A stretch of DNA of 64,000 bases, from positions 4,061 to 68,060 of the forward strand of contig JAZQPJ010000034.1 in NCBI GenBank assembly GCA_045628525.1, in the 5' to 3' direction. Shown here one piece after another: positions 1 through 64,000 of the stretch. Within the stretch, counting starts at the first letter, position 1; each line of letters opens with the position of its first letter. This stretch comes from Bacteroidales bacterium (GTDB lineage Bacteria; Bacteroidota; Bacteroidia; Bacteroidales; UBA3663). The notes beneath the pieces are model-generated. The model saw only the letters and a list, made by a program, of their open reading frames with translations. It ran no database searches and was not told the DNA's origin. The position numbers were made by a program, and so were the translations under genes.

Positions 1-2
1 TG

Positions 3-1634
3 CTGGCTCCTGTGACGTGGGAACTCATTGAACCTGTGGAGGGAAAGTACGATTTCTCTTCGCTTGACAATATCATCCAGGAGGCGCGACGGAACGACCT
101 GAAGGTGGTGGTGCTGTGGTTCGGCGCATGGAAGAACTCGATGAGCTGCTATGCGCCCGAGTGGTTCAAACGCGACGTGAAGCGTTTCCCTCGTGTGCAT
201 GATCGCAACGGCCTGCCGATGGAGGAGGCCTCTTCGCTCTCGGCCAATGTGCTGGAGGCGGACAAGCGTGTGTTCTGCCAGATCATGCAGCACATCAGGG
301 AGGTGGACAGCGAGGAGCAGACCATCGTGATGGTGCAGGTGGAGAATGAGATAGGCATGATCAAGGAGCCGCGGGACTACAGCAAGGATGCGACGAAGAT
401 GTATGAGAGCCAGGTGCCGAAGGAGCTGACAGAGTATCTGCTAAGTTTGAAGGGTTTGAAGGGTTCGAAGGGTTCGAAGGGTTTGAAGGGTTCGAAAGAT
501 CCGAATGGTTCAAAGGTTACTCTCAAACCCCTCAAACCTTTCAAACCCCTCAAGCTTAATAATCCTCGCTTAGAGATCTCGACCGACAAGGGCAGCTGGG
601 CAGAGCTCTTTGGCAACGACATGTATGCCGAGGAGATCTTCCAGGCATGGACCTATGCCGTCTATGTGGAGGAACTTGCCAAGGCGGGCAAGGCCATCTA
701 TGACCTGCCGATGTATGTGAATGTGGCGCTCAACAGCCGTGGCCGTAAGCCTGGCGAATACCCTTCGGCCGGCCCTTTGGCGCACCTCATCGACATCTGG
801 CATTGTGGCGCACCAAGCATCGCTGTCCTCGGCCTTGACCTCTACGACAAGGGTTATCGCGACTGGACGGCTAAGTATCATCTGCCTAACAATCCGCTCT
901 TTATCCCGGAAATCCGTCTCGAAGATCAGGATGCCATGCGTGCGCTCTATGCCTTCGGTCATCATGACGCGATGGGCTTCTGCCCGTTCTCGATCGAGGA
1001 TTATCCGCTGTATCTTAACTCTTCAAACTCCTCAAACTCTTCAAACTCCTCAAACTCCCTCGACCTCTCACTCGATGATCAGCTGAACGCGTTTTCTTCT
1101 AATAGTTCATCCCTTTCGCCTTTGGCAGCATCTTATAAATTGCTAAGACAAGCCGAGCCCTTGATCCTCGCACACCAAGGCACCGACGACATGGATGCCG
1201 TTATCCTCGACAACGACATGCGCGAAGCTGATATCCGTACGCCTGACGGCATCACCCTGCACGTAAAGCACAGCTACTCACTTGGTTGGGAGCCAGGCGC
1301 GCAATCGGACACTTGGCCGGAAGCTGCCTGCATCATCGTCCGTCAGGGCAAGGAGGATTATGTCGTGATCGGGTCGGGCGTGGTCATAACTTATGAGAAG
1401 AGTATGGAGGGGTTGAGGGGTTTGAAGGGTTCGAAAGGTTTGAGAGGTTCGAAGGGTTTGAGGGGTTCGAATGTTCAGATCGGCCTTGCCAAGTGCGAGC
1501 AAGTAGAATATGACAAGGATGGCAACATGCAGATCATCCGTCACCTGAGTGGCGATCAGACGCACCAGGGCCGTCACGTCCGCATCCCGGTAGGAGAGTA
1601 CGCGATCCAGCACTTCCGCCTTTACGAATACTAA
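3..1634 (+). CDS. Glycoside hydrolase, clan GH-A beta-galactosidase-like (GH35/42-type catalytic region with DUF5597-like C-terminal part); 5' end cut by the window edge
   Basis: The frame is open to the window start. It contains WELIEPVEGKYDFSSLD, VVLWFGAWKN and the catalytic-type VQVENEIG motif. Three repeat insertions interrupt it in frame. Confidence 0.6.
   Translation: MAPVTWELIEPVEGKYDFSSLDNIIQEARRNDLKVVVLWFGAWKNSMSCYAPEWFKRDVKRFPRVHDRNGLPMEEASSLSANVLEADKRVFCQIMQHIREVDSEEQTIVMVQVENEIGMIKEPRDYSKDATKMYESQVPKELTEYLLSLKGLKGSKGSKGLKGSKDPNGSKVTLKPLKPFKPLKLNNPRLEISTDKGSWAELFGNDMYAEEIFQAWTYAVYVEELAKAGKAIYDLPMYVNVALNSRGRKPGEYPSAGPLAHLIDIWHCGAPSIAVLGLDLYDKGYRDWTAKYHLPNNPLFIPEIRLEDQDAMRALYAFGHHDAMGFCPFSIEDYPLYLNSSNSSNSSNSSNSLDLSLDDQLNAFSSNSSSLSPLAASYKLLRQAEPLILAHQGTDDMDAVILDNDMREADIRTPDGITLHVKHSYSLGWEPGAQSDTWPEAACIIVRQGKEDYVVIGSGVVITYEKSMEGLRGLKGSKGLRGSKGLRGSNVQIGLAKCEQVEYDKDGNMQIIRHLSGDQTHQGRHVRIPVGEYAIQHFRLYEY
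445..557. repeat. Intragenic self-complementary element: six GTTYGAAGG 9-mers, a 23-bp centre, then four CTCAAACCY-type 9-mers (reverse complement of the left arm)
   Basis: Direct reading of the sequence. Period 9 keeps the frame, and it translates as SLKGLKGSKGSKGLKGSKDPNGSKVTLKPLKPFKPLKL. Confidence 0.85.
1019..1063. repeat. Intragenic 9-bp tandem repeat CTCYTCAAA x4-5 (C-strand orientation of the TTYGARG family)
   Basis: Direct reading; translates as NSSNSSNSSNSSNS. Confidence 0.85.
1407..1472. repeat. Intragenic 9-bp tandem repeat GARRGGTTY x7 (G-strand orientation), the inverted partner of 1019-1063
   Basis: Direct reading; translates as EGLRGLKGSKGLRGSKGLRGSN. Positions 1429-1446 are identical to 26459-26476. 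Confidence 0.85.
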
Positions 1635-1683
1635 CTACTTTCCATAGCCAATGCTGATTATCGGCACTTTCGATGAGTGTGCT

Positions 1684-3027
1684 TCATGATGCCTTGTTCT
1701 GATCGCTGATAGACAGCGCAATAATGATGGTCAAGCCGCCGCCATCGGTTTCTTCGGCCACGGCACTTCCACCATATTGCACGGCGATGTTCTTGACGAT
1801 GGCAAGGCCAAGACCAGTGCCACCTAACTTGCGGCTTCGCCCTTTATCGACGCGATAGAAGCGCTCGAAGAGGTGGGGGAGGTGTGCAGCAGGTACGCCT
1901 ACGCCATTGTCGCTGAACGTGAAGATGTAGTCAGATGACGTCATTGCAGCAGATACCGTGAAGCGTGTGGCACCCATGGCGTATGCCAGTGTGTTGTCGA
2001 AGATATTGCGAAACAGGGAGTAAATCAGGGCGGAATCGCCTTGCATGGGCATTGAACCAGGGAGCGAAAGCATATCGAGTTCAATGCCTTGTTCTGTGAA
2101 TTTGGCTTTTGTCTCGTCGGCGATGCCTTGCAGGATTTCTGCTGCATCGACTTTGGTCGTAGGGCGTACGATGGCGGCTTCGTCCAGACGTGTGAGCATG
2201 GACATGTCCTGTAGCAAGCGGCTCATGCGCTGGCTTTGCGCATAGCAGCGTGTGAGGAAAGACTGCCGTTGTTGGGCAGAAAGTGAATCGCCGGCAGAGA
2301 TCATCGTCTCAAGGTAGCCTTCGATGGCGGCAGCCGGCGTCTTGAGCTCGTGGGCGGCATTTTCGGTGAGCTGGCGCTTGATGCGACGCTTGTCCTCCTC
2401 GCTGCGATGCAATCTGAACCGAAGATAAAGCACCACGGCTATGAGCACGAGGATGCCTGCGGTGTAATAGAAAAAAGTGTAGTCGCGTTCGAGCGAAGAG
2501 GTAAGAGGGGCGGAATAGGGTACGGACGAGCGGATAATAAGACCCTTTCCCCAACCCTCCTCTGCACCCCTTCTATCCCCCGAACAGCGGGGGCAGAAAT
2601 CCGTAATCGGGAGGGAGTATTGGTTACTATCTATAGCGAAATAGGTTGCCGAATAGAAATACTTTTCACCATTGGTTTCGGACGCTCGCTTAATGTCAAA
2701 TCCAGAACCATACTGAAGGGCATCCTGAATCTCCTTGCGGAGAAGGTGGTTGCCCATTTTCTTTACATCTTTCTCCTGGCTATCATAGAGCACATTTCCT
2801 TCAGTGTCAATTATTGTGATGCGAAATGTGGTATCTATTTCTCCCTCCCCATTACGGGTGAGGGTTGGGGAGAGGGTCCTATAGTTATTGAGCTGCAGCT
2901 GCGAGTGCAGGATATCGACGCGAAACGCATGTTCACGCTGGTATTCATACACGCCGAAGCTGATGGTAAACAATGCCACCAGCAGCGTAACAATCAGAAA
3001 CAGATTATTTTTCGAACGAATATCCAT
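1684..3027 (-). CDS. Sensor histidine kinase (two TM segments, periplasmic sensor region, HisKA + HATPase_c)
   Basis: H-box ENAAHELKTP and G-box GGTGLGLAIVKNI. The start was chosen at MDIRSKNN (ATG 3027, overlapping the regulator's 3' end); ATG 3057 is an alternative. Confidence 0.85.
   Translation of the reverse strand: MDIRSKNNLFLIVTLLVALFTISFGVYEYQREHAFRVDILHSQLQLNNYRTLSPTLTRNGEGEIDTTFRITIIDTEGNVLYDSQEKDVKKMGNHLLRKEIQDALQYGSGFDIKRASETNGEKYFYSATYFAIDSNQYSLPITDFCPRCSGDRRGAEEGWGKGLIIRSSVPYSAPLTSSLERDYTFFYYTAGILVLIAVVLYLRFRLHRSEEDKRRIKRQLTENAAHELKTPAAAIEGYLETMISAGDSLSAQQRQSFLTRCYAQSQRMSRLLQDMSMLTRLDEAAIVRPTTKVDAAEILQGIADETKAKFTEQGIELDMLSLPGSMPMQGDSALIYSLFRNIFDNTLAYAMGATRFTVSAAMTSSDYIFTFSDNGVGVPAAHLPHLFERFYRVDKGRSRKLGGTGLGLAIVKNIAVQYGGSAVAEETDGGGLTIIIALSISDQNKAS
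2541..2617. repeat. C-tract/G-tract palindromic element (long form) inside the kinase sensor region
   Basis: GACCCTTTCCCCAACCCTCC...CCCCCGAACAGCGGGGG...CCGTAATCGGGAGGGAG. It is read through in frame. Confidence 0.75.
2841..2879. repeat. C-tract/G-tract palindromic element (short form, inverted relative to 2541-2617)
   Basis: The reverse complement reads GACCCTCTCCCCAACCCTCACCCGTAATGGGGAGGGAG, with the same termini as the long form. Confidence 0.75.
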
Positions 3028-3739
3028 AGCCGAACCTTGTGCGAATACATTTGCCATATTGTCCGATCTTCTTGCGCAGACGCGTGATGTTGACATCCAC
3101 CGTGCGGTCGAGCACGTACGCATCATTTGGCCAGATGCGTGTCAGGATCTCCTCGCGAGAGAAGACGGTGTGTGGGTGTTCCAGGAGCAAATCAAGCAGC
3201 TCATATTCAAGCTTTGTGAGCGTCACCTCCGTACCATCCACATGGCAGGTCTTTGCCAACGTATCGAGCACCAAACCCTCATAACTCACCTTATTGTCGC
3301 TGTTATTTGTTTCTTTGGCAGGGAGCTCTTTATCTTTTTCACTCTTTACCTCTTTCGCTTGCTGAGATGCAGCGCGGCGAAGCACCGCCTTGACCCTCGC
3401 CTTCACCTCACTCAATCTGAATGGCTTCGTGATATAGTCATCCGACCCCAGCGAGAATCCGTCCAGCACATCCTTCTCCTCGGTCTTTGCCGTGCAGAAG
3501 ATGATGGGGATTGCTGCCAACGCCGCATCCTGTTTCATCAGTTTGGCCACCTCAAACCCGCTGAGGCCCTCCATCATCACGTCGAGCAGCACTAGGTCAA
3601 ATGCCTCGGCCTTGAGCATGACAAGCGCTTCCTCGCCCGATGCCGCGGTCTCGACCGTGTACCCTTCCGTCTGGAGGTTATACTGCAGGATGTCGCAGAT
3701 GTCCTGCTCATCATCCACTATCAAAATTCGTTCGTTCAT
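3005..3739 (-). CDS. OmpR/PhoB-family DNA-binding response regulator
   Basis: Receiver domain (ILIVDDEQDI, LLDVMMEGLSG) and a winged-helix C-terminus (LTKLEYELL...VDVNITRLRKKI). The start was set at MNERIL because a -7 box lies inside the longer ORF. Confidence 0.9.
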   Translation of the reverse strand: MNERILIVDDEQDICDILQYNLQTEGYTVETAASGEEALVMLKAEAFDLVLLDVMMEGLSGFEVAKLMKQDAALAAIPIIFCTAKTEEKDVLDGFSLGSDDYITKPFRLSEVKARVKAVLRRAASQQAKEVKSEKDKELPAKETNNSDNKVSYEGLVLDTLAKTCHVDGTEVTLTKLEYELLDLLLEHPHTVFSREEILTRIWPNDAYVLDRTVDVNITRLRKKIGQYGKCIRTRFGYGYSFEK

Positions 3740-3758
3740 AGTTCCATGTTTGTGGGTG

Positions 3759-3766
3759 CAAAGATA
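3759..3766 (-). promoter_or_regulatory. Bacteroidetes-type -7 promoter box (TATCTTTG) for the response regulator/kinase operon
   Basis: Matches the TAnnTTTG consensus about 20 nt upstream of ATG 3739. Confidence 0.5.
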
Positions 3767-3913
3767 ATACATTTTTGTTACAAAGTTGTGACGAATGCCT
3801 GGGAAGTGAATTTTTTTGCTAATCGCACACTCTATTTTCGCGTATTTTAGTCAAAATTGCATTCATTTCATCCATTTAGTTCTCAAAACTGCGGAACTTT
3901 GAAGAAAAAGACT

Positions 3914-3921
3914 TACCTTTG
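3914..3921 (+). promoter_or_regulatory. -7 promoter box (TACCTTTG) upstream of the toxin-antitoxin pair
   Basis: Matches TAnnTTTG about 60 nt upstream of ATG 3984. Confidence 0.4.
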
Positions 3922-3983
3922 CACTCAAATGGTCGCGAAGAACAAAAGCGACACTCATAACAATCGAACAAAATCATACTACT

Positions 3984-4223
3984 ATGGCAACATTGGCAAT
4001 ACAACCCGAAGCAAATCAGATGGTCGTTACATTCAGCGATGTTAGCGTTATGCAGCAAGTAAAGAAAGCCATCGCACTTATGCGAGGCGTAAAATCGGTT
4101 ACTATGCCTCGCAAGAAGCGTATGTGCGGCCTTGATCTCGCCTTGCAGGACGTAGAAGAAGGACGTGTAACTCGGTGGAATAGTGTGGAAGAGATGTTTG
4201 AGCACTTGAATAAAGAGGATTGA
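3984..4223 (+). CDS. Putative type II antitoxin (DinJ/RelB-like C-terminal segment)
   Basis: A 79-aa ORF ending 3 nt before a YafQ-family toxin gene. Its C-terminal ...QDVEEGRVTRWNSVEEMFEHL resembles the DinJ tail. Confidence 0.65.
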   Translation: MATLAIQPEANQMVVTFSDVSVMQQVKKAIALMRGVKSVTMPRKKRMCGLDLALQDVEEGRVTRWNSVEEMFEHLNKED

Positions 4224-4226
4224 TCC

Positions 4227-4499
4227 ATGTACACAGTCATCACTTCAAAAGCTTTTGAGAAGGATTATAAAAGGTGCCAAAAGCGAGGCTTGAATATTCG
4301 ACTACTTCAGGAAGCAATCACCCTTCTGGCCAATGACGGAAAACTTCCACCAGAATATCGCCCACACATCCTAAGCGGCAAGTATGCCGGCATCTGGGAA
4401 TGCCATATCAAGGGTGACTGGCTCATGACATGGCGACAGTATGATGACCGTCTTGAGCTGCTCATGCTCAATACGGGTACACATTCCGACTTATTTTAG
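4227..4499 (+). CDS. yafQ: Type II toxin, YafQ/RelE family mRNA interferase
   Basis: 90 aa, collinear with E. coli YafQ (KDYKRCQKRG..., ECHIKGDWLM..., C-terminal NTGTHSDLF versus TGTHAALF). Confidence 0.85.
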   Translation: MYTVITSKAFEKDYKRCQKRGLNIRLLQEAITLLANDGKLPPEYRPHILSGKYAGIWECHIKGDWLMTWRQYDDRLELLMLNTGTHSDLF

Positions 4500-4527
4500 T
4501 TGCTCAAAGTGGTACATCTTTTTTATT

Positions 4528-4565
4528 AGGCCCTGCCTCCCAAGAACATCCAGGAGGCAGGGCCT
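4528..4565. terminator. Convergent-gene hairpin (13-bp perfect stem AGGCCCTGCCTCC/GGAGGCAGGGCCT)
   Basis: Lies between the yafQ stop and the nptA stop. There is no canonical U-tract on either side. Confidence 0.5.
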
Positions 4566-4570
4566 TAATA

Positions 4571-6253
4571 TTACTTGTTCACAGCAGCTTCTGCCTGCAC
4601 CACATTGATCGCATAGTCGCCTATCTTCTCGCATTCGGCAATGAAGTCGTTGAAGAAGGCGCCGAGGCGGTAGCTGTACTTGCCCTCGTTCACGGCGATG
4701 AGGTTCTCCTCGCGGCTGATGGTGCGCAGGGAGTTGATCTCGTTTTCTGCCTCGATGTTGTCGCGCAGATTGATTACCACGTGTTCAGGGTCGGTGATCA
4801 CCTGACGCATCTCATGCAGGGCGCGCTCGGTGAGGTCGAGCATCTGGGTCATCTGCATCTTCTGGTAGTCGGTGAAGTCGCTCGGCTCATTCTCACGCTT
4901 GCGCTGCAGGGTACGGCCGAGGTGGAACATCGAGTCTCCGATCGACTCCAGCTCGTCCACCTGTCGCAGCATCTGGGCGATGTGGTTCTTCGAGTAAGCC
5001 GAGAGCCTGCCCTCCGACACCTTGCGCAGGTAGCCGGCAATCTCCACCTCCATGTTGTCGGTGATCTGCTCGTAGTGTTCCAGTCGCTTGTATTCCTCGG
5101 CAAAGTCGCTCTCCTTCTTGGCCGAAAGGGCGCGGTTCACCATGTCGAGCATCTTCTGGCAACGCTCGGCCATGACACCCACCTCGTTGCGTGCCTGCAG
5201 GATGGAGAGCTCGGCCGTAGAGAGCAAGCCGCCGCTGATGTAGCGCAGACGTGTCTCCTCCTGCGTCTCCTTCTGAGGCAGCACGCGGCACACCAGCTGC
5301 TCAATCTGCTTGACGAAGCCAATCAATAACAAGGTGTTGAATACGTTGAATGCCGTGTGGAAGGCCGAGAGCTTGAAGAGGTCGTTGTTGCCAGCGCCCA
5401 TCACATGCTCCACGAACCATGACACGCCGTTGCAGAACGGATAGAACATCAGGAGCACCACCACCACGCCGAACACATTGAAGAACATGTGCGCGAGTGC
5501 CGCGCGTCGTGCCTGCGTGTTGGCGGTCAGGGAGGCGATGAATGCCGTGATCGTCGTACCGATGTTCTGACCCATGGCCAAAGCCGCTGCCTGCTCAAGG
5601 CCGAAGCCGGGGATCTGCATGTCGAACAGCATCAACGTGATGGCCATCGTGGCGGCCGATGCCTGAACGAGCATGGTAACCAATGCACCCACTACCACGA
5701 AAAGCAAGATTGTGAGGAAACCGCCATCGGCCACGCCTGCCAGCATCTGTGCCACCAGTTCGCCGATGTTCAGATCGGTGGCCGATTGCTGCAGGAAACT
5801 CAAGCCCATGAACAGGAACGAGAAGCCGAAGATGAACTCGCCGATCGACTTGCGATGCGAATTGCTGCTGAAGATGAGCGGAATGCCAAAGGCAAGCAAC
5901 GGCAACGCCAGGGCGGCGATATTGACCTTGAAACCGACAGCCGAGATGATCCATGCCGTCACCGTGGTGCCCACATTGGCACCCATGATCACGCCGATGG
6001 CTTGTGCCAGCGTCATCAATCCGGCATTGACAAACGAAACGACCATCACCGTGGTGGCCGAAGAGGATTGGATCAAGGCGGTCACGGCAATGCCCGTGAG
6101 AACACCCATCACACGATTGCGCGTCATGGCAGCCAGGATGCTGCGCAGACGATCGCCAGCAAATTTCTCAAGACCCTCGCTCATCGTCTTCATGCCGAAG
6201 AGGAAGAGTGCCAGGGATCCGATCAGGGAGAGGAGATTCAGAATTGTATCCAT
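4571..6253 (-). CDS. Na+/phosphate cotransporter family protein (NptA/YjbB type) with a C-terminal PhoU-like helical domain
   Basis: Duplicated Na_Pi_cotrans motifs (QSSSATTVMVVSF, GANVGTTVTAW; GQNIGTTITAF) and a long helical C-terminal half. Confidence 0.9.
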   Translation of the reverse strand: MDTILNLLSLIGSLALFLFGMKTMSEGLEKFAGDRLRSILAAMTRNRVMGVLTGIAVTALIQSSSATTVMVVSFVNAGLMTLAQAIGVIMGANVGTTVTAWIISAVGFKVNIAALALPLLAFGIPLIFSSNSHRKSIGEFIFGFSFLFMGLSFLQQSATDLNIGELVAQMLAGVADGGFLTILLFVVVGALVTMLVQASAATMAITLMLFDMQIPGFGLEQAAALAMGQNIGTTITAFIASLTANTQARRAALAHMFFNVFGVVVVLLMFYPFCNGVSWFVEHVMGAGNNDLFKLSAFHTAFNVFNTLLLIGFVKQIEQLVCRVLPQKETQEETRLRYISGGLLSTAELSILQARNEVGVMAERCQKMLDMVNRALSAKKESDFAEEYKRLEHYEQITDNMEVEIAGYLRKVSEGRLSAYSKNHIAQMLRQVDELESIGDSMFHLGRTLQRKRENEPSDFTDYQKMQMTQMLDLTERALHEMRQVITDPEHVVINLRDNIEAENEINSLRTISREENLIAVNEGKYSYRLGAFFNDFIAECEKIGDYAINVVQAEAAVNK

Positions 6254-6255
6254 AT

Positions 6256-6302
6256 TTTCAAATTACAGATTACAGATTTCAGATTACGAATTACAAATTA
6301 CG
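6256..6302. repeat. Heptamer tandem repeat (GTAATYT/GAAATCT x6-7 on the gene strand) filling the 5' leader of nptA
   Basis: The gene strand reads CGTAATTTGTAATTCGTAATCTGAAATCTGTAATCTGTAATTTGAAAAT-ATG. The 18-mer at 6256-6273 is identical to 57896-57913. Confidence 0.85.
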
Positions 6303-6314
6303 TTATTGACGCTG

Positions 6315-6322
6315 CAAAGATA
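6315..6322 (-). promoter_or_regulatory. -7 promoter box (TATCTTTG) for nptA
   Basis: Matches TAnnTTTG, which places the heptamer repeats in the transcribed leader. Confidence 0.5.
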
Positions 6323-6424
6323 TTACAACAATGTTACAATTTTATGACAAATGCTAAAAAAATGCGCAAATACCCTATTATTAGATCTTATAGTGGTCGT
6401 TTTTGTCTGTCCTCCTCAAAAAAA

Positions 6425-6552
6425 AGTTGAATGGATTAGACGTTAACTTCAGCCCTAGTTGAATGCTTTTAGGCATAACTCCGACAAGAGTTGAATGATT
6501 ATCTCTTAACTCCAAAACCTATTGAGTTCAGCCTTGTCTGGCCTGTTCAACT
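6425..6552. repeat. Three direct repeats in exact 32-bp register (AGTTGAATG-N9/10-TAACTYC) plus a degenerate fourth unit
   Basis: Units start at 6425, 6457 and 6489. The fourth (6521) ends in GTTCAACT, an inverted copy of the AGTTGAA core. Confidence 0.7.
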
Positions 6553-6846
6553 AAATCCAGAGTTTGTTGTTGCGTGGAGGGGGAGAGTATGAAACGATAT
6601 CTGTGAAATGATATGGATAGTATTGGTTTGATATAGTTTATATTTCATGCGGGCGTTTTTAGGTGTTTTGTTTGGGATTTGTCGTGACGACACGTCCCTT
6701 TTTCAATTTCATAATGTCTTGCGTTCTGGATAGATTTGACGATTACAAATGTGAAGAAATGCAATGTTTCTACTTGTTTAGGATGTACAAACCCAAATAT
6801 TTTTATGATTTATTTGATTTTATTTGTAACCGCAAATTATTTTGCG

Positions 6847-6854
6847 TATATTTG
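6847..6854 (+). promoter_or_regulatory. -7 promoter box (TATATTTG) for the DUF3791/DUF3990 module
   Basis: Matches TAnnTTTG about 40 nt upstream of ATG 6896. Confidence 0.45.
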
Positions 6855-6895
6855 CACCGTGATAATGTCGAATCATTAGATTAGTGTGAAGTAAT

Positions 6896-7114
6896 ATGTC
6901 AAAGCAAGAACAAGATAAGTCATATTTCGTTGCTTTCTGCATTGAGCAGTATAAGGCAGCAAAGGGAATGGACGGTGCAGACGTGGCGCAGCTGTTCTTC
7001 CAAAAAGGCGTGGCATCGTACCTCGCTGATAACTTTGATGTGCTTCATACTCAAAGCCGACAGTGGCTTATGGAGGAGATCGATGAATATCTGGAACAAA
7101 ACGAAGAGAAGTAA
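6896..7114 (+). CDS. DUF3791-family small helical protein
   Basis: 72 aa with the family-typical FVAFCIEQYK...YLADNFDVLHTQ. Its stop lies 1 nt before the next start. Confidence 0.75.
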   Translation: MSKQEQDKSYFVAFCIEQYKAAKGMDGADVAQLFFQKGVASYLADNFDVLHTQSRQWLMEEIDEYLEQNEEK

Positions 7115-7115
7115 A

Positions 7116-14874: not shown

Positions 14875-15160
14875 TGCAATAGTCCGACTTGGATCTGAGT
14901 CGGACTATTGCAGATCTGCAAAAGCATGTCGCAAGACAGAATATGTAATTGTAAATCTGCAGCAGTCCGACCTGGATCCAAGTCGGACTGCTGCGGCTCT
15001 TCAATAGTCCGACTTGATACCGTGTCGGACTGTCGCGCGTTTGCAATAGTCCGACTTGGTACCGTGTCGGACTGTCGCACGTTTGCAATAGTCCGACTTG
15101 GGTTCAGGTCGGACTGTCGCGCGTTTGCATTAGTCCGACTTGGGTTCAGGTCGGACTTTT
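14875..15160. repeat. Array of six palindromic units (AGTCCGAC-N10-GTCGGACT); the last four are in exact 42-bp register
   Basis: Left half-sites at 14881, 14964, 15006, 15048, 15090 and 15132. A conserved 16-bp linker GTCGCRCGTTTGCAAT separates units; the first two stems extend to 13-14 bp. Confidence 0.9.
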
Positions 15161-15255
15161 GTAAAACTTAAGTGCATTTAAACCTTCTAATACGATCATC
15201 GTCCTAAAGACAAAGAACGAAACTTGTATTATTAACACTTTAATACCTTAGAATT

Positions 15256-16047
15256 ATGAAGAAGATGTTCATGACCATGATGCTCGTCATCATCGCAGCC
15301 GCACAGGTATTCGCAATGTCAAACAGCAGCATCCGCCAGCACGCCCGTTTCCTGAGCGACCGCATGGCTTACGAGCTCGACCTGACTCCGTATCAGTACG
15401 ACGACGTGTATGAGATCAACTACGACTTCATCTACAGCATCGATCGCTATATGGACGATGTAGTTTATGGCTACCACGATGCCATCGAGCGCTACTATCG
15501 CTTGCTTGACTATCGCAACGAGGATCTGCGCTTCGTACTCAATGCGCGCCAGTATGCCAAGATGCTGACCCGCGACTACTTCTATCGTCCGGTGTATAGC
15601 AATGGCCGGAGCTGGTACTTCCGCATCTATACGATCTACAGCAACCGTAACTTCTTCTATTACGATGCACCAACCGTGTATAAGAGCTATCGCGGCGGTC
15701 ACTCGCAGGGCAGCTACAACCACAACTACTACAACCAGCGCCATCATCATGACAGCTACGGCCAGCAGTCGGCCATCCACGGCTCAAGCAGCTACCAGGA
15801 GCATGGTCGCAACGACTTCGGCGTAAACCGTCGCGAGCGTGGCAACAAGCACCAGAACGAGATCAACAACTACAACAACCACAACCAGCACAACCGCACC
15901 CAGGATCCTCGCTACCAGGATAATAGCGGCAACCACAATTCGCCACAGATCAATAACCGTGGGCAGCAGGGTGGCCAGGGCAAACCGCAGGACAGCAAGC
16001 AGGGCAATAGCCAGCAGGGCGGCGGTGCCAAGTCGGGAAGAAGATGA
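15256..16047 (+). CDS. Secreted protein with a conserved Tyr-rich N-terminal domain and a His/Asn/Gln/Gly-rich tail (paralog of 31673-32719)
   Basis: Signal peptide MKKMFMTMMLVIIAAAQVFA. About 125 aa align with the other copy (DRMAYEL.LTP.QY, MDDVVYGY, LDYRNEDLR). Confidence 0.8.
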   Translation: MKKMFMTMMLVIIAAAQVFAMSNSSIRQHARFLSDRMAYELDLTPYQYDDVYEINYDFIYSIDRYMDDVVYGYHDAIERYYRLLDYRNEDLRFVLNARQYAKMLTRDYFYRPVYSNGRSWYFRIYTIYSNRNFFYYDAPTVYKSYRGGHSQGSYNHNYYNQRHHHDSYGQQSAIHGSSSYQEHGRNDFGVNRRERGNKHQNEINNYNNHNQHNRTQDPRYQDNSGNHNSPQINNRGQQGGQGKPQDSKQGNSQQGGGAKSGRR

Positions 16048-16093
16048 GGGATTGAGGTGCGAACGCCTCAACACGATGGCTGAAAAATAAGAT

Positions 16094-16126
16094 GCCCCCT
16101 CGCTACAAATGGTGTGGCGAGGGGGC
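16094..16126. terminator. Bidirectional hairpin terminator (GCCCCCTCGC/GCGAGGGGGC)
   Basis: A 10-bp GC-rich perfect stem between convergent genes. Confidence 0.6.
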
Positions 16127-16127
16127 G

Positions 16128-16160
16128 TTGTCATGATTGTCAATTGTCATGATTGTCATT
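16128..16160. repeat. 16-bp tandem repeat GTCATGATTGTCAATT x2 (ATTGTCA sub-repeat)
   Basis: Direct reading; it lies just downstream of the SDR gene stop. Confidence 0.8.
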
Positions 16161-16194
16161 AAGCATTTGCCATTTAGCAGTTGCGCTCATGCAA

Positions 16195-17004
16195 TTACTT
16201 AGGCTGCTTGCCGATGTAGGCGAGGATGCCGCCATCGACGTAGAGCACATGGCCGTTGACAGCGTCAGAAGCCTTAGAGGCGAGGAAGACGGCTGGGCCA
16301 CCGAGCTCAGATGGGTCGAGCCAACGGCCGGCAGGGGTCTTAGCCACGATGAATGAGTCGAATGGGTGACGGCTACCATCTGGCTGACGCTCGCGGAGTG
16401 GTGCTGTCTGTGGGGTGGCGATGTAGCCAGGGCCGATGCCGTTGCACTGGATGTTGTACTCGCCATACTCTGAGCAGATGTTGCGGGTGAGCATCTTGAG
16501 GCCACCCTTGGCAGCTGCATAGGCGCTGACGGTTTCGCGGCCAAGCTCAGACATCATAGAGCAGATGTTGATGATCTTGCCTTCGCGACGCTCCATCATC
16601 TCGGGGAGCACGGCGCTGGCGCAGATGTATGGGGCCACGAGGTCGATGTCGATGACCTGCTGGAACTCGGCGCGCTTCATCTCGTGCATTGGGATGCGCT
16701 TGATGATGCCGGCGTTGTTGACGAGGATGTCGATCTGGCCGACCTCCTGGTGAACCTTCTCGACCAGGGCCTTGACGCCCTCTTCGTCGGTCACGTCGCA
16801 GACGTAGCCCTTGACGTTATCGATGCCTGCCTCCTTGTAGTTGGCAAGGCCGCGCTCGAGAGCTGCCTCGTTGATATCGTTGAAGATGATGGTCTTGGCA
16901 CCAGCGGCTACGAATGCCTTGGCGATGTTGAAACCGATGCCGTAAGATGCGCCGGTGATCCAGGCGTTCTTACCTTCGAGGGAGAATGCTTTCAATGATT
17001 CCAT
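16195..17004 (-). CDS. SDR-family oxidoreductase, gluconate 5-dehydrogenase / KduD-like
   Basis: TGASYGIG, NNAG and YAAAKGG motifs. The start was set at MESLKAF (ATG 17004). Confidence 0.85.
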   Translation of the reverse strand: MESLKAFSLEGKNAWITGASYGIGFNIAKAFVAAGAKTIIFNDINEAALERGLANYKEAGIDNVKGYVCDVTDEEGVKALVEKVHQEVGQIDILVNNAGIIKRIPMHEMKRAEFQQVIDIDLVAPYICASAVLPEMMERREGKIINICSMMSELGRETVSAYAAAKGGLKMLTRNICSEYGEYNIQCNGIGPGYIATPQTAPLRERQPDGSRHPFDSFIVAKTPAGRWLDPSELGGPAVFLASKASDAVNGHVLYVDGGILAYIGKQPK

Positions 17005-17038
17005 TTTGATAAGATTTATGATGTTAGTGGATGATTGT

Positions 17039-17079
17039 TTCGAGGTTTCGATAATTCGAGGTTTCGATGCTTCGAGGGG
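17039..17079. repeat. 16-bp tandem repeat TTCGAGGTTTCGATRM x2.5 in the LacI-SDR spacer
   Basis: Direct reading; related to the TTYGARG family. Confidence 0.8.
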
Positions 17080-17083
17080 AAAC

Positions 17084-18109
17084 TCAGATGGCACTTTCGC
17101 GCAGGATCAGATCGTGGTTGACGATGAGGTGCGCCGGGTGCTGCGTCTCGTCCTCGATTTCGCCGAGGCGGCTGAGCAGGAGGGTGGCTGCCATCTCGCC
17201 GATGCGCTGCTGATGCAGGTCGAACGAGGTGAGGGGTGTGGACAGATAATTGTCGAAGGGCTCGTTGGCCACGCCGATGATGGCGATGTCCCGGGGCACG
17301 TTGAGGCCCTTGCGGCGGAAGAGGTCGATGGCGGTGATGGCCGGGAAGTCGCCGGCCGAGAAGATGGCATCGGGACGATCCTGCATGGTGAGGATGCTCT
17401 GTGCGGCTTCGGTTCCTGCCTCGATGGTGATGGTGTTGCTGAACAGCCACTCGGGGCGGCATTCAAGGTCGAGATCTGCAAGCGCCTTGCAGTAGCCGTT
17501 GTAGCGGTCGGCATACGCCTTCTGGGCGAGAGGGCCGGCGAAGTGTCCGATCTTGCGGCATCCAAGCTTGTAGAGTTGCTGCACGGCATCGTAGCCTATC
17601 TGGAAGTTGTCGTTGGTCACCGAATCGGTGTCCTGCTGGGTGGCAGGCAGACGGTCGAAATAGACGAGCGGAATCTTGTGCTGGGCAAGGAGCGTCTCGT
17701 AGATGGGGTTCTGTGTCCTGGCCGAGAGTGAGAGGGCGATGCCATCGACCTTCTTCGAGATAAGGGCCTTGATGGCGTTTTCCTCCTGCTCCTGGCTCTC
17801 GTTGCTGGCAGCGATGATGACCTGGTAGCCGTACTTGTCGGCCATCTTCTGGAACGAACTGATGATGGTGGCAAAGAAGTTGCGGTCGATACGAGGCACC
17901 ACGATGCCGAGGACATTGCCTTTGCCCGTGCGCAGGTGGTGAGCTACAGGGTCGGGGATGTAATTGAGTTCCTTGGCCAGCTTCTGCACGGCTTGTCGCA
18001 TCTTGAGGCTGATGCGTGGATTGTTCTGCAGGGCGCGTGACACGGTCGAGGCCGTGGTGTGAAGCTGCTGCGCCAGATCGTAGATGGTCACTTTGCCATT
18101 CTCGCTCAT
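17084..18109 (-). CDS. LacI-family transcriptional regulator
   Basis: N-terminal HTH VTIYDLAQQLHTTASTVSRALQN plus a periplasmic-binding-protein-like sugar-binding core. Confidence 0.9.
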   Translation of the reverse strand: MSENGKVTIYDLAQQLHTTASTVSRALQNNPRISLKMRQAVQKLAKELNYIPDPVAHHLRTGKGNVLGIVVPRIDRNFFATIISSFQKMADKYGYQVIIAASNESQEQEENAIKALISKKVDGIALSLSARTQNPIYETLLAQHKIPLVYFDRLPATQQDTDSVTNDNFQIGYDAVQQLYKLGCRKIGHFAGPLAQKAYADRYNGYCKALADLDLECRPEWLFSNTITIEAGTEAAQSILTMQDRPDAIFSAGDFPAITAIDLFRRKGLNVPRDIAIIGVANEPFDNYLSTPLTSFDLHQQRIGEMAATLLLSRLGEIEDETQHPAHLIVNHDLILRESAI

Positions 18110-18172
18110 GGGTGTATAAGATGTTTGGTTGGTTGTCTTAGGTGTTAATATGTAATTTCGACTTGCCGAATT

Positions 18173-18187
18173 GTGTCAAATCGACAC
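18173..18187. promoter_or_regulatory. Candidate LacI-type operator GTGTCAAATCGACAC
   Basis: A 5+5 bp inverted repeat immediately downstream of the -7 box of the lacI-family gene. Confidence 0.3.
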
Positions 18188-18189
18188 CG

Positions 18190-18197
18190 CAAAGTTA
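18190..18197 (-). promoter_or_regulatory. -7 promoter box (TAACTTTG) for the LacI-SDR unit
   Basis: Matches TAnnTTTG about 80 nt upstream of ATG 18109. Confidence 0.4.
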
Positions 18198-18309
18198 AAC
18201 CATTATTTCTTTTTTTGCAAATTTTTGAGCAAAAAAATGCGCAACGAGTATTATTTTGTTGCATAAAGAGACGAAAACAGCGATTTTGACGCGCAATTGA
18301 TTGTGCAAA

Positions 18310-19236
18310 TCACACCAACGCAGCGTGGCATCGGGCAATGTAGCCAGGCGCGAACCATTGCTGGCAGAGGGGTTGTGGCTGGGCAAAGATGCCGAACAGC
18401 GCCGAACCCGAACCCGACATGCTGGCATAGAGGGCACCGTGCTGATAGAGCAGATCCTTGGCTTGCTGCAGCTCGGGATGCAGGGGGAAGACGGAGGTCT
18501 CGAAGTCATTGCGCACACAATCCTTCCACTGGGTGAGCGGACGCTGGAGCAGGTCGCACAGGTCGATGGCCGGCTGCTGCGGATGCACATTGCTGTAGGC
18601 CTCCTTGGTGCTCACACCGAACGGCGGCTTGACCACCACGATGTGATAGCCCAGCAGGGTGAGGGGGTGGGGTTGGAGCTCGTGGCCGATGCCTTCGCAA
18701 TACTGAGCCACCATGCGGCCATCGTTGCACGCCGTGTTGTAGAGGCTGCCGCAACGGCAGAAGAAGGCGCAGTCGGCACCCATGCCGGCAGCCAGGGCTT
18801 CGAGTTCGGCATCGGTGATGTCGAGCTGGAACATGTGACGCAACATGAGCAGGGCATGGGCACCGTCGCTGCTGCCACCGCCCAAGCCGGCACCGAAGGG
18901 TACCTCCTTCTGCAAGTGCATATCGACGGCAGGCAAGTCGGGGTAGCGCTCCTGGAGCAGACGGTAAGCCTTGACGCAGAGGTTCAGCTCAGGATCACAA
19001 TTGACCTGGATGCCCGTCTGGAACCATCGGATGCGGCCATCGGCCGTGGTTTGGAAAGTGCTCTGTGGCAATGCCTCGCCCTGCAGGCGGATCTCGAGGG
19101 CATCGCGCCAGTCGATGGGGTAGAAGAGCGTCTGCAGGATGTGGTAGCCATCAGGGCGGCGACGTGTGACGAAGAGGCCGAGGTTGATCTTGGCTTGCGG
19201 GAAGAGGATTTCCTTGTCGGCAGGAGTTGCGTTCAT
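18310..19236 (-). CDS. ispE: 4-(cytidine 5'-diphospho)-2-C-methyl-D-erythritol kinase
   Basis: GHMP kinase motif PFGAGLGGGSSDGA and N-terminal AKINLGLFV. The start was set at MNATPADK because a -7 box lies in the longer ORF. Confidence 0.9.
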   Translation of the reverse strand: MNATPADKEILFPQAKINLGLFVTRRRPDGYHILQTLFYPIDWRDALEIRLQGEALPQSTFQTTADGRIRWFQTGIQVNCDPELNLCVKAYRLLQERYPDLPAVDMHLQKEVPFGAGLGGGSSDGAHALLMLRHMFQLDITDAELEALAAGMGADCAFFCRCGSLYNTACNDGRMVAQYCEGIGHELQPHPLTLLGYHIVVVKPPFGVSTKEAYSNVHPQQPAIDLCDLLQRPLTQWKDCVRNDFETSVFPLHPELQQAKDLLYQHGALYASMSGSGSALFGIFAQPQPLCQQWFAPGYIARCHAALV

Positions 19237-19272
19237 AATATTATATTTAATGTGTATGACATTTTTGCGCTG

Positions 19273-19280
19273 CAAAGATA
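19273..19280 (-). promoter_or_regulatory. -7 promoter box (TATCTTTG) for ispE
   Basis: Matches TAnnTTTG about 37 nt upstream of ATG 19236. Confidence 0.5.
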
Positions 19281-19441
19281 ATCATTTTAGTCGAATAATA
19301 GAAAAGAATTGACAAAAAACTTAAGATTGACCCCGAAAAACGGCATCACGAAGTCGAAATGCTTTGACATTTTGTCGTGGCACGGAGTTTGCAAGGCGTT
19401 GATCGTAAAACAAACAACCCGAAAATAATAAAACAGACAAT

Positions 19442-20026
19442 ATGGAACAGAACGAAAACAAGAACTACGAGGAGCCAATCAACGAGGCCCAGGATCAGGA
19501 AACCGCCAACGAGCAGGACAACGTGAACAACCCAGAGGAGAGCGCCGAAGAGAAAAAGGAACAAAACCCTGAAGAGAAGCTCGAAGCCCTAGAAGCCGAG
19601 CTGGCTGCGATGAAGGACAAGTACCTGCGCCAGGCAGCCGAGTTTGACAACTACCGCAAGCGCACCATCCAGGAGAAGGCCGACTTGCTGAAGTATGGCG
19701 CACAGAAGGCCGTAGAGGCGCTGTTGCCTGTGGTTGACGACATCGAGCGTGCCATGCAGCACATCGAGAAGGCAGAGGACGTAGAGAGCGTGAAGGAGGG
19801 CATGACGTTGATCTACCAGAAGTTTCAGAAATATCTGGAGCAGCAGCAGGTTTCAGTCATCCCTGCAAGCCAAGGCGACGACTTCGACGACAGCATCCAT
19901 GAAGCTGTCACCATGTTTCCGGCACCCGATCCATCACTTAAGGGTAAGGTTGTCGATTGCGTTACGAAGGGCTACAAGTTGTATGACAAGGTGGTTCGTT
20001 TCGCGAAAGTAGTAGTGGGACAATAA
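19442..20026 (+). CDS. grpE: Nucleotide exchange factor GrpE
   Basis: Acidic N-terminus, a coiled-coil ([17 protein letters not shown]) and a C-terminal beta domain. Confidence 0.95.
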
Positions 20027-20030
20027 TTTT

Positions 20031-21110
20031 ATGGCAAAGAGAGATTACTATGAGGTGCTAGGTCTTCAGAAGGGAGCAAGCACCGACGAAATAAAGAAAG
20101 CCTACCGCAAGTTGGCTATAAAATGGCACCCAGACAGGTGGCAACAGGCCAGTGATGCCGAGAAGAAGACCGCTGAGGAGAATTTCAAGGAGCTGGCAGA
20201 GGCCTATGGTGTGCTGAGCGACGACAACAAGCGTGCACGCTACGATCAGTTTGGCCATGCCGGCATGAGCGGATCGGGCTTCGGAGGTGCAGGTGGCGGT
20301 GGCGGTTTTGGCGGCTTCGGTGCCGACTTTGACCCAATGGACATCTTCAATGCCTTCTTTGGCGGCGGTGCACGTGGCGGTCGTGGCGGCCGCACCTATA
20401 CCTATACCAACATGGGTGGCAACCCCTTTGGCGGTGGCGGTTTCGGTGGTTTTGCCGATGCCTTCAGCGGTGGTTTCGGCCGTCAGGCGGTGAAGGGGCA
20501 GGACTTGAATATCACGCTGAAAGTTACCCTCGATGAGGTGGTGAACGGCGTGGAGAAGAAGGTCAAGATACGTCACACTGTGGCCGATGCCAATGGCGAG
20601 GTGCGCCAGATAGAGGACATCATCCCCATCAAACTGCCAAAGGGCGTGATGGAGGGTCAGAAGTTCAAGGCCAAGGGCAAGGGCAATGCGGCTCCTGGCG
20701 GCCAGGGTGAACCGGGCGACCTCATCGTCAACATCGAGGAGGTGCCACATCATGAACTGTTGCGCGACAAGGAGGATCTGGTGTACAACCTCGTCATCTC
20801 GTTCCCCACGGCAGCACTGGGTGGCCCTGTGGAGATTCCGACGCTTAATGGACGTGTGCGCATCACCATCCCAGCCGGCACACAGCCAGGCAAGATGTTG
20901 CGCCTGAAGGGCAAGGGGTTGCCAACCAACGGTGGTGCATCGACAGGCGATATGATTGTGAATATTCTTGTTTATGTGCCTGAGAACTTGACAAAAGAAG
21001 AAAGAAAGGCTATTGAATGCCTTGCCAGCGGCAAGAATTGTGAACCGAATGAGGAAAAGCGTCAATCGCTCTTCTCAAAACTTAAGTGGTTCTTCACCAA
21101 ACATGAGTGA
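20031..21110 (+). CDS. J-domain co-chaperone, class II (CbpA/DnaJB-like): J domain + G/F region + CTD I/II but no zinc-finger domain
   Basis: DYYEVLG...HPDR J domain and a G/F-rich stretch. There are no CxxCxGxG repeats anywhere in the 359 aa. Confidence 0.85.
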
Positions 21111-21147
21111 TTGTATAATTCATAATTGAAAAATCATAATATCACGT

Positions 21148-21402
21148 ATGAAAGAATTGATTTACCCAACACAGGGCACTTGCAGCAAAGCAATCCGTGT
21201 GGTGCTGAACGACGAGAATGTCATCGAGGAGGTACAGTTTGTAGGCGGCTGCCACGGCAACACGCAAGGCATCTGCGCCCTGGTCAAAGGCCAGAAAGCT
21301 GAGGATATTATCGGCCGCGTGAAGGGCATCTCGTGCAACGGGCGACCCACCTCATGTCCCGACCAGCTCTCGATAGCGTTGACACAGGCAATGGCAAAAT
21401 AA
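21148..21402 (+). CDS. TSCPD-domain small protein (TIGR03905-like)
   Basis: 84 aa with the GGCHGN and TSCPDQL motifs. Confidence 0.8.
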   Translation: MKELIYPTQGTCSKAIRVVLNDENVIEEVQFVGGCHGNTQGICALVKGQKAEDIIGRVKGISCNGRPTSCPDQLSIALTQAMAK

Positions 21403-21423
21403 GTTTGCATATTTATTAAAAAA

Positions 21424-21466
21424 ACGTCGATTTAGGATAAAAATGACTAAATCGACGCTTTTTTTT
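21424..21466 (+). terminator. Rho-independent terminator
   Basis: Stem ACGTCGATTTAG/CTAAATCGACG followed by T8. Confidence 0.8.
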
Positions 21467-21498
21467 GTTAAATGATTGGAGGATTGATAAATTTTATT

Positions 21499-21506
21499 TA
21501 TCTTTG
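21499..21506 (+). promoter_or_regulatory. -7 promoter box (TATCTTTG) only 4 nt before ATG 21511 (leaderless or near-leaderless mRNA)
   Basis: Matches TAnnTTTG; the geometry implies a TSS at or next to the start codon. Confidence 0.35.
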
Positions 21507-21510
21507 CAGC

Positions 21511-22491
21511 ATGAATAATCGTAGAATTCTGCTGTTAGCCATCACAGTATTGATCATAAATTTCAGTTTTCGAACAAAAGCAGACGTAGTGCCACAGGTT
21601 CACCGCGACATTCATCGTATCCTTCAGGATGAGATGAGCGATTCGCAGCTCTTTCAGGCAATGGTTGACTCCGTGAACAGTACGCAGGAACCAGGAGAAT
21701 TTGTTGATTTGTTTTCGACCAACGATTTCTATGCCGTTTGGAGCAATAATTATGTGAATCCGCTGCTCGATATGAACGGACAGACGATTCCCAATTCAAC
21801 GGATATTGACCTCACCGGTTTTGTTGCTCCTGTTGTAGGCCCTATCACGTCGCCTTATGGCTGGCGTCGCCGTCGTATGCATAAGGGTGAAGATATAGGA
21901 TTGCATACTGGTGATACCGTGCGAGCTGCCTTCGATGGACGTGTCCGCATTAAGCGTTACGAGCGTCGTGGCTATGGATACTATTATGTGATTCGACATG
22001 CTAATAATCTTGAGACAATCTATGGTCACCTGTCACGTCAGTTGGTACAGGAGGGAGACTATGTAAAGGCCGGACAAGCAATCGGGTTGGGAGGAAGTAC
22101 AGGACGAAGCACCGGACCACACCTGCATTTTGAAATGCGTTTCATGGGAATCGCCCTTGACCCTTCAGATTTGATTGACTTCGAAAATTATAAGCCAAGG
22201 ATGCAGGTTTATCATTTCGACAAGAAACACGCTGAGTGGGCGCAAGACAATAAAGGCAAGCGTGGAGCTGGAAGTGGTCCTGGCAAGACAAGCGCATCGA
22301 CAACCCAGAAATCAACGACTTCAAGCAAGGGAACAAGCGGCTCGGGTGGTAGTGTTCATCGCGTCAAGCAAGGTGACACACTCAGCAGCATTGCCCGAAG
22401 GTATGGCACTACTGTATCGCGTCTATGCAAGCTGAACGGCATTAAAGCTAACAAGGTTTTGCAGCTAGGTGAAAAGATACGTTACAAGTGA
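21511..22491 (+). CDS. M23 family metallopeptidase with a C-terminal LysM domain
   Basis: HKGEDIG ... HLHFEM M23 motifs and LysM HRVKQGDTLSSIARRYGTTVSRLCKLNG. Confidence 0.9.
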   Translation: MNNRRILLLAITVLIINFSFRTKADVVPQVHRDIHRILQDEMSDSQLFQAMVDSVNSTQEPGEFVDLFSTNDFYAVWSNNYVNPLLDMNGQTIPNSTDIDLTGFVAPVVGPITSPYGWRRRRMHKGEDIGLHTGDTVRAAFDGRVRIKRYERRGYGYYYVIRHANNLETIYGHLSRQLVQEGDYVKAGQAIGLGGSTGRSTGPHLHFEMRFMGIALDPSDLIDFENYKPRMQVYHFDKKHAEWAQDNKGKRGAGSGPGKTSASTTQKSTTSSKGTSGSGGSVHRVKQGDTLSSIARRYGTTVSRLCKLNGIKANKVLQLGEKIRYK

Positions 22492-22533
22492 ATCGGTCAT
22501 GTAAGAAAAAACAATTGTTAACAAACTTCGAAT

Positions 22534-22713
22534 ATGGATCCAATTGATGTTGCGCAGAAAGTGCTGCGTGTTTTGTTTTACATTTTCGTAGGTATAGCCC
22601 TCTATGGCTTTATTACAGATCACTTTTACAATACGCCAAATACTTACTGGATCTGGTCAGGTCTTGGAGCAATCGGAACTTCTGTCATTCGATTCTTCCT
22701 TCGATTTATTTGA
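22534..22713 (+). CDS. Candidate small membrane protein (59 aa, two hydrophobic helices)
   Basis: An ATG..TGA ORF below the track cutoff: MDPIDVAQKVLRVLFYIFVGIALYGFITDHFYNTPNTYWIWSGLGAIGTSVIRFFLRFI. Confidence 0.4.
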   Translation: MDPIDVAQKVLRVLFYIFVGIALYGFITDHFYNTPNTYWIWSGLGAIGTSVIRFFLRFI

Positions 22714-22764
22714 GATGGGATGATTGTTGACACCAATCGGCTCTTTATGAATTGGTAAACTGCT

Positions 22765-23877
22765 ATGAAAAGAAACCTCCTGTTCATCATCAATCCAATT
22801 GCTGGTATCCGTCCTAAAGATGAGATTCCGGCTTTGATACGTGAGGTGTTTGCCCAGTCGGAAGCATTTGAATTCGAGATTTGTTTCACGGAATATGCCG
22901 GACATGCCAGTGAATTGGCACATCGGGCAGTGTTGCAAGGCATTGATACGGTGGTGGCAATTGGTGGAGACGGAACCATCAATGAGACAGGTCGTAGCCT
23001 GGTTGGATCAAACGTAAAATTCGGAATTGTCCCAATGGGAAGCGGCAATGGCCTGGCTCGTCACATGCAACTGCCTTTGAGCATTCCTAATGCATTGGAG
23101 AGTATCAAGGAAGGGCATGTTGAAGCGGTGGATTATGGTACAGTTAATAATCATATCTTTTTCTGTACTGCAGGAGTAGGTCTTGATGCCAAGGTTTCTG
23201 CCAAGTTTGCAGAATCCGGGAAAAGAGGTCCGATTACTTACCTGAGAAGCTTTGTTGAACTATTGAGTGACTACAAGCCTTCGACGTATGTGATCTATAC
23301 AGATGATGGCAAGGTGCGAGAGAAAGCATTTCTCATTGCAATCGGAAATGCGTCGCAATGGGGCAACAACGCCTTCATTACACCTCACGCTTCCCTACAA
23401 GACGGATTGCTTGACATCACGCTTGTCAAACCGATGCCGCTCATAGAGATCCCACACATGGCAATGCAGCTATTTACACGTCAGCTTGACACTAATTCCA
23501 GGGTGCTGACATTTCGATCCAATCACATTCGCATAATCATGCCACATCCCGATGTTGTGCACGTCGATGGTGAGCCTATTCAGATGGATGGTGTATTGGA
23601 CATACTGACTCACGCTGGTCAGTTGAATGTAATAACACCATTACATCACACGAATGTGGTGCAAGATACCTTGCAGTTTGCCTTTGAGGATCTATATTAT
23701 AGTGTTCAGGACAATGTGCGCAAGGGAATCCGTCAGTTGGAAGAACAGAACAAACAGGTCCTAAAGGTGGCCGAAGACACCGTTACCAATGTCATGCATA
23801 ATCCATTGTTCCGATTGATGTCTTCCAATGGAGTTGAAGAAAGCAAAGACTCGAAACGAAAACAAGATAAACAATAA
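22765..23877 (+). CDS. Diacylglycerol/lipid kinase family protein (YegS/DagK-like)
   Basis: N-terminal LFIINPIAG and the GGDGTINE catalytic-domain motif. Confidence 0.85.
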   Translation: MKRNLLFIINPIAGIRPKDEIPALIREVFAQSEAFEFEICFTEYAGHASELAHRAVLQGIDTVVAIGGDGTINETGRSLVGSNVKFGIVPMGSGNGLARHMQLPLSIPNALESIKEGHVEAVDYGTVNNHIFFCTAGVGLDAKVSAKFAESGKRGPITYLRSFVELLSDYKPSTYVIYTDDGKVREKAFLIAIGNASQWGNNAFITPHASLQDGLLDITLVKPMPLIEIPHMAMQLFTRQLDTNSRVLTFRSNHIRIIMPHPDVVHVDGEPIQMDGVLDILTHAGQLNVITPLHHTNVVQDTLQFAFEDLYYSVQDNVRKGIRQLEEQNKQVLKVAEDTVTNVMHNPLFRLMSSNGVEESKDSKRKQDKQ

Positions 23878-23889
23878 AATAATTAGACT

Positions 23890-24210
23890 ATGGCAAATCA
23901 AATTGAAGACGCTATCTATGATGATGATGAGGCAGTAAAATATATTCAGGCTCATCTCCCACAAGAGGTTCAGGGCAAGTACTCTGATGATGACATTGTT
24001 CTCATCACCGACACGATGGTAGAGTATTATGAGCGAAATGGCTGGCTCGATGCAGATCCTACTGAGGAAATTGATATTGATGTTGAGGACTTGGTCAACT
24101 ATGTTTGCAATACATGTAAAAAAGATGTTGACTGTCAGTTCGATACGAATCCGGAAATGCTCCGTTGGGTGATTGAGGCAGAACTCGATTATGAAGAGTC
24201 TCTTGCTTGA
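23890..24210 (+). CDS. Hypothetical acidic protein
   Basis: A 106-aa ORF with good coding appearance and tight spacing to neighbours. I recognised no family. Confidence 0.55.
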   Translation: MANQIEDAIYDDDEAVKYIQAHLPQEVQGKYSDDDIVLITDTMVEYYERNGWLDADPTEEIDIDVEDLVNYVCNTCKKDVDCQFDTNPEMLRWVIEAELDYEESLA

Positions 24211-24245
24211 TCATTCAGTCAGGTATTCCATGGTAAACGATTTAT

Positions 24246-24920
24246 ATGCAATTAGTAAAGAATAAACATAATAAATATTTCAATACTGCATTCATTCGCG
24301 CTATATTTGTAGCGTGTGCAATACTATGTGTTTCATGCCCTCTTCATGCTCAGACGGTTGAGCGCATGTCTGACATCGAGTCAGAACTCTATGCAGCTAA
24401 TGCATTCGTCAAGGGAGATGACTATGAGACGATGAAAAATGTGCGTAATTACTGGCAAAAGGAGGTTTTACGCATGCGCTCAATGCGTCAGATAGAGTTT
24501 GCATTAACTGGAAGTCATGAAGCTGTGCTCAAGGTTACGATTCCAGCTCGCCTACTATTCAACCAGAACGATACAACTCTTATCTCATCGGCAGAAGGCA
24601 CACTTCGTCCATTTCTACGTCTGGTGCGTGGGGACGAGGCGGTTGCAACACTCATCGTAGCTGCATATACTGATAACAATGGTTCCGCGCCTTATTTGCA
24701 ACGTCTTTCCACAGGTCGGTCGAGCACTTTACACCGCTGGTTTGCACGACAAGGAGTCGGTGCGGCTTGTATCCATAGTTTTGGATTGGGCAACCGAGTG
24801 CCTCGCACCGACAATTCAAGCATCAAGGAGCGTGAGCGTAATCGAAGGATATCCCTTTATTTTGTTCCGAATAAGAAAATGCTTAAGAATGCGAAGAAAG
24901 GCAATCTTGAATTGAAATAA
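24246..24920 (+). CDS. OmpA-family (OmpA/MotB C-terminal domain) protein
   Basis: Signal/anchor region plus ...VAAYTDNNGS...LSTGRS...NRRISLYF, typical of the OmpA_C fold. Confidence 0.75.
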   Translation: MQLVKNKHNKYFNTAFIRAIFVACAILCVSCPLHAQTVERMSDIESELYAANAFVKGDDYETMKNVRNYWQKEVLRMRSMRQIEFALTGSHEAVLKVTIPARLLFNQNDTTLISSAEGTLRPFLRLVRGDEAVATLIVAAYTDNNGSAPYLQRLSTGRSSTLHRWFARQGVGAACIHSFGLGNRVPRTDNSSIKERERNRRISLYFVPNKKMLKNAKKGNLELK

Positions 24921-24953
24921 TCAATATAGTTTAAATCAATAATAAATATATTT

Positions 24954-26447
24954 ATGGCAAAAGAATTGAACAAAATGACCAAGCGCTCCGATGACTATTC
25001 GAAGTGGTATAATGACTTGGTCGTAAACGCTGACCTCGCCGAGCAGTCAGCTGTGCGTGGCTGTATGGTCATCAAGCCTTATGGCTACGCTATCTGGGAG
25101 AAGATGCAGAGCATCCTCGACGCCAAGTTCAAGCAGCAGGGCGTACAGAACGCATACTTCCCACTCCTCATCCCTAAGTCATACCTCTGCCGCGAGGCCG
25201 AGCACGTTGAGGGCTTTGCCAAGGAGTGCGCCGTTGTTACCCACTACCGCTTGAAGAACGATCCTGACGGCAATGGTGTTGTTGTCGATCCTGAGGCTCG
25301 ATTGGAGGAGGAGCTCATTGTGCGTCCAACCTCAGAGACCATCATCTGGTCAACCTATAAGAACTGGATCACCTCGCACCGCGACCTGCCAATCCTCTGC
25401 AACCAGTGGTGTAACGTGATGCGTTGGGAGATGCGTACCCGCATGTTCCTCCGCACCTCTGAGTTCCTCTGGCAGGAGGGACACACCGCTCACGCCACCA
25501 AGGAGGAGGCTGGCGAGATGGCTATGAAGATGATCAACGTGTATGGCGACTTTGCCGAGAACTACATGGCTGTGCCTGTGATCAAGGGTCCTAAGTCGCC
25601 AAACGAGCGCTTCGCCGGTGCCCTCGACACCTTCACCATCGAGGCTATGATGCAGGATGGCAAAGCCCTCCAGGCAGGTACTTCGCACTTCCTCGGCCAG
25701 AACTTCGCCAAGGCTTTCGACGTAATGTTCACCAATAAGGAGAACAAACAGGAGTATGTTTGGGCAACCTCATGGGGCGTTTCGACCCGACTGATGGGTG
25801 CGCTCATCATGACCCACTCTGACGACAACGGCCTCGTGCTGCCTCCAAAGCTTGCTCCAATTCAGGTTGTCATCGTGCCTATCTACAAGAAGCCAGAGGA
25901 GCTCGCTGCTCTCACCGAGCGCATCCAGCCATGGGTTGACGCACTCCGCGACAAGGGCGTGAGCGTGAAGTACGACGATGCTGACAACAAGAAACCAGGT
26001 TGGAAGTTCTCTGAGTACGAGCTCAAGGGCATTCCAGTACGTATCGCCATGGGTCCTCGCGACCTGGAGAACGGCACGCTCGAGATCATGCGTCGTGACA
26101 CACTCGAGAAGGAGACCATCTCGCAGGAGGGCATCGTAGAGCACGTTGTGACTCTGCTCGACGACATCCAGGAGGGCATCTTCCAGAAGGCCAAGGCCAT
26201 GCGCGACGGCTATATCCGCCGTGTTGATACCTGGGACGACTTCAAGACCGAGATCGAGAAGGGCGGCTTCCTCCTTTGCCACTGGGACGGCACCACCGAA
26301 ACAGAGGAGCGCATCAAGGCCGAAACCAAGGCTACCATCCGCTGCATCCCATTCGAGGCACAGGATCCTGCCGACCTCGAGCCAGGCTTCGACATTCTCA
26401 CCGGCAAGCCATCTGCACGTCGCGTGCTGTTTGCTCGTTCATACTAA
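24954..26447 (+). CDS. proS: Proline--tRNA ligase (archaeal/eukaryotic-type class II)
   Basis: 497 aa with [23 protein letters not shown] and a C-terminal ProRS-C1 domain. Confidence 0.95.
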
Positions 26448-26455
26448 GGGAAAAT

Positions 26456-26541
26456 AGAGTTCGAAAGGTTTGAGAGATTTGAAAAGTATGTATTTGATAA
26501 CACTCTCGAACATTTCGAACTTCTCAAACTCTCAGATTCAA
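26456..26541. repeat. Intergenic palindromic element of the TTYGARG family, exactly filling the proS-pnuC spacer
   Basis: The left arm GTTCGAAAGGTTTGAGAGATTTGAAAAG faces the right arm CTCTCGAACATTTCGAACTTCTCAAACTCTCAGATTCAAA. The 18-mer at 26459-26476 is identical to 1429-1446. Confidence 0.85.
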
Positions 26542-27333
26542 ATGAGAAATAAATATACCACCCTTTTGAAGCTCACATTTCGCAGCCTCAATTGGTTTGA
26601 GATCATGCTGCTGCTGGCGATTCTGTCGCTGGCAGTGGCATCTTTCGTCATTAAGGGATCGTTCACGATCAATTCTGTCATCGCAGCTGTGGCCGCCATC
26701 TTAGGCGTTTTCTGCGTCGTGCTGGGTGCCAAGGGTTCGATGGCCAACTGGCTGTTTGGTATCGTTGAGGCATTCCTGCATATTTATATATGTTTTTGCA
26801 CGCACATCTACGGCGACTTTCTGCAACGATTGTTCTACAATCTGCCCATGCAGTTTGTGGGATGGAAGACGTGGGGCAAACGCAAGCGTCATGACAACTC
26901 GGGCACCATACATACCCGTTACATGACGTGGCGCCAGCGTGGCATCACGTTGCTCTCGGTCATCGTGGGAACGTTCGTGCTTGGCGAATTCCTCATTTAT
27001 TTCGGCCCTTGGATGATTCAAGCCATTACCTCGTTGTTCGATTCGATGGGATGGGGCGAGGTGTCGTTCAAGACGCTCAAGATGGATTATGACACGCAGT
27101 CGCAGCTCTGGCTCGACTCGTTCACCACCGTTATGAGCATCATCACGATGATCGTTTCGGTCAAGGCGTTCGTCGAGCAGTGGTATATGTGGCTCTTCAT
27201 CAACGTGGCATACATCGCCATGTGGCTTATGTCCGATTCTGACTTCTCGTTCATGACCGTAGCCAAATACAGCGTCTATCTCATCAATTCGTTCTACGGC
27301 ATCTATATGTGGAACAAGTTGAGCAAGAATTGA
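26542..27333 (+). CDS. pnuC: Nicotinamide riboside transporter PnuC
   Basis: A multi-TM protein with family-typical NWLFGIV and W..W motifs. The start was set at MRNKYTT. Confidence 0.85.
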   Translation: MRNKYTTLLKLTFRSLNWFEIMLLLAILSLAVASFVIKGSFTINSVIAAVAAILGVFCVVLGAKGSMANWLFGIVEAFLHIYICFCTHIYGDFLQRLFYNLPMQFVGWKTWGKRKRHDNSGTIHTRYMTWRQRGITLLSVIVGTFVLGEFLIYFGPWMIQAITSLFDSMGWGEVSFKTLKMDYDTQSQLWLDSFTTVMSIITMIVSVKAFVEQWYMWLFINVAYIAMWLMSDSDFSFMTVAKYSVYLINSFYGIYMWNKLSKN

Positions 27334-27337
27334 ATCT

Positions 27338-27345
27338 TACCTTTG
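27338..27345 (+). promoter_or_regulatory. -7 promoter box (TACCTTTG) for hisB
   Basis: Matches TAnnTTTG about 22 nt upstream of ATG 27367. Confidence 0.45.
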
Positions 27346-27366
27346 TGTAATTTTAATTTCATAGAT

Positions 27367-28575
27367 ATGAAAAAGTGTCTCTTCATAGATCGTGACGGCA
27401 CGCTGGTTGTTGAACCGCCCATCACCGAGCAGATTGACAGCTTCGAGCAGGTCGAGTTCCTGCCGCGTGTCATCCAGAACCTCTCGTTCATCCGCCATAC
27501 GCTCGATTATGACTTCATCATCGTGAGCAATCAGGATGGCTTGGGCACGCCTGCCAATCCGTTGAAGCGATTCAAGCAGATCAACGACTTCATCTTCCGT
27601 GTGTTCCACACCGAGGGCGTTGATTTTGAGGCGATGCACTTCGATGAGCATTACCCGGACGATTTCCATCCCAACCGCAAGCCAGAGACAGGTATGCTCA
27701 CCAAGTACATCGAGGGAAGCAAACCTGCTAAGGAAGGGGAGGAGCCAGAATATGACCTGGTCAACAGCTTTGTGATCGGCGATCGCCTGACCGATATTGA
27801 GCTCGCCAAGAATCTCGGTTGCAAGGGAATCCTTCTGGCGCAGAATGGCACGGTAGATGAGTGCCGCGAGTGGCTGCAGGAGTCGAACCTCACCGAGCAT
27901 TGTGCGCTCATCGCTGCCGATTGGGATGCGATTGCTGCCTTCCTCTTTGCTGGCGAGCGTCGTGCCGAAGTGACACGCACCACGAAAGAAACCGACATCC
28001 ACATCACCATCGACCTCGACGGAACAGGTCGCACCCAGATCTCTACGGGCCTTGGTTTCTTCGATCACATGCTCGAGCAGATTGGCAAGCACAGCGGCAT
28101 GGACCTGACCATTCAGGTAAAGGGCGACCTTAACGTCGATGAGCATCACACCATCGAGGACACAGGCATCGCGCTGGGTGAGTGCATCGCCAAGGCATTG
28201 GGAAACAAGCGCGGCATCGGCCGCTATGGTTTCTGTCTGCCTATGGACGATTGCCTCTGCACAGTGGAGACAGATTTCGGTCATGCCTCTGAGACCAAAA
28301 CACAGGTAGCGCTCGACTTCGGAGGCCGTCCTTGGCTCGTGTGGGATGCAGAGTTTCATCGCGAGAAGGTGGGCGACATGCCTACCGAGATGTTCCTGCA
28401 CTTCTTCAAGTCGTTTGCTGACAGCGCCCGCATCAACCTCAACATCAAGGCTGAGGGCGAGAATGAGCATCACAAGATTGAGGGTATCTTCAAGGCTCTG
28501 GCTCGTAGCCTCCAGATGGCCATTCGTCGCGACATCCATCACTTCCAGCTTCCATCGAGCAAGGGTGTGCTCTGA
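27367..28575 (+). CDS. hisB: Bifunctional histidinol-phosphatase / imidazoleglycerol-phosphate dehydratase
   Basis: HAD motif FIDRDGTL at the N-terminus; IGPD motifs HHTIED and [10 protein letters not shown]. Confidence 0.95.
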
Positions 28576-28632
28576 TGTGCCTCATCAGGTGCTATGTAGA
28601 TTCAGTATTTATTATTCTCAAAACAAACAGCA

Positions 28633-29580
28633 ATGCAATATCATGAAATAGGAAATACCGGCATGAAGGTCTCCGCCCTTTCGTTTGGAGCCTCTTCGCT
28701 GGGTGGGGTGTTCCGCAACATCAATGAGAGCGAAGCCATCAACGCTGTCTTCACGGCCGTGGAGGGTGGCATGAACTTCATCGACGTGTCGCCTTACTAC
28801 GGTCACTACAAGGCCGAAACCGTGTTGGGCAAGGCGCTGAAGGAGCTGCCACGCGACAAGTATTATCTCTCGACCAAGGTGGGCCGCTATGGCAAAGATG
28901 GTGTCAATACCTGGGATTATAGCGCCGAGCGTGTCACTGCCAGCGTCTATGAGAGCATGGAGCGCCTGAACATCGAGCACATCGACCTGATTAACGTGCA
29001 CGACATCGAGTTCCAGGCATCCCTGCCCGGCGGCTTGCAGAAGGTGGCTGAAGAGACGTTGCCAGCTTTGGTCGAGCTCAAGAAGAAAGGCATAGTGAGC
29101 CACGTAGGCATCACCGACCTTCAGCCGGAGAACATCAAGTGGGTGATCGAGCACGTCGAGCCAGGTACGGTGGAGGCCACCCTCTGCTTCTGCCACTATT
29201 CGCTCAACGATGAGCTGCTCAACGAGTACTTCGACTTCTTCGAAGCCAACAACGTAGGCATCATCAATGCCTCGCCACTCTCAATGGGTCTGCTGTCATC
29301 GCGTGGTGTTCCTGACTGGCATCCTGCCCCCAAGGCATTGGTCGAGGCATGTCAGCGTGCTGTGCAGCATTGCAACGCCAAGGGCTATCCGATCGAGAAA
29401 CTCGCCATCCAGTACGCCATCAGCAACCCTCGCATCGCCACCACGCTGTTCAGTTCGGCCAATCCTGTGAATGTTCAGAAGAATATCGAGTACGCTGAGG
29501 CACCTATCGACTGGGATCTGGTGCGCGAGGTGCAGGAAATCATTGGCGACCAGATGCGTGTTCGTTGGAAGAATTCATAA
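28633..29580 (+). CDS. Aldo/keto reductase, aldose 1-dehydrogenase type (L-galactose/L-fucose dehydrogenase-like)
   Basis: AKR fold motifs (GASSLGG, FIDVSPYYG, LSTKVGRY) in the context of a lactonase and a Zn-ADH. Confidence 0.75.
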   Translation: MQYHEIGNTGMKVSALSFGASSLGGVFRNINESEAINAVFTAVEGGMNFIDVSPYYGHYKAETVLGKALKELPRDKYYLSTKVGRYGKDGVNTWDYSAERVTASVYESMERLNIEHIDLINVHDIEFQASLPGGLQKVAEETLPALVELKKKGIVSHVGITDLQPENIKWVIEHVEPGTVEATLCFCHYSLNDELLNEYFDFFEANNVGIINASPLSMGLLSSRGVPDWHPAPKALVEACQRAVQHCNAKGYPIEKLAIQYAISNPRIATTLFSSANPVNVQKNIEYAEAPIDWDLVREVQEIIGDQMRVRWKNS

Positions 29581-29602
29581 CTTTTCAAACTCTACAAATT
29601 CC

Positions 29603-30529
29603 ATGTTAGTCATCGATGCCCACAGCCACCTTTGGCTGAAACAAGATACCATGGTCAACGGCCAGCCGATACGGACGTTGTCGCCCAATGGCTCGCGCTC
29701 GCTCTTCTTTGGCAAGGAGGTGCAGATGATGCCGCCGTTCATGATTGACGGTCGCAATACCGCCGAGGTGTTCCTCTCGAACATGGACTTTGCCCAGGTG
29801 ACTGCTGCCGTGGTGGTGCAGGAGTTCATCGACGGCGAGCAGAATGACTACCTGCGTGAGGTTTCGCAGCAATACCCCGACCGATTCAAGGTGTGTGCCA
29901 TGTGCGAGGTTCGCAAGCCAGGATTCCTGGAGGAGGCAAAACGTCTCATCGCCATTGGTGCATACGCCGGCATTGCCATCCCTGGTCATCGTCTGCAGTT
30001 GCCCGAAGGTGTGCGCCGCCTGAACGATCCGGAGTTCATGGCTATGTATCAGTTGCTTGACGATGCTGGCATGTACCTCTCGCTCTGTCTGCATGAGGAC
30101 AATTCGCAGCTCGCAGAAGTAGAGGAGATCGTGGCTCGTTTCCCGAACCTGCGCATCGCCATCGGTCACTTCGGCATGGTGACCTATCCAAACTGGATGG
30201 CTCAGATCCGATTGGCTCGTCACCCCAACGTCTATGTGGAGGCAGGTGGCATCACGTGGCTGTTCAATGACGAAGGCTATCCTTATCCAGGTGCCGTGCA
30301 GGCCATTCGCGAAGCAGCGGATGAGGTGGGCATTGAGAAACTGATGTGGGGCAGCGACTACCCCCGCACCATTTCGGTGATTACCTATCGCATGGCATAC
30401 GACTTCGTGCTCAAGTCGGACGTCTTGTCCGAACGCGAGAAGGAGCTCTTCCTGGGCGAGAATGCGCGCAAATTCTATGGATTTGGAGCATTGCCCGAGA
30501 TGCCATATATTCACCACATGGCAGAATAA
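29603..30529 (+). CDS. Amidohydrolase_2 family sugar lactonase (L-galactono/L-fucono-1,5-lactonase-like)
   Basis: Starts MLVIDAHSHLW (HxH metal motif) and has the C-terminal WGSDYP motif. The start was set at ATG 29603. Confidence 0.75.
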   Translation: MLVIDAHSHLWLKQDTMVNGQPIRTLSPNGSRSLFFGKEVQMMPPFMIDGRNTAEVFLSNMDFAQVTAAVVVQEFIDGEQNDYLREVSQQYPDRFKVCAMCEVRKPGFLEEAKRLIAIGAYAGIAIPGHRLQLPEGVRRLNDPEFMAMYQLLDDAGMYLSLCLHEDNSQLAEVEEIVARFPNLRIAIGHFGMVTYPNWMAQIRLARHPNVYVEAGGITWLFNDEGYPYPGAVQAIREAADEVGIEKLMWGSDYPRTISVITYRMAYDFVLKSDVLSEREKELFLGENARKFYGFGALPEMPYIHHMAE

Positions 30530-30550
30530 CTAAAGATTACAAAATTAAAT

Positions 30551-31567
30551 ATGAAAGCTGTACAAATTTCTGAAATAGGCAAGTTAGAGGTAATCCAGAT
30601 GGAGAAGCCCGCTTACGGTGACCATGAAGTATTGATCCGTCTGGCATACGTAGGCTTCTGCGGCTCGGACATCAACACCTGGCGAGGACGCAATGCCATG
30701 GCCAAGATGCCGGTGATTCCTGGCCACGAAGTAGGCGGCATTATCGAAGCAGTAGGCAAGGAGGTGCCCGAAGGTTTGAAGCCAGGCATGACCGTGACTG
30801 TAAATCCCTACACCAACTGCGGCAAGTGTGCATCGTGCCGCAATGGTCGTGTCAATGCCTGTCAGCACAACGAGACCCTGGGCGTGCAGCGTGACGGTGC
30901 CATGCGCGAATACATCGCCCTGCCTTGGGAGAAGGTGATCCCTGCCGGATTGCTCACCCCACGCAACTGTGCTTTGATCGAGCCAATGAGTGTGGGCTTC
31001 CATGCCGTTTCGCGTGCCGAAGTAACTGACATCGACGTGGTTCTGGTCATCGGCTGTGGTATGGTCGGCTTGGGTGCTGTGGTGCGTGCTGCCCAGCGTG
31101 GCGCTACCGTAGTGGCTGCTGACATCGACGATGACAAGCTGGCTTTGGCTCGTCGCATGGGTGCCAGCTACACGGTCAACACCCTGACCGAAGATGTTCA
31201 CGCTCGTATGCTGGAGTGCACCTCGGGCTTCGGTCCTGATGTGGTCATCGAGGCCGTGGGAAGCGCACAGACTTACCAGATGGCTGTTGATGAGGTGGCC
31301 TTCACCGGTCGCGTGATCTGCATCGGCTATGCCAAGAGCGAGGTGTCGTTCCAGACAAAGTACTTCGTGCAAAAGGAACTTGACATCCGCGGCTCACGCA
31401 ACGCCATGCCTTCGGATTTCCGTGCCGTGATCCATTATCTGGAGCGTGGCACCTGTCCGATGGACGAACTCATCTCGCGCATCGTTGAGCCTGAAGGCTG
31501 CGAGGATGTGATGGAATGGTGGGACAAGAATCCGGGTAAGGTGTTCCGAATCCTCGTTCAGTTTTGA
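30551..31567 (+). CDS. Zinc-dependent medium-chain dehydrogenase (L-galactonate 5-dehydrogenase-like)
   Basis: GHEVGG, structural Zn site CGKCASCRNG and the Rossmann motif GCGMVG. Confidence 0.8.
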   Translation: MKAVQISEIGKLEVIQMEKPAYGDHEVLIRLAYVGFCGSDINTWRGRNAMAKMPVIPGHEVGGIIEAVGKEVPEGLKPGMTVTVNPYTNCGKCASCRNGRVNACQHNETLGVQRDGAMREYIALPWEKVIPAGLLTPRNCALIEPMSVGFHAVSRAEVTDIDVVLVIGCGMVGLGAVVRAAQRGATVVAADIDDDKLALARRMGASYTVNTLTEDVHARMLECTSGFGPDVVIEAVGSAQTYQMAVDEVAFTGRVICIGYAKSEVSFQTKYFVQKELDIRGSRNAMPSDFRAVIHYLERGTCPMDELISRIVEPEGCEDVMEWWDKNPGKVFRILVQF

Positions 31568-31593
31568 GATTCCGTATCCAGGATCAGGAAATG

Positions 31594-31662
31594 AAATTGT
31601 GCCTGCACAAATTGTCTGTCCGAGATGTTGACAGAGAATTGTGCAGGCACAATTTTTTTTTT
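31594..31662 (+). terminator. Rho-independent terminator with a long perfect stem
   Basis: TTGTGCCTGCACAA ... TTGTGCAGGCACAA followed by T10. Confidence 0.8.
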
Positions 31663-31672
31663 GTTCTAAGTT

Positions 31673-32719
31673 TTATCTGCGGCCGCCACGTTCACCATGG
31701 CTTCCACCACCGTGGTTGCCGTGGTTGTTGCCGTTGCCTTCGCTACGGTTGCCATGGCTACCTGATGAACGCTCGTGTGAGCGGGTTCCTCCATTGGCTC
31801 GTTGCTCGTGCGAATGAGCGGCCTGGTTTGAACGCTGATCGTGAGAACGGTTGGCAGAAGAGCGTTCCGATGAACGATGCTGCTTTTCAGGGCGGATATT
31901 GCCTTGGTTGCCATGTTTGTTGTTGCCACCTTGGCCAGCATTGCCATGGTTACCGTGGTTGTTTCCGCCGCCTTGACCGGCATTGCCATGGTCGTTGTGA
32001 CCGCCGTTGCTGTGGTCGTTGCGGTTGCCATGACCACCATTGTTGTGACCGCCGTTGCCATGGTTGTTGTTGTGGCCACCAGGACGTGCGTCGTGGTTGT
32101 TGTGTCCGTTGCTGTTATGATGGCCACCATGATCGCGGTGATGGTAACGATTGCCAAAATCGTTGTGACGATGGGTTTCGTAATGAGGACCGCGGAGGAT
32201 AGGAGCGGGGACAGCGTGATGTGGGTGGCTGTAACGATTCACGTAGAAGCCGCCATGATGATGGTGGTGGCTGTGCAGGCCGTGGTAGGTATGATAGCAG
32301 TTGGGCAAACCATAATAGTAATAGTGATGGTTGTGATATACATCATAGATGCGGAATGCCCAGCGACGTGCTGTGGTGTAGATTGGACGGAAGAAATAGT
32401 CCAAACCCATGAAGATGCCGTACTGTGTAGCGTTGAGGATGTAACGCAGATCCTCGTTGCGGTAGTCGAGATAGTCGTAGTATGTGTCGATGGCATCAGA
32501 GTAGCCATACACTACATCGTCCATCAGGTTATTTGCCTCGTAGATGAAGTCGTAGTTGACCTCAAAGCAGTCTTCGTACTGAGCAGGGGTGAGCTGCAAC
32601 TCGTAAGCCATGCGGTCGGTGAGGAAACGTGCTGTCTCACGAATGCGTGCATCGCTCATTGCCATTACGCTCATCAGGGTGAGCAGCGGCAGGGCCAGGG
32701 TTAGAAAAAGTCTTTTCAT
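31673..32719 (-). CDS. Secreted protein with a conserved Tyr-rich N-terminal domain and a very long His/Asn/Gly-rich tail (paralog of 15256-16047)
   Basis: Signal peptide MKRLFLTLALPLLTLMSVMA. The N-terminal domain is homologous to the 15256 product. The tail is full of HGN/HNN/GGH repeats. Confidence 0.8.
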   Translation of the reverse strand: MKRLFLTLALPLLTLMSVMAMSDARIRETARFLTDRMAYELQLTPAQYEDCFEVNYDFIYEANNLMDDVVYGYSDAIDTYYDYLDYRNEDLRYILNATQYGIFMGLDYFFRPIYTTARRWAFRIYDVYHNHHYYYYGLPNCYHTYHGLHSHHHHHGGFYVNRYSHPHHAVPAPILRGPHYETHRHNDFGNRYHHRDHGGHHNSNGHNNHDARPGGHNNNHGNGGHNNGGHGNRNDHSNGGHNDHGNAGQGGGNNHGNHGNAGQGGNNKHGNQGNIRPEKQHRSSERSSANRSHDQRSNQAAHSHEQRANGGTRSHERSSGSHGNRSEGNGNNHGNHGGGSHGERGGRR

Positions 32720-32823
32720 AGTTCAAAGGTATTTATGTGTAACTATTATTGTTTCCTTTGTGCAACAAGCTTTACCCACTTGTTTGATTATAAGACGAAC
32801 AGATGGACGAATGGTTTAAAACA

Positions 32824-32862
32824 AATGCATCCCGACTACCAGTTTGATAATCGGGATGCATT
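32824..32862 (-). terminator. Hairpin terminator downstream of pfp
   Basis: AATGCATCCCGA/TCGGGATGCATT, a 12-bp perfect stem with U-rich sequence following on the minus strand. Confidence 0.7.
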
Positions 32863-32899
32863 ATTTATGATTTGCTATTTGTTATTTTTGCAATAGCAA

Positions 32900-34543
32900 T
32901 TACTCCTGCTCGAGGGTAAGGGTGATGGTTGGACGGTCGCAAACCTCGGCTGGACCCCAGTACTGGATAGGACCAGGATATACGAAGCTTGTCTCCTTTG
33001 CCCACTCGTCGCGCTTAGAGACGAAGAACTTGAATGGCTTGCCATCGAGCTCAACGAGAGCCTTGCGGATTACTGGCTTCATCTCACCCGAACGCTTCTC
33101 CATGTTCATCATAGCGGTGATAGGGATACCACCAGCAACCCACTCATCAGCTGGACGGAAGGTGTTCTTGATAGATGACATGTAGCCGGTCTTGCCAGCA
33201 GCCATCAACATTGAAGCATTGAAGCCAAGGCTGTAGCAGTAGTCAGCATCCCAGTTAGAAGGAGCTGCGCAACGGCCCTCATAGCCGAAGAAGTGGTGCT
33301 GGGTAGAGAACTTGCCGTTGAACTTGCCCTCCTTCTTCCACTGAGCGAGCTTCTTGCCAACCATCTCAGCAAGCAACTGCTCGGTCTCGATCAGAGATAC
33401 CTGTACGTTGCCGTGTGGGTCACGCTCGAGTGCGAGCTGACGTGAAACTGAGAGTGGGAGCGAGTTGAAGATAGCAGCATTCTCAGCTGAGAGCTTGCCA
33501 AGTACGTACTCAATCTTCTTGTCATCAGCAACGGTGTCGAACTCAGCCTGGTTGGCAGCCAGCATATCGTTGAGCTCAGAGATGAGCTTCTTGATGGCAG
33601 GGATGAACTCGATAAGGCCCTCTGGAACGAGCACAACACCGAAGTTCTTGCCCTCGTTAGCACGGGCAGTAACTACCTCAGCGATGTAAGTTACAACGTC
33701 GTCGAGCGTCTGGTTCTTAGCCTCAACCTCCTCACCGATGAGGGTTACGTTTGGATGAGTCTGAAGAGCGCACTCGAGGGTAACGTGTGAAGCCGAACGG
33801 CCCATCAGCTTGATGAAGTGCCAGTACTTCTTGGCTGAGTTACAGTCGCGCATGATGTTGCCGATAACCTCAGAGTAAACCTTGGTAGCGGTGTCGAAAC
33901 CGAATGAAGCCTCGATAGCCTCGTTCTTGAGGTCGCCGTCGATGGTCTTAGGACAGCCGATAACCTGAACGCCAGCGTTGATGGCCTTGTAATACTCTGC
34001 GAGTACGCAAGCGTTAGTGTTAGAGTCGTCACCACCGATGATTACGAGAGCCTTGATGCCGAGCTCCTTGAGGATCTCGAGACCCTTGTCGAACTGCTCC
34101 TTCTTCTCGAGTTTGGTACGGTCAGAGCCGATGATGTCGAAGCCACCGGTGTTACGATACTCGTCGATGATCTCAGGAGTGAGCTCCATGTAGTTGTGAT
34201 CAACGAGACCGCCAGGGCCGAGGATGAAGCCGTAGAGCTTGTTGGCTGGGTTGAGCTTCTTGATGCCGTCGAAGAGGCCAGAGATTACGTTGTGACCGCC
34301 AGGAGCCTGACCGCCAGAGAGGATTACGCCTACGTTCATCTGAGCGTTTGGCATAGCCTCGGTTGTTGGCTCGAACTTGAGGTATGGCATACCATAAGTG
34401 TTAGGGAAGAGCTTCTTAACCTCCTCCTGATTGGCTACTGACTGGGTTGGCTCACCCTCAACAGCCTTGAGTGCGCCACGCAAAGCTACTGGGAGCTTTG
34501 GCTGATAGGCAGCACGAGCAATCTGAAGTGCTGATTTTTCCAT
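32900..34543 (-). CDS. pfp: Diphosphate--fructose-6-phosphate 1-phosphotransferase (PPi-dependent PFK)
   Basis: 547 aa with GGDDSNT, PKTIDGD and the long-type PPi-PFK architecture. Confidence 0.95.
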
Positions 34544-34648
34544 AGTTATTTTTGTAATGTTGATTGTTATATTTGATGTATTCGTGTACTAGTTGATCTG
34601 GGATTTCAAGTTATTCTAGGATTTCTAGACTTCCAAGTACCTAGAATA

Positions 34649-35830
34649 TTAGTGGTGGAACAGGCGGACACCGGTGAAGCACATGGCGATGCCATACTTG
34701 TCGCAGGTGGCAATGACATTGTCATCACGAACGCTGCCGCCAGCCTCGGCGATGTACTCTACACCACTCTTGTGTGCACGCTCGATGTTGTCACCGAATG
34801 GGAAGAAGGCATCCGATCCGAGGGCAACGCCCTTGAGCTGCTTGAGCCATTCCTTCTTCTCTGCAAGGGTCAGCACCTCAGGCTTTTCGGTGAAGAAGTT
34901 CTGCCATGTACCCTCACGGAGTACGTCGTCGTGCTCCTCCTCGCTGATGTAAACGTCGATGGTGTTGTCACGATCGGCACGTTTCACGCCCTCCTTGAAT
35001 GGGAGAGCCATTACCTTTGGATGCTGACGCAGCCACCAGATGTCAGCCTTGTTGCCAGCCAGACGGGTGCAGTGGATGCGGCTCTGCTGACCGGCACCAA
35101 TGCCAATGGCCTGACCGTCCTTCACGTAGCACACTGAGTTCGACTGAGTGTACTTGAGGGTGATGAGTGCAATGACGAGGTCACGACGTGCCTCAGCAGT
35201 GAAGTTCTTATTCTGGGTTGGGATGTTCTGGAAGAGTGCATCATCGTTGAGGTCGATCTCGTTGCGACCCTGCTCGAAGGTGATGCCATAGACCATCTTG
35301 CGCTCGATAGGAGCAGGACGATACTCGGGATCCATCTGGATCACGCAGTAAGTACCCTTACGCTTGGCCTGGAGAATCTCAAGCGCCTCAGGCTCGTAAC
35401 CAGGAGCAATGACGCCATCGCTGACCTCACGGTTGATGAGCTTGGCAGTAGCCACGTCGCAAACGTCGCTCAGAGCGATGAAGTCGCCAAACGAAGACAT
35501 ACGGTCAGCACCACGGGCACGAACGTAGGCGCAAGCCAATGGAGAGAGCTCGTAATCGTCGGTGAAGTAGATCTTCTTGAGGGTGTCGGTCAATGGCAGG
35601 CCAACGGCAGCACCGGCAGGAGAGACGTGCTTGAACGAAGTGGCTGCAGGCAGACCTGTGGCACGCTTCAGCTCGCTTACCAACTGCCAGCTGTTGAATG
35701 CATCAAGAAGATTGATATAACCTGGGCGGCCATTGAGCACGGTGATAGGAAGCTCCTGATCGCCCTCCATGAAAATACGTGACGGCTTCTGGTTAGGATT
35801 GCAGCCGTACTTGAGCTCGAGTTCTTTCAT
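34649..35830 (-). CDS. AICAR transformylase-domain protein (PurH C-terminal-domain homolog lacking the IMP cyclohydrolase/MGS domain)
   Basis: KYGCNPNQ, FKHVSPAGAA and C-terminal GGSVRDD motifs in only 393 aa. Confidence 0.8.
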   Translation of the reverse strand: MKELELKYGCNPNQKPSRIFMEGDQELPITVLNGRPGYINLLDAFNSWQLVSELKRATGLPAATSFKHVSPAGAAVGLPLTDTLKKIYFTDDYELSPLACAYVRARGADRMSSFGDFIALSDVCDVATAKLINREVSDGVIAPGYEPEALEILQAKRKGTYCVIQMDPEYRPAPIERKMVYGITFEQGRNEIDLNDDALFQNIPTQNKNFTAEARRDLVIALITLKYTQSNSVCYVKDGQAIGIGAGQQSRIHCTRLAGNKADIWWLRQHPKVMALPFKEGVKRADRDNTIDVYISEEEHDDVLREGTWQNFFTEKPEVLTLAEKKEWLKQLKGVALGSDAFFPFGDNIERAHKSGVEYIAEAGGSVRDDNVIATCDKYGIAMCFTGVRLFHH

Positions 35831-35862
35831 TTAAATATAAATATGTATAGCTATTTTCGGTG

Positions 35863-35870
35863 CAAAGTTA
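35863..35870 (-). promoter_or_regulatory. -7 promoter box (TAACTTTG) for the AICARFT-domain gene
   Basis: Matches TAnnTTTG about 33 nt upstream of ATG 35830. Confidence 0.45.
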
Positions 35871-35933
35871 ACAAATTTCGGGCAATATTCCAAATTATCA
35901 TTCTCAATTTTTGTTTCTATAAGAAATTATTAC

Positions 35934-35941
35934 TATTTTTG
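35934..35941 (+). promoter_or_regulatory. -7 promoter box (TATTTTTG) for the 36029 gene
   Basis: Matches TAnnTTTG about 88 nt upstream of ATG 36029. Confidence 0.35.
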
Positions 35942-36028
35942 CAGCATCAAATAAACAATTTTGACATGTTCGAGTATTTACATTGGTCCAATAATAGCCA
36001 TGTGAGTATCTGTACGACATAAAAGAGA

Positions 36029-36850
36029 ATGAAGAAATTACTGTTCCGCATCATAGCATCATTAGAGAAACGTTATTGGGCCCTGTCATATTGGCCACGT
36101 CACATAGTCGGCATTTGCATTCTTTTGGGTGTCTTTGCCGGAGTGTTTGGCATTGTTTATGGCTGTTATTATGGTGTTCGCTCAACAGTCGTCTATGTGT
36201 CAGAATTATTAAACTCTGGCAGCAGTTCAAATGATGTTGATGAAGGGGCGACGGATCTAGAAGAATATAGTCGTCCCGGACGTAATCATTTTGAATTTCC
36301 ATTAAAGGCAGAGGAAAAGCATCCCAAGCGTCGTCCGAACTATCATCGTGACTTCGATTATATCAACGATGTGCACATGGGAGCCGCCCGACGCCTCGGC
36401 ATCAAGCCATTGGTCGACCGTGACGCAGTGAAAGGCATGGAAAACAAGTTGGTCGAACTTCATAACACTCGCTACTATAAAATTGATCCACTGACCAGTT
36501 CTGTACCATATCTGGTCCCGAAGGCAGCAGACTTTCTGACAGCGTTAGGACGCCTGATGCAAGAATACAATGGCACAAAGTCACGTTTTATTGTTACAAG
36601 TGTATTGCGCACACAGGCCGATGTCAAATCTCTCCGTCGCCGCAATGGCAATGCCTCCGAAAACTCTACACATTGCTATGCAACAACAGTAGATATTACC
36701 TATAACCGATTTGACATTCATGGCAATACCTGGGAGGGGAAACTGAAGGAAGATCTGGCAAAAGCCTTGTATGACCTGCAGGAACGTGGCTACTGCTATG
36801 TGAAATATGAGGTAAAGCAACCCTGCTATCACATCACGGTACGTCCATGA
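36029..36850 (+). CDS. Conserved Bacteroidales membrane-anchored protein (DUF5715-like, family assignment from memory)
   Basis: An N-terminal TM segment and a C-terminal VTSVLRTQADVKSLRRRNGNASENSTHCYATTVDITY block. Confidence 0.55.
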   Translation: MKKLLFRIIASLEKRYWALSYWPRHIVGICILLGVFAGVFGIVYGCYYGVRSTVVYVSELLNSGSSSNDVDEGATDLEEYSRPGRNHFEFPLKAEEKHPKRRPNYHRDFDYINDVHMGAARRLGIKPLVDRDAVKGMENKLVELHNTRYYKIDPLTSSVPYLVPKAADFLTALGRLMQEYNGTKSRFIVTSVLRTQADVKSLRRRNGNASENSTHCYATTVDITYNRFDIHGNTWEGKLKEDLAKALYDLQERGYCYVKYEVKQPCYHITVRP

Positions 36851-37145
36851 ATAGACAGCAGGGCTGAAGCAATAATATTTTGGAAATAAAAAATGTAGTG
36901 TAGTACAATAAAAGAGAGCGGTTGCCGTTATATTAGAAAACAAAAATATAATATTGCCTATGAAGCATCGCTCTACCTCTTCACTAATTTCATCTTTGAT
37001 GTTTGCCAGCAGTTTGGCTTTGCCAGCAGTTTCGGACGATGCAATTAACATTGACGAAAAACCAATGGATTGTATCGCAACGCAAGGACCACGTCAAGAG
37101 ACCATTTGTGCGTTACAGATGTTTGCCCGTGTTTATACTGCGAAA

Positions 37146-39098
37146 TCAAAAGATGGATGGTTCGACAAACATGCGCTTGCCAGCGAACCCGTCTAATTGT
37201 TGCAAGCTAAGTCCGAGTCGGAAATGCAACATCTGTAGATGTGAATCGTCGCGTGCAGTGAGGTGTTGACCCAGTGCATCGTTTTCAGGTGCAATCAGTA
37301 TGTACGAATCCTGACCGCCGTCATCCTTTATCATGAGGTTGAGGGTGGTTTCTTTTTTTAGTTCCTCTATGAACTGGCTCAGTCCGCCATGTCCCTCGTA
37401 AAGTTGCGTCAACCTGTCTGCAATTGTCACATCAAGCACGGCAGGCAGCGTACCATCCTGTATTCTGTGATTGAGGTATTGGTCGATTTTGGCAGAGAAC
37501 TTGGTACGAAGACGCTGAAGCAGATCCTCTCCATCAAGAATAGGGCTCTTGCCATAAAGACATTCAACAAGTTGCAGATATTGAACAGTAAGGTGTTCAC
37601 GATCGAGTGCAATGGCCTGTGCTGCCTGATGAATCGGTTCAATGGGGAAAATACCGCATAGCGATGCAGGTTCGCTCTCGGTCAGACTACGCTTTGTGGC
37701 GAGTATGGCATCGTAGCAGTAGGCTGTAAGCCGATCGCTGCCATCCGACAGAGCCGCTACCTGAGGAATCAGCTCGTTAAGCAGTTTGTTGGCAAACGTG
37801 CATCCAGGTATCAGTGTGCGCTGTTCGAAGAAATTCTGCAGCAGCGCTTTGTATTGACTCAGCAAAACCTGATTCTTGCCACGCAGACGATCGAACAGTC
37901 CGAGGTTGTTCCATTGATTGGTGAGCGCATCTAATTCAGCCTGGATTGATTTGACCTGTTGCTGTGACTGCTGCAGAATCTGGTTGATTTCAAGCACCTT
38001 CTGCTGCAATCGGTTCACGATGGCGTGCACAATATCCTTGAGCACTGAGGGTGGGTAAGGAGATTGCAACATCGTCTTGTGCAAGCCGTCGCTAATGATT
38101 GCCAGCAGTATGCGGTTGTAGTCGGCTGTCTTCTTGAACTCAAGATTGAAGAAGAACTCTACACCCAGCTCTCGGAAACGACTTTGGAACAATACCTCAA
38201 CACGGTTGCGCATCTGTCTGAACCATTCTTCACGCGGCAAGTCATTCATGCCTTGGCAGGACAGGTCGATTGATTGCTGCCAATAGTTGGATGGCACGTC
38301 CCATGTCTGGTCGGAGTCGGGATTCAGATTGATGAACATTTCCTCCTGCAGGCAAACCCGCATATTCGAGAGGGGCACCTGAGCGAGAATAGAATCCGCT
38401 TCCTCGTTGCACACTTCCATTTCTACAGGATTGTCTTTCACCTGTGTCAATGTCAGCAAAGCATTCAGATATGCCTGATGCAGGTGGTAGCGCACTTCGT
38501 CGTCGGGATAGCTGATGCCCGTTGCATTGAACGTGGCAAAAACTGGTGGGAAGTCGCAAGCATCGCCTAAAGGAATATATATTTTTTGCTCAATGACCGG
38601 ATTCTGGGTTACATTGAACAAGAACTGGGAGAGGCTGACCTGCGTTGCATCTGTGTATAGAAAACAGGTTTGCAGAAGTTGTATGTCGAGATAGTCTGTA
38701 ACGGCATTGTTGATGCATGCCAGACTCTTCCATGCACCGTTTCGCTCCTTGTCTGAGCAATGATTCAGATCGGGAAGCTGGCAATAGCAGAAATTATGAT
38801 AGGCGTATTTCTCGGAGACAGCAAAATTCTTGCGGATCAATGTAAGCGTCTGAACGATCATCGACCCGACGTCCACATGATCGAGTGTAGCACATATATG
38901 GAAAGAGATGTCGCTTGGGTTTTCTTCCTTGCGGCGCAATTCATTGACTTCATGCAGCAACTCACGTTCCTCCAGCTGCTTGCTGAGGAACAACAATGTT
39001 GCATTGCGCGAAACCAAAGAGGTGGTTGCAAACTGCCTGTACACGGGGTTTTGTATGCGTGACTGGCAGTAATTGAGGAAGATGATCAGATGCTTCAT
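37146..39098 (-). CDS. Large hypothetical protein (650 aa) with a central Gln-rich coiled coil, translationally coupled to tdk
   Basis: A long uninterrupted ORF whose ATG overlaps the tdk stop (TAATG). I saw no P-loop or other recognisable catalytic motif. Confidence 0.7.
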   Translation of the reverse strand: MKHLIIFLNYCQSRIQNPVYRQFATTSLVSRNATLLFLSKQLEERELLHEVNELRRKEENPSDISFHICATLDHVDVGSMIVQTLTLIRKNFAVSEKYAYHNFCYCQLPDLNHCSDKERNGAWKSLACINNAVTDYLDIQLLQTCFLYTDATQVSLSQFLFNVTQNPVIEQKIYIPLGDACDFPPVFATFNATGISYPDDEVRYHLHQAYLNALLTLTQVKDNPVEMEVCNEEADSILAQVPLSNMRVCLQEEMFINLNPDSDQTWDVPSNYWQQSIDLSCQGMNDLPREEWFRQMRNRVEVLFQSRFRELGVEFFFNLEFKKTADYNRILLAIISDGLHKTMLQSPYPPSVLKDIVHAIVNRLQQKVLEINQILQQSQQQVKSIQAELDALTNQWNNLGLFDRLRGKNQVLLSQYKALLQNFFEQRTLIPGCTFANKLLNELIPQVAALSDGSDRLTAYCYDAILATKRSLTESEPASLCGIFPIEPIHQAAQAIALDREHLTVQYLQLVECLYGKSPILDGEDLLQRLRTKFSAKIDQYLNHRIQDGTLPAVLDVTIADRLTQLYEGHGGLSQFIEELKKETTLNLMIKDDGGQDSYILIAPENDALGQHLTARDDSHLQMLHFRLGLSLQQLDGFAGKRMFVEPSIF

Positions 39099-39697
39099 TA
39101 CTTTCTATTCTTGTCTTTCATCATTTCATGGTAGCAGGCACGACACAGTGGCATGTATTCCTGCTTTTCACCAATCAGCACCTGATCCACACCTTTGGCG
39201 ATGCGATAGGAATAATTGGCAAGGTGTCCGCACTTCATGCAGATGGCACGACACTTGTACACATCATCGGCAATGGCCATCAGTTCGGGCATGGGGCCGA
39301 AAGGTTGACCAAGGTAGTCCATGTCAAGACCAGCCAGGATGACTCTTTTGCCGGAAGAAGCCAGAGCATTAACAACCTTGACCAGTTCGGCATCGAAGAA
39401 CTGTGCCTCGTCGATAGCCACTACGTCAACGTCGTCGGTCACGGTGTTGGCAATGACCTGAGCAGACTGTACAGGAATGGCTTCACTGCTGCTGTGTGTA
39501 TGTGAGACGATGTCGCGCTCGCTGTATCGGTAATCGAGCGATGGTTTGAATATCATGATATTGCGTTTGGCAATCTTGACGCGATTGATTCGGCGGATCA
39601 ACTCTTCGGTTTTGCCTGAGAACATTGATCCACAGATTACTTCAATACATCCGGTGGAACGATAGGAGTTTGCGGGAAAACTGTTTTCGAAATACAT
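39098..39697 (-). CDS. tdk: Thymidine kinase
   Basis: P-loop GSMFSGKTEELI and C-terminal zinc-ribbon cysteines CMKCG...CRAC. Confidence 0.95.
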   Translation of the reverse strand: MYFENSFPANSYRSTGCIEVICGSMFSGKTEELIRRINRVKIAKRNIMIFKPSLDYRYSERDIVSHTHSSSEAIPVQSAQVIANTVTDDVDVVAIDEAQFFDAELVKVVNALASSGKRVILAGLDMDYLGQPFGPMPELMAIADDVYKCRAICMKCGHLANYSYRIAKGVDQVLIGEKQEYMPLCRACYHEMMKDKNRK

Positions 39698-39737
39698 AAT
39701 ATTATGTTTTATTGTTGATTATTCAATTTTTAGAAGG

Positions 39738-39975
39738 GTTCTTCGATTCGAGACGTCGAAAAGCATGTCCGGAATCTTGGCGAAGGAATTCGAGTTGTCG
39801 AATAGTTTGTCCGGACCTTGTGACAAGGAATTCGAGCCGTCGAAAAGGCTGTCTGGATTCTTGGACAAGGAATTCGAGCCGTCGAAGAGCCTATCCGAAA
39901 CCTCAGACAAAGATTTCGAGCCGTCGAAAAGCATGTCATAGAACTCTGGCAAAGATTTCGAGACGTCGAACTCTA
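39738..39975. repeat. Tandem array of about 5.6 units in exact 42-bp register (ATTCGAGCCGTCGAAAAGSMTGTCYGGAWYCTTGGMCAAGGA)
   Basis: TTCGAG anchors at 39747, 39789, 39831, 39873, 39915 and 39957. Each unit carries TTCGA-N4-TCGAA and CCTTG/CAAGG mini-palindromes. Confidence 0.9.
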
Positions 39976-39977
39976 TT

Positions 39978-41684
39978 TTATCGTTCTTCAGATGCTGTTA
40001 CTACATTGATGATGTAGTCACCGATCTTTTCGCATTCATTGATGAGCATCATGAAAAACGTACTTTGCTGATATTGCACCTCGTTGCGGTCAAATTGATC
40101 CAATACGGAGTTACGATATTGATTGCGGAAGTTGTTGATCTCGTCCTCGATGTTGAATGCTTTGTTCAGAGCGCTTGACGTCACTTCGTCCATGTCCATC
40201 AGCTTGAGCATGTGCTGCAAGGCATCGTCGGTGAGAGCGAACATCTTGTTTACATTCGTGTTGAGCTCAGGACTGAAGCGTACCCGTTGCTCGCTCTTGC
40301 TGTACAAGGTGGCAGACAGGTGATAGATGGAATCGGCAATGGATTCAAGTTCATCGACGATCTTGTACAGATTGCGACACAACTGCTCACCTTGCCCAGA
40401 CAGCGATTTAGGTGAGATCTTGTTGAGGAAGTCCGCAATTTCCATCTCTGCCCGATCGCTTTCCTGCTCCATCGTCCGCACTTGGTCATCGATCTGCAAC
40501 TGACGCTCAGAACCAAGCGGTTCGGACAACATCTCACGAACAAGCGAGAACATGATATAGACATTCTCACCATATCTTGTCGCTTCTTTCTGCACTTGAG
40601 CCAAAGCCATTTCGCTTGATGAAATGATGCCAGAGGTGATGAATTGCAGCTTGAATGACTGTTCGGAGTCGGGTTCTGTCTCTGGCGTGTTCCTGGAAAC
40701 AAGGCGTACAAACTGATGACGCAAAGGCAACAACAAGAGCATCGTCACGACATTGAAAGCTGTATGGAAAAGGGCCAGACCGGCTGGCATGTTTTCCTGA
40801 AGGTTCGGATTGCCTAAGCCGATGCTTTCGCAGCAATAGGCAATCGTGGATTCTCCGTCTGCCAGTTTTCCATTGAAAATAAAATACAAGCCAAGCATCA
40901 GCAGGAGCACCCAAAGCATTCCAATAAAATTAAATAGGAAATGTAACAGGGCTGCACGTCGTGCCATGGCATTGGCCTTTCGTGCTGCAATCAATGGAGG
41001 TATGCAAGTGCCGATATTGGCCAATACGATGAGTGCGCAGCCAAGATCGAACGATATCCATTCAGACACACACAGCAGTAGGGCGATGAGGAAGGTGATG
41101 GTTGACGAACGGAACAGAACGGTTAGCAGCAATCCGCTCAGCAAGACAACTGATACCGACAATACATACAGATATCCCTCTCCATCGAGCCCCTGGGGCA
41201 ACCACGTACCATCCATCTGGTGGAATGAAACCTGCATGAAGTGGATGCTAATGACCAGAAGTGCTATGCCAATGATCAGTTCACCCCATGAGACAGACGA
41301 TCCCTTGCGGAATCCGAAGAGCGGAATCGTTATGGCAACCAGCGGAAAAGCCCAGAGATAAGCGTCGAAATTGAAGCACAGGAGCGCAATGAGCCAGGCG
41401 GTGATGGTTGTGCCGATGTTGGCACCCATGATGACAGATGCTGATTGCGAAAGCGTGATCAATCCGGCGTTGGTGAACGAAACCGCCATCATGGTTACAG
41501 CAGTTGATGACTGAACCAGAGCGGTGACACCAAGGCCGGTGAACATACCTGTCAGGGCATTGCCTGTCATGGCTGATTGCGCATGACGCAGCACATCACC
41601 CGCAATCTTTTGCAGATTGTCGCTGATGAGCTGCATGGCAAACAGGAAGAGGCCAATGGAGCCGATGAGGGTCAGTAGTGTCAT
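39978..41684 (-). CDS. Na+/phosphate cotransporter family protein (second copy) with a C-terminal PhoU-like domain
   Basis: QSSTAVTMMAVSF and GANIGTTITAW motifs, and the same architecture as 4571-6253. Confidence 0.9.
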   Translation of the reverse strand: MTLLTLIGSIGLFLFAMQLISDNLQKIAGDVLRHAQSAMTGNALTGMFTGLGVTALVQSSTAVTMMAVSFTNAGLITLSQSASVIMGANIGTTITAWLIALLCFNFDAYLWAFPLVAITIPLFGFRKGSSVSWGELIIGIALLVISIHFMQVSFHQMDGTWLPQGLDGEGYLYVLSVSVVLLSGLLLTVLFRSSTITFLIALLLCVSEWISFDLGCALIVLANIGTCIPPLIAARKANAMARRAALLHFLFNFIGMLWVLLLMLGLYFIFNGKLADGESTIAYCCESIGLGNPNLQENMPAGLALFHTAFNVVTMLLLLPLRHQFVRLVSRNTPETEPDSEQSFKLQFITSGIISSSEMALAQVQKEATRYGENVYIMFSLVREMLSEPLGSERQLQIDDQVRTMEQESDRAEMEIADFLNKISPKSLSGQGEQLCRNLYKIVDELESIADSIYHLSATLYSKSEQRVRFSPELNTNVNKMFALTDDALQHMLKLMDMDEVTSSALNKAFNIEDEINNFRNQYRNSVLDQFDRNEVQYQQSTFFMMLINECEKIGDYIINVVTASEER

Positions 41685-42403
41685 CGCAGGTTATTGATTG
41701 AAGTTTCAAATGATTCGCGGTATGTCTTTCCCATGGGGACTTCCTCGCCCGAAGTGAGCAGGACCGACTGGGTATTGTAGCTGCACACGTGTTTCAATCC
41801 CACTATATAGGAGCGTTGCACACGGGCAAATCGTGCGCTTGGCAATTGTTGCTCGAAGCTGCTGAGCGTGCCGAGTGTCGTAAGCTTGCGACCATCAGAG
41901 AGGACGAGCTGGGTGTAGTCCTTGAACGCTTCGAGACATACGATGTCAGCAACACGGATCATCTCAGTACGGCCTTCGCTGCGAATGCCAATCATCTGAT
42001 CTGCTGATGCTGCGTCCTGTGTCCTTTCGATTTCATGATGCACTTTCGATAGCGCTTGCTTCAGTCTGTCCAGCGTATATGGTTTCAGCAGATAGTCCGT
42101 GACACCATAATTAAATCCGTCGATGGCATACTGATCGTAGGCAGAGGTAATGATGATGGCTGTGCGTCCTGCATCTTTGTTATCTTTGGTATTCTGCAGG
42201 GATTTCAGGAACTCCAGGCCAGTAAGATTGGGCATCTGGATATCAAGGAATATCAAATCGGGGAGCCCCTCTTCTCTGATCGCAGTCTGAAGCTTACTTC
42301 CATCGCCGAAGGTCGAGATGTCTCCACCTTCACCGGCTTTCTCAAGGAAAAGCTTGAGTTTGGCGGCTGCCAATGGTTCGTCTTCGGCAATGTAGATTCT
42401 CAT
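41681..42403 (-). CDS. LytTR-family response regulator (receiver + LytTR DNA-binding domain)
   Basis: MRIYIAEDEPLA...FLDIQMPNLTG receiver and a C-terminal LytTR region. Its stop overlaps the nptA start (ATGA). Confidence 0.9.
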   Translation of the reverse strand: MRIYIAEDEPLAAAKLKLFLEKAGEGGDISTFGDGSKLQTAIREEGLPDLIFLDIQMPNLTGLEFLKSLQNTKDNKDAGRTAIIITSAYDQYAIDGFNYGVTDYLLKPYTLDRLKQALSKVHHEIERTQDAASADQMIGIRSEGRTEMIRVADIVCLEAFKDYTQLVLSDGRKLTTLGTLSSFEQQLPSARFARVQRSYIVGLKHVCSYNTQSVLLTSGEEVPMGKTYRESFETSINNLR

Positions 42404-42437
42404 ATGATCGGATGGGTATTGTCTAAGATTGAATATT

Positions 42438-43451
42438 TTAATTAAGTGCGGTCAGTATCTTGTCAGCCACAGTCTCTGGTGTCAAGCCGCTCATACAGCG
42501 ATAGTCGCCAAACTTGCAAGGCTTGTTGCCATAGATGGAGCAAGGACGGCAGGGGAGGGGCAGCTCGATGCAGTCAGAAGGCTGTTGTCCGTAGCCCAGG
42601 AATCCGGCATACTGATGTGTGGCTCCCCAGATGGAGAAGCAGCGTGTTCCGACAAGAGAAGCCAGATGCATATTGGCCGAGTCCATCGAAACCATGGCAC
42701 GCAGACATGACATGGTGCGCAGGTCAGCATCAATGAACTGAGCTCCGGCCAGATTGTGTATGCGGTCAGGGTTGTCTTGTCTCCACAATTCGAGTTCTGC
42801 AGCCTCTTCCTTGCTGCCAAACAGATAAATGTGCAGGTCGGGACGCTTTTGCAACATGAGACGGATTGCCTGCCGCATCTGGGCTATCGGATAAATCTTG
42901 CCTTGATGTTGAGCAAAGGGGGCGATACCGATTGAGGTCGGGGAGACATCTCTGTCTGTCCCTGCTAATAGTAGTCCGACCTTTCGGCCATCGTAATCAA
43001 CCTCAAAAGGATAACCAAGTTCTGCAAAGACAGCCCGATAACGTTCGATGCCACTGGTCAATTGCTTGAAGTCCTGATGGGCGGTGAGTGACTTTTTGTC
43101 CTTGCGTCCCTTGTCGATTACGCTTACCTTCTTTCCTGCCAACTTGAAGCGGATACGTACCCACTTGGTTCGCAACACATCGTGCAGATCAGCCACAACA
43201 TCAAAATGCTGCTCCCGTAACTCATTATAGAGTTTGTTCATACCCGACAGACCATTGTAGTCGTTCTTGTTGATGGCAAGACACTTGAAGTTGGGCAGAT
43301 GGATGACAGTATTGGCGACCTTGGCGCCAATCTTGCTGGTGAGCAAGGTCAGCTCCACATCTGGATAGGTGCGGCAGAACGAATCAAGCACGGGCAACGT
43401 CATACAGATGTCGCCCAATGCACTCAAGCGGATGGCAAGGATCTTAGTCAT
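42438..43451 (-). CDS. Glycosyltransferase family 9 (LPS heptosyltransferase-like)
   Basis: ILAIRLSALGD N-terminus, the GT9 C-terminal SMDSANMHLA motif and a terminal CRPC...C cluster. Confidence 0.85.
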   Translation of the reverse strand: MTKILAIRLSALGDICMTLPVLDSFCRTYPDVELTLLTSKIGAKVANTVIHLPNFKCLAINKNDYNGLSGMNKLYNELREQHFDVVADLHDVLRTKWVRIRFKLAGKKVSVIDKGRKDKKSLTAHQDFKQLTSGIERYRAVFAELGYPFEVDYDGRKVGLLLAGTDRDVSPTSIGIAPFAQHQGKIYPIAQMRQAIRLMLQKRPDLHIYLFGSKEEAAELELWRQDNPDRIHNLAGAQFIDADLRTMSCLRAMVSMDSANMHLASLVGTRCFSIWGATHQYAGFLGYGQQPSDCIELPLPCRPCSIYGNKPCKFGDYRCMSGLTPETVADKILTALN

Positions 43452-44060
43452 TTATTTCGTGTTGGCGTAGAGCACAGGATTGAGGTTCGGATCGTTGTAC
43501 ATCTTCATCTGCTTATACACTTTCATGTACTTGCGGCCTGCTGCTATATCGTCGAGCAGCTGGCTGATGGCGGTGGTCAGATCCTCATGCTGTGTGAGCA
43601 GCACGTTGAGCTTCTGCTGGCACTTGTCATGATGCTCCTGGCTTACGTCGGTGCGATCCACTTCTACCTGCATGTGATAGATCTTCAGATAAAGGATCGA
43701 CAGGCGGTCAATGGCCCATGCTGGTGATTCTGTGTTGATGGTGGCATCAGGCAACACGTTTACCTCCTTGTATGTATCCAGGAAGTAGGAATCGATCATC
43801 TCTACCAAGTCGGTACGGTCCTGGTTCGATTTGTCAATACGACGCTTCAAGACCAAAGCGGCAGCCGGATCAATTTCCGGGTCACGGATGATGTCTTCGA
43901 AGTGCCACTGTACAGTATCGATCCAATTCTTCAGATAGAGATAGAACTCGATAGTGCCCTGCTGGAAGGGATTCTGGATGGGAGTGTCAACGTTGTCAGT
44001 CTTGTGATAGTCGGCAATCGACTGCTTGAAGATGCCGTCACATAGTTCAGTAAATTTCAT
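43452..44060 (-). CDS. DUF4254-family protein
   Basis: About 200 aa directly abutting the GT9 gene, a pairing typical of Bacteroidetes. The start was set at MKFTELC downstream of a -7 box. Confidence 0.7.
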   Translation of the reverse strand: MKFTELCDGIFKQSIADYHKTDNVDTPIQNPFQQGTIEFYLYLKNWIDTVQWHFEDIIRDPEIDPAAALVLKRRIDKSNQDRTDLVEMIDSYFLDTYKEVNVLPDATINTESPAWAIDRLSILYLKIYHMQVEVDRTDVSQEHHDKCQQKLNVLLTQHEDLTTAISQLLDDIAAGRKYMKVYKQMKMYNDPNLNPVLYANTK

Positions 44061-44092
44061 ATTTATATTTAATGTTAATTTCAAAATTGCTG

Positions 44093-44100
44093 CAAAGATA
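44093..44100 (-). promoter_or_regulatory. -7 promoter box (TATCTTTG) for the DUF4254-GT9 unit
   Basis: Matches TAnnTTTG about 33 nt upstream of ATG 44060. Confidence 0.5.
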
Positions 44101-44143
44101 GTTATTTTTTTCCAAAAAAAGTACAACTTTGCCAAAAATTCTT

Positions 44144-44151
44144 TATCTTTG
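44144..44151 (+). promoter_or_regulatory. -7 promoter box (TATCTTTG) for topB
   Basis: Matches TAnnTTTG about 86 nt upstream of ATG 44237. Confidence 0.4.
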
Positions 44152-44236
44152 CACCCGATTTTTCACGAAAAGGGGATGTTTTTACAACTTATCGCCCTAT
44201 AAATAGCCCAAATCTAATTATAAATTAGTTTACGAA

Positions 44237-46357
44237 ATGAAAGTTTGTATCGCAGAGAAGCCCTCCGTGGCTCAGAGCATCGCCCAAATCCTTGGAGCCA
44301 GTCAGCGCCAGGGTCGCGGCCCTGTAGGTTATTGGGAGGGCAATGGCTATCAGGTCACCTGGACTTTTGGCCATCTGTGCGAGCTCAAGAATCCCGAGGA
44401 ATACGATCAGCGCTGGAAAGCCTGGAGTCTGGTGTGGCTTCCCATCATGCCACAACGTTTTGGCATCTCGCTCAAGGAGGACAACATGGTCAAGCAGCAG
44501 TTCGATGTCATCAAGCGTCTATATGACGATGCCGAGTGCATCATCAACTGCGGTGATGCCGGCCAGGAAGGAGAACTGATACAGCGATGGGTGATGCAGA
44601 AGTCTGGTGCTAGCGATCGCGAGCGTGCCGGGCAAATCCCTATTTATCGACTGTGGATCAACTCGATGACCGATGATGCTATTCGCGAAGGATTTGCTCA
44701 TCTGGAGTTGCAGCAGAAGTACGAACGTCTCTATCTGGCAGGCCTCAGTCGCGCCATTGGCGACTGGCTTCTGGGCATGAATGCCACACGCCTCTATACG
44801 CTTCGCTATGGACAGACGGGAGCACGCCAGGTGCTCTCCATCGGTCGTGTGCAGACGCCCACGCTTGCCATGATCGTGAAGCGACACTTTGAGATTGTGA
44901 ATTTCCAGCCACAACCATATTGGGAACTCAAGACCCTTTATCGTGATGTCACCTTCAACAGCACCAAAGGGCGCTACGAGAAGATTGAGGAGGCACAGCA
45001 GGCACTTGAGGCAATCAAGGATGCTCCATTCACAATCACCGATGTGCAGAAGAAGTCGGGCAAGGAGTCGCCCAAGCGTCTGTATGACCTTTCGGCCCTG
45101 CAGGTGGATTGTAATCGAAAGTTCGGGTTGACGGCCGAGCAGACGCTGCAGACCATCCAGTCCCTTTATGAAAAGAAGGTAGCCACATACCCACGTGTGG
45201 ATACTACATTCCTGCCCGATGATGTCTATCCGAAGTGTCCTGGCATCTTACAGGGATTGCGTGGCTATGAAGGATTCACCCAGCCTCTGTTGAACTCTGG
45301 CAAGAAGTTGCCGAAGTCCAAGCAGGTGTTCGACAACAGTAAGGTGACCGACCACCACGCCATCATTCCGACAGGCGTTCCTCCCATGGCTTTGACCCAG
45401 ATTGAGCATCAGGTATTCGACTTGATTGCACGTCGGTTTATTTCAGTCTTTTATCCTGATTGCCTGTTCGATACGACCACAGTCATGGGCGAAGCAGCCA
45501 AGGTGGAATTCAAGGCAACGGGCAAGCTGATTACCAATCCTGGCTGGCGCATACTTTACAGCGATCAGAAGGAGGAGGAAGATGATAAGGATGGTGGATC
45601 TTTGCTGCCAGAATTTACTATTGGCGAACGTGGTCCGCACACTCCTTCGTTGCTCGACAAATGGACTCAACCTCCGAAGTTGTATAATGAGGCTACGCTG
45701 ATCCGTGCCATGGAGACGGCGGGCAAGCAATGTGAGGATGAAGAACTTCGTGATGCCATGAAGGAGAACGGCATCGGACGTCCTTCCACCCGCGCCGCTA
45801 TCATCGAGACGCTGATCAAGCGACGCTACATCCGTCGTGACAAGAAGAGTCTTGTGGCCACACAGACGGGCATCGACGTCATTCAGGTAATTCACGAGGA
45901 GTTGCTCAAGAGCCCCGAGTTGACGGGCCAATGGGAACGCAAGCTGCGCATGATCGAACGAGGCGAATATGAAGCCTCGCAATTCATTGCCGAACTCAAG
46001 CAGATGGTGATGGAGATTATCCAGAGCGTGATGAGTGACAACACCAACCGCCAGGTGGCGTATGTCGATCCGGAAGAGGAAAAGAAACGTGCAGCCGCCG
46101 AAAAGCGTGCTGCTGCTGCCGAGAAGAAGGCTGCGGACGAAGCTGCCGGAGTGGTCAAACCCAAGCGCGCTCCTCGCAAGAAGAAGTCCGATACTGCTTC
46201 CACATCATCCACTCCACAAAATCCTCAGCCTCCACAATCTCTTCCCCAACCTCCTGCCGTCTGCCCTCTTTGTGGCGGACAGGTTCTCAAGGGGAAGACT
46301 GCATTCGGTTGTGCCAATTGGCGTAATGGTTGCACATGGCGTCTGCCGTTTGCCTGA
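44237..46357 (+). CDS. topB: DNA topoisomerase III
   Basis: TOPRIM start MKVCIAEKPS, GRVQTPTL and the active-site region. It has a K/A/E-rich and Pro-rich tail ending in a zinc ribbon, CPLCGG...CANWRNGC. Confidence 0.9.
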   Translation: MKVCIAEKPSVAQSIAQILGASQRQGRGPVGYWEGNGYQVTWTFGHLCELKNPEEYDQRWKAWSLVWLPIMPQRFGISLKEDNMVKQQFDVIKRLYDDAECIINCGDAGQEGELIQRWVMQKSGASDRERAGQIPIYRLWINSMTDDAIREGFAHLELQQKYERLYLAGLSRAIGDWLLGMNATRLYTLRYGQTGARQVLSIGRVQTPTLAMIVKRHFEIVNFQPQPYWELKTLYRDVTFNSTKGRYEKIEEAQQALEAIKDAPFTITDVQKKSGKESPKRLYDLSALQVDCNRKFGLTAEQTLQTIQSLYEKKVATYPRVDTTFLPDDVYPKCPGILQGLRGYEGFTQPLLNSGKKLPKSKQVFDNSKVTDHHAIIPTGVPPMALTQIEHQVFDLIARRFISVFYPDCLFDTTTVMGEAAKVEFKATGKLITNPGWRILYSDQKEEEDDKDGGSLLPEFTIGERGPHTPSLLDKWTQPPKLYNEATLIRAMETAGKQCEDEELRDAMKENGIGRPSTRAAIIETLIKRRYIRRDKKSLVATQTGIDVIQVIHEELLKSPELTGQWERKLRMIERGEYEASQFIAELKQMVMEIIQSVMSDNTNRQVAYVDPEEEKKRAAAEKRAAAAEKKAADEAAGVVKPKRAPRKKKSDTASTSSTPQNPQPPQSLPQPPAVCPLCGGQVLKGKTAFGCANWRNGCTWRLPFA

Positions 46358-46450
46358 TAGGAACTGCTATTTCAATATTTAAAAAAGGCAATTTACTAGC
46401 GGAAAAAGTGAAAAAGGTATAAATTATTTGGTATTTCGCGAAAAATAGAC

Positions 46451-46458
46451 TATCTTTG
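46451..46458 (+). promoter_or_regulatory. -7 promoter box (TATCTTTG) for the lptD-like gene
   Basis: Matches TAnnTTTG about 24 nt upstream of ATG 46482. Confidence 0.5.
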
Positions 46459-46481
46459 CGCCGTTTTACGTACGAATATAG

Positions 46482-49388
46482 ATGCTTTCGCATATCAAAT
46501 ATATCATTCGAAAGGGATTTGCACCCTTGTTGCTGGCCCTCCTGCTGCTGCCATCATGGCTCGGTGGGGGAGCCTTTGCTGCATCTGTGCGTCAGGTATT
46601 GATTGATACACTTGGCTTGGGTGCAGATGTACCTGCTGACAGTCTTGCCGTTCGTGACAGCATCCTCGATCCTGCCGACAGCATACGCCATGCCATGGAT
46701 AGCTTGCTCAATGCCTCGGATCTGTCTGATCCTATCGCATTGGATAGTTTGCCAGCTGACTCTACCAAGAAAAAGAAGGAGGGAGGCGGCCTCACGGCTG
46801 TGGTTAACTACAAGGCCAAGGATTCTGTCGTGTTCACGATGGGCAACCTTGCCTGGCTGTATGGTCAGTCGCAGATCACGTATGCTGACATCCAGCTCGA
46901 TGCCGAGCGCATCCAACTCTCGCTCGATTCTTCGCTGGTGCATGCCAACGGCGTGCCTGACTCGCTTGGCAAACTTCAGGGCAAGCCTGTTTTCAAGGAC
47001 AATTCAGGTGAGTATGAGACGCGCACCATGTCTTATAACTTCAAGACTGCCAAGGGTTACATCTGTGACGTCGTGACACAGCAGGGCGATGGTTACGTGA
47101 CCGGTGGCGTCACCAAGAAGATGCCCGACAGCGACATCTTCCTCGAGGACGGCAAATACACCACTTGCGACCAGGTGGAGTGTCCGCACTTCTACATCCA
47201 GCTCACCAAGGCACGCGTCCGTCCGAAGAAGAACATAGTGACCGGCCCTGCCTATCTCGTTGTGGCCGATGTGCCACTGCCTGTGGCCATTCCTTTCGGG
47301 TATTTCCCATTCACGAAGAGTTATTCTTCGGGTATTATCATGCCAAGCTATGGTACGGACCAGCAGCGAGGCCTCTATCTGCGCGATGGCGGTTATTACT
47401 TCGCCATCAACGATTATGTCGATCTGGCGCTGAAGGGCGAGATTTATACCAAGGGTTCATGGGGTATCTCAGCCGAAAGCCGTTATTCCGTTCGCTACAA
47501 GTACAAGGGCAACTTCTCGTTCAGCTATCTGGTGAGCAAGACGGGCGACAAGGGCCTGCAGGATTATCAGGAGCAGAACAACATGCGCGTGGTATGGAGC
47601 CACTCGCAGGACAGCCGCTTCAATCCGAACCTCACGCTTTCGGCCTCGGTCAACTATACAACTTCCGGATTTGAACGCAGCAACACCCGTTCGCTCTATA
47701 GCAACGAGATGACGCAGTCCACCAAGTCGTCAACCATCAATGCGACATACAAGGTTCCAAATTCCCTGTGGAGCCTCTCTGCTTCGACCAGCATCACGCA
47801 GCGAACCACCGACTCCACGCTCGTCGTTTCGTTGCCCGACCTTTCTCTCTCCATGAGCCGATGGTTCCCATTCAAGCGCAAGAAGGCTGCAGGTGCCGAC
47901 CGTTGGTACGAGAAGATTTCGATGACCTACCAGGGACGCATCAGCAACAACATCACCGCCAAGCAGGATGAGATCTTGCGCAAGAGCCTGATACGCGATT
48001 GGGATAACGGCATGCAGCACAGCATTCCACTTAGCGCCACGTTCACGGCCTTGAAGTATATCAACATTACGCCAAGTTTCTCATTCACCGATCGAACCTA
48101 TTCGCACAAAACCGTACAGCACTATGATCCGAGTCTGCGCAATGAACGCGACGGATCGCTGGGCGGTGTAGCAAAGGACACGATCTACGGTTTCTACAAT
48201 GCTTATAATTTCAACACGGCTATTTCTGCCAATACCAAGCTGTATGGCTTCTACACTCCATTGTGGAAGAACTCCAAGCTCGTGGCAGTACGTCACCTGC
48301 TGACTCCATCCATCTCGTTCAACTATACTCCTGACTTCTCTGATAAGAAGTACGGCAGCTGGGGCTCATACTATGTTCCCGATTCCACGTCTGTCACAGG
48401 CCGCAAAGAGGTGAAGTATTCGTATTTCCAGGGATATAAATTCGGCACACCAAGTGGTGGACGCAGCGGAAGCATCAGTCTTAGTCTGGCCAATAATATT
48501 GAGGCAAAAGTTCGTTCTGATAAAGATTCAACAGGATACAAGAAGATTTCAATTATCGATAATCTTACGACTAATCTGTCGTATAACATGGTTGCCGACT
48601 CCATGCGCTGGAGTCCCACTTTGCCTGTGACCGCCACTTTCAAGTTCAGCAAGAACTCGACGATGAACCTCAATGCCACCTTCGACCTGTACTGCTACGA
48701 TGACAATGGTAAATATTATGACAAGTTCCGTCTTTTCCACGGTCCATTGCCTCGACTGATGAATACAGGTTACTCCTGGAGCTATCAGTTGAACAACGAG
48801 AAGCTCGCCAAACTCTTTGGCCGAGGCAGCGGCAACGATGATGATGACGATGACATGGACGAAGATCTAGACTTTGACGAAGATGGCTATGTCGATGAAG
48901 AGATTGATCCCACCAGCCTCGAAGGCATGCAGCGCAGTCAGGCCAAGAACAAACGCAAGAAAGAAAAGAAAGCTGCCACCGGCAAATACGATGATGATGG
49001 CTACCTGATCTGGAAGTTGCCTTGGTCACTCAACTTCTCATATTCGATGCGTTACCAGTACGATCGTCAGAAGTTTGACAAGAAGACGCATGAATATGAT
49101 CGAACCATCGTACATTCAGCGACGTTGTCGGGAACTTTCCAACCGACCGAGGCATGGAACTTCTCGTTCAATGCGTCCTACGATTTCAATTTGGGCAGAG
49201 TGACCCACATGAATATAAATTGTACGCGTGACATGCATTGCTGGGCGCTGACTGCTTCGCTCAATCCGATGGGCCGTTATGCTTCATTCAATGTCAACAT
49301 TGCTGTCAAGAGCTCTATGCTTTCTGACCTCAAGTACGAGAAGACTAGCGTAAGCCGCTCGAACAAGATTGACTGGTACAACGACTAG
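46482..49388 (+). CDS. lptD: LPS-assembly outer-membrane protein, LptD/OstA-like (Bacteroidetes long form)
   Basis: 968 aa with a signal peptide, an OstA-like N-terminal region and a large beta-barrel-type sequence ending in an aromatic residue. It has an acidic D/E insertion near residue 790. Confidence 0.65.
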   Translation: MLSHIKYIIRKGFAPLLLALLLLPSWLGGGAFAASVRQVLIDTLGLGADVPADSLAVRDSILDPADSIRHAMDSLLNASDLSDPIALDSLPADSTKKKKEGGGLTAVVNYKAKDSVVFTMGNLAWLYGQSQITYADIQLDAERIQLSLDSSLVHANGVPDSLGKLQGKPVFKDNSGEYETRTMSYNFKTAKGYICDVVTQQGDGYVTGGVTKKMPDSDIFLEDGKYTTCDQVECPHFYIQLTKARVRPKKNIVTGPAYLVVADVPLPVAIPFGYFPFTKSYSSGIIMPSYGTDQQRGLYLRDGGYYFAINDYVDLALKGEIYTKGSWGISAESRYSVRYKYKGNFSFSYLVSKTGDKGLQDYQEQNNMRVVWSHSQDSRFNPNLTLSASVNYTTSGFERSNTRSLYSNEMTQSTKSSTINATYKVPNSLWSLSASTSITQRTTDSTLVVSLPDLSLSMSRWFPFKRKKAAGADRWYEKISMTYQGRISNNITAKQDEILRKSLIRDWDNGMQHSIPLSATFTALKYINITPSFSFTDRTYSHKTVQHYDPSLRNERDGSLGGVAKDTIYGFYNAYNFNTAISANTKLYGFYTPLWKNSKLVAVRHLLTPSISFNYTPDFSDKKYGSWGSYYVPDSTSVTGRKEVKYSYFQGYKFGTPSGGRSGSISLSLANNIEAKVRSDKDSTGYKKISIIDNLTTNLSYNMVADSMRWSPTLPVTATFKFSKNSTMNLNATFDLYCYDDNGKYYDKFRLFHGPLPRLMNTGYSWSYQLNNEKLAKLFGRGSGNDDDDDDMDEDLDFDEDGYVDEEIDPTSLEGMQRSQAKNKRKKEKKAATGKYDDDGYLIWKLPWSLNFSYSMRYQYDRQKFDKKTHEYDRTIVHSATLSGTFQPTEAWNFSFNASYDFNLGRVTHMNINCTRDMHCWALTASLNPMGRYASFNVNIAVKSSMLSDLKYEKTSVSRSNKIDWYND

Positions 49389-49402
49389 TAAGGTATTATA
49401 CA

Positions 49403-50020
49403 ATGAAAGTAGCAATCATCAAATACAATGCAGGCAATATCTATAGCGTTTATTGTGCCTGCAAGCGCTTGGGTGCCGAGGCTGTGATTACCGACGATCC
49501 CGAGGTGATCCGCTCTGCCGACCGCGTCATCTTCCCTGGCGTAGGCGAGGCACGTGCAGCCATGGACTATCTGCGCGAGCATGGTCTTGACCTGTTGATC
49601 CGAAGCCTCAGGCAACCTGTGCTGGGCATCTGCATCGGCATGCAGCTGATGTGCCGGGAGAGCGAAGAGGGTGCGGCAGATGGCCGAAATACGGAATGTC
49701 TTGGCATTTTCGACGTTCCTGTGCAGCGCTTCCGTCCCGCAGATGCTGACCTCAAGGTTCCGCAGATGGGTTGGAACCAGGTGGCCCCTACTGTCGATAC
49801 CCCATTGTTCGACGGCATTACGGCCGAGGATTACGTCTATTACGTGCATTCCTATCGCGTACCTCTCTCAGCCTACACTATCGCTACCACCGAGTATGGC
49901 GAAGTCTATAGCGCCGCCCTGCATAAAGACAACTTCTGGGCCACGCAGTTCCATCCCGAGAAGTCGGGTTCCATAGGGGAGCAGATCCTCAAGAACTTTA
50001 TTTTCACAGCTCGTAAATAG
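49403..50020 (+). CDS. hisH: Imidazole glycerol phosphate synthase, glutamine amidotransferase subunit
   Basis: PGVGEA, the nucleophile motif GICIGMQL and QFHPEKS. Confidence 0.95.
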   Translation: MKVAIIKYNAGNIYSVYCACKRLGAEAVITDDPEVIRSADRVIFPGVGEARAAMDYLREHGLDLLIRSLRQPVLGICIGMQLMCRESEEGAADGRNTECLGIFDVPVQRFRPADADLKVPQMGWNQVAPTVDTPLFDGITAEDYVYYVHSYRVPLSAYTIATTEYGEVYSAALHKDNFWATQFHPEKSGSIGEQILKNFIFTARK

Positions 50021-50039
50021 TCAAATTCCACGTCGTGTT

Positions 50040-50768
50040 ATGATCGAACTCATTCCTGCCATTGACATTATCGATGGCAAACTGGTGCGCCTCTCCAAGG
50101 GCGACTATAATGCCAAGACCGAATACAGCCAAGAGCCGCTCGAAGTGGCCAAGAGCCTCGAAGACATCGGCATACGCCGCCTGCATCTCGTTGACCTGGA
50201 TGGTGCCAAGGGCGGCCACATCGTCAACCATCGCGTGCTTGAGCAGATAGCCACCAACACCCACCTCACCATCGACTTCGGCGGTGGCATCAAGAGCGAC
50301 GAGGATGCTCACATCGCCTTCGAGAGTGGTGCCAGCATGATCACAGGCGGCTCCATTGCCGTCAAATATCCGCAGATGTTCCTGTCATGGCTCGAACGCT
50401 ATGGATCGGATCATATCATCCTCGGCGCCGACATCAAGAACGGCTGCATAGCCGTACAGGGCTGGCTTGAGTCGAGCGATGCTCGCTGGCAGACCTTCCT
50501 GCAGAGTTATGTGTCGCGTGGCGTCAGCCAGGTCATCAGCACCGACATCTCGCGCGACGGCATGCTCTCCGGTCCCGCCACCGAACTCTATAAGGACATG
50601 ATGGCCGAGTTTCCAGGTCTCCACGTCACAGCCTCGGGCGGCGTGTCGTGCATGAGCGATGTCTTCCAGCTGCAGGACGCTGGCGTGCCTGCTGTCATCA
50701 TGGGCAAAGCCATCTATGAGGGCCGCATCACCTATCAGGAGATTGAGTCGTTCCTGGCCAAGGGCTAA
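50040..50768 (+). CDS. hisA: 1-(5-phosphoribosyl)-5-[(5-phosphoribosylamino)methylideneamino]imidazole-4-carboxamide isomerase
   Basis: IPAIDIIDGKLVRL start and the HisA/HisF barrel motifs. Confidence 0.95.
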   Translation: MIELIPAIDIIDGKLVRLSKGDYNAKTEYSQEPLEVAKSLEDIGIRRLHLVDLDGAKGGHIVNHRVLEQIATNTHLTIDFGGGIKSDEDAHIAFESGASMITGGSIAVKYPQMFLSWLERYGSDHIILGADIKNGCIAVQGWLESSDARWQTFLQSYVSRGVSQVISTDISRDGMLSGPATELYKDMMAEFPGLHVTASGGVSCMSDVFQLQDAGVPAVIMGKAIYEGRITYQEIESFLAKG

Positions 50769-50831
50769 CCCAGCTTCACACCATCCTAACTCCCTAATTT
50801 CAGAACTCCATAACTTCTTAATTTGAAAATT

Positions 50832-50866
50832 CGAGTCCCACGTCCCACGTAGGACTCGTTTTTTTT
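50832..50866 (+). terminator. Rho-independent terminator after hisA
   Basis: CGAGTCCCACG/CGTAGGACTCG stem followed by T8. Confidence 0.8.
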
Positions 50867-50949
50867 ATATTATGTTTCAAAAATGAAACAAAGACTACGA
50901 TTTTTGATACCATTTATCACATGTGCACGTATGTTACATAATAACTTAT

Positions 50950-50957
50950 TATCTTTG
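50950..50957 (+). promoter_or_regulatory. -7 promoter box (TATCTTTG) for the GH9 gene
   Basis: Matches TAnnTTTG about 47 nt upstream of ATG 51004. Confidence 0.5.
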
Positions 50958-51003
50958 CAGCGTTGTTTCACATACTCTCATTCATCAAAATATATCAAAT
51001 CTT

Positions 51004-53550
51004 ATGAAAAAACAACTATTCCTAACCCTCGCCGCTGGCTTCCTGCTTGCTTCGTGCAGCGGAAACAAGACTGGCGAACAGGCATTGATGCTGAATGACC
51101 TCGACTATTTCGAGGAGCAGGGCGTGAACGTGCTGGTCTATAGCAACGACTTCAACGGCGGCTTCAATGACGAGAAGAACTCGGGCATCGAGCTCATTCA
51201 CCACGGCGTTCGTACCGTGCAGGGTGGTGCCGTGCGTCTGAACAAGACCCCCGAGCAGTGGGACCTCGTTCCCAAAACCACCAACCGCGTGGTGAATCAT
51301 GAGGACAACTCCATCGAGGTGAGCCTCCGTTACGAAGACTACGATTTCGATTCGCGCGTCGTCGTTACCGGCAAGGGCAAGGCTGTGGAGATTGCCGTCT
51401 ATCTGGACAAGCCCGTGCCAGAGCAGTTGGTGGGCGATGCAGGTTTCAACCTGGAGTTCCTGCCATCGCAGTACTGGGCCAAGACCTACATGATGGATGG
51501 CCGCCTGAACCGCTTCCCACGCATCGCAGCCAGCGAGACCGTCACCCGTCCCAACTCGGAGAAAGCCAAGCAGTTCAAGGGCTTCAAGACCTACGACGAC
51601 CGCGGCACCGACCGCTTCATCGATCCGCTTCCACTCGAGACCGGCCACACCATCCTCATGGCACAGGACGCTCCTGAGCGCATGATCAAGGTCACCAGCG
51701 AGGATGCCGAACTCAAGCTCTACGACGGCCGCATGCTCGCTCAGAACGGCTGGTTTGTGCTCCGTTCTGAGCTCCCGGCAGGCAAGACCGGCAAGGTCAT
51801 CACCTGGACCCTTGAGCCAAACGCCATTCAGGGCTGGGTGCGCGAGCCGAACATCGGCTTCTCACAGGTAGGCTATCTGCCCGAGCAGCCGAAGGTGGCT
51901 GTCATCGAGCTCGACAAGGTCGATCAGCCACGCTCTACCGCCAGCGTCCATCGCGTGATGCCCGACGGCTCTGTAAAGCAGGCTTATAGCGGCAAGACCA
52001 CCACCTGGGGCCGTTACTTCAAGTATAACTATGTGAAGTTCGACTTCTCGGAGGTTACCGAGCCAGGCGTTTACTACATCCAGTATGGCGACACCAAGAC
52101 CAACAACTTCATCATCGACAAGACCGTCTATGACAAGATTACCGATGCAACCAGCGACGTCTGGATCCCAATCCACATGAACCACATGACCGTCAACGAG
52201 GGCTATCGCATCTGGCACGGCGAGCCATTCAAGGAGGGCTACCTCCAGGCTCCTGAGTCTGACCACTTCGACCTCCACTGGCAGAAGCAGTCCGACACCA
52301 AGTACAAGCCATACCAGCTCATCCCAGGCCTGAACGTAGGTGGCTTCTTCGATGCCGGCGACTACGACATCGAGACCGGTTCGAACATCTCCGTTGTGCA
52401 GAACTTCGTATCTGCCTGGGAGCTCTTCCACTCAGAGCGCGACGAGACCTTCGTCAGCCAGGAGCAGCGCTACGTTGACCTGCATCGTCCAGACGGCAAG
52501 CCAGACCTCCTGCAGTTCATCGAGCACGGCACCCTCAACCTTGTGACCCAGGCTGAGGTCATCGGCCACATGTCGCAGACCTTGTCGAACGGTGTACTCG
52601 ACAACTATCACCACCTCGGCGACATCTCGGCCATTACCGATGGTCTGCATTATGACCCATCGCTCAAGCCATACGAGAAGTCAGCCGACGGCAAGCGCAG
52701 CGGCACCAACGACGACCTCTGGGCATTCACCACACGCAATCCTCAGCTTGACTTCCGCGGCGCCACCATGCTCGCAGCTGCCAGCCGTGCGCTTGAGGGT
52801 TACAACGATGCCCTTGCCAAGCGTGCCCTCGTGCAGTCGAAGCGTCTCATGGCCGAGGCTACCGAGCTCATGAAGAAGAACGGTCGCGTGGACAACGAGC
52901 GCGACAGCCTGGCACGTGCTGGCTTCGGCAACATGGCCACCAACCTCCAGCTCTTTGCCGCCACCGGTGAGCAGCAGTACCTTGAAGCCTTCGAGGGCCA
53001 GATCTGGAAGGCTCTCGACCGCAACGTCGAAGCCTCGATCAAGGTGGCACTCGACGGCATCCCATACATGAACGATGCCTATCGCGAGAAGCTCCGTCCA
53101 TACGTCGAGAAGTTCAACGAGAGCATCAAGGCCCTTGAGGAGGACAATCCTTATGGTGTGCCCATCGGCCTCGGCAACTGGGCAGGCAGCACACAGGTTG
53201 CCACCTGGGGTACCACCGTCTGCTTCGCTTCGAAGTATTATCCTGACATTGTGAGCAAGAACGAGGCCTACAAGGCTGCAGCCTGGATCTTCGGCTGTCA
53301 CCCATATCACAACTACTCACTCGTTGCCGCCGTGGGTGCAGCCCGTCCAAAGGCTGTATTCTATGGCAACAACCGCGCCGACTTCTCGTTCATTCCAGGC
53401 AACATGGCACCAGGCCTCCTGTTCCGCAAGCCTGACCACTTCGAGAACTACGACGATTGGCCGTTCCTTTGGGGTCAGAACGAGGGCACCATCGCTGGCA
53501 ATACCCTCTACCTGATCTTCGGTTCTGCTTTCAAGGACCTTGAGAAGTAA
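51004..53550 (+). CDS. Glycoside hydrolase family 9 lipoprotein (N-terminal Ig-like domain + GH9 catalytic domain)
   Basis: Lipobox LLASCSG and the GH9 signature GGFFDAGDYD. The start was set at MKKQLF. Confidence 0.85.
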   Translation: MKKQLFLTLAAGFLLASCSGNKTGEQALMLNDLDYFEEQGVNVLVYSNDFNGGFNDEKNSGIELIHHGVRTVQGGAVRLNKTPEQWDLVPKTTNRVVNHEDNSIEVSLRYEDYDFDSRVVVTGKGKAVEIAVYLDKPVPEQLVGDAGFNLEFLPSQYWAKTYMMDGRLNRFPRIAASETVTRPNSEKAKQFKGFKTYDDRGTDRFIDPLPLETGHTILMAQDAPERMIKVTSEDAELKLYDGRMLAQNGWFVLRSELPAGKTGKVITWTLEPNAIQGWVREPNIGFSQVGYLPEQPKVAVIELDKVDQPRSTASVHRVMPDGSVKQAYSGKTTTWGRYFKYNYVKFDFSEVTEPGVYYIQYGDTKTNNFIIDKTVYDKITDATSDVWIPIHMNHMTVNEGYRIWHGEPFKEGYLQAPESDHFDLHWQKQSDTKYKPYQLIPGLNVGGFFDAGDYDIETGSNISVVQNFVSAWELFHSERDETFVSQEQRYVDLHRPDGKPDLLQFIEHGTLNLVTQAEVIGHMSQTLSNGVLDNYHHLGDISAITDGLHYDPSLKPYEKSADGKRSGTNDDLWAFTTRNPQLDFRGATMLAAASRALEGYNDALAKRALVQSKRLMAEATELMKKNGRVDNERDSLARAGFGNMATNLQLFAATGEQQYLEAFEGQIWKALDRNVEASIKVALDGIPYMNDAYREKLRPYVEKFNESIKALEEDNPYGVPIGLGNWAGSTQVATWGTTVCFASKYYPDIVSKNEAYKAAAWIFGCHPYHNYSLVAAVGAARPKAVFYGNNRADFSFIPGNMAPGLLFRKPDHFENYDDWPFLWGQNEGTIAGNTLYLIFGSAFKDLEK

Positions 53551-53611
53551 TTTGCACCTTTGCTGAAAGTCAAAGAGTTGCAAAAACATTTGTTGCAATC
53601 AAAAAATATTT

Positions 53612-53640
53612 GCGCCCGGCACAAAAAATGTGTCGGGCGC
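53612..53640 (+). terminator. Hairpin terminator after the GH9 gene
   Basis: GCGCCCGGCACA-AAAAA-TGTGTCGGGCGC (one G-U pair), followed by GTTTCGTT. Confidence 0.6.
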
Positions 53641-53652
53641 GTTTCGTTCAGT

Positions 53653-54090
53653 AGCGGTGGCATGTCGAAAGAGATGGAAAAAGCGCTGAAAATGTGCTGA
53701 AAGTTCGCAAATCCATTAGGAATGCCTCTGCAAGTGTGCGGAAGGGCGGAAAATGATTTTTTGCGGCTCAGCAGATCTGCGGAGGGTTTCCAAAAGTTTT
53801 TTTTGCGGCTCCGCACGTTTGCGAAAGCTCTACAAAAAGTTTTTCTGTGACTCTGCAAATCTGCGGAAGCTCTCCAAAAGTTTTTCCAAGGCTCAGCAAA
53901 CTGTCGGAGCTCAGAAAATGTTTTAGCGAAGGTTTTGCAGGTTTGCAGAGGCATTCCTAAAGATTTTGTGTCCGCTCCGCATGTTTGCATCACCTTTTCG
54001 ATGCGATTTGCAGATTCAGTGCGAGCTCGCATCACCTTTTCGATGCGATTTGCAGATTCAATGCAAGTTCGCGTCACTTTTCCTGATGCT
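53653..54090. repeat. Degenerate tandem array of about 10 units holding a 40-42-bp register; the last 2.5 units are near-identical (GCATCACCTTTTCGATGCGATTTGCAGATTCARTGCRAGYTC)
   Basis: Unit anchors at 53695, 53737, 53778, 53820, 53862, 53904, 53944 and 53986/53987, then 54029 and 54071. The final unit runs into the 3' end of the DUF2851 gene. Confidence 0.8.
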
Positions 54091-55387
54091 TGATGAGCCA
54101 GCAGCCAAGTCGGCAATGGAGGCATTTATGAGGCTGGCAATAGTTTTGCGACAGGTGGAGGAGTGCCTGCGTGTCGAGGGCCGACCGTGCAGGGATGCCG
54201 GCCTCAATCCATTGGGTAATGAAGCGGTTCGATTCGGCTGGGAGCTGTTCGAGCAGGGCGAGCGCCTGTTCTGCACGTTCGTCGTCGCCCTGCCAGCGGT
54301 GGTAGGAGAGGAGCGTAGGCACGACGGCGTTGATCAGCACGATCTGGACCGTCTGCTTGCCGATGCCCTTGACCGAGAAGATGCGTTGCAGCTCGTCGAG
54401 CGACTTGGCTTCGAGCGTCTCGCTCAGCAGGTTGGGATGCGTCCAGATGAGGGCGGCAAACGCATCGAGTCGGCATTGTGGCGTGGCTTGTGGACGCAGT
54501 CGGCTCATGCGCCAGGCTGTCGGGTCGATGGGTGTGAGGCTGAATTTGTTGCGAAGGAAGTTGTATTCCTGCTCCAGTTGTCGGCCTTCGGGGGTGGTGA
54601 AGTCGATGAGCCCTGCCTGACCGAGCAGCATGGCGCGCAGCTGGAAGAGGTTGTCGCGATGGTGCAGCAGGCAGCTGTATGGGAGGCTGCGGGCAAGGCG
54701 CTCCATGGCATCGCTGTTGGTGCCCGAGCCGAGGCTACGGAGCAGGATGGTGTAGAAGGCCTCTTCCCACGACTTCATGTCGGTCTGAACCACCTGTTGC
54801 ACACGTTGCATCTTGCCCAACATGCGCTGGATGGCCAGGGCGTTGATCCAGTCGTGCAGGACGATGGCGGGAACCTCGGTGACGCGTGGGCGGCAGTACA
54901 GGAGGGAGCCCGGAGTGAAGGGGGAGGGGTTGCCGGGAATCAGGGGCTTCGTAGCAGATGCCGGCGAAACTGCGTCAACGGAGACAGACTCTGGTGAAAG
55001 AGGGTCAACAGCCGAGGTGCCGGCAGGGACGCAGAGCGCATAGTAGCGGCGCATCACGTCGTTGGGAATGTGCATCACCACGGTCTTGAGTTCGGTGCCA
55101 TCGTGCAGGTGGATCTGCGCATCGGCCTGAAGCACGACGTGGAGGATCACGGAATCGTAGGCGCGGTTGTCCTGATGATGGTGGCGGTACCAGTCGGAAG
55201 CCTTGACGTGCATCTCCACGTTGCCCGCCCAGGTCACGCCGTCGTAGCGCACCTTGGCGTTGAAGAAGTCAGGGCCGACCTCATGGTTGCGAAGGCCGGG
55301 ATGAATGACCTCGAGCGGCTGTCCGTCGAGTGTCACGATGCTATTGAACAGGCGTTGCTGCCACACGAAATACATGAGCTCCTCCAT
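54074..55387 (-). CDS. DUF2851-family protein
   Basis: Starts MEELMYFVWQQRLF... and has HPGLRN..GPDF and VEMHVKASDWYRHHH. The start was set at ATG 55387 downstream of a -7 box. Confidence 0.8.
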   Translation of the reverse strand: MEELMYFVWQQRLFNSIVTLDGQPLEVIHPGLRNHEVGPDFFNAKVRYDGVTWAGNVEMHVKASDWYRHHHQDNRAYDSVILHVVLQADAQIHLHDGTELKTVVMHIPNDVMRRYYALCVPAGTSAVDPLSPESVSVDAVSPASATKPLIPGNPSPFTPGSLLYCRPRVTEVPAIVLHDWINALAIQRMLGKMQRVQQVVQTDMKSWEEAFYTILLRSLGSGTNSDAMERLARSLPYSCLLHHRDNLFQLRAMLLGQAGLIDFTTPEGRQLEQEYNFLRNKFSLTPIDPTAWRMSRLRPQATPQCRLDAFAALIWTHPNLLSETLEAKSLDELQRIFSVKGIGKQTVQIVLINAVVPTLLSYHRWQGDDERAEQALALLEQLPAESNRFITQWIEAGIPARSALDTQALLHLSQNYCQPHKCLHCRLGCWLIKHQEK

Positions 55388-55469
55388 GCTGTTTCTGGTG
55401 CTTGTGATGTTGGTTTCGACTGCTCCATTCCTTGCCATTTTGCGCAAAAAACGGAGCATTAGGATGGGG

Positions 55470-55477
55470 CAAAGATA
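55470..55477 (-). promoter_or_regulatory. -7 promoter box (TATCTTTG) for the DUF2851 gene
   Basis: Matches TAnnTTTG about 83 nt upstream of ATG 55387. Confidence 0.4.
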
Positions 55478-55582
55478 TGGAAAAAATCATAAATAGCATA
55501 TACGTTGTGCAAAAAATGAGAAAAATAGGGGGCAAAAAAGACAAAAATAATAAAATGTGTGGGAAATGTCGAAAAAAATCCG

Positions 55583-55590
55583 TATCTTTG
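55583..55590 (+). promoter_or_regulatory. -7 promoter box (TATCTTTG) for dapB-lepB
   Basis: Matches TAnnTTTG about 27 nt upstream of ATG 55617. Confidence 0.5.
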
Positions 55591-55616
55591 CGCCAAATTG
55601 TATATTATAATTTAAT

Positions 55617-56405
55617 ATGAAGATAGCATTGATCGGATATGGCAAGATGGGCCATATCATCGAAGAGATAGCATTGAGCCGCGGCCACGAGGTGGTGTGC
55701 ACCATCGACGTGAACAACCTGGAGGACTTCGAGAGCGAAGCCTTCAGGAGTGCCGATGTGGCCATTGAGTTCACCACCCCAAAGACCACACGCGGCAATA
55801 TGGCCAAGTGCCTCAAGGCCGGCGTTCCTGTCGTGGTCGGCTCGACCGGTTGGTATGACCAGCTCGACGAGGTGAAGGCCGAGGTGGCAGCGGCTGACGG
55901 CTCGCTGTTCTGGGCGTCGAACTTCTCGATCGGCGTGAATGTGTTCGTGGCCATGCAGAAGTACATTGCCCGCATCATGAATCAGTACCCACAGTACGAC
56001 GTGACGATGGAGGAGGTGCACCACATCCACAAGCTCGATTCGCCATCGGGCACCGCCATCACCATTGCCAATGCCATCACCGACAACCTGGAGCGCAAGC
56101 AGACCTGGAAGGAGACCGCCTGCATCTGGCAGCATGAGGACGAGAGCGTGGACGTGGCCCGCAATGCTGAGGTCGGCACCCAATTCGCAGCCCACAAGCC
56201 TGAGGAGCTCGAAGTGGTGGCCAAGCGTCGTGGCGAGGTGCCAGGCATCCACACCGTGGTTTACGACAGCGAGGTGGACACCATCACGATGACCCATTCG
56301 GCCAAGAGCCGCCGTGGCTTTGCCCTCGGAGCCGTAGTGGCTGCCGAGTGGATGGGCGATGGCAAGAAGGGTGTTTATACGATGACTGACTTGATGAAAT
56401 TCTAA
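55617..56405 (+). CDS. dapB: 4-hydroxy-tetrahydrodipicolinate reductase
   Basis: MKIALIGYGKMG Rossmann start and EEVHHIHKLDSPSGTA (the E.HH..K.D.PSGTA motif). Confidence 0.95.
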   Translation: MKIALIGYGKMGHIIEEIALSRGHEVVCTIDVNNLEDFESEAFRSADVAIEFTTPKTTRGNMAKCLKAGVPVVVGSTGWYDQLDEVKAEVAAADGSLFWASNFSIGVNVFVAMQKYIARIMNQYPQYDVTMEEVHHIHKLDSPSGTAITIANAITDNLERKQTWKETACIWQHEDESVDVARNAEVGTQFAAHKPEELEVVAKRRGEVPGIHTVVYDSEVDTITMTHSAKSRRGFALGAVVAAEWMGDGKKGVYTMTDLMKF

Positions 56406-56408
56406 AAG

Positions 56409-57881
56409 ATGGGAAATAAAGAGCGCGGCTTCGGCCGCAAGATGACGACAGGCGACAAGGTGAAGCTCGCGATCTGGGTGGTGCTGATCATCCTGTTTGG
56501 TGTGTGGATGGCATCGTGGATTCCATTCCTGGCCATCCTCTATGTGCTGGACCTCTACTGGTGGCATTTCATCAACTGGGATTGGTGGAAGGACATCAAG
56601 AACAGCCTGCTGCGTAATGTAATGTCATGGGTGGATGCCATCGTGTTCGCCCTCTGCGCCGTATGGGTACTGCAGAACTTCTTCTTCCAGAACTTCCAGA
56701 TCCCTACCACATCGCTCGAGAAGACGATGCTGGCAGGTGACTATCTGCTGGTGTCGAAGTATCACTATGGACCTCGTGTGCCGATGACTCCGCTGTCGTT
56801 GCCCTTGTTCCAGCATTCGATCACCATCGGCAGCAAGAACCTGGGCAAGTCGTACATCGAGAAGCCGCAGGTGAACTACCGCCGCATGCCGGGCCTGACC
56901 GATATGGAGCGCTACGACATCGTGGTGTTTAACTATCCGAATGGCGACACCGTGTGCACCAAGTGCGAAAATCCGGATTACTACTCGCTGTGCAAGGCAT
57001 ACGGCCGCGAGCGAGTGTGGAACGACAAGAAGAACTTCGGCGACGTGGTGTATCGCCCTGTGGATCGCCGCGAGAACTATGTGAAGCGTCTGGTAGGCAT
57101 GCCAGGCGAAACACTCCAGATCATTGATCGCCAGGTGATGATCGACGGCAAGAAGCTGGAAGATCCAAAATACCTGCAGCATCGTTATCTGGTGCTGGGC
57201 AAGGGTCCGATCACCGAGACCTACTGGCGCAAGGAGCTGGGCGTCTATACCAAGGGCAATGGCGCGACGCTGGATCGTGACGTGGAACTGGTGCAGGATG
57301 CTTCGCTCTATGAACACCTCGGCATCGAACCCGACAGCGTGACCAAGATACTGCCTCCGCTCTACATGGCCAACATGACCCGTGAGATGGTGGAGAAGCT
57401 GGAGAAGAGCGGCAAGGTGCAATGGGTGCAGGACTATTCGAATGTGTTTGTTGACACTCCGGGTGTCGTCTATCCACAGAACGAGCTGTCTGATTGGACA
57501 TCGACCAACTTCGGCCCGCTCTGGATACCCAAGCGTGGCGCATCGATCAAGCTGACCGACGACAATGTGATGCTCTACGGCCGCTGCATCCGCTCGTATG
57601 AGCAGAACCTCAAGACCGGCAAGGGCCAGGGCAACGAGCTGGTGCGCGTGGCAAAGGACAAATACGAGCTGAACGGCGAGCCTGCTGCAGAATATACCTT
57701 CCAGATGGATTACTTCTGGATGATGGGCGACAACCGCGACAATTCGCTCGACTCGCGCTTCTGGGGCTTTGTGCCTGAGGATCATATCGTGGGCACTCCG
57801 CTCTTCGTGTGGTTCTCAATCAACCAGGAGACGGGCGAGTGGAGGTCGGATCGATGGTTCAAGCAGGTCAAGGGACTGTAA
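56409..57881 (+). CDS. lepB: Signal peptidase I (long Bacteroidetes form)
   Basis: The SLEKTMLAGD serine box and GDNRDNSLDSRFWGFV box E. Confidence 0.9.
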   Translation: MGNKERGFGRKMTTGDKVKLAIWVVLIILFGVWMASWIPFLAILYVLDLYWWHFINWDWWKDIKNSLLRNVMSWVDAIVFALCAVWVLQNFFFQNFQIPTTSLEKTMLAGDYLLVSKYHYGPRVPMTPLSLPLFQHSITIGSKNLGKSYIEKPQVNYRRMPGLTDMERYDIVVFNYPNGDTVCTKCENPDYYSLCKAYGRERVWNDKKNFGDVVYRPVDRRENYVKRLVGMPGETLQIIDRQVMIDGKKLEDPKYLQHRYLVLGKGPITETYWRKELGVYTKGNGATLDRDVELVQDASLYEHLGIEPDSVTKILPPLYMANMTREMVEKLEKSGKVQWVQDYSNVFVDTPGVVYPQNELSDWTSTNFGPLWIPKRGASIKLTDDNVMLYGRCIRSYEQNLKTGKGQGNELVRVAKDKYELNGEPAAEYTFQMDYFWMMGDNRDNSLDSRFWGFVPEDHIVGTPLFVWFSINQETGEWRSDRWFKQVKGL

Positions 57882-57915
57882 TTCTAGATAATTACGTAAT
57901 CTGTAATTTGAAATC
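57878..57915. repeat. Heptamer-repeat element in the wbqC leader
   Basis: GTAATTCTAGATAATTACGTAATCTGTAATTTGAAATC. Positions 57896-57913 are identical to the nptA leader 18-mer. Confidence 0.8.
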
Positions 57916-57921
57916 AACAAT

Positions 57922-58521
57922 ATGGTCGTATTGCCGGTAGCATACTTTGCGCCAATATCATACTATGCAACGATGTTTCAGTCGCCCGAAGTGGTGATTG
58001 AGGCACAGGAGCATTATGTGAAGCAGAGCATTCGCAACCGCTGCGTGATCGGAACAAACCAAGGGCCGCAGACATTGAGCTACAGCGTGCAGAAGGGTAA
58101 CAAGCTGAAGATGCCAATCCGCGAGGTGCTGCTGAGCGACCACGGCAACTGGATGCACCAGCATCTGTATTCGCTGGCCACTTATTACGGCAACTCGCCA
58201 TTCTATGAATACTACATCGACGAACTGCGCGAGGTGATGCAGCATGGACATGACGGCACGCTCTTCGGATTCAACGAAGCCCTGCGCCGCAAGGTGTGTG
58301 AACTGATCGGCTTTGAGCCCAACGTGCGCTATAGTGAACAGTGGATGGGAGGCGTGGATGCCGATATCACCGAGGGTGTCACCATCGACACAACCCCTTA
58401 CTATCAGGTGGCGACCGTAGGCACCAGACAGCCTTTCATGGCCAACCTGTGCATTTTGGACTTGCTCTTCAATATGGGAAATGAGAGCATCCTCTATCTA
58501 AATCAATGGAACAGAGACTGA
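57922..58521 (+). CDS. WbqC-family protein
   Basis: 199 aa with the N-terminal YFAPISYY... and KQSIRNRC motifs typical of the WbqC-like family. Confidence 0.8.
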
Positions 58522-60410
58522 CAGATATATTAGAAAAGATAGGATATCCATCCGACCTGCGCAAGTTGCCTGTTGACAGCTTGCCGGACGTATGTGAAGC
58601 CATCCGCCACTTCATCATCGAGCAGGTGAGTGTCCATCCCGGCCATTTTGCTTCGAGCCTCGGTGCTGTGGAACTGACGGTGGCGTTGCATTATGTTTAC
58701 AACACACCCGATGACCGTCTGGTGTGGGACGTGGGTCATCAGGCCTATCCGCACAAGGTGCTTACCGGCCGTCGCGAACAGTTCCACACCTTGCGACAGA
58801 TGGGCGGACTGAGCGGATTCCCCACTCCGAGCGAGAGCGAATACGACACCTTCAGCGCCGGACATGCCAGCAACAGTATCAGCGCGGCATTGGGCATGGC
58901 TGTGGCCAACAAGCTGCAGGGCAATGACCGCAAGGTGGTGGCTATCATAGGCGATGCTTCGATCAGCGGCGGCATGGCATTTGAGGGTTTGAACAACGCT
59001 TCGTCAAACCCCAACGACCTGCTGATAGTGCTCAACGACAACCAGATGGCCATCGACCCCAATGTGGGTGGCCTCTATCACTATCTGACACGCATCACGA
59101 CAAGCCAGCGCTACAACCTGCTGCGATATAAGGCTTACAACGCGTTGAAGCGCCATAAGCTGGTGGGCGACAAGTTCCGCCGCACGGTGATCCGCTTCAA
59201 CAATGCAATCAAGTCGCTGGTGAGCCATCGGCAGAACATCTTCGAGGGACTCGACATCCGCTACTTCGGTCCTGTGGACGGCCACAATGTCATCTCGCTG
59301 GTCCGAACCTTGCGTAAGATCAAGGATCTGCAGGGACCCAAGATGCTGCACGTGTGCACAATCAAGGGCAAAGGCTTTGCGCCGGCAGAGGAATCAGCCA
59401 CCATCTGGCACGCACCAGGCAAGTTCAATCCTGAGACGGGCGAGCGCATCAAGGAGAACACCGTGGGCAAGGCTCCGAAGTTTCAAGACGTCTTTGGTAA
59501 GACATTGGTGGAACTGGCCGAGCAGGACGAGCGCATCGTGGGCATTACGCCCGCCATGCCGACAGGTTGCTCTATGACCTATATGATGGAGCGCTTCCCC
59601 AATCGCTCGTTTGACGTGGGCATCGCCGAAGAGCATGCCGTGACGTTCAGCGGCGGTTTGGCCAAGGAGGGACACATCCCGTTCTGCAACATCTATTCTG
59701 CCTTCATGCAACGTGCCATGGATCAGGTGATCAACGATGTGGCCCTGACGCGACTTCATGTAGTCTTCTGCCTGGATCGAGCCGGCATCGTGGGTGCCGA
59801 TGGTGCCACGCATCATGGTGTGTTCGATATCGCTTATTTCCGTGCCATTCCCGGCATGACCGTCTGCTCGCCCATCAACGAGCATTGGCTGCGCAAGCTG
59901 ATGTTTACGGCCTCACAACCAGCCTCTGGCCCCTGGGTGATACGTTATCCTCGCGGCACGGGCAGCATCGGAGGTCTGGATGCCGAGGGGCAGCCCTTGT
60001 GGCAATGTCCGTTGGAGGAGGTGCCCGTTGGCAAGGGATATTGTCTGCGCGAAGGACATGGCGATACTGCCATCCTCTCATTTGGCCCCATCGGCATCGA
60101 GGCAGCCAAGGCCATCGAACAGAGTGGCAAGGATGTGGCACATTATGATATGGTGTTCTGCAAGCCGCTCGACAAGGAGCTTCTGGCCGATATCTTCGCA
60201 CGCTTTGCTCGCATCATCACCGTGGAAGATGGTGTTGTCAACGGAGGTTTCGGTTCGGCTGTGCTCGAAGAGGCCAATGTGCGCGGCTATCAGGGCAAGA
60301 TCATCCGCCTGGGTACGCCTGACGAGTTTGTGACTCATGGCAGCGTGAAGGAACTTCATGCCCTGTGTGGCATCGATGCTGTTTCAATCGCTAAGGTTCT
60401 GACAGAGTAA
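58506..60410 (+). CDS. dxs: 1-deoxy-D-xylulose-5-phosphate synthase
   Basis: [13 protein letters not shown] and the TPP motif [17 protein letters not shown]. It overlaps wbqC by 16 nt. Confidence 0.95.
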
Positions 60411-60448
60411 CATCTCTATCACTCCCTTTTCACTCCTTATTTAATAAT

Positions 60449-64000: not shown

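What the first reader, a model, noticed from the sequence alone, without database searches (positions are those of the whole stretch)
14875..54090. Cross-locus observation: three unrelated-looking arrays share one 42-bp period
The arrays at 14875-15160, 39738-39975 and 53653-54090 have different unit sequences but the same period of 42 bp. That equals 14 codons, which explains why all are open in several frames, and 4.0 turns of B-DNA, which places every unit on the same helical face. All units contain short inverted repeats. All lie in 3' or intercistronic positions. Two of the three begin within 27 bp of the stop codon of a PhoU-fused phosphate transporter. A common mechanism is implied, for example a protein or recombinase that measures 42 bp, or a structural nucleoid or RNA-processing element. 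I do not recognise this as a described repeat class in Bacteroidota. None has CRISPR-like unique spacers.
Basis: inference. Interest (0 to 1): 0.78.

Follow-up and report, generated by a model that had tools for sequence, protein, structure and literature searches.

The report
Lineage-wide 42-bp intergenic minisatellites
Three gaps between genes in this Bacteroidales genome hold young, non-coding tandem repeats that share only a 42-bp unit length and mirror symmetry; close relatives follow the same length rule at other places, which points to an unexplained physical ruler, possibly the pitch of the DNA helix.

Summary
The window has four non-coding arrays with a period of exactly 42 bp: 14875-15165, 39746-39975, 53757-53925 and 53987-54090. 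Their unit sequences are unrelated. The shared period is not chance. About 100 kb from close relatives adds three more 42-bp arrays, one of 41 bp and one of 49 bp, all with new units. That makes 7 of 9 at 42 bp and none at 22 bp. In 2.4 Mb of other Bacteroidales/Bacteroidota DNA, non-coding repeat periods peak sharply at 22 bp (40 arrays), with further arrays at 11, 33, 44 and 66 bp, and only 2 at 42 bp. The arrays are young and made locally. One is absent in a relative whose transporter is 94% identical. One was seeded by the 3' end of its neighbouring gene. One shows gene conversion between near-identical strains. Units are dyad-symmetric. They are not coding, not CRISPR and match no Rfam family. 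They are not tied to phosphate transporters or to 3' positions. The closest precedent is the 22/23/41-nt tandem repeats of Porphyromonas gingivalis (BrickBuilt, MITE464/PgRS). My best guess for the ruler is helical phasing, 4 turns of about 10.5 bp. A weak AA/TT periodicity difference (10.6 versus 11.1 bp) is compatible with this, but it is not proven.

The parts
14875..15165 (+). Array 1: seven 42-bp units, one of them decayed (about 14917-14958). Each intact unit is a 26-38-nt near-perfect palindrome (AGTCCGAC-N10-GTCGGACT core) plus a linker. It starts 27 bp after the PHO4 stop. The last hairpin is followed by TTTTGTAAAA.
   Evidence: In-register pairing is 86.8% against 25-35% when slid. 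Unit folds are -20 to -31 kcal/mol, z -3.7 to -10.7. Self reverse-complement E=5e-18. Absent in the 94% and 90% relatives L084 and L169.
12578..14848 (+). PHO4-family phosphate transporter upstream of array 1. No PhoU domain was detected.
   Evidence: Pfam PF01384 E=2.6e-26. C-terminal 237 aa gives no PhoU hit at E<=1.
39746..39975 (-). Array 2: about 5.4 units of 42 bp, each with TTCGA-N4-TCGAA and a weaker TGTCC-N8-GGACA dyad. It lies between the stop of the Na/Pi-PhoU gene (39978) and the start of thymidine kinase (39697).
   Evidence: L001 (99% relative) has the same number of units, but unit 3 is converted to resemble unit 5. L002 (83%) has 4 units of about 43/42/40 bp, so the reading frame is not kept. 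L003 (62%) has none. Units do not fold better than shuffles (z 0.17).
39978..41684 (-). Na+/Pi cotransporter with a C-terminal PhoU domain, upstream of array 2. It overlaps a LytTR response-regulator gene (41681-42403).
   Evidence: Pfam PF02690 E=1.3e-43 and PF01895 E=4.5e-9.
53611..53641 (+). Canonical, apparently bidirectional intrinsic terminator after the GH9 gene. It bounds the array 3 region on the left.
   Evidence: 13-pair stem followed by TTTCGTT; a minus-strand partner at 53625-53609.
53653..53756 (.). Left part of the array 3 region. It holds decayed units in inverted orientation relative to A3b and includes the left arm (53674-53733) of a 60-nt inverted repeat with the core TTAGGAATGCCTCTGCAA.
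   Evidence: arms 73% complementary, 209 nt apart. nhmmer cross-hits between sub-arrays on both strands. The core is conserved in the 87% relatives L086 and L087.
53757..53925 (.). Array 3a: about 4 units of 42 bp (TTTTTTGCGGCTCAGCAAATCTGCGGAAGCTCTCCAAAAGTT) between the inverted-repeat arms.
   Evidence: Conserved with SNPs in L085 (99%). Short-read contigs of the 87% relatives end here.
53943..54002 (.). Right arm of the 60-nt inverted repeat. It overlaps the start of A3b.
53987..54090 (.). Array 3b: 2.3 units of 42 bp, each made of two about 21-nt hairpin modules (GCATC-N8-GATGC and TTGCA-N7-TGCAA). The last partial unit is the 3' end of the DUF2851 gene, including its stop codon.
   Evidence: L086/L087 (87%) carry a single copy. 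L085 shows a compensatory GCATC..GATGC to GTATC..GATAC change.
54074..55459 (-). DUF2851 gene whose last codons seeded the A3b unit. Its transcript would run through the whole array 3 region to the terminator at 53625-53609 (inference).
   Evidence: Pfam PF11013 E=2e-105; sequence reading.
50923..53550 (+). GH9-family glycoside hydrolase, convergent with DUF2851. The array 3 region lies between the two.

Best explanation
SHOWN. The three loci are non-coding, locally generated, fast-evolving minisatellites. Their units are dyad-symmetric and exactly 42 bp long. They belong to a class that recurs through this genus-level Bacteroidales lineage with a different unit sequence at every locus.

SHOWN. 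Other Bacteroidales/Bacteroidota have the same kind of arrays, but their periods fall at 22 bp, with 11, 33, 44 and 66 bp as further multiples.

INFERRED (mechanism). New arrays start as tandem duplications of hairpin-prone intergenic sequence. They then grow, shrink and homogenise by replication slippage, unequal recombination and gene conversion. The common period is not set by a sequence-specific factor. It is set by a DNA-level constraint on which duplications arise or persist, most likely a whole number of helical turns (4 x about 10.5 bp here, 2 x about 11 bp elsewhere). That would keep successive dyads on one face of the helix, for example for a non-specific nucleoid protein or for supercoil geometry.

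The positions next to phosphate-transporter genes are incidental. Any effect on neighbouring genes, such as structured 3' UTRs or replacement of a terminator, is a by-product.
For: Period and non-randomness:
- establish the 42-bp period.
- Long-period non-coding arrays in the lineage are 42 bp x7 (window 4, L088 2, L169 1), 41 bp x1 (L003) and 49 bp x1 (L088).
- Outside the lineage, 42 bp accounts for 2 of 24 arrays with period >=25. By my own binomial estimate from those counts, 7 of 9 at 42 bp has a probability of about 1e-6.

Quantised spectrum elsewhere:
- Non-coding counts are 22 bp 40, against 21 bp 7 and 23 bp 7. There are also 30 at 11 bp, 5 at 33 bp, 3 at 44 bp and 2 at 66 bp, in two independent samples.
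- In coding DNA, periods follow multiples of 3 instead.
- An E. coli control of 200 kb has no non-coding array at 11/22/42/44 bp.

Local and young:
- Array 1 is absent in the 94% and 90% relatives, where a plain terminator sits instead.
- A3b is single-copy in the 87% relatives, and its unit contains the end of the DUF2851 gene.
- Array 2 shows unit conversion between 99% strains and indels at 83%.

Dyad symmetry:
- nhmmer self reverse-complement E-values range from 5e-18 to 5e-5 for the six 41/42-bp arrays tested (A1, A2, A3a, L003, L088a, L088b).
- Unit tests give p from .0005 to .197. My Fisher combination of these is about 4e-7.

No context bias in the wider class: convergent/divergent/tandem counts are 13/8/25 against 9.3/11.7/25 expected from intergenic length.

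Helical link: with arrays masked, the AA/TT periodicity peaks at 10.60 bp in 163 kb of the lineage (10.40 for the window alone, 10.70 without the window). Both comparison sets peak at 11.10 bp. An approximately 11-bp periodicity in bacteria is established (PMC4132750, PMC516772).
Against: - The periodicity difference is not significant. 18% of size-matched subsamples of set A peak at <=10.7 bp. The E. coli control scatters from 9 to 13 bp per 50 kb.
- Helical phasing does not explain why this lineage uses 4 turns and others 2. It also does not explain the 49-bp array.
- A period peak only +-1 bp wide is sharper than soft selection on phasing would predict.
- The units carry no obvious phased A-tracts.
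- Only about a third of the 22-bp arrays have a significant palindrome, so hairpins are not a general requirement.
- Weak cross-locus similarity (array 2 against the L003 and L088b units, p=0.003 each; nhmmer E=0.078) hints at descent from a dispersed family. Units are also shared between loci of one genome in L053, L006 and L039.
- The rest of the source genome could not be retrieved.
Confidence: 0.45

Rival explanations
1. The arrays descend from one dispersed, MITE-borne 42-bp minisatellite family, like MITE464/PgRS (41 nt) and BrickBuilt (23 nt) of P. gingivalis. The period is inherited. The sequences have drifted apart at each locus while concerted evolution keeps the units within an array alike.
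For: [quoted passage not shown] Array 3a is flanked by 60-nt inverted arms. The array 2 unit resembles the L003 and L088b units (24/41 and 22/42 matches, p=0.003 each). A homologous array read as an ORF exists elsewhere (P0373). The L169 unit contains GAGACCTTACAAA, close to the BrickBuilt terminal repeat GAGACCTTTGCA. Some genomes carry the same 22-bp unit at two loci.
Against: Four arrays in one 64-kb window share no detectable sequence. Array 1 is missing from a 94% relative and A3b is built from the local gene end, so these are recent local births and not old insertions. No unit copies occur elsewhere in the window. The window has no transposase. No target-site duplications or shared leader/tail sequences were seen. 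The inverted-repeat core has no hit in JGI metagenomes, plasmids or phages.
Confidence: 0.25
2. They are functional RNA elements. As tandem stem-loops in 3' UTRs or intercistronic RNA, they would stabilise, terminate or process the transcripts of the upstream genes.
For: All three window arrays lie downstream of a gene on the transcribed strand. Array 1 hairpins are very stable, and the last one is followed by a U-rich run where a relative has a plain terminator. A compensatory change occurs in an A3b hairpin. Whole-region folds have z scores of -15.7, -2.5 and -6.6.
Against: Array 2 units fold no better than shuffles. Array 1 covariation is not above shuffles (55/500). There is no Rfam match. 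The scan finds no terminator in arrays 1 or 2. Relatives carry such arrays between divergent genes. An RNA function gives no reason for a fixed 42-nt unit with unrelated sequences. The arrays are lost without replacement in close relatives.
Confidence: 0.1
3. They are arrays of binding sites for sequence-specific dimeric DNA-binding proteins spaced four helical turns apart, as in the sopC centromere of plasmid F (43-bp units, each with an inverted repeat) or iteron and operator arrays.
For: The units are dyad-symmetric and spaced 42 bp apart, which puts them on the same helical face. The sopC comparison is from my own knowledge.
Against: Each array would need its own cognate protein. The window has no partition or replication genes. 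Linkers are as conserved as the dyads, which indicates recent duplication rather than selection on sites. Turnover is rapid and the arrays are absent in close relatives.
Confidence: 0.08
4. They encode 14-residue peptide repeats, either as small ORFs or as C-terminal extensions of the transporters.
For: 42 bp equals 14 codons, and the arrays are open in several frames. Array 2 varies mostly at every third position: 5/4/10 variable sites per codon position, my count, p about 0.05. It reads LFDGSNSLS.. in one frame. Gene callers annotate such ORFs.
Against: The frame is broken by indels in the 83% relative. There is no Pfam hit. Hits among 1.84 billion representative proteins are generic LRR and coiled-coil repeats, plus one junk-flanked array ORF. 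L003 has a 41-bp unit. The window's arrays are open in several frames on both strands, as expected for any stop-free 3n repeat.
Confidence: 0.03
5. The match is a chance coincidence of independent repeats, or an assembly artefact.
For: The source appears to be a short-read metagenome assembly. Contigs of relatives break inside the arrays.
Against: 7 of 9 arrays at 42 bp against a background share of about 8% gives a probability of about 1e-6 (my estimate). Units are 74-90% identical, not exact copies. Independent assemblies from different samples reproduce arrays 2 and 3 with SNPs. The 22-bp class also occurs in isolate genomes (L015, L068).
Confidence: 0.03

Closest known systems
MITE464/PgRS (41-nt tandem direct repeats) and BrickBuilt (23-nt) of Porphyromonas gingivalis (PMC4596501)
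   Same: Same order (Bacteroidales). Both are intergenic, lack spacers and have imperfect units. [quoted passage not shown] The periods 22/23/41 nt match the 22/42-bp spectrum found here. The A3a sub-array is flanked by inverted repeats.
   Different: The P. gingivalis elements are one sequence family present at about 10-20 loci, with leader/tail segments and IS5-type terminal repeats. Here every array has its own unit. At least two arrays arose locally and recently. No shared flanks, terminal repeats, target duplications or transposase were found.
REP/BIME clusters of enterobacteria
   Same: Both are extragenic palindromic units clustered after genes. They could act as mRNA 3' stabilisers or as binding sites for gyrase or nucleoid proteins (from my own knowledge).
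   Different: REPs share one consensus genome-wide, occur in hundreds of copies, alternate in orientation within BIMEs and are linked to RAYT transposases. None of this is seen here.
sopC centromere of plasmid F (12 x 43 bp, each with an inverted repeat bound by SopB)
   Same: Both are tandem units about four helical turns long, each carrying a dyad (from my own knowledge).
   Different: sopC is a single locus on a plasmid with a cognate partition operon. Here there are several chromosomal loci with unrelated sequences and no partition genes.
MIRU-type intercistronic VNTRs of mycobacteria
   Same: Both are tandem units tens of bp long between genes of the same orientation, variable between strains, with a unit length that is a multiple of 3 (from my own knowledge).
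   Different: MIRUs are a dispersed sequence family with small ORFs overlapping the flanking stop and start codons. Here there is no such overlap, the frame is not conserved, and the units are dyad-symmetric.

Membership tests
MITE-embedded minisatellite (BrickBuilt / MITE464-PgRS type) | Tandem direct repeats of about 23 or 41 nt without spacers, in intergenic DNA | tested here: met
   42-bp arrays, all between called genes.
MITE-embedded minisatellite (BrickBuilt / MITE464-PgRS type) | The same repeat unit and the same flanks present at many loci of one genome | tested here: inconclusive
   Within the 64-kb window each unit occurs at one locus only, and the four units are unrelated. The rest of the genome could not be retrieved. 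Weak similarity of array 2 to arrays in two relatives.
MITE-embedded minisatellite (BrickBuilt / MITE464-PgRS type) | Leader and tail segments ending in IS-type terminal inverted repeats, with target-site duplications | tested here: inconclusive
   A3a has 60-nt imperfect inverted arms, but they do not match the published terminal repeats beyond 8 of 12 positions (my own reading). No duplication was seen. Arrays 1 and 2 have no such arms beyond their own palindromes.
REP/BIME | A single palindromic consensus dispersed in many copies, in alternating orientation within clusters | tested here: not met
   Units are direct tandem copies and array-specific.
CRISPR array | Conserved repeats separated by unique spacers, usually with cas genes nearby | tested here: not met
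   The whole 42-bp unit repeats. No cas domains were found among the window ORFs scanned.
Partition-site / iteron array (sopC-like) | Tandem dyad-bearing units spaced a whole number of helical turns apart | tested here: met
   42-bp spacing and dyad symmetry.
Partition-site / iteron array (sopC-like) | A cognate partition or replication initiator gene at the locus, in a plasmid or mobile-element context | tested here: not met
   Neighbours are housekeeping and transport genes. No similarity to plasmids or phages.
Intrinsic terminator | G+C-rich hairpin followed directly by a T run | tested here: not met
   The scan finds none in arrays 1 and 2, and only the 53611-53641 terminator outside array 3. 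The last array 1 hairpin is followed by TTTTGTAAAA, which is below the scan's threshold.
Known structured RNA family (Rfam) | A match at the family's gathering score | tested here: not met
   0 matches in the window.
Protein-coding 14-residue repeat | Reading frame and peptide conserved in relatives, with homologues in a protein family | tested here: not met
   Frame lost in L002. No Pfam family. Only generic repeat proteins hit.
MIRU-like intercistronic VNTR | Small ORF in the repeat overlapping the stop and start codons of the flanking genes | tested here: not met
   The array 2 ORF starts 26 nt after the upstream stop and ends 22 nt before the downstream start.

The most novel reading that the evidence does not exclude
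Tandem-repeat birth or expansion in Bacteroidales is governed by a lineage-specific physical ruler. This could be the structural period of the DNA as packaged in the cell, or the protein that reads it. Under this reading, intergenic minisatellites of any sequence are quantised to whole numbers of that period: 42/84 bp in this lineage, and 11/22/33/44/66 bp in most others. Minisatellite periods would then be a direct, sequence-readable record of nucleoid architecture. The shift from 22 to 42 bp would mark a change in that architecture or in a repeat-generating enzyme.
Probability: 0.3. Interest if true: 0.85.

Novelty: new variant of a known kind. Interest (0 to 1): 0.66.

Why it matters
Bacterial minisatellites are usually treated as locus-by-locus accidents. 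Here, unrelated sequences at many loci and in many genomes adopt the same unit length, and that length differs between lineages: 42 bp here and 22 bp in other Bacteroidales. Something other than sequence is therefore measuring DNA.

If the ruler is helical or nucleoid geometry, repeat periods become a cheap comparative read-out of chromosome structure in uncultured gut bacteria. They would also offer a handle on the long-debated origin of the roughly 11-bp periodicity of bacterial genomes.

There are practical consequences. These arrays break short-read assemblies, are mis-annotated as genes, replace terminators, and create strain-level variation next to nutrient-transport genes.

Tried and rejected
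- Exact-protein look-ups to find the source contig failed.
- A metagenome scan for the array 3 inverted-repeat core found nothing. The second scan again returned only distant relatives, which I used as an independent comparison set.
- Plasmid and phage BLAST of arrays 3 and 1: no match.
- Rfam and tRNA scans: nothing.
- Sigma-70 promoter scans: nothing. By eye I saw no Bacteroides-type TAnnTTTG motif in the units.
- Higher-order-repeat idea (42 = 2 x 21). The halves of units A1, A2 and A3a match at only about 7 of 21 positions, my hand count, so this is not supported. Several units (A3b, L003, A2) do hold two hairpin modules about 21 nt apart.
- Shared-motif idea. TGCAAA and CTGCAA are about 9-fold enriched across array 1 and all parts of array 3. 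The counts are inflated by within-array copies, so I did not rely on them.
- Coding idea for array 2: rejected.
- Phosphate-transporter association: rejected from orthologous loci. Arrays near PHO4 in 80 relatives are only mildly over-represented, by my rough count.
- LytTR or PhoB binding-site arrays were considered because of the neighbouring regulator genes and the 11-bp TGTAAC repeats upstream of PHO4 in relatives. The 42-bp units show no such direct half-sites.
- Two literature searches for a described 22-bp or helical-period rule for bacterial tandem repeats found nothing beyond the P. gingivalis paper. The W83 genome paper is not held.
Full report
**1. Observation.**
Tandem Repeats Finder reports period-42 arrays at 14964-15157 (4.6 copies, 87% matches), 39746-39970, 53757-53912 and 53987-54082. 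A lag-autocorrelation scan of the whole window independently picks lag 42, with 84 and 126, at exactly these places. It finds no other long period outside ORFs.

- Array 1, laid out in register, has six exact AGTCCGAC-N10-GTCGGACT hairpins, plus one decayed unit.
- Array 2 has six TTCGACGGCTCGAA cores on the minus strand.
- The third 'array' is composite. A 60-nt imperfect inverted repeat (53674-53733 / 53943-54002), with a perfect 18-bp core, flanks sub-array A3a. A second sub-array, A3b, with another unit follows. The left flank holds decayed, inverted A3b-like units.

Cyclic alignments of the consensus units show no similarity between arrays. No unit occurs elsewhere in the window.

**2. 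Context.**
- Array 1 follows a PHO4-family transporter and precedes a 263-aa low-complexity protein.
- Array 2 lies between a Na/Pi-cotransporter-PhoU gene and thymidine kinase, on the same strand.
- Array 3 lies between a convergent GH9 gene and a DUF2851 gene, after the GH9 terminator.

Only one of the two transporters has a detectable PhoU domain. A third Na/Pi-PhoU gene at 4571-6253 has no array. The window encodes no transposase, integrase, cas or partition gene. It has no Rfam or tRNA hit.

**3. The arrays are young, local and non-coding.**
- Array 2: a 99% relative (L001) keeps six units, but one unit has been converted to resemble another. An 83% relative (L002) has four units of about 43, 42 and 40 bp, which destroys any reading frame. 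A 62% relative (L003) has none.
- Array 1: relatives whose PHO4 is 94% and 90% identical have a plain hairpin-plus-T-run terminator and another downstream gene instead. A 79% relative also lacks an array.
- Array 3: a 99% relative keeps everything, with about 20 SNPs. These include a compensatory GCATC..GATGC to GTATC..GATAC change. The 87% relatives keep the inverted-repeat core but carry only one copy of the A3b-like unit, and their contigs end inside A3a. A 70% relative has no array there.
- The last partial A3b unit is the 3' end of the DUF2851 gene itself. This array was therefore made by duplicating local sequence.
- The array 2 peptide (LFDGSNSLS..) has no Pfam family. Among 1.84 billion representative proteins it hits only generic LRR and coiled-coil repeats, plus one junk-flanked array ORF.

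**4. The period is a lineage rule.**
Additional DNA from the same lineage contains new arrays, each with a new unit:
- 41 bp x5.2 between divergent genes in L003;
- 42 bp x5.0, 42 bp x7.3 (as an 84-bp higher-order repeat) and 49 bp x2.7, all in one 1.2-kb divergent intergenic region of L088;
- 42 bp x3.4+ in L169.

The lineage therefore has nine independent long-period non-coding arrays in about 163 kb: seven at 42 bp, one at 41, one at 49 and none at 22.

Outside the lineage I ran TRF on two independent samples, 1.4 Mb from GTDB genomes around PHO4 orthologues and 1.0 Mb from metagenomes around distant Na/Pi orthologues. The non-coding periods are 22 bp x40, against 21 bp x7 and 23 bp x7. There are also 11 bp x30, 33 bp x5, 44 bp x3, 66 bp x2 and 42 bp x2. 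Coding repeats follow multiples of 3 instead.

With 42 bp accounting for 2 of 24 background arrays of period >=25, seven of nine at 42 bp has a binomial probability of about 1e-6 (my calculation from those counts). An E. coli control of 200 kb, at the same threshold, has no non-coding array at 11, 22, 42 or 44 bp.

**5. Shared anatomy.**
All six 41/42-bp arrays of the lineage that were tested (A1, A2, A3a, L003, L088a, L088b) align to their own reverse complement, with nhmmer E-values from 5e-18 to 5e-5. Unit-level tests give p from 0.0005 to 0.197, and my Fisher combination is about 4e-7.

- Array 1 units are near-perfect 26-38-nt palindromes. In-register pairing is 86.8%, against 25-35% when slid. 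Folds are -20 to -31 kcal/mol.
- A3b, L003 and array 2 units hold two small dyads about 21 nt apart.
- A3a, L088b and L169 units pair end to end.
- Array 2 units have no thermodynamic signal (z 0.17).

In the wider 22-bp class, only about a third of the units have a significant palindrome. Those arrays are spread over convergent, divergent and tandem intergenic regions in proportion to intergenic length. This argues against a dedicated promoter or terminator role.

**6. What sets the period.**
The spectrum looks like whole numbers of helical turns: 1, 2, 3, 4 and 6 turns of about 11 bp in most lineages, and 4 and 8 turns of 10.5 bp here.

I measured AA/TT periodicity with all repeats masked. 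It peaks at 10.60 bp in the lineage (10.40 for the window alone, 10.70 for the relatives alone) and at 11.10 bp in both comparison sets. Then 4 x 10.6 = 42.4, 2 x 11.1 = 22.2 and 4 x 11.1 = 44.4.

This agreement is only suggestive. 18% of size-matched subsamples of set A peak at or below 10.7 bp. The E. coli control gives 11.55 bp overall, but 9-13 bp per 50-kb piece. An approximately 11-bp periodicity in bacterial genomes is established (PMC4132750, PMC3372288, PMC516772). A link to minisatellite unit length did not turn up in my literature searches.

**7. Rivals.**
The strongest rival is descent from a dispersed MITE-borne 42-bp family.
- P. gingivalis has 23-nt (BrickBuilt) and 41-nt (MITE464/PgRS) tandem repeats inside IS5-type MITEs. 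According to that paper, its W83 genome paper listed 41-, 23- and 22-nt tandem direct repeats (PMC4596501).
- In favour: the inverted arms around A3a; weak similarity of array 2 to the L003 and L088b units (p=0.003 each; nhmmer E=0.078); a GAGACCTTACAAA motif in the L169 unit; and shared 22-bp units at two loci in L053, L006 and L039.
- Against: the recent local births of arrays 1 and 3b, four unrelated units in one window, and the lack of shared flanks or a transposase.

The remaining rivals are RNA-element, sequence-specific protein-site, coding, chance and artefact readings. Each fails at least one direct test, as set out in the rival and membership tables.

**8. Verdict.**
The inference of a common cause is justified. 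The proposed links to phosphate transporters, to 3' positions and to RNA processing are not.

The class has a published precedent in P. gingivalis. However, the quantised and lineage-specific period across unrelated sequences appears undescribed, as far as my literature searches reached, and has no explanation in that precedent.

The mechanism I favour is local slippage-driven minisatellites filtered or generated in helical phase. I hold it at moderate confidence. A whole-genome scan of this genus would settle most of the open points.

Noticed in passing
L004-L168 (2.4 Mb of other Bacteroidales/Bacteroidota loci): Non-coding tandem repeats show a sharp period peak at 22 bp (40 arrays, against 7 at 21 bp and 7 at 23 bp), plus 11, 33, 44 and 66 bp. 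Units are locus-specific, but L053, L006 and L039 each carry the same unit at two loci.
   Followed up: partly
window 445-553 and 1397-1471: In-frame 9-bp repeats GGTT(T/C)GAAG lie inside a glycoside-hydrolase ORF (12-1634). The first block is followed by its inverted partner CTCAAACCC x3.6, which gives a long imperfect hairpin within coding sequence. A related TTCGAGG repeat sits at 17037-17077.
   Followed up: no
window 1684-6301 and 11408-14848: A Pho-type gene cluster: histidine kinase, OmpR-type regulator, a second Na/Pi-PhoU transporter (4571-6253, minus strand), phosphate porin and a PHO4 transporter. A 7-bp repeat ATTACAG x5.7 (6262-6301) sits 9-48 bp upstream of the 4571-6253 start. 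The same 7-mer repeat recurs at 12354-12376 and 13458-13483.
   Followed up: no
L014 9909-9935, L021 9913-9941, L034 9908-9930: 11-bp direct repeats containing TGTAAC lie about 60-90 bp upstream of PHO4 in several relatives. They look like Pho-box-type response-regulator sites.
   Followed up: no
window 6900-11100: A low-GC stretch (0.34-0.44, against about 0.52) carries DUF3990, a retropepsin-like aspartyl protease and a Schlafen/AlbA_2 + HATPase_c_4 ORF. That ORF contains a 33-bp in-frame repeat (10754-10876). This may be an acquired or defence island.
   Followed up: no
window 31898-32070: 42-, 24- and 48-bp repeats lie inside an ORF without a Pfam family (31673-32719, minus strand). This is a coding low-complexity repeat whose 42-bp period is probably unrelated to the intergenic class.
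   Followed up: partly
L088 8783-10000: A 1.2-kb intergenic region between divergent genes is packed with ATCGA-rich 8-bp repeats, a 49-bp array, an 84-bp (2 x 42) array and a 42-bp array. It is a repeat island upstream of the DUF2851 orthologue.
   Followed up: partly
L085 1563-2180; L169 1-222; P0373; L086 and L087 contig ends: Gene callers annotate the arrays as proteins (205 aa, 158 aa and 151 aa). Short-read contigs of close relatives terminate inside them. Both are sources of database noise.
   Followed up: partly
window 14849-15255 versus L084 9249-9371 and L169 12287-12409: Array 1 sits at a synteny break. Relatives have porin-PPK-PPX-PHO4-terminator-GH10. The window lacks PPK and PPX and has a His/Asn/Gln-rich 263-aa secreted-looking protein (15256-16047) after the array.
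   Followed up: no

Follow-up and report, generated by a model that had tools for sequence, protein, structure and literature searches.

A Tyr-rich protein family of gut Bacteroidales related to DUF4890-type LTXXQ proteins, with a candidate ECF-type promoter motif of its own

The gene at 15256-16047 in the window (the whole 64-kb stretch of DNA that was analysed) belongs to a large protein family of gut Bacteroidales, and we favour, with slightly more confidence than doubt, a reading in which its product is an ECF-controlled envelope-stress protein: exported, a divergent branch of the LTXXQ superfamily linked to it via DUF4890, provided with its own promoter motif, and unrelated to the PiT carrier encoded next to it. 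The parts of the gene and its second copy in the window are the following:

15256..16047, + strand: coding sequence under study, 263 aa plus stop, ATG start
15256..15315, + strand: Sec signal peptide, aa 1-20 (MKKMFMTMMLVIIAAAQVFA), from reading of the sequence, predicted cut after V-F-A
15337..15573, + strand: LTXXQ/DUF4890-like helical module, aa 28-106, from hhalign against DUF4890
15382-15396, + strand: LTXXQ motif 1, LTPYQ, aa 43-47, with Q47 invariant in the family
15538-15552, + strand: LTXXQ motif 2, LNARQ, aa 95-99, with Q99 invariant in the family
15574..15705, + strand: family-specific Tyr/Phe/Trp-rich extension, aa 107-150 (RDYFYRPVY...FFYYDAPTVYKSYRGGHS), from the AF2 model and the alignment
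15706..16044, + strand: low-complexity cationic tail, aa 151-263, of N/Q/G/S/H/R composition, ending in GRR
31673..32719, - strand: paralog coding sequence, 348 aa, with the same domain and a longer His/Gly/Asn-rich tail

The protein is predicted from its sequence to be Sec-exported and periplasmic. The signal peptide was assigned by eye, with a KK n-region (MKK), a hydrophobic core and V-F-A before the cut within aa 1-20, and this pattern is kept across the family alignment. The preliminary description had called the protein secreted, with a Tyr-rich domain followed by a low-complexity tail rich in H, N, Q and G, and this description holds: Tyr makes up 18% and aromatic residues together 24% of aa 21-150 (the long ORFs of the window contain 3.5% Tyr), and the tail consists of 17% N, 15% Q, 14% G, 10% S, 9% H and 9% R, with a pI of 9.9. 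The paralog which it had pointed out at 31673-32719 is equally genuine, sharing 50% identity over the first 189 aa (E 1e-54) and carrying a tail with 21% G, 19% H and 17% N. The two copies lie 16 kb apart on opposite strands of the window.

Using the N-terminal 150 aa as query, a word-indexed search returned 62 homologs, nearly all of them unnamed metagenome proteins, and an exhaustive profile search gave 1300 representatives of 50%-identity clusters at E<=1e-3, of which 337 were found at E<=1e-30. With these representatives and at least 572 family loci in species-representative genomes, the ORF at 15256-16047 is real and not a chance reading frame. Members are found in Prevotellaceae, Phocaeicola, Mediterranea and Bacteroides (B. 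intestinalis, B. oleiciplenus, B. xylanisolvens, B. stercoris, B. heparinolyticus and B. pyogenes). Neither of the window paralogs had a match in Pfam or NCBIfam scans, so the family had rightly been suspected to be uncharacterised: it is a large family of gut Bacteroidales without a Pfam or NCBIfam model. Its members are publicly named either "hypothetical protein" or by mutually inconsistent UniRef labels; the two labels seen on orthologs, DUF3300 and DUF4296, were not reproduced by a Pfam scan and were discarded. Several genomes contain tandem pairs of family members (four such loci), and in many genomes there are two or more copies with very different tails.

The relationship of this family to known proteins was established by profile comparison. 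In hhalign, the family aligned over 79 columns with 35 real DUF4890 (PF16231) proteins, the two LTXXQ motifs falling in register, at a probability of 96.5% (E 9e-10), and the 100-sequence family alignment gave the same outcome, as against at most 0.4% for the controls (reversed profiles and 20 column-shuffled profiles). The DUF4890 set had been retrieved with a consensus-like bait, which scored 42.6 bits on PF16231 and was also above threshold on PF13801; only the retrieved real proteins were used afterwards, and 35 of these were aligned. In their source databases the retrieved proteins are named "Spy/CpxP family protein refolding chaperone" or "periplasmic heavy metal sensor". In the window protein the two motifs lie at helix starts and are about 50 residues apart, and motif 2 reads LN where most homologs have LT or LS. 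These comparisons show the first ~85 mature residues to be a predicted two-motif LTXXQ helical module.

The Pfam model itself does not reach the family, as the window protein had no match to PF16231 at E<=1 and the best family member scored 13.6 bits against a gathering threshold of 29.7 bits. Faint sub-threshold DUF4890 matches were seen in 13 of 100 members, located over the first LTXXQ helix pair, with a best E of 0.015. On the strength of the profile alignments we conclude that the family is a divergent DUF4890-type LTXXQ relative, and not a DUF4890 member by Pfam's criterion. With regard to Spy, CpxP and ZraP, DUF4890 itself aligned with these proteins at a probability of 87% (E 4e-6), the DUF4890 profile matched Spy in the PDB (3oeo, E 0.0024), and ZraP gave a PF13801 match; a direct hhalign comparison of the family with Spy/CpxP/ZraP reached only an insignificant 0.5-0.6% over 21 columns around motif 1. 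The predicted link to Spy/CpxP/ZraP would thus be transitive only, via DUF4890. No DUF4890 gene turned up in a heuristic search of the fetched loci, and no functional study in literature searches on DUF4890 and on the locus tags of P. intermedia.

An AF2 model of aa 21-150, built from the 100-sequence alignment, was compact and of high confidence (pLDDT 95.5, pTM 0.90), with three long helices, additional short helices, a small hairpin and an ordered aromatic-rich stretch. Helices of the model begin at residues 45 and 97, and in the first AF2 model the start of the tail had a pLDDT below 50. In the predicted structure the Tyr-rich extension of about 45 residues, in which F109, P112, Y128 and P139 are invariant in the family alignment, packs on the LTXXQ module, and together they would form a compact domain of 130 aa. 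Foldseek searches of the PDB with two models gave nothing significant (best E 1.9, TM 0.41) and did not return Spy, CpxP or ZraP; the top matches were the helical Bacteroides proteins 3kdw and 3g6i (TM ~0.4, E 1.9-4.4), which we treat as a lead only. Searching the PDB sequences with the family profile returned noise only.

Upstream of the gene the window contains the following features:

11408-12538, + strand: Porin_O_P porin, by Pfam
12578-14848, + strand: PHO4/PiT carrier, by Pfam
14872..15175, no strand: six ~42-nt palindromic units (AGTCCGAC-N10-GTCGGACT), between the PiT stop codon and the promoter-like motif of the gene

From this arrangement the preliminary description had proposed co-transcription of the ORF with porin-PiT through the palindromes, so that a periplasmic His-rich protein would buffer or deliver the divalent metal which the carrier moves as a metal-phosphate complex. 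Several observations are in keeping with this: the gene shares its strand with the adjoining Porin_O_P and PHO4 genes, both window tails are His-rich (9% and 19%), and ZraP is a zinc-binding member of the LTXXQ superfamily. The order of PiT, palindromes and ORF is also retained in a strain-level relative, but this relative shares 96-97% nucleotide identity with the window and is the only place where the order was kept. When ORFs were called in 89 homologous loci, with flanks of up to 8 kb, and compared with the PiT and porin proteins of the window, neither was found within 8 kb of a family gene (0/89), and an ortholog with 81% identity sits after a GH2 glycosidase gene instead. The commonest neighbour elsewhere was an S1-domain gene upstream (39 of 81 loci), with rplS downstream in 11, which is Bacteroides synteny and not a functional partner. 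The more His-rich paralog of the window, for its part, is nowhere near PiT. Judged by gene order, the adjacency to PiT is an accident of one species, with no functional link.

Co-transcription fares no better. The spacer between PiT and the ORF is 407 nt long and contains six strong hairpins (RNA fold -191.7 kcal/mol, z -15.7), and the array is followed by a conserved promoter-like motif that ends 50 nt short of the ATG. The palindromes number six in the window, where the units span 14881-15157, and five in the strain-level relative and were found in none of the other loci, and an Rfam scan of the intergenic region gave sub-threshold hairpin noise only. The array is probably a terminator/insulator or a REP-like insertion, context and not part of the gene, and would sooner stop or insulate the PiT transcript than let it run on into the ORF. 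The grounds which the preliminary description had itself named for abandoning the coupling included regulation of the gene that is its own and unrelated, and by this measure the coupling fails: the motif is shared by the unlinked paralog and by orthologs in other contexts.

The suggested metal role of the His-rich tail has to be divided. The tails of 86 family proteins had a median of 3.4% His, with 15% or more in only 3 and less than 5% in 64, and no His is invariant in the folded domain (family alignment). Since the median is this low and rich tails are few, His-richness is local to the source genome and a few others and is not a family property; for the two window copies metal binding by the His-rich tails is possible, by analogy with ZraP. 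Overall, the comparative data appear largely to refute the metal-phosphate explanation, which we consider highly improbable.

The candidate regulatory element is present at both window copies:

15179..15206, + strand: promoter-like motif of ECF-sigma type (TAAACCTTCTAATACGATCATCGTCCTA), ending 50 nt before the ATG of 15256-16047
32791..32818, - strand: matching promoter-like motif (TAAACCATTCGTCCATCTGTTCGTCTTA), 72 nt upstream of the paralog ATG

In the first of these, a -35-like TAAAC (15179-15183) is followed by a -10-like GTCCTA (15201-15206). The pattern TAAAC-N17-GTCNTA has exactly two matches in the 64-kb window, one per paralog, where 0.05 are expected. In the Prevotellaceae-type family genes the consensus is tTTAAACcTTc-N13-GTCtTAaagaCAAA, which can also be written as tTTAAACcTT-N14-GTCtTAA, and it is found 30-94 nt upstream of the start codons whatever the upstream gene. 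Family genes in 17 further independent contexts have the motif conserved in front of them. Of its 26 sites in the other loci, 25 were located 30-94 nt upstream of a family gene irrespective of the neighbours, the 26th being a duplicated motif copy flanking a two-gene insertion.

ECF sigma promoters are typically recognised by an AAC-containing -35 and a GTC-type -10 that stand 17 nt apart, and the family motif has the AAC, the GTC and a spacing of 16-17 nt, conserved across the Prevotellaceae-type orthologs. In the source lineage the gene and its unlinked paralog each appear to be preceded by a promoter motif of the alternative-sigma (ECF) type. The motif could also be a transcription-factor site; among 88 family genes, 17 have the motif, 53 an exact -7 box and only one has both, and such near-exclusive occurrence would be expected of a promoter for an alternative sigma factor more than of an operator. 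In Bacteroides and Phocaeicola most orthologs carry the housekeeping-type -7 box instead of the motif, and for this reason stress control would not be universal in the family. An ECF sigma gene was not found in the window or in the fetched family loci.

In the window gene, no obvious -7 box had been noticed previously, and this is correct in so far as there is no exact TAnnTTTG between 14848 and 15256, where only one-mismatch sites were found (15154-15161 and 15244-15251); what had been missed is the different, conserved motif at 15179-15206. Exact TAnnTTTG boxes are otherwise common in the window (49 vs 22.6 expected), an enrichment which marks a Bacteroidota genome. A TACCTT(A/T)G box stands 4 nt ahead of each ATG; the idea that it is a -7 box for leaderless mRNA was dropped in favour of the conserved motif further upstream, as close orthologs read ACGAYTATG there. 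Scans of 14700-16300 for sigma-70 and terminator consensus sequences gave nothing.

In E. coli, the sigma-E-type envelope stress regulon is under RpoE and takes in skp along with further factors for folding in the periplasm. A scan of metagenomes with TTTAAACCTT-N14-GTCTTAA found the motif on at least 120 contigs, a number which includes chance matches. Among the matches listed, the starts of downstream ORFs peaked 15-45 nt after the motif, and of the 39 ORFs starting within 60 nt of it, 32 had a signal-peptide-like N-terminus. The 84 sites with a downstream ORF, again among the matches listed, included nine genes for DUF4890/Spy-like proteins, one for OmpH/Skp (129.8 bits) and three for ECF sigma factors, the latter on contigs of other Bacteroidota (L114, L196 and L214). 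The L196 operon consists of the sigma gene, a gene for a TM protein and, at position +2, a gene for a weakly DUF4890-like protein. When five DUF4890 genes were picked regardless of the motif, AAC-N17-GTC was present at -60/-62 in two and absent in three.

CpxP is an LTXXQ protein that is induced by the pathway which it inhibits, and with this precedent (cf. also CnrX/CnrY) the family proteins may be signalling accessories, which would bind the anti-sigma factor or sensor of their own ECF pathway on its periplasmic side, as CpxP does with CpxA, and exert negative feedback until stress signals titrate them away, tail-bound metals possibly among these. The promoter type shared with ECF sigma operons, the L196 operon and the existence of ECF groups with a PF13801 protein at position +2 (PMC7826278) all agree with such a role. 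Linkage to a sigma or anti-sigma gene was found at none of the 89 loci, however, and neither the presence of two or more copies with very different tails in many genomes nor the housekeeping-type promoters of the Bacteroides orthologs is readily accommodated by it, and we hold the signalling role to be rather unlikely.

The tails of the 86 family proteins vary in type, being Ser/Thr-, Asn-, Pro-, Gly- or His-rich, and short conserved islands (RNDFG, NNYxNxNQxNRTxDxRY and NSPQIN) were seen in the tails of close orthologs. All 86 are net positive (median +20) with an Arg content of 10-24%, and about half end in -RR: the tails are always cationic, and otherwise free to vary. One explanation for this would be a structural or adhesive envelope protein, in which the Tyr-rich domain and polycationic tail bind polyanions (LPS, capsule, peptidoglycan-linked polymers or eDNA) and stabilise envelope or matrix, the LTXXQ resemblance being merely ancestral. 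Besides tail charge and the Tyr content of the domain, the compact model without a Spy-like structural match is consistent with this, as are expression data from Prevotella intermedia 17, a matrix-producing strain, in which growth on solid medium raised an LTXXQ protein 28.6-fold, its neighbour 16.9-fold and an ECF sigma operon 9-10-fold, placing all of these among the most induced genes (PMC2633007). Against it are the absence of cell-surface sorting signals, with no lipobox in the window copies and no T9SS C-terminal domain (both read from the sequence), the promoter motif in common with periplasmic chaperone genes, and the supported homology to a chaperone superfamily (96.5% in hhalign), and we think this explanation unlikely.

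A further possibility, decidedly improbable in our estimation, is that the Tyr-rich, LTXXQ-derived head and the prion-like (N/Q/G/S/Y), Arg-rich tail constitute a new kind of envelope-stress effector and not simply another Spy. Its action would be multivalent, condensate-like or polyanion-bridging; the tail would drift among His-, Ser/Thr-, Pro- and Asn-rich forms since only charge and disorder matter, and in His-rich lineages assembly might respond to metals.

Returning to the ECF-controlled envelope-stress protein which we favour, the gene product would be exported to the periplasm and induced by envelope stress, and may work there as a holdase that needs no ATP or as a stress buffer, or else feed back on the stress pathway in the manner of CpxP, with the cationic tail capturing unfolded or polyanionic partners. 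The P. intermedia expression data (PMC2633007) and the ECF groups with a PF13801 protein at +2 (PMC7826278) also speak for this reading. The His-rich tails of the source genome would be lineage-specific and may add binding of Zn, Ni or Cu as in ZraP, which would not be a function of the family, and the neighbouring PiT carrier would play no part.

Periplasmic quality control of gut Bacteroidales is poorly known, and these bacteria are not known to have Cpx, Bae or RpoE, the systems on which the E. coli picture of envelope stress is built. The profile comparisons now place a large family of "hypothetical proteins" in the Spy/CpxP superfamily by way of DUF4890, and describe a new domain variant, with a confident predicted model, together with a rule for its tail. 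A compact motif ties the family genes to skp/ompH, to DUF4890 genes and to ECF sigma operons across Bacteroidota, and is directly usable for predicting an envelope-stress regulon where genomes lack annotation and for tracking down the cognate sigma factor. The tempting link between a phosphate carrier and a His-rich periplasmic protein is at the same time removed as unsupported.

Of the known systems, DUF4890 (PF16231) is the closest: its proteins have, in the same order as the family, a signal peptide, a pair of LTXXQ-type motifs set on long helices and spaced by about 50 residues, and a basic tail, and some members have the AAC-N17-GTC promoter motif. The family differs from it in having the additional Tyr-rich segment of ~45 residues and an insertion between the motifs, and in missing the K/E/Q-rich composition of DUF4890 proteins. 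The tails of the latter are short, basic and G/R-rich, in proteins with a total length of 110-190 aa, whereas the family tails are 5 to 20 times longer (90-300 aa).

The Spy, CpxP and ZraP proteins of Enterobacteria (PF07813 LTXXQ, PF13801 Metal_resist) are likewise exported, with two LTXXQ motifs and flexible termini. Spy forms an open hairpin cradle dimer, whereas the family domain is predicted to be a compact bundle, and ZraP has His/Gly-rich metal-binding ends, whereas conserved His-rich segments were not found family-wide. The Spy/CpxP/ZraP proteins are induced by envelope stress, which for the family we infer only, and their genes are under the Cpx, Bae and Zra two-component systems, whereas control of the family looks ECF-type.

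With regard to that control, the sequence of the motif (TTTAAACCTT...GTCTTAA) is Bacteroidota-specific, unlike that of a sigma-E-type regulon, and the cognate sigma is absent from the window. As in a sigma-E-type regulon, an AAC-containing -35 and a short -10 stand 16-17 nt apart, and in Bacteroidota the motif precedes the sigma gene itself, skp/ompH and periplasmic chaperone-like genes.

Among the 88 family genes counted for promoter type (L001-L094 plus the window), the ECF-like motif TAAAC-N17-GTCNTA was found upstream of 17, which are Prevotellaceae-type, while an exact housekeeping-type -7 box (TAnnTTTG) was present in 53, from Bacteroides, Phocaeicola and Mediterranea, at 88-129 nt upstream of the domain start; only a single gene had both. 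The promoter type follows lineage, and a switch between stress-specific transcription and the housekeeping type seems to have taken place within the family. At one homologous locus, L021, the 28-nt ECF-like motif is present in two identical copies, at 5726 and 7869 (spanning 5726-7896), separated by two minus-strand genes, one for an AAA-ATPase-like protein (373 aa) and the other for a protein of 249 aa. This two-gene insertion resembles a cassette of mobile or defence type that entered the promoter region and duplicated its target.

The scan for the promoter motif also returned metagenome contigs, and among the matches listed at least about 15 of these share TTTAAACCTTTTCCGTCCGAAAGAGTCTTAA (including L099, L118, L119, L122, L123, L135, L157 and L168), followed exactly 126-127 nt downstream by the gene for a polytopic membrane protein of 169 aa (METSAKLYSLSF...). 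Such a long and conserved leader suggests a riboswitch or other regulatory RNA, predicted to be transcribed from the same promoter type as the gene for the exported Tyr-rich protein (15256-16047 (+)).

Three kinds of elements were found around the latter gene and its paralog (31673-32719 (-)):
14872-15175: palindrome array of six tandem units of about 42 nt, each AGTCCGAC-N10-GTCGGACT
15244-15251 (+): TACCTT(A/T)G, with four nt between it and the ATG of the Tyr-rich protein gene
32724-32731 (-): TACCTT(A/T)G, with four nt between it and the ATG of the paralog
16094-16126: GC-rich hairpin, GCCCCCTCGC, 13-nt loop, GCGAGGGGGC

Within the window the palindrome units are confined to the array, and the 407-nt spacer which holds it has a predicted RNA fold of -191.7 kcal/mol (z -15.7). 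The strain-level relative L094 has five units versus six in the window, and the units were absent from the remaining homologous loci; the array resembles REP-like repeats or a series of terminators that varies in copy number. With regard to the TACCTT(A/T)G boxes, the copy at the paralog is an exact -7 box, and a role as promoter was considered and rejected: close orthologs have ACGAYTATG at this place before the ATG, and for this reason the box is probably translation-start context. The hairpin lies between the stop codon of the Tyr-rich protein gene and a convergent short-chain dehydrogenase-like gene (16195-17094 (-)). It probably serves as a terminator in both directions, has no T-run, and was not picked up by the terminator consensus scan.

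The upstream PiT carrier (12578-14848) is 756 aa long, with its reported PHO4 match covering residues 26-338 only (the better of two matched stretches). Its C-terminal end carries a long cytoplasmic extension (about 230 aa), which had no Pfam match at the thresholds used. Elsewhere in the window, the ORF at 9597-11081 contains, close to the C-terminus, GGN(V/D)G(K/E)S repeats in tandem, preceded by a large domain at the N-terminus and followed by an end resembling a helix-turn-helix.

Finally, the last residues of roughly every second family protein are -RR (SRR, GRR or TRR). A conserved basic C-terminus is shared by this family and DUF4890, the Bacteroidota Spy/CpxP-type family, whose proteins have short G/R runs at the C-terminal end. 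No sorting signal is known to have such a form.

Follow-up and report, generated by a model that had tools for sequence, protein, structure and literature searches.

The feature under study lies at the junction between proS and pnuC in a 64-kb stretch of Bacteroidales DNA, which was analysed as a whole and is referred to as the window. The two genes are co-directional, and the junction is laid out as follows.

24954..26447, + strand: proS, prolyl-tRNA synthetase (Pfam tRNA-synt_2b, HGTP_anticodon and ProRS-C_1), stop codon TAA at 26445-26447
26448..26541, + strand: proS-pnuC intergenic spacer, 94 nt
26458..26521, + strand: predicted stem-loop, 18-bp stem with one internal mismatch and a 26-nt loop region; 26458-26476 pairs with 26503-26521
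26459..26485, + strand: left arm, three G-rich units GTTCGAAAG GTTTGAGAG ATTTGAAAA (HMM E = 4.9e-5)
26486..26502, no strand: non-repeat AT-rich centre or loop GTATGTATTTGATAACA, 17 nt, containing an ATG at 26488 in frame with pnuC
26503..26541, - strand: right arm, about four C-rich reverse-complement units CTCTCGAAC ATTTCGAAC TTCTCAAAC TCTCAGATTCAA (HMM E = 6.2e-5)
26542..27333, + strand: pnuC, nicotinamide riboside/NMN transporter family (Pfam NMN_transporter, E = 6e-39)

Homologues of ProS reached identities of up to 96%, and the N-terminus of PnuC read from the ATG at 26542-26544 aligns with that of its relatives. Both arm sequences quoted in a first-pass annotation of this DNA are present exactly as given, and the palindromic hairpin that it placed in the spacer is real, with arms that are complementary at 89% over 19 nt (26458-26476 against 26503-26521) and at 70% over 27 nt. 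The same annotation had the repeat exactly filling the spacer. This is correct for the downstream end, where the last, degenerate unit of the right arm (TCTCAGATTCAA) abuts the pnuC ATG, but the repeat part extends only from 26459 to about 26541, and neither the first ~10 nt of the spacer (GGGAAAATAG) nor the 17-nt centre consists of repeat units.

The sense RNA of positions 26440-26560 folds with a predicted energy of -30.3 kcal/mol (z = -4.0), a stability that none of 200 shuffled sequences attained. The antisense strand gives a weaker fold (z = -1.8), and the DNA of 26448-26545 reaches -14.2 kcal/mol (z = -2.6). G-C pairs are scarce in the stem, where A-U and G-U pairs are abundant. The 20 nt preceding the pnuC AUG are unpaired in the predicted fold.

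Both arms are built from a 9-nt unit, GTTYGARRG, which occurs in tandem on either strand and which we write as the family (GGTTYGARR)n. The window holds three further copies of this family, all within one gene.

12..1634, + strand: host gene of copies 1-3, encoding a DUF5597 / GH35-42-like glycosidase (assigned from Pfam, homologues and alignment; its 5' end lies outside the window)
445..555, + strand: copy 1, six to eight G-rich units, a decayed centre and about four C-rich units, translated in frame as LKGLKGSKGSKGLKGSK...LKPLKPFKPLK
1017..1058, - strand: copy 2, C-rich units CTCAAACTC/CTTCAAACT, translated as SNSSNSSNSSNS
1397..1471, + strand: copy 3, about eight G-rich units, translated as GLRGLKGSKGLRGSKGLRGS and holding an exact 18-mer at 1429-1446

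Tandem Repeats Finder reported the intragenic arrays with a period of 9 at 445-516 and 522-553 (in opposite orientations), 1017-1058 and 1397-1471. A profile HMM made from the window's units returned 12 hits at E <= 0.026, which fall at the four loci, followed by a next hit at E = 1.6 (64-kb window); the earlier count of four copies was therefore right, with nothing to add to it. The 18-mer GTTCGAAAGGTTTGAGAG, previously pointed out as common to the spacer arm and the glycosidase gene, is found exactly at 1429-1446 and at 26459-26476 and corresponds to two adjacent 9-nt units. When up to three mismatches were allowed, it gave seven matches against 0.04 expected. Around the shared 18-mer, similarity in the flanks continues only at the level of the unit. 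Thus, the spacer hairpin and the translated glycosidase segments do form one family, as had been proposed, in the sense that they share the same 9-nt tandem unit on either strand. The description of a discrete element was not borne out, as the number of units per array varies between 3 and 23 and the copies lack conserved ends, terminal inverted repeats and target-site duplications.

Copy 1 of the glycosidase gene is itself palindromic, and its RNA hairpin (-53.8 kcal/mol, z = -5.9) is stronger than that of the spacer copy. Because an intragenic copy folds more strongly, the hairpin is a property of the family and not proof of a dedicated intergenic function. In a poor AlphaFold2 model of the glycosidase (mean pLDDT 52), inserts 1 and 3 appear as low-confidence coil; insert 3 interrupts a confidently modelled beta-sandwich, which bears on loop placement but is suggestive only. 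The domain annotation of the window also contains a weak Pfam 'Collagen' match.

We then compared the glycosidase gene with its relatives. Among the homologues, only one protein (P0121, 92% amino acid identity) carries the inserts, and 13 others, with identities of at most 81%, have short native loops at the insert positions. At the nucleotide level, the orthologous gene of L157 (91% identity) has three arrays at identical sites, shorter by exactly 18, 9 and 27 nt (2, 1 and 3 units), and that of L158 (84% identity) has no arrays and 13-21 unrelated native bases in their place. Comparison of filled and empty sites showed that a few native bases were replaced and revealed no target-site duplication. 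At site 2, the array-free orthologue contains the unit-like sequence GCTTCGAAT, and no seed was present in the empty orthologous sites corresponding to sites 1 and 3 or to the proS-pnuC spacer. The glycosidase arrays, with head-to-tail units and whole-unit differences from L157, have the properties of a minisatellite or VNTR, and the fact that they differ by whole units from those of a 91%-identical relative clearly points to slippage being at work. Downstream of the glycosidase gene lies a two-component system in the window; in L157 this place is taken by an AsnC-type regulator and in L158 by a small multidrug-resistance gene. With three downstream neighbours in three genomes, the gene or its surroundings appear to be rearranged or mobile.

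The proS-pnuC gene pair is conserved in the relatives retrieved through ProS and PnuC, with the following spacers.

L131, L136: 0 nt, no content
L001 (ProS 96%): 12 nt, no content
L181 (ProS 93%): 16 nt, no content
L006 (ProS 92%): 24 nt, no content
L002-5 (ProS 89%), L129: about 60 nt, an unrelated CTCCCCCTCCC/GGGAGGGGGAG hairpin
L124, L125, L127: 67-79 nt, other hairpins; L124 has GCCCGGAAGGGC twice
L126, L128: 117 nt, an analogous 'word palindrome' of CACGAATT / AATTCGTG words
L182 (ProS 94%): 179 nt, another, unrelated hairpin

None of these spacers (0-179 nt) contains TTYGAR units. A sizeable spacer hairpin is missing from all of the four closest relatives (ProS 92-96%) but L182. In ~318 kb of related Bacteroidales DNA, the family was found only in the orthologous glycosidase gene of L157. 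These comparisons indicate that the spacer copy is a very recent, lineage-specific gain. As the ancestral junction would have been close to zero (about 0-24 nt), any gained sequence fills the spacer, and the observation that the repeat does so is trivial.

The neighbouring pnuC-hisB junction is similar in L124, with (GTCAAATA)n, and in L128, with (TAAGGGATTC)n...(TATCCCTTAA)n, both of which end at the ATG. The word arrays of the relatives lie at 2880-2998 in L126/L128, at 3783-3935 in L128 and at 3736-3815 in L124. The operon junctions of the clade are hypervariable, with word arrays or palindromes filling either the proS-pnuC or the pnuC-hisB spacer up to the ATG.

Other repeats were observed in the window. 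A second dispersed repeat, the heptamer (ATTACAG)n, occupies three loci: 6262-6301, just upstream of the start of a Na/Pi cotransporter gene (4571-6253, minus strand); 12354-12376, inside a porin O/P gene (11453-12538), where it forms 3 units (21 nt); and 13458-13483, inside a PHO4 transporter gene (12578-14848). Four arrays with a 42-nt period (14964-15157, 39746-39970, 53757-53912 and 53987-54082) differ in sequence between loci, and the first of them, located in the 14848-15256 spacer, comprises ~4.6 units, each with a hairpin AGTCCGAC-N10-12-GTCGGACT. A period-8 array, (GTTTCGAG)n at 17037-17077, fills the ~80-nt spacer of two minus-strand genes encoding a LacI-type regulator (stop 17084) and an SDR (start ~17004). 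Its core is similar to that of the nonamer family, but the family HMM did not match it, and it was set apart as a separate word array. Downstream of a gene ending at 16047, the segment 16096-16159 consists of a GC hairpin (CCCCCTCGC...GCGAGGGGG) followed by (TTGTCATGA)n. Repeats of 12 and 33 nt (ATGGCGGTAA.../CGGTAATAATGG...) occur at 10750-10882 within a Schlafen/AlbA_2-HATPase_c_4 gene (9636-11081). This gene belongs to a possible defence or mobile islet (7038-11081), which also includes a DUF3990 protein matching the PADLOC candidate PDC-M13/M10 (E = 3e-54), an unannotated ORF and a protein with a gag-type aspartyl protease domain. Among the relatives, L135 has (TAATGCA)n at two nearby loci (2956-3036 and 4664-4724, with 11.6 and 8.7 copies), and L138 has (ACTCGTCT)n twice in tandem (866-988). 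We rejected the idea that the clade is unusually rich in short-period arrays, as the density of non-family arrays per 100 kb is 11-14 for the window and its relatives and 12.7 for non-Bacteroidota controls.

To place the family in other genomes, we used a scan with GGTTYGARGGGTTYGARGG over one genome per species, which gave at least 117 loci. About 70 two-unit matches are expected by chance in 596 Gb, so single two-unit matches in high-GC genomes mean little. Among the matches listed, arrays of 4-23 units occur on several contigs of the same MAG, and their hosts are rumen Bacteroidales, Saprospiraceae, Chitinophagales, Lentimicrobiaceae and some Acidobacteriota MAGs. At least 3-6 array contigs per genome were found in RGIG7607, RGIG7573, RUG465, SGB_1238, Saprospiraceae MAG-361 and Chitinophagales UWPOB_CHIT8. 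Viral contigs gave 22 matches, nearly all of them two-unit chance matches, and there is therefore no sign of a phage vector.

Within long ORFs among the genomic matches listed, the unit is used in at least five frames: the commonest encodes PSN, and GSK/GLK, PQT/LRT, LKP/FKP, VRR and GFE also occur. Of the six frames of the unit, only one (GTT-TGA) holds a stop codon. Intergenic arrays in the listed set usually abut a stop codon, which in L047 is the TGA of the first unit, and some of them have a period of 8 instead of 9. The flanks of 28 copies are unrelated and define no conserved ends, and the majority of the listed arrays have no inverted partner. The pattern fits a DNA-level repeat filtered by protein tolerance. 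The family seems to be undescribed: literature retrieved with the unit sequences consisted of primers or unrelated text, and keyword searches of the literature were likewise empty.

Where inverted arrays do occur, their order is fixed. C-rich units follow G-rich ones in all eight independent palindromic loci among the matches listed (12 pairs; two-sided binomial probability 0.008), which belong to Bacteroidales, Cytophagaceae, Saprospiraceae and Acidobacteriota. In every one of these loci, the G-rich strand runs 5'->3' toward the centre of the dyad. Such a polarity would arise if both 3' ends of a break were extended, if a G-rich 3' end folded back and was copied, or if the arms were the terminal repeats of a transposon. 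Fold-back of the G-rich strand through G-T wobbles was considered as a cause, but the DNA ensemble energies of the G-rich and C-rich strands (-5.9 vs -4.0, -12.8 vs -8.6 and -6.0 vs -2.0 kcal/mol) make the G-rich strand only slightly more structured, which is weak support at best. The invariant polarity is a testable clue to a directional DNA-synthesis mechanism.

The first-pass annotation had regarded the window's arrays as dispersed copies of one element rather than products of local slippage. In favour of a common source, the unit pair that makes up the shared 18-mer is rare, being seen once among 314 adjacent pairs in the arrays of other genomes (matches listed); with ~15 adjacent pairs in the glycosidase arrays, the probability of a chance 18-mer match is about 0.05. 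Moreover, the window's arrays share an unusually high proportion of A at unit position 8 (0.39), which favours copying or homogenisation within the genome over independent origin. Distances in unit composition were 0.56 within genomes and 0.97 between them (permutation p = 0.0005), although this genome-specific composition is partly confounded by genome G+C. Among the matches listed, Acidobacteriota arrays contain only TTCGA, and those of Saprospiraceae and Chitinophagales only TTTGA. The exclusion of slippage did not stand, given the whole-unit differences from L157, and the choice between copies and slippage was framed too sharply. We conclude that the arrays within one genome are related by copying or homogenisation and were then resized by slippage.

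Several known repeat systems resemble the family in part. Cyanobacterial STRRs (short tandemly repeated repetitive sequences) are short tandem units dispersed at many loci of a genome, mostly in non-coding DNA, and are heptamers of heterocystous cyanobacteria. The nonamer arrays likewise place the same short unit in tandem at multiple loci of one genome, four of them in the 64-kb window, which shows a further likeness in its dispersed heptamer (ATTACAG)n. The nonamer arrays differ in that the unit has 9 nt and occurs in Bacteroidota and Acidobacteriota, in that the arrays are often translated in frame, and in their inverted pairs of fixed polarity. The nonamer family is thus an analogue of the STRRs and not a member.

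REPs carry a GTAG/CGTC head; they are single palindromes of 20-40 nt, lie strictly outside genes and are associated with RAYT transposases. REP/BIME sequences are described as imperfect palindromes in the spacers of co-directional genes that form mRNA stem-loops and are strain-specific, with termination and mRNA stabilisation as proposed roles (PMC3733652). The palindrome in the proS-pnuC operon spacer, with its stem-loop, is similar to these repeats of Enterobacteria and Pseudomonas. However, the nonamer family is composed of tandem 9-mers, three of its four copies in the window are translated inside the glycosidase gene, the spacer arms have no GTAG/CGTC head, and the window encodes no Y1 transposase/RAYT. 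Rickettsia palindromic elements (RPEs) are palindrome-capable repeats found both between genes and in frame inside unrelated genes (PMC10969869), as the nonamer arrays are. While RPEs are ~150 bp long with a conserved sequence and encoded peptide, the nonamer family consists of 9-nt arrays of variable length.

Taking these observations together, we consider it likely that the spacer feature is a recently gained copy of the dispersed (GGTTYGARR)n family and is a DNA-level repeat, not a dedicated RNA signal. The family has been seeded at scattered sites in genes and spacers, and its arrays change in length by whole units. A point that counts against this reading is that simple slippage does not account for the presence of the same unit in distant phyla. 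Seeding may occur by copying from another array or by templated addition of units at DNA 3' ends. The two arms would then result from synthesis of the G-rich strand toward the centre from both sides, or from fold-back copying. Survival in coding DNA is explained by the 9-nt unit, which keeps the frame, and by the absence of stops from five of its six frames. On the proS-pnuC transcript, an 18-bp stem-loop would then end 20 nt ahead of the pnuC AUG. It would put an end to any tight coupling of the two formerly adjacent cistrons and may slightly shield the 3' end of the upstream mRNA or dampen read-through. As three of the four closest relatives have no sizeable hairpin, and L131 and L136 have no spacer, we rate the element as near-neutral; it is probably dispensable repeat DNA with at most a mild effect on the mRNA.

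A selected RNA stem-loop, acting as a partial terminator or attenuator or as a stabiliser of the proS 3' end and thereby setting the proS:pnuC ratio, is in our estimate a rather doubtful alternative. Bacterial interspersed palindromes do act as terminators or stabilisers in some operons, and such a role would agree with the sense hairpin being strong (z = -4.0) where the antisense is not (only z = -1.8), with the unrelated hairpins in the same spacer of L002-5, L124, L125, L127 and L182, and with the tendency of intergenic arrays elsewhere to abut stop codons (matches listed). Its details do not resemble a Rho-independent terminator, which we rejected: the stem has few G-C pairs, the loop region has 26 nt where 3-8 nt would be expected, the stem is followed by CUUCUCAAACUCUCAGAUUCAAAUG with no U tract, and the terminator scan was negative. 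Termination of proS transcripts, raised by the first-pass annotation, is accordingly unsupported. Scans of the spacer (26448-26541) found no terminator-like and no sigma-70-like site, nor did it contain the Bacteroidetes promoter TTTG-N17-23-TAnnTTTG. Rfam gave no hit at gathering score in the whole window, including any pnuC-associated riboswitch, and in E-value mode the spacer matched only sub-threshold miRNA-type hairpins, the best at 27.4 bits against a cut-off of 60.5. A selected function is also hard to reconcile with the distribution of the hairpin, as the closest relatives L001, L181 and L006 have spacers of 12, 16 and 24 nt without a sizeable one, that of L182 is unrelated, and the spacers of the more distant L131 and L136 measure 0 nt. 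Finally, a stronger hairpin of the family lies inside an ORF, and most of the listed arrays have no inverted partner.

We regard it as improbable that the arrays have separate origins, each through local slippage at a chance seed, with the unit shared by convergence on a stop-poor and partly self-complementary sequence. Whole-unit differences between strains are what slippage would leave, the unit-like GCTTCGAAT at site 2 of the array-free orthologue could have served as a seed, period-8 variants occur among the intergenic arrays, and short-period arrays of other words are common (~11-24 per 100 kb) in all groups tested. Against this, four arrays of one unit lie within 64 kb while ~318 kb of relatives have none outside L157, rare unit variants are common to the window's loci, and the empty sites 1, 3 and spacer have no seed. 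Independent slippage does not predict the fixed polarity of inverted arrays.

A foldback-type miniature transposable element, with tandem 9-nt transposase-binding units as its terminal inverted repeats and mobilised in trans, is very unlikely. The polarity fixed in eight of eight listed loci is as expected of terminal inverted repeats, and the copies are dispersed and lineage-specific. However, there are no target-site duplications or conserved termini, a few native bases are replaced and not duplicated, the arms are unequal and highly variable in length, and most listed copies are arrays of one orientation. In addition, genes for a transposase, a RAYT or a reverse transcriptase are absent from the window.

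Head-to-head telomere-repeat fusions, interstitial telomeric repeats and Drosophila foldback elements are eukaryotic and need telomerase or a foldback transposase. The nonamer palindromes share their layout, a (G-rich unit)n array ahead of a (C-rich unit)m array in constant order, and likewise occupy sites that relatives have empty, with no target duplication. We know of no enzyme of the telomerase or foldback-transposase type that acts on bacterial chromosomes. The DRT10 (UG17) reverse transcriptase and its ncRNA produce long single strands of tandem repeats whose period is exactly 9 nt, GAATCATTG (PMC12632851); a 7-nt period, AGTAATA, and a subtype UG17-B in Bacteroidota have also been described (bioRxiv 10.64898/2026.04.29.721553). 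These 7- and 9-nt tandem repeats are comparable to the repeats seen here, and their strand asymmetry matches the fixed polarity of the nonamer arrays. Unlike the latter, DRT10 products are protein-primed, extrachromosomal ssDNA with different motifs, their chromosomal insertion is unreported, and the 64-kb window contains no transposase, RAYT, RT or SLATT gene. It is a long shot that the nonamer arrays, and perhaps (ATTACAG)n, are chromosomal scars of telomerase-like addition by a UG17/DRT10-type or other repeat-synthesising RT. In such a scenario, the RT would add repeats to the 3' ends of broken DNA, or its repeat cDNA would be taken up by repair, and genes and spacers would be left with 'interstitial telomere-like' arrays. 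Extension of both break ends would yield head-to-head palindromes with the G-rich strand pointing to the centre. DRT10 RTs, described in 2025-26 and present in Bacteroidota, are a candidate enzyme to test for the origin of the polarity; if true, this would be a new route for defence reverse transcription to rewrite bacterial genomes and proteins.

It is scarcely credible that the right arm is coding, with pnuC starting at the ATG at 26488 in the hairpin loop and gaining 18 residues (MYLITLSNISNFSNSQIQ): the pnuC frame has no stop as far back as 26470 and S-N-x is the commonest frame of the listed intragenic arrays, but C-rich arrays are stop-free in all three frames, so the open frame is automatic, and the N-termini of the relatives' PnuC align from the ATG at 26542. 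Gene callers may over-extend pnuC by 18 codons to ATG 26488.

The spacer feature is real and forms part of a dispersed repeat family; a role as a regulatory device is unlikely. Provided that it behaves as set out here, the family would be a Bacteroidota counterpart of the STRR, REP and RPE repeats. It would then explain why the operon spacers of gut and rumen Bacteroidales are hypervariable and why otherwise conserved enzymes contain low-complexity PSN, GSK and LKP inserts, which can mislead gene calling, domain annotation and MAG assembly. It would also explain polymorphism in unit number, which could be used as a strain marker.

Follow-up and report, generated by a model that had tools for sequence, protein, structure and literature searches.

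The FtsZl1 family of Makarova and Koonin, described in 2010 and represented in Pfam by PF13809 ('Tubulin like', Tubulin_2), comprises proteins that contain a tubulin-type domain, an extended central coiled coil and a mostly alpha-helical globular C-terminal domain (PMC2875224). Its genes usually share operons with those for a vWA protein, a divergent GTPase, an OmpA-like protein or a Ser/Thr kinase, and a role in membrane remodelling was proposed at the time (PMC2875224). Within the tubulin/FtsZ superfamily, FtsZl1 (Tubulin_2) forms a widespread branch; our search of the literature turned up no experimental study of it, and we found no solved structure. Here we describe X650, a 650-aa protein whose gene adjoins that of a thymidine kinase (TK). 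The explanation of the whole locus that we favour, and consider reasonably probable, is that X650 is a lineage-specific, degenerate FtsZl1 member that has lost its GTP loops and serves as a non-enzymatic scaffold in a two-gene unit with TK.

The two genes are located on the minus strand of the window (the whole stretch of Bacteroidales DNA that was analysed, 64,000 nt), where they are joined by a stop/start overlap:

39098..39697, minus strand: tdk, encoding a type II thymidine kinase of 199 aa (assigned with Pfam and NCBIfam), the first gene of the conserved pair

37146..39098, minus strand: X650, an ATG-initiated ORF encoding a 650-aa degenerate FtsZl1 / Tubulin_2-like protein (the span includes the stop codon)

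39096..39100, minus strand: the TAATG stop/start overlap, in which the tdk TAA and the X650 ATG have base 39098 in common

The tdk product is matched by Pfam PF00265 (TK; E = 7.5e-53, 179 bits, above threshold) and by the NCBIfam equivalog NF003296 (252.5 bits, as compared to a cut-off of 183). On the minus strand the junction reads AAG TAA TG AAG, so that the overlap described in the first-pass annotation, which was made from the sequence alone, is present and amounts to a single base. X650 is a real ORF far beyond chance, as it has 126 homologues at E <= 1e-3 (the 120 listed all at E <= 8e-127) and its family alignment contains 39 invariant columns. The AT-richness noted for the region does not set it apart: the GC content of X650 (0.485) equals that of tdk (0.485), is close to that of the Na/Pi transporter gene (0.492) and is slightly below the window mean (0.51). 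Because X650 and tdk have the same GC content, an origin in a foreign or AT-rich island was ruled out. The genes surrounding the pair in the window encode a Na/Pi cotransporter, a LytTR regulator, a heptosyltransferase and a DUF5715 protein, and the neighbourhood consists of housekeeping genes (topoisomerase, LptD, heptosyltransferase, PFP and purH-like); from the GC match to tdk and from these neighbours, the locus is native. An Rfam scan of positions 36700-40100 returned one sub-threshold lncRNA match and no riboswitch or leader, and a scan for sigma-70 promoters and terminators yielded nothing usable, as expected for Bacteroidota. A 42-bp tandem repeat upstream of tdk was excluded from the conserved module because it is missing from all related loci.

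Direct scans of X650 against Pfam, NCBIfam and PADLOC produced only noise, within the coiled coil, and the window protein gave no match to PF13809 even at E <= 1 (gathering threshold 27 bits), so its family membership is based on profile-profile evidence. When 1.84e9 representative sequences were searched with the X650 family profile (hmmsearch), near-full-length members scored 459-987 bits and were followed, after a clean drop, by proteins of ~1000 aa at E 1e-35 to 1e-15. PF13809 was found in all eight of the ~1000-aa relatives tested (E 1e-41 to 1e-66). Moreover, hhalign joined the X650 and FtsZl1 family alignments over 580 columns (Prob 100, E = 3.9e-46), positioning X650 residues 29-608 on residues 116-777 of the ~1005 in FtsZl1, and the FtsZl1 profile itself matches the T4 region of beta-tubulin and FtsZ. 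X650 had been called an orphan, but profile searches put it in a known family (FtsZl1 / PF13809, or Tubulin_2), as a divergent representative of this branch within the tubulin-FtsZ superfamily; the family is itself functionally uncharacterised (PMC2875224). A single exhaustive profile search can suffice to place a 650-aa 'hypothetical protein' that lacks a Pfam match. Structural comparisons returned fainter signals. No significant match came from sequence searches of the PDB, whether X650 alone or the family profile served as query (best matches fumarase, E = 0.023, and SopB, 0.3), and a Foldseek search of the PDB with the X650 model returned beta-tubulin (9e2g_AB, prob 1.00) and CetZ2 (0.99), with no PDB match at E < 1e-3. 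In Foldseek searches with a domain-only AF2 model (aa 1-245), Rossmann-like folds (G-alpha, SDR) matched about as well as tubulin, and the best TMq of the N-terminal domain was 0.45, a weak match to beta-tubulin. Proteins with long helices (Mgm1, dyneins and pore-forming toxins; E > 2e-3) made up most of the Foldseek list for the full model and were not accepted as homologues.

The AF2 model of X650 (mean pLDDT 89.7) consists of an alpha/beta N-terminal domain followed by long helices, and three features of the protein can be delineated on the gene:

38379..39098, minus strand: N-terminal alpha/beta domain (aa 1-240), a homologue of the FtsZl1 tubulin-like GTPase domain that is ~85 aa shorter between T1 and T4

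37677..38045, minus strand: two long helices predicted by AF2 (aa 352-397 and 408-474), spanning the Gln-rich coiled coil and equivalent to the FtsZl1 coiled-coil region

37149..37205, minus strand: conserved C-terminal tail LDGFxGxRMFVEPSIF (aa 632-650), a candidate docking peptide whose codons overlap a small ORF on the opposite strand

In the N-terminal domain, strands and helices are predicted to alternate, and residues 29-215 map to FtsZl1 residues 116-344, within the PF13809 region (hhalign). The two long helices, which we read in the model as a hairpin, align with high confidence to the coiled-coil region of FtsZl1, and the helical region at residues 487-583 is also present and aligned. 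These results agree with the earlier description of a central Gln-rich coiled coil, as the Gln-rich stretch is located in the first long helix and the second helix follows it. Of the two alpha/beta halves that were said to flank the coiled coil, the N-terminal one is confirmed, but the C-terminal half is nearly all helix, with a small sheet at residues 596-630 (AF2). The absence of a P-loop and of a TM segment was also described correctly: a regular-expression search of the sequence found no P-loop and no GGxTG motif, and the highest 19-residue Kyte-Doolittle mean is 1.2, a value at which no TM segment is expected. In the C-terminal tail, residues L632, G637, F638, G640, E646 and F650 are invariant and the motif MF[VI]EP[ST][ILM]F ends nearly all family members; the pLDDT falls at residues 648-650.

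X650 and FtsZl1 have two motifs in common, FH(I/V/L)C on a strand and (N/K)HLII at the N-terminus, which fix the register between them and locate the positions of both GTP-binding loops:

39057..39080, minus strand: former T1 loop (aa 7-14), FLNYCQSR in place of GLGGTGGK (motif tables), with S13 and R14 invariant

38865..38903, minus strand: former T4 signature (aa 66-78), FHICATLDHVDVG in place of FHICxGLAGGTGSG; the strand motif FH(I/V/L)C remains but the glycine loop does not

Across the X650 family the T4 sequence FHICxGLAGGTGSG is converted to FHICATLDxxxxG, and both glycine loops are replaced in 38/38 aligned members. The T1 motif (GxGGTGG) occurs in 0/138 family members, whereas 105 of the 124 distant FtsZl1 matches contain it; the corresponding counts for the T4 signature (GGGTG(S/T)G) are 0/138 and 101/124. 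The family also lacks ~85 aa between T1 and T4, as well as ~230 C-terminal aa. Because both glycine-rich loops are lost, X650 is most likely unable to bind or hydrolyse GTP in the manner of tubulin, and its probable role is that of a structural or scaffold protein without enzymatic activity (a pseudo-GTPase). At the former nucleotide pocket, S13-R14, R45 and H67 are invariant and R31, E44 and E46 are near-invariant, a degree of conservation which argues that the site is still under selection and might bind something.

To assess the linkage with tdk, 36 GTDB species-level loci were compared. The association is strongly conserved, as tdk is located directly upstream of the X650 gene in 34 of them, and the two most divergent family members (~27% identity) likewise follow TK. 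The tdk stop and the X650 start overlap in 28 of the 34 linked loci (24 of the 34 through a 4-nt NTGA overlap with ATG, GTG or TTG as the start codon), and the outer flanking genes vary among loci while the pair stays together. The coupling proposed in the first-pass annotation thus involves a real and conserved gene pair, and its co-translation is deduced from the overlaps: as the X650 start overlaps the tdk stop, termination-reinitiation probably couples the translation of X650 to that of TK. The two exceptions (loci L029 and L030) contain an intact 708/709-aa X650 gene immediately after the Na/Pi transporter gene, with no adjacent tdk. All X650 homologues come from one clade of uncultured gut/rumen Bacteroidales in which the order heptosyltransferase - LytTR - Na/Pi - tdk is broadly conserved, so common descent, and not a functional requirement, could account for the linkage. 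Identities among loci are 31-72% for X650, 57-82% for tdk and ~93% for the purH-like gene, and the X650 gene therefore evolves faster than its neighbours.

A third conserved gene converges on the 3' end of X650:

36960..37196, plus strand: conserved small ORF running towards X650, of 78 aa in the window and sharing 51 nt with the 3' end of the X650 gene

This ORF was found in 37 of the 39 loci in which the X650 3' end is on the contig, overlapping the end of the X650 gene in most of them. It encodes 47-85 aa (typically 47-57 aa) with the motifs M[KQ]HR[SF]T and GP[SR]xET[IL]xxLQM[FL]ARxY. Outside the X650 CDS, its nucleotide diversity at the three codon positions (0.40/0.24/0.62) shows a substitution pattern of the type expected of coding sequence. 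When metagenomes were scanned motif-first with a degenerate DNA pattern, 8/8 true matches to the small ORF adjoin X650. Its product has no match in Pfam or NCBIfam and is called as a hypothetical protein by several public gene predictors; the gene has never been named or characterised.

The homology, the motif loss and the conserved gene order with its overlaps are established by these comparisons, and the same conserved module includes the small convergent gene; from there we infer the loss of GTPase activity and a physical or functional partnership of X650 with TK or with the small protein. Our best guess is that X650 would be co-produced stoichiometrically with TK as a scaffold or regulator and that its stalk and conserved C-terminal peptide would be used for protein contacts. 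The X650 clade can be regarded as a natural dissection of FtsZl1, in which the stalk and the head core are kept, the GTP-binding loops are discarded and the gene forms part of a compact group of three that includes the gene for a well-understood enzyme. Should TK and X650 interact, the pair would offer an entry point to FtsZl1 function and to the organisation of nucleoside salvage in abundant uncultured rumen/gut Bacteroidales.

The alternative that survives best, which we take seriously though we think it unlikely, is that X650 is a degenerate FtsZl1 homologue whose position beside tdk is historical and has no functional tie to nucleoside salvage. The gene would have landed behind tdk in the ancestor of the clade and would use the tdk promoter, its product performing an FtsZl1-type job (the proposed membrane remodelling, or cytoskeletal assembly). 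The confinement of every locus to one clade with extended synteny is consistent with this account, as are the two loci that keep an intact gene without adjacent tdk and the unrelated, tdk-free operon that contains the closest of the full-length FtsZl1 proteins examined (P0138); moreover, short overlaps arise easily in compact operons, and bacterial operons commonly contain stop/start overlaps of 1 or 4 nt. However, the tdk-X650 pair outlasts rearrangements on either side and is kept down to 27% protein identity, and the overlap is maintained even though the start codon switches among ATG, GTG and TTG; we argue that selection on co-expression accounts for the persistence of the pair and of its overlap. 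The genes that usually accompany FtsZl1 (vWA protein, GTPase, OmpA and kinases; PMC2875224) are also missing from the neighbourhood, which counts against this alternative. Were the linkage only historical, X650 would define a new pseudo-GTPase subfamily, of value for annotation and no surprise.

A more specific proposal, which we regard as distinctly doubtful, is that tdk, X650 and the small ORF form one module in which the loop-less X650 has acquired a new role as a scaffold, regulator or thymidine-nucleotide sensor associated with TK. X650 would then employ its remodelled pocket (S13-R14, R45 and H67, with R31, E44 and E46) together with the C-terminal peptide, and the ~50-aa small protein would be a third subunit or an antisense-coupled regulator. 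If true, a nucleoside-salvage enzyme would for the first time be assigned a partner of cytoskeletal type, and FtsZl1 would gain its first functional handle. It is still less probable that sensing is the function as such, i.e. that the former GTP pocket has been remodelled so that X650 senses or regulates salvage by binding a nucleotide or nucleoside (e.g. a thymidine nucleotide) with Arg, Ser and His residues. Invariant residues are suitably placed (S13-R14 at T1, R45 opening the next helix and H67 on the T4 strand), as are R31 of the T3-equivalent stretch and E44/E46, all near-invariant, and X650 is strictly paired with TK, whose product pool (dTMP to dTTP) is feedback-regulated. Nevertheless, X650 retains no glycine-rich loop, and no similarity in sequence or structure to any other nucleotide-binding motif was found; the earlier suggestion of nucleotide sensing is pure speculation, and the canonical nucleotide-binding loops are destroyed. 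Last, although a distant FtsZl1 relative (P0229) is fused to a novel STAND NTPase and X650 evolves faster than its neighbours, the phage-defence function raised earlier, as part of an anti-phage or conflict system exploiting nucleotide metabolism, gains no support and is highly improbable, as the best PADLOC match of X650 is non-significant (PDC-S06, E = 0.009, 12 bits; PADLOC-DB 2.0), 7/8 FtsZl1 relatives have no PADLOC match (P0156 has a weak one to Csx25, E = 0.006, 14 bits), 50,697 phage and 72,556 plasmid records contain no X650 homologues, which also rules out a phage or plasmid origin, and the gene, of native GC among housekeeping neighbours, occupies a fixed, syntenic position and not a variable island.

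The reading of X650 as a degenerate FtsZl1 scaffold can be set against several known systems. Dynamin-like proteins (BDLP, LeoA, Mgm1 and MxB) have a globular alpha/beta head and a long helical stalk, as does X650, and in the full-length Foldseek list Mgm1 came first, with MxB, BDLP and Drp1 lower, while a faint NCBIfam LeoA match fell in the stalk. However, X650 lacks their P-loop (G1 GxxxxGK[ST]) GTPase domain and the matches are non-significant (E >= 2e-3, TM ~0.1), so the resemblance is at most an analogy. X650 belongs to the same superfamily as FtsZ, tubulin, CetZ and TubZ by way of FtsZl1, but it has no GTP-binding loops and its Foldseek similarity to them is weak (TMq <= 0.45, E > 1e-3). 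It also differs from them in having no recognisable T7 loop or C-terminal domain, both of which are likewise absent from FtsZl1 (PMC2875224). Archaeal FtsZ paralogues without the functional motifs exist (PMC2875224). Compared by description only, site-degenerate FtsZ/tubulin paralogues resemble X650 in having lost the GTP-binding signature and in being presumably non-enzymatic, but they belong to other branches of the superfamily. To our knowledge, no such nucleotide-site-degenerate paralogue is coupled to thymidine kinase.

The closest system is FtsZl1 itself, which is homologous to X650 over ~580 columns, has its parts in the same order (N-terminal domain, central coiled coil and helical C-terminal region) and shares with it the motifs (N/K)HLII, FH(I/V/L)C, YPE(D/E)E(I/V), (Y/F)Rx(x)GV and FAxKLL. 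In contrast to the ~1000-aa FtsZl1 proteins, X650 has ~650 aa, and every member of its family lacks the T1 GLGGTGG and T4 GGTGSG sequences. The stretch separating T1 from T4 is ~85 aa shorter, the final ~230 aa are missing, and the protein has a conserved C-terminal peptide of its own. Its gene is partnered by tdk and a small convergent ORF instead of vWA, GTPase, OmpA or kinase genes, and the protein falls below the Pfam threshold and is restricted to one Bacteroidales clade.

The gene under study, X650, encodes a 650-aa protein and lies directly behind tdk. It occupies the following surroundings, in which the X650 and tdk frames come from the ORF listing and the small ORF was found on checking the convergent intergenic region.

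36029-36850, plus strand: convergent to X650; DUF5715 protein of 273 aa whose N-terminus is predicted to carry a hydrophobic segment
36960-37196, plus strand: small ORF, 78 aa, sharing 51 nt with the 3' end of X650, its stop codon among them
37146..39098, minus strand: X650, 650 aa, ATG start
39098..39697, minus strand: tdk, 199 aa, directly upstream of X650 and on the same strand

The 199-aa ORF is a type II thymidine kinase (TK): it matches Pfam TK with E = 7.5e-53 and scores 252 bits with the NCBIfam equivalog, whose cut-off is 183. At the junction the minus strand reads ...AAG TAA TG AAG CAT..., with base 39098 belonging to both the stop (TAA) and the start (ATG), which confirms the TAATG overlap described in the first-pass annotation. 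A sequence check also agrees with its statement that X650 has neither a P-loop nor a TM segment, as a P-loop, a GGxTG motif and any TM-grade hydrophobic stretch are all absent from the protein. Its remark that the region is AT-rich did not hold and is uninformative, since X650 has the same GC content as tdk (0.485) and differs little from the neighbours. Because the downstream DUF5715 gene is convergent, X650 is the last gene of its transcription unit. The 280-bp gap separating the Na/Pi-cotransporter gene from tdk contains a 42-bp tandem repeat of ~5.4 copies (window 39746-39970), each unit of which carries the palindrome TTCGA-N4-TCGAA. This repeat was found neither elsewhere in the window nor in any related locus and is thus species-specific; it may be a promoter-proximal array or a repeat expansion.

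X650 is a real, conserved gene that is narrowly distributed. In 5.8e9 proteins, a word-indexed search returned 126 matches; among the matches listed, almost all are 626-708 aa long and without a Pfam domain, and the few named ones come from Bacteroidales MAGs. Across 185,579 species, each represented by one genome, a scan located 37 loci, nearly all titled uncultured Bacteroidales or Prevotellaceae MAGs (two are titled 'bacterium' only). Where the title gives a source it is rumen or gut; Ca. Liminaster caballi and Ca. Colivivens equi are among these. An alignment of 38 family sequences (35-88% identity) contains 39 invariant columns. No homologues were found in phage and plasmid collections, and the context of X650 is native, non-mobile and non-defence, which leaves the previously suggested defence role unsupported.

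When X650 was scanned directly, Pfam, NCBIfam, PADLOC and PDB sequences yielded coiled-coil noise only. The decisive search was an exhaustive hmmsearch of the X650-family profile against 1.84e9 representatives, in which near-full-length family members scored 459-987 bits, followed by a sharp fall to ~140 bits and a long series of ~1000-aa proteins (E 1e-35 to 1e-15). All eight of these relatives that were tested contain Pfam PF13809 'Tubulin like' (E 1e-41 to 1e-66), many with a weak extra match to PF00091 Tubulin/FtsZ. PF13809 is the Pfam counterpart of the 'FtsZ-like' group set out by Makarova & Koonin in 2010 (PMC9871819). Members of their FtsZl1 family begin with an FtsZ-like GTPase domain, followed by an extended coiled coil and, at the C-terminus, a domain that is mostly helical; a role in membrane remodelling has been proposed for them (PMC2875224). 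When the X650-family alignment was compared with that of 33 FtsZl1 proteins, residues 29-608 of X650 mapped onto FtsZl1 residues 116-777 (probability 100%, E = 3.9e-46, 580 columns). These profiles indicate that the X650 family is homologous to FtsZl1, and X650 is consequently not the orphan it had been taken for. Our literature search found no experimental papers on FtsZl1; there is no solved structure, and beta-tubulin and FtsZ are touched by the FtsZl1 profile only in their T4 region. A distant FtsZl1 relative, P0229 (1376 aa), joins the Tubulin_2 domain to a C-terminal nSTAND1 (novel STAND NTPase) / AAA_22 region, a fusion that resembles conflict/signalling systems; some FtsZl1 proteins may therefore belong to such contexts.

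An AlphaFold2 model of X650 built with the family alignment is confident (mean pLDDT 89.7, pTM 0.70). It alternates strands and helices to ~residue 216 and continues with helices up to 583, two of them very long (352-397 and 408-474); a small sheet follows at 596-630. Foldseek gave no PDB match with E < 1e-3; its matches include beta-tubulin 9e2g_AB (prob 1.00) and CetZ2 (prob 0.99), as well as dynamin-like proteins and helical toxins aligned on the long helices only. With a domain-only model (aa 1-245, pLDDT 79), the best TMq was 0.45, to beta-tubulin, and generic three-layer alpha/beta folds matched about as well as tubulin. The predicted fold is therefore compatible with the FtsZl1 assignment and not independent proof of it, so the assignment rests on the sequence profiles.

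Shared flanking motifs fix the register between X650 and FtsZl1, and reveal what became of the tubulin GTP-binding loops. The N-terminal xNHLIIGLGGTGGKIIRxFRK of FtsZl1 corresponds to MKHLIIFLNYCQSRIQNPVYRQF in X650, and its signature loop VTFHICxGLAGGTGSGSVVDVVSQIRKxY is replaced in X650 by (I/V)(S/T)FHICATLDxxxxGxxxxQTLTLIRRxF. The T1 and T4 glycine loops are completely lost in the X650 family: a motif search found either loop in none of 138 members, and among 124 distant FtsZl1 matches found T1 in 105 and T4 in 101, most of the remainder being apparent fragments or motif variants, judging by their N-termini and lengths. X650 is also ~85 residues shorter between T1 and T4, and the alignment stops ~230 residues short of the FtsZl1 C-terminus, in place of which X650 has its own nearly invariant peptide, LDGFxGxRMF(V/I)EP(S/T)(I/L/M)F. 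Within the former pocket the family shows no substitution at S13 and R14 (the T1 position), R45 or H67, and almost none at R31, E44 or E46. This constraint can be read equally as structural conservation or as a remodelled binding site.

The coupling to tdk proposed earlier was borne out and extends well beyond the window. Among species-level loci with the 5' side present, tdk is immediately upstream of X650 in 34 of 36, and the two most divergent members found, P0131 (27% identical) and P0129, also lie behind TK, at distances of 77 and 140 nt. The X650 start and tdk stop form an NTGA overlap in 24 of the 34 loci (starts are ATG, GTG or TTG) and the 1-nt TAATG overlap of the window in one (L001); longer overlaps (3/34) and gaps of 3-38 nt (6/34) account for the rest. 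From these overlaps, coupling of translation by termination-reinitiation is a reasonable inference. The main rival explanation is that the adjacency is historical and that X650 does FtsZl1-like work that has nothing to do with salvage. Since a single clade contains all members, inheritance is not fully separable from functional constraint. In L029 and L030, which at 34-35% identity are the most divergent of the GTDB-species members, an intact X650 with a ~50-aa N-terminal extension (ORFs of 708/709 aa; match at 6001-8097) directly follows the Na/Pi transporter gene without tdk between. The pair nevertheless remains intact despite changing outer neighbours, which are a Na/Pi transporter, a LytTR regulator or others 5' of tdk and, 3' of X650 on either strand, DUF5715, a ~195-aa protein family or several others. 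The closest full-length FtsZl1 examined sits without tdk in an unrelated operon (FGE-sulfatase-domain protein, unknowns, ABC transporter); together with the subfamily-wide pairing, this makes tdk linkage a trait of the X650 subfamily, conserved throughout.

The small ORF is regarded as part of this conserved tdk-X650 module. Using tblastn and motif searches, an equivalent, usually of 47-57 aa, was found in 37 of 39 loci with the 3' end on the contig; it is missing only from L024 and L026 and is present in the most divergent loci too. Its motifs are an initial M(K/Q)HR(S/F)T and an internal GP(S/R)xET(I/L)xxL(Q/R)(M/L)(F/L)ARx(Y/F)xP. In the 51-nt core outside the X650 CDS (33 distinct sequences), nucleotide diversity by codon position is 0.40/0.24/0.62 and arginine codons switch between CGN and AGA, a substitution signature that indicates a translated gene and not an RNA element. 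Because its upstream neighbour changes between loci, the small ORF tracks X650. The DUF5715 gene is convergent to X650 in about one third of related loci, with the small ORF just 3' of it on the same strand. When 241 million metagenome records were scanned motif-first, nine matches emerged, eight of which adjoin X650; the ninth, inside an unrelated long reading frame, was rejected as chance. Public gene callers do predict the peptides, under the label 'hypothetical protein' and in one case on 201 contigs, and no Pfam or NCBIfam family matched. The small ORF may provide a partner protein, convergent antisense transcription, or both.

We propose that X650 is made in fixed proportion to TK and works, without tubulin-type GTP binding, as a structural or scaffold protein. 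More speculatively, it might bind TK, localise or regulate it, or sense thymidine nucleotides through a remodelled pocket; the nucleotide-sensing role put forward in the first-pass annotation is as yet unsupported. Described FtsZl1 genes usually have vWA, GTPase, OmpA or kinase genes as operon partners (PMC2875224). The full-length FtsZl1 P0138 (loci L038-L040) lies in a conserved same-strand run, after genes for a 630-aa FGE-sulfatase-domain protein and an unknown of 260 aa and ahead of those for a 733-aa unknown, an ABC ATPase and an FtsX-like permease. None of the called products has a vWA Pfam match, and the arrangement is unlike the operon types reported in 2010. X650 represents a new, GTP-site-less form of a known, unstudied branch of the tubulin superfamily, set in a compact three-gene module.

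Follow-up and report, generated by a model that had tools for sequence, protein, structure and literature searches.

The 42-bp tandem array that occupies the junction between the nptA-2 and tdk genes is best described as a neutral scaffold of linkers that bears short palindromic sites under purifying selection, and we consider it very probable that the array as a whole is a non-coding, selectively maintained, cis-acting element belonging to no described family. Analysis of the window (the whole stretch of DNA studied, 64,000 nucleotides in length) together with related loci adds three things, all drawn from sequence comparison: a proof that the array is non-coding, a dating of its origin, and evidence for selection on a 14-nt palindrome. 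Repeats between cistrons tend to be written off as junk or generic hairpins; in this case the comparison separates neutral linkers from a short palindrome under strong purifying selection, and so provides a concrete candidate cis-element.

The array was recovered by TRF at positions 39746-39970 with a period of 42, 5.4 copies and 71-77% matches, a period of 84 being an equally good higher-order solution, and lag 42 was the most enriched repeat lag of the whole window. The motif TTCGACNNCTCGAA of the minus strand (TTCGAG... on the plus strand) lies at 39747, 39789, 39831, 39873, 39915 and 39957, with a spacing of exactly 42 bp, and has no further perfect match elsewhere in the 64-kb window. In its more general form, TTCGA-N4-TCGAA, the site occurs six times in the window, each time inside the array, against 0.11 occurrences expected from dinucleotide shuffles of the whole window. 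Each core has the form of a 14-nt palindrome, TTCGA-CNNC-TCGAA, and the remaining 28 nt of the unit constitute a linker.

Read along the minus strand, the array extends from 39970 to 39747 and comprises five 42-bp units and a terminal sixth core. Its 5' edge lies 7 nt past the nptA stop codon (TAA, 39980-39978), these 7 nt of 5' flank reading AATAGAG (39971..39977, minus strand). Unit 1 (39929..39970) carries the core TTCGACGTCTCGAA at 39970-39957, unit 2 (39887..39928) the core TTCGACGGCTCGAA at 39928-39915, unit 3 (39845..39886) a core at 39886-39873, unit 4 (39803..39844) a core at 39844-39831, and unit 5 (39761..39802) the core TTCGACAACTCGAA at 39802-39789, all on the minus strand. The terminal sixth core (39747..39760, minus strand) is again TTCGACGTCTCGAA, identical to the first, and is followed not by a linker but by the A-rich tdk leader (39698..39746, minus strand), which leaves it 49 nt short of the tdk ATG (39697); the 3' part of this leader can be aligned with the tdk leader of two relatives, L011 and L092. 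The original prediction of TTCGAG anchors every 42 bp was borne out by the six positions, by the TRF period, which upholds the 42-bp repeat, and by the lag spectrum, and the TTCGA-N4-TCGAA palindrome that it placed in each unit is present in 6/6. Its estimate of about 5.6 units resolves, in register, into the five full units and sixth core described above. Other details had to be revised. The motif TCYTGG-N-CAAGGA, also expected in each unit, forms a good palindrome solely in unit 4, whose linker holds the sole clean CCTTG-TCA-CAAGG, and is approximate in two others, so that it does not count as conserved, and the distances of 3 bp to the stop codon and 40 bp to the tdk ATG are corrected to 7 and 49 nt. 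A second hairpin within the linker was rejected, since the TGTC/GACA pairing that would form it scored no better than shuffles.

All genes around the array lie on the minus strand. On its 5' side, nptA-2 (39978..41684) encodes a Na/Pi cotransporter fused to a PhoU domain (Pfam Na_Pi_cotrans, 1.3e-43; PhoU, 4.5e-09), the C-terminus of which ends at the same position in relatives, and on its 3' side tdk (39098..39697) encodes a thymidine kinase (Pfam TK, 7.5e-53). The tdk stop codon is overlapped by the start of a gene for a 650-aa protein with no Pfam match (37146..39098), which is syntenic in relatives, while the nptA start is overlapped by 4 nt by the stop of a response regulator gene with a LytTR DNA-binding domain (41681..42403; Pfam Response_reg and LytTR). 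Upstream of the regulator, in the region 42438..44135, Pfam identified a GT9 glycosyltransferase gene (42438-43451), likely among the first genes of the operon, and a DUF4254 gene (43452 to approximately 44060; 202 aa as called on strain contigs), likely the first one. Along this string of genes, from DUF4254 to the 650-aa protein, the nptA-tdk gap of 280 bp is the sole large gap.

A perfect Bacteroidetes -7 box, TATCTTTG, was found at 44093..44100 of the minus strand, roughly 33 nt ahead of the ATG of DUF4254. Both L011 and L092 retain this box along with its surroundings, and it is likely the promoter of the operon. Perfect boxes of the TAnnTTTG type occur on the minus strand at 44216 and 44100 only, both upstream of DUF4254, and none was detected on this strand from 44065 down to 39000. 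An internal promoter was considered and rejected, the only -7-like boxes being the one-mismatch versions AATCTTTG in units 1 and 2, lacking the conserved T and having no counterpart in the sister species L010. Likewise, no terminator-like site was detected within the spacer (39698-39977), an intrinsic terminator being a GC-rich stem followed by a U-tract. Since the spacer contains neither promoter nor terminator motif, co-transcription of tdk with nptA is the economical reading, and the array is likely transcribed together with both. The original prediction had reported no -7 box for tdk, in agreement with the lack of a perfect box at the junction, and had described the array as an intercistronic element of a LytTR-nptA-tdk-orphan operon. 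Gene order and the promoter and terminator scan support the intercistronic position, within a transcript predicted from these features, but shift its start: the operon probably reads DUF4254-GT9-LytTR-nptA-tdk-650aa and would therefore begin two genes further upstream.

Several features of the array could suggest a protein-coding function, whether as a small 14-aa-repeat protein (the 77-aa or the 69-aa ORF), as a C-terminal extension of NptA by read-through or frameshift, or as a MIRU-style relay ORF that couples translation to tdk. The period is divisible by three, all three minus-strand frames and one plus-strand frame are open over most of the array, and in the relative L095 a gene caller annotated a 42-bp array as an ORF. 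Even so, a coding function is extremely improbable. The most decisive evidence comes from the sister species L010, in which the units are 42, 41 and 41 bp apart, so that the 41-bp spacings break every 14-aa frame and the FDGSxSLSK frame lasts two units only. In the window, the earliest codon at which the 77-aa ORF (39719-39952) could start lies downstream of the point where the array begins, leaving unit 1 with no start codon before it; the frame running on from nptA meets a stop after 13 codons; and the ORFs, with their ends at 39719 and 39730, stop 22-33 nt short of the tdk ATG, which removes the overlap needed for coupling. Furthermore, the 77-aa, 69-aa and 101-aa ORFs had no Pfam match, the three products were absent from approximately 15 billion predicted proteins, gene callers passed over these ORFs on five strain-level contigs, and strain substitutions in the 77-aa frame were mostly non-synonymous. 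The view that the multi-frame ORFs with their 14-aa repeats are artefacts, already put forward in the original prediction, is thus supported by Pfam, the protein collection, the gene callers and the broken frame of L010, and on these sequence grounds we conclude that the array is non-coding.

Comparison with the sister species L010, whose nptA is 83% identical, also separates the parts of the unit that changed from those that did not. The L010 array, which went undetected by TRF, has four cores at 1818, 1860, 1901 and 1942 and starts 4 nt after the nptA stop codon, against 7 nt in the window. Four-fold degenerate sites of nptA and tdk are 47-53% identical between the window and L010, near saturation, and the 28-bp linkers, at 47% identity, are on par with these neutral sites. 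Among L010 units the linkers are 43% identical, likewise no different from neutral, and among window units 62%, the latter value pointing to some homogenisation or more recent duplication in the window. In contrast, the ten arm positions of the core are 95% identical between the two species, with a probability of 7e-10 for at least 38 matches of 40 at p = 0.5. With arms that are still 95% identical and linkers that have drifted down to neutrality, selection acts on the arms alone. Conservation of the spacing (42, 41, 41) is not clearly above what the rarity of indels would lead one to expect.

At the level of strains, the number of units is constant in 5/5 sequences that share an identical tdk product (the window, L001, L002, L003 and L005), and what variation there is falls mainly within the central CNNC of the cores and within the linkers, sparing the arms; strain L002 shows a conversion in which the unit-3 linker has taken on the sequence of unit 5. 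Beyond the species, the order LytTR-nptA-tdk-650aa is conserved in seven relatives, and in four of the seven the junction measures only 14-54 bp: 42 bp in L007 (nptA 57% identical), 24 bp in L008 (Candidatus Liminaster caballi; 51%), 14 bp in L009 (46%) and 54 bp in L093 (58%). A different insert of approximately 190 bp is found at the same junction in L011 (nptA 62%) and L092 (60%); it contains a single TTCGCTAGTTCGAA-like palindrome approximately 28 nt before the tdk ATG, and this palindrome may be related to the core amplified in the window lineage. Since this position measures only 14-54 bp in the more distant relatives that share the gene order, the comparison identifies the array, known from two species only and within a small comparative sample, as a lineage-specific minisatellite expansion in a formerly short (about 50 nt) nptA-tdk spacer.

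With an nhmmer profile built from the unit, this locus alone was matched in the window, in addition to its strain contigs and L010, and a search with the unit over the window and approximately 1.1 Mb of loci placed it at this locus only. A dispersed element was rejected, given that the two-core pattern was unmatched in viral contigs and the core unmatched in approximately 1 Mb of other Bacteroidetes loci. Restriction-modification was rejected as well, as the window shows no avoidance of TCGA (430 sites observed, with 434 expected from a Markov model).

Three further intergenic arrays with a 42-bp period occur in the window, and in relation to them the nptA-tdk array (39747-39970) is designated array B. 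Arrays A (14964-15157) and D (53987-54082) have clear hairpin-forming palindromic cores, and array C (53757-53912) shows weaker partial palindromes only, as read by eye. Among the relatives, a 41-bp array is conserved between L011 and L092, and a 42-bp array is present in L095. Kinship in sequence among A, B, C, D and a coding array was rejected by a rotated two-strand consensus comparison, in which nothing was significant except a weak C-D similarity (p = 0.03), and A and B have no recurrent k-mer in common. Array A directly trails a PHO4 phosphate transporter gene, as B trails nptA-2. Array A is not present 3' of PHO4 in L094, L095 and L096, and for this reason the association with phosphate transporters is not generalised. 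In 0.98 Mb of more distant Bacteroidetes loci, 14 of the 19 long-period arrays have periods of 21-22 bp and none has 42. The homologues retrieved from metagenomes, all at no more than 39% identity, served as background only. In distant Bacteroidetes, 29 of 293 TRF rows lie within 400 bp of the stop codon of an nptA homologue, a proportion inseparable from the general enrichment of repeats in intergenic regions.

It is a rather speculative idea, and in our judgement an improbable one, that the array belongs to a clade-wide class of "quantised" minisatellites, unrelated in sequence and each with its own palindromic core, that have in common a period of 41-42 bp. If this were true, some dedicated machinery or physical constraint would be measuring four helical turns, the candidates being a specific mechanism of amplification or a protein that wraps or bridges DNA whatever the palindrome, and a link to the regulation of phosphate genes would be possible, with two arrays directly trailing phosphate-transporter genes.

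Regarding function, our leading proposal, a tentative one to which we give clearly less than an even chance, is that the array is a DNA-level platform of six phased sites for a dimeric palindrome-reading factor; it is suggested by the sequence-conserved arms, the weak hairpin and the phasing of 41-42 bp, approximately four helical turns. Such a dimeric factor would occupy the six phased cores, and the occupied array would tune the expression that passes from nptA into tdk and the 650-aa gene, most likely as a DNA-bound roadblock or operator array, with the same sites read on the mRNA as a close second. The genes that adjoin the array include none for a candidate palindrome-binding protein, and no further single TTCGA-N4-TCGAA site is found in the 64-kb window, which would be unusual for the regulon of a transcription factor. 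Operator arrays within operons are rare, and palindromic repeats of intercistronic spacers are classically RNA-level elements. It is nearly as likely that the array instead acts on the RNA as a structured untranslated intercistronic spacer, like REP/BIME, BOX or Correia elements, and uncouples nptA from tdk expression. Local stem-loops or one nested hairpin would then serve as a processing site (e.g., for RNase III), as a barrier to 3'-exonucleases or as a modulator of Rho and polarity, and the first hairpin, 4-7 nt past the stop codon, could affect the termination of nptA translation. The position in a predicted transcript, within a spacer free of promoter and terminator, is consistent with this, as is the fact that in the window and in L010 alike the array lies close against the stop codon, at 7 nt and 4 nt. 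In the fold of the whole spacer, the cores pair mutually (unit 1 with 5, unit 2 with 4, and unit 3 locally) in one long nested hairpin, the sense strand, at -75 kcal/mol, folding better than shuffles with a z of -2.5 to -3.2, as compared with -1.4 for the antisense strand. Moreover, stable hairpins form in the units of the other 41-/42-bp arrays tested (A, D and that of L011/L092), at -9 to -16 kcal/mol, and the L011/L092 clade carries its own ~190 nt insert at the same junction. Against an RNA-level role, the local hairpin is weak, its stem of 5 bp giving -2.6 kcal/mol for the consensus and -3.0 to -3.8 kcal/mol for single units. When 13 units are aligned, 97% of cells in the core helix (columns 1-5 with 10-14) are paired and there is no covariation, with zero changes on both sides and no compensatory or wobble change. 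On the sense RNA, the two arm substitutions seen produce C-A mismatches, and the one insertion in an arm adds a bulge; RNAalifold likewise returned the core stem only, without covariation. No Rfam family reached its gathering score in the window, where the only hit below it was SraG (18 bits against a 50-bit cutoff; E = 0.99, the level of chance), and no match was obtained in L010 or L092. An RNA-level role would, furthermore, leave the constant period of 41-42 nt across unrelated arrays without a reason. Since the arms are conserved without compensatory change and the local hairpin is weak, their recognition as a specific palindromic sequence is favoured over that of a simple structural stem; according to the predicted fold, multi-partner pairing between cores could freeze the arm sequence without any protein.

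Two further explanations appear less probable than either of these. That the array is a minisatellite without function, in which slippage or unequal crossing-over multiplied a 42-bp segment that now merely persists, perhaps as the remnant of a MITE-like insertion, is improbable. Several observations speak for it. The array is absent from more distant relatives and hence dispensable for the operon, gene conversion between units has occurred in strain L002, and unit identity is higher within species (62%) than between them (47%), as concerted evolution predicts; in addition, the identical palindromic cores at both ends provide a 14-bp inverted repeat, and L011 and L092 carry a different insert at the same place. 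Neutral persistence cannot, however, explain arms at 95% identity against a neutral level of about 50% at which the linkers are found, and the copy number is the same in all five strain-level sequences. Also against this explanation, the window, 1.1 Mb of loci and viral contigs contain no other copy of the unit, and no target-site duplication was seen. It is very unlikely that the array binds the LytTR response regulator, encoded two genes further upstream, as an autoregulatory or tdk-regulating site. LytTR proteins bind phased direct repeats, the known sites being 9-bp direct repeats approximately 21-22 bp apart and an operator having at least two of them upstream of a regulated promoter, and it speaks for this explanation that such a regulator is encoded in the same operon and that long-period arrays cluster at this classical 21-22 bp spacing in 1 Mb of other Bacteroidetes loci. 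What is conserved in the array is instead a palindrome that recurs every 42 bp, a sub-period of 21 bp gives no significant signal (0.36 at lag 21 against a background of ~0.27), relatives keep the LytTR-nptA-tdk arrangement without the array, and the site lies downstream of nptA rather than at a promoter.

The host belongs to an uncultured gut/rumen-type lineage of Bacteroidales, in which regulation within operons is almost unstudied, and tdk is a widely used counter-selection marker in Bacteroides genetics. If the common 42-bp period reflects one reader or generator, the arrays would hint at an activity, so far undescribed, that organises DNA or generates repeats; otherwise, array B is an ordinary, well-characterised minisatellite and a caution against annotating its ORFs. 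The array may also be useful as a marker, since the number of units differs between species (six against four cores).

With regard to known systems, a CRISPR array was rejected, since the units are contiguous and the stretches between cores are mutually homologous at 62% rather than unique spacers. Mycobacterial interspersed repetitive units (MIRUs), first found in the senX3-regX3 intercistronic region, resemble the array as tandem repeats of approximately 40-100 bp that lie within an operon between co-oriented genes and have ORFs running through them (PMC3184786, PMC12548453). MIRUs, however, form one family at approximately 40-50 loci, whereas the unit of the array is unique to one locus in the sequence covered, and MIRU ORFs overlap the flanking stop and start codons (coupling at -4 nt), whereas those of the array miss tdk and are lost in L010. 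REP/BIME elements of enterobacteria share with the array the clustering of extragenic palindromic units in transcribed intercistronic or 3' regions, often near stop codons, and act on mRNA stability or bind proteins (PMC3184786 and general background); like them, the array is extragenic and lies within what is predicted to be a transcription unit. They differ in that REPs occur in hundreds of dispersed copies, compared with a unit and core at one locus in the 64-kb window and 1.1 Mb of loci, and in that REPs are imperfect palindromes of approximately 35 bp with stable GC-rich stems, compared with a 5-bp stem of about -3 kcal/mol. Moreover, neighbouring REPs of a BIME point in alternating directions, and RAYT transposases are associated with REPs, whereas the units of the array are arranged head-to-tail.

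Within the Bacteroidales, the BrickBuilt element of Porphyromonas gingivalis is, like the array, a spacer-less intergenic minisatellite with a possible effect on the expression of its neighbours (PMC4596501). Nevertheless, BrickBuilt has a 23-nt unit, leader and tail modules, inverted-repeat ends, 19 dispersed copies and demonstrated promoter activity (PMC4596501), whereas the array has a unit of 42 bp, no leader or tail, no target duplication, a single locus and no promoter motif. The BOX elements of Streptococcus pneumoniae are comparable as intergenic, transcribed repeats with a tandem boxB module of approximately 45 nt and a predicted fold, which may modulate their neighbours (PMC3184786 and general background); they are, however, dispersed, probably mobile and bounded by boxA and boxC, and neither dispersal nor such end modules were seen for the array.

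While the four systems above are the nearest analogues by position, the sopC site of plasmid F is the nearest by architecture, which is almost identical to that of the array. In sopC, 12 direct repeats of 43 bp each contain a 16-bp inverted repeat bound by dimeric SopB (PMC3177203), so that sopC and the array both present one palindromic site per approximately four helical turns, the sites of the array being predicted from their sequence. Whereas sopC is plasmid-borne beside sopAB, the array is chromosomal and inside an operon, and no ParA/ParB-type gene was found among the scanned neighbours, which comprise transport, salvage and cell-envelope genes. The array also differs from sopC in sharing the same 64 kb with at least three other arrays that have different palindromes. 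Since at least one defining feature of each family fails to apply, the array is placed outside all the families tested and is filed, from its sequence and context, as a bacterial intergenic palindrome-bearing minisatellite.

The nptA-tdk junction, which in the window holds array B (the 42-bp repeat at 39747-39970), is also occupied in two relatives with the same LytTR-nptA-tdk gene order, L011 and L092, whose nptA genes are 62% and 60% identical, respectively. In both members of this sister clade, the insert is about 190 bp long and of unrelated sequence (L011 11675-11866; L092 5675-5866). The ends of the L011 insert are complementary over a long range (GGTTTGAGGTCG...CGACCTCCGAACC), and diverged versions of these complementary ends were found at the aligned positions of L092. 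Structured insertions seem to have a hot spot at this junction.

Among the other intergenic 42-bp arrays of the window, array A (14880-15157) is located immediately 3' to a phosphate transporter gene of the PHO4 family (12578-14848), and comprises 4.6 units plus one additional hairpin copy at 14881-14906. In every unit, a perfect inverted repeat of 8 bp, AGTCCGAC-N10-GTCGGACT, is predicted to fold at approximately -16 kcal/mol, and the final hairpin is followed by a terminator-like TTTTGT. Array A was not found 3' of PHO4 in the three relatives compared for this region (L094, L095, and L096). Arrays C (53757-53912) and D (53987-54082), which are neighbors with the same 42-bp period and different unit sequences, are placed between the convergent GH9 (50923-53550) and DUF2851 (54074-55459) genes; a 205-aa ORF spanning both arrays on the minus strand (53508-54125) was judged spurious. 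A TTTGC/TCTGC(A) motif is common to arrays A, C, and D, but is absent from array B.

The PHO4 gene belongs to a cluster of phosphate genes (1684-14848), which encodes a PhoR-like histidine kinase together with an OmpR-type regulator (1684-3772) and further includes nptA-1 (4571-6253, minus strand), a copy separate from the nptA-2 adjoining array B, and a phosphate-selective porin O/P gene (11408-12538). Between the porin gene and PHO4, both ppk and ppx are present in L094 and L095 and only ppx in L096, and comparison of this interval revealed that both genes are missing from the window. Within the cluster, a block at ~6.9-11.1 kb encoding DUF3990, aspartyl protease, and Schlafen/AlbA_2 products has a GC content of only 34-41% and looks like an insertion. 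Heptamer repeats occur immediately upstream of phosphate genes (6256-6301 and 11419-11447), with (ATTACAG)n adjoining the nptA-1 ATG and (TTTAATCGTAAATCG)x2 right ahead of the porin gene. Similar ACAGATT and ATTACAG runs were also detected at 12354-12376 and 13458-13483, and in two loci of more distant Bacteroidetes (L029 and L081) TTACAGATTTAAGA and CACAGATTTA repeats lie just 3' of nptA homologues. These heptamers could represent a Pho-box-like or leader element.

Repeats were likewise identified inside ORFs. The GH42/DUF5597 ORF (12-1634), which has an additional weak collagen-like Pfam match, contains 9-bp repeat runs (GTTCGAAGG and relatives) at 445-553 and 1397-1471, and the Schlafen/AlbA_2 ORF (9597-11081) has a 33-bp repeat (10750-10882; 3.7 copies, 95% identity) close to its 3' end. 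Moreover, 42-bp and 24-bp periodicity (31595-32275; TRF 31898-31992) was observed inside a minus-strand ORF (31673-32719) without a Pfam match, whose predicted product is of low complexity and rich in Gly/Asn/His; the 42-bp period may have a coding counterpart here.

Outside the window, the divergently oriented topA and DUF4254 genes flank a 41-bp array that is kept in two species (L011 7180-7394, 5.2 units; L092 1192-1379, 4.6 units), and the corresponding position in the window measures only ~100 bp and has no array. Each unit holds two hairpins, TTGTG-GACA-CACAA and TGCCAG-AAACG-CTGGCA, and in the variants TGTCAG and CTGGTA G-U pairing would persist on one strand only. L095, whose PHO4 is 90% identical, carries a 42-bp array (1-142) of at least 3.4 units, truncated by the locus end, with an imperfect palindrome (TCTGGAGGCCTTGAGA) in its unit; a gene caller annotated a 158-aa ORF across it. 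In 0.98 Mb of more distant Bacteroidetes loci (L012-L091), tandem arrays with a period of at least 20 bp and at least 2.5 copies peak sharply at 21-22 bp (14 of 19), the remainder including one at 23 bp and one at 44 bp. This 21-22 bp period corresponds to two helical turns, and classical LytTR sites have the same spacing.
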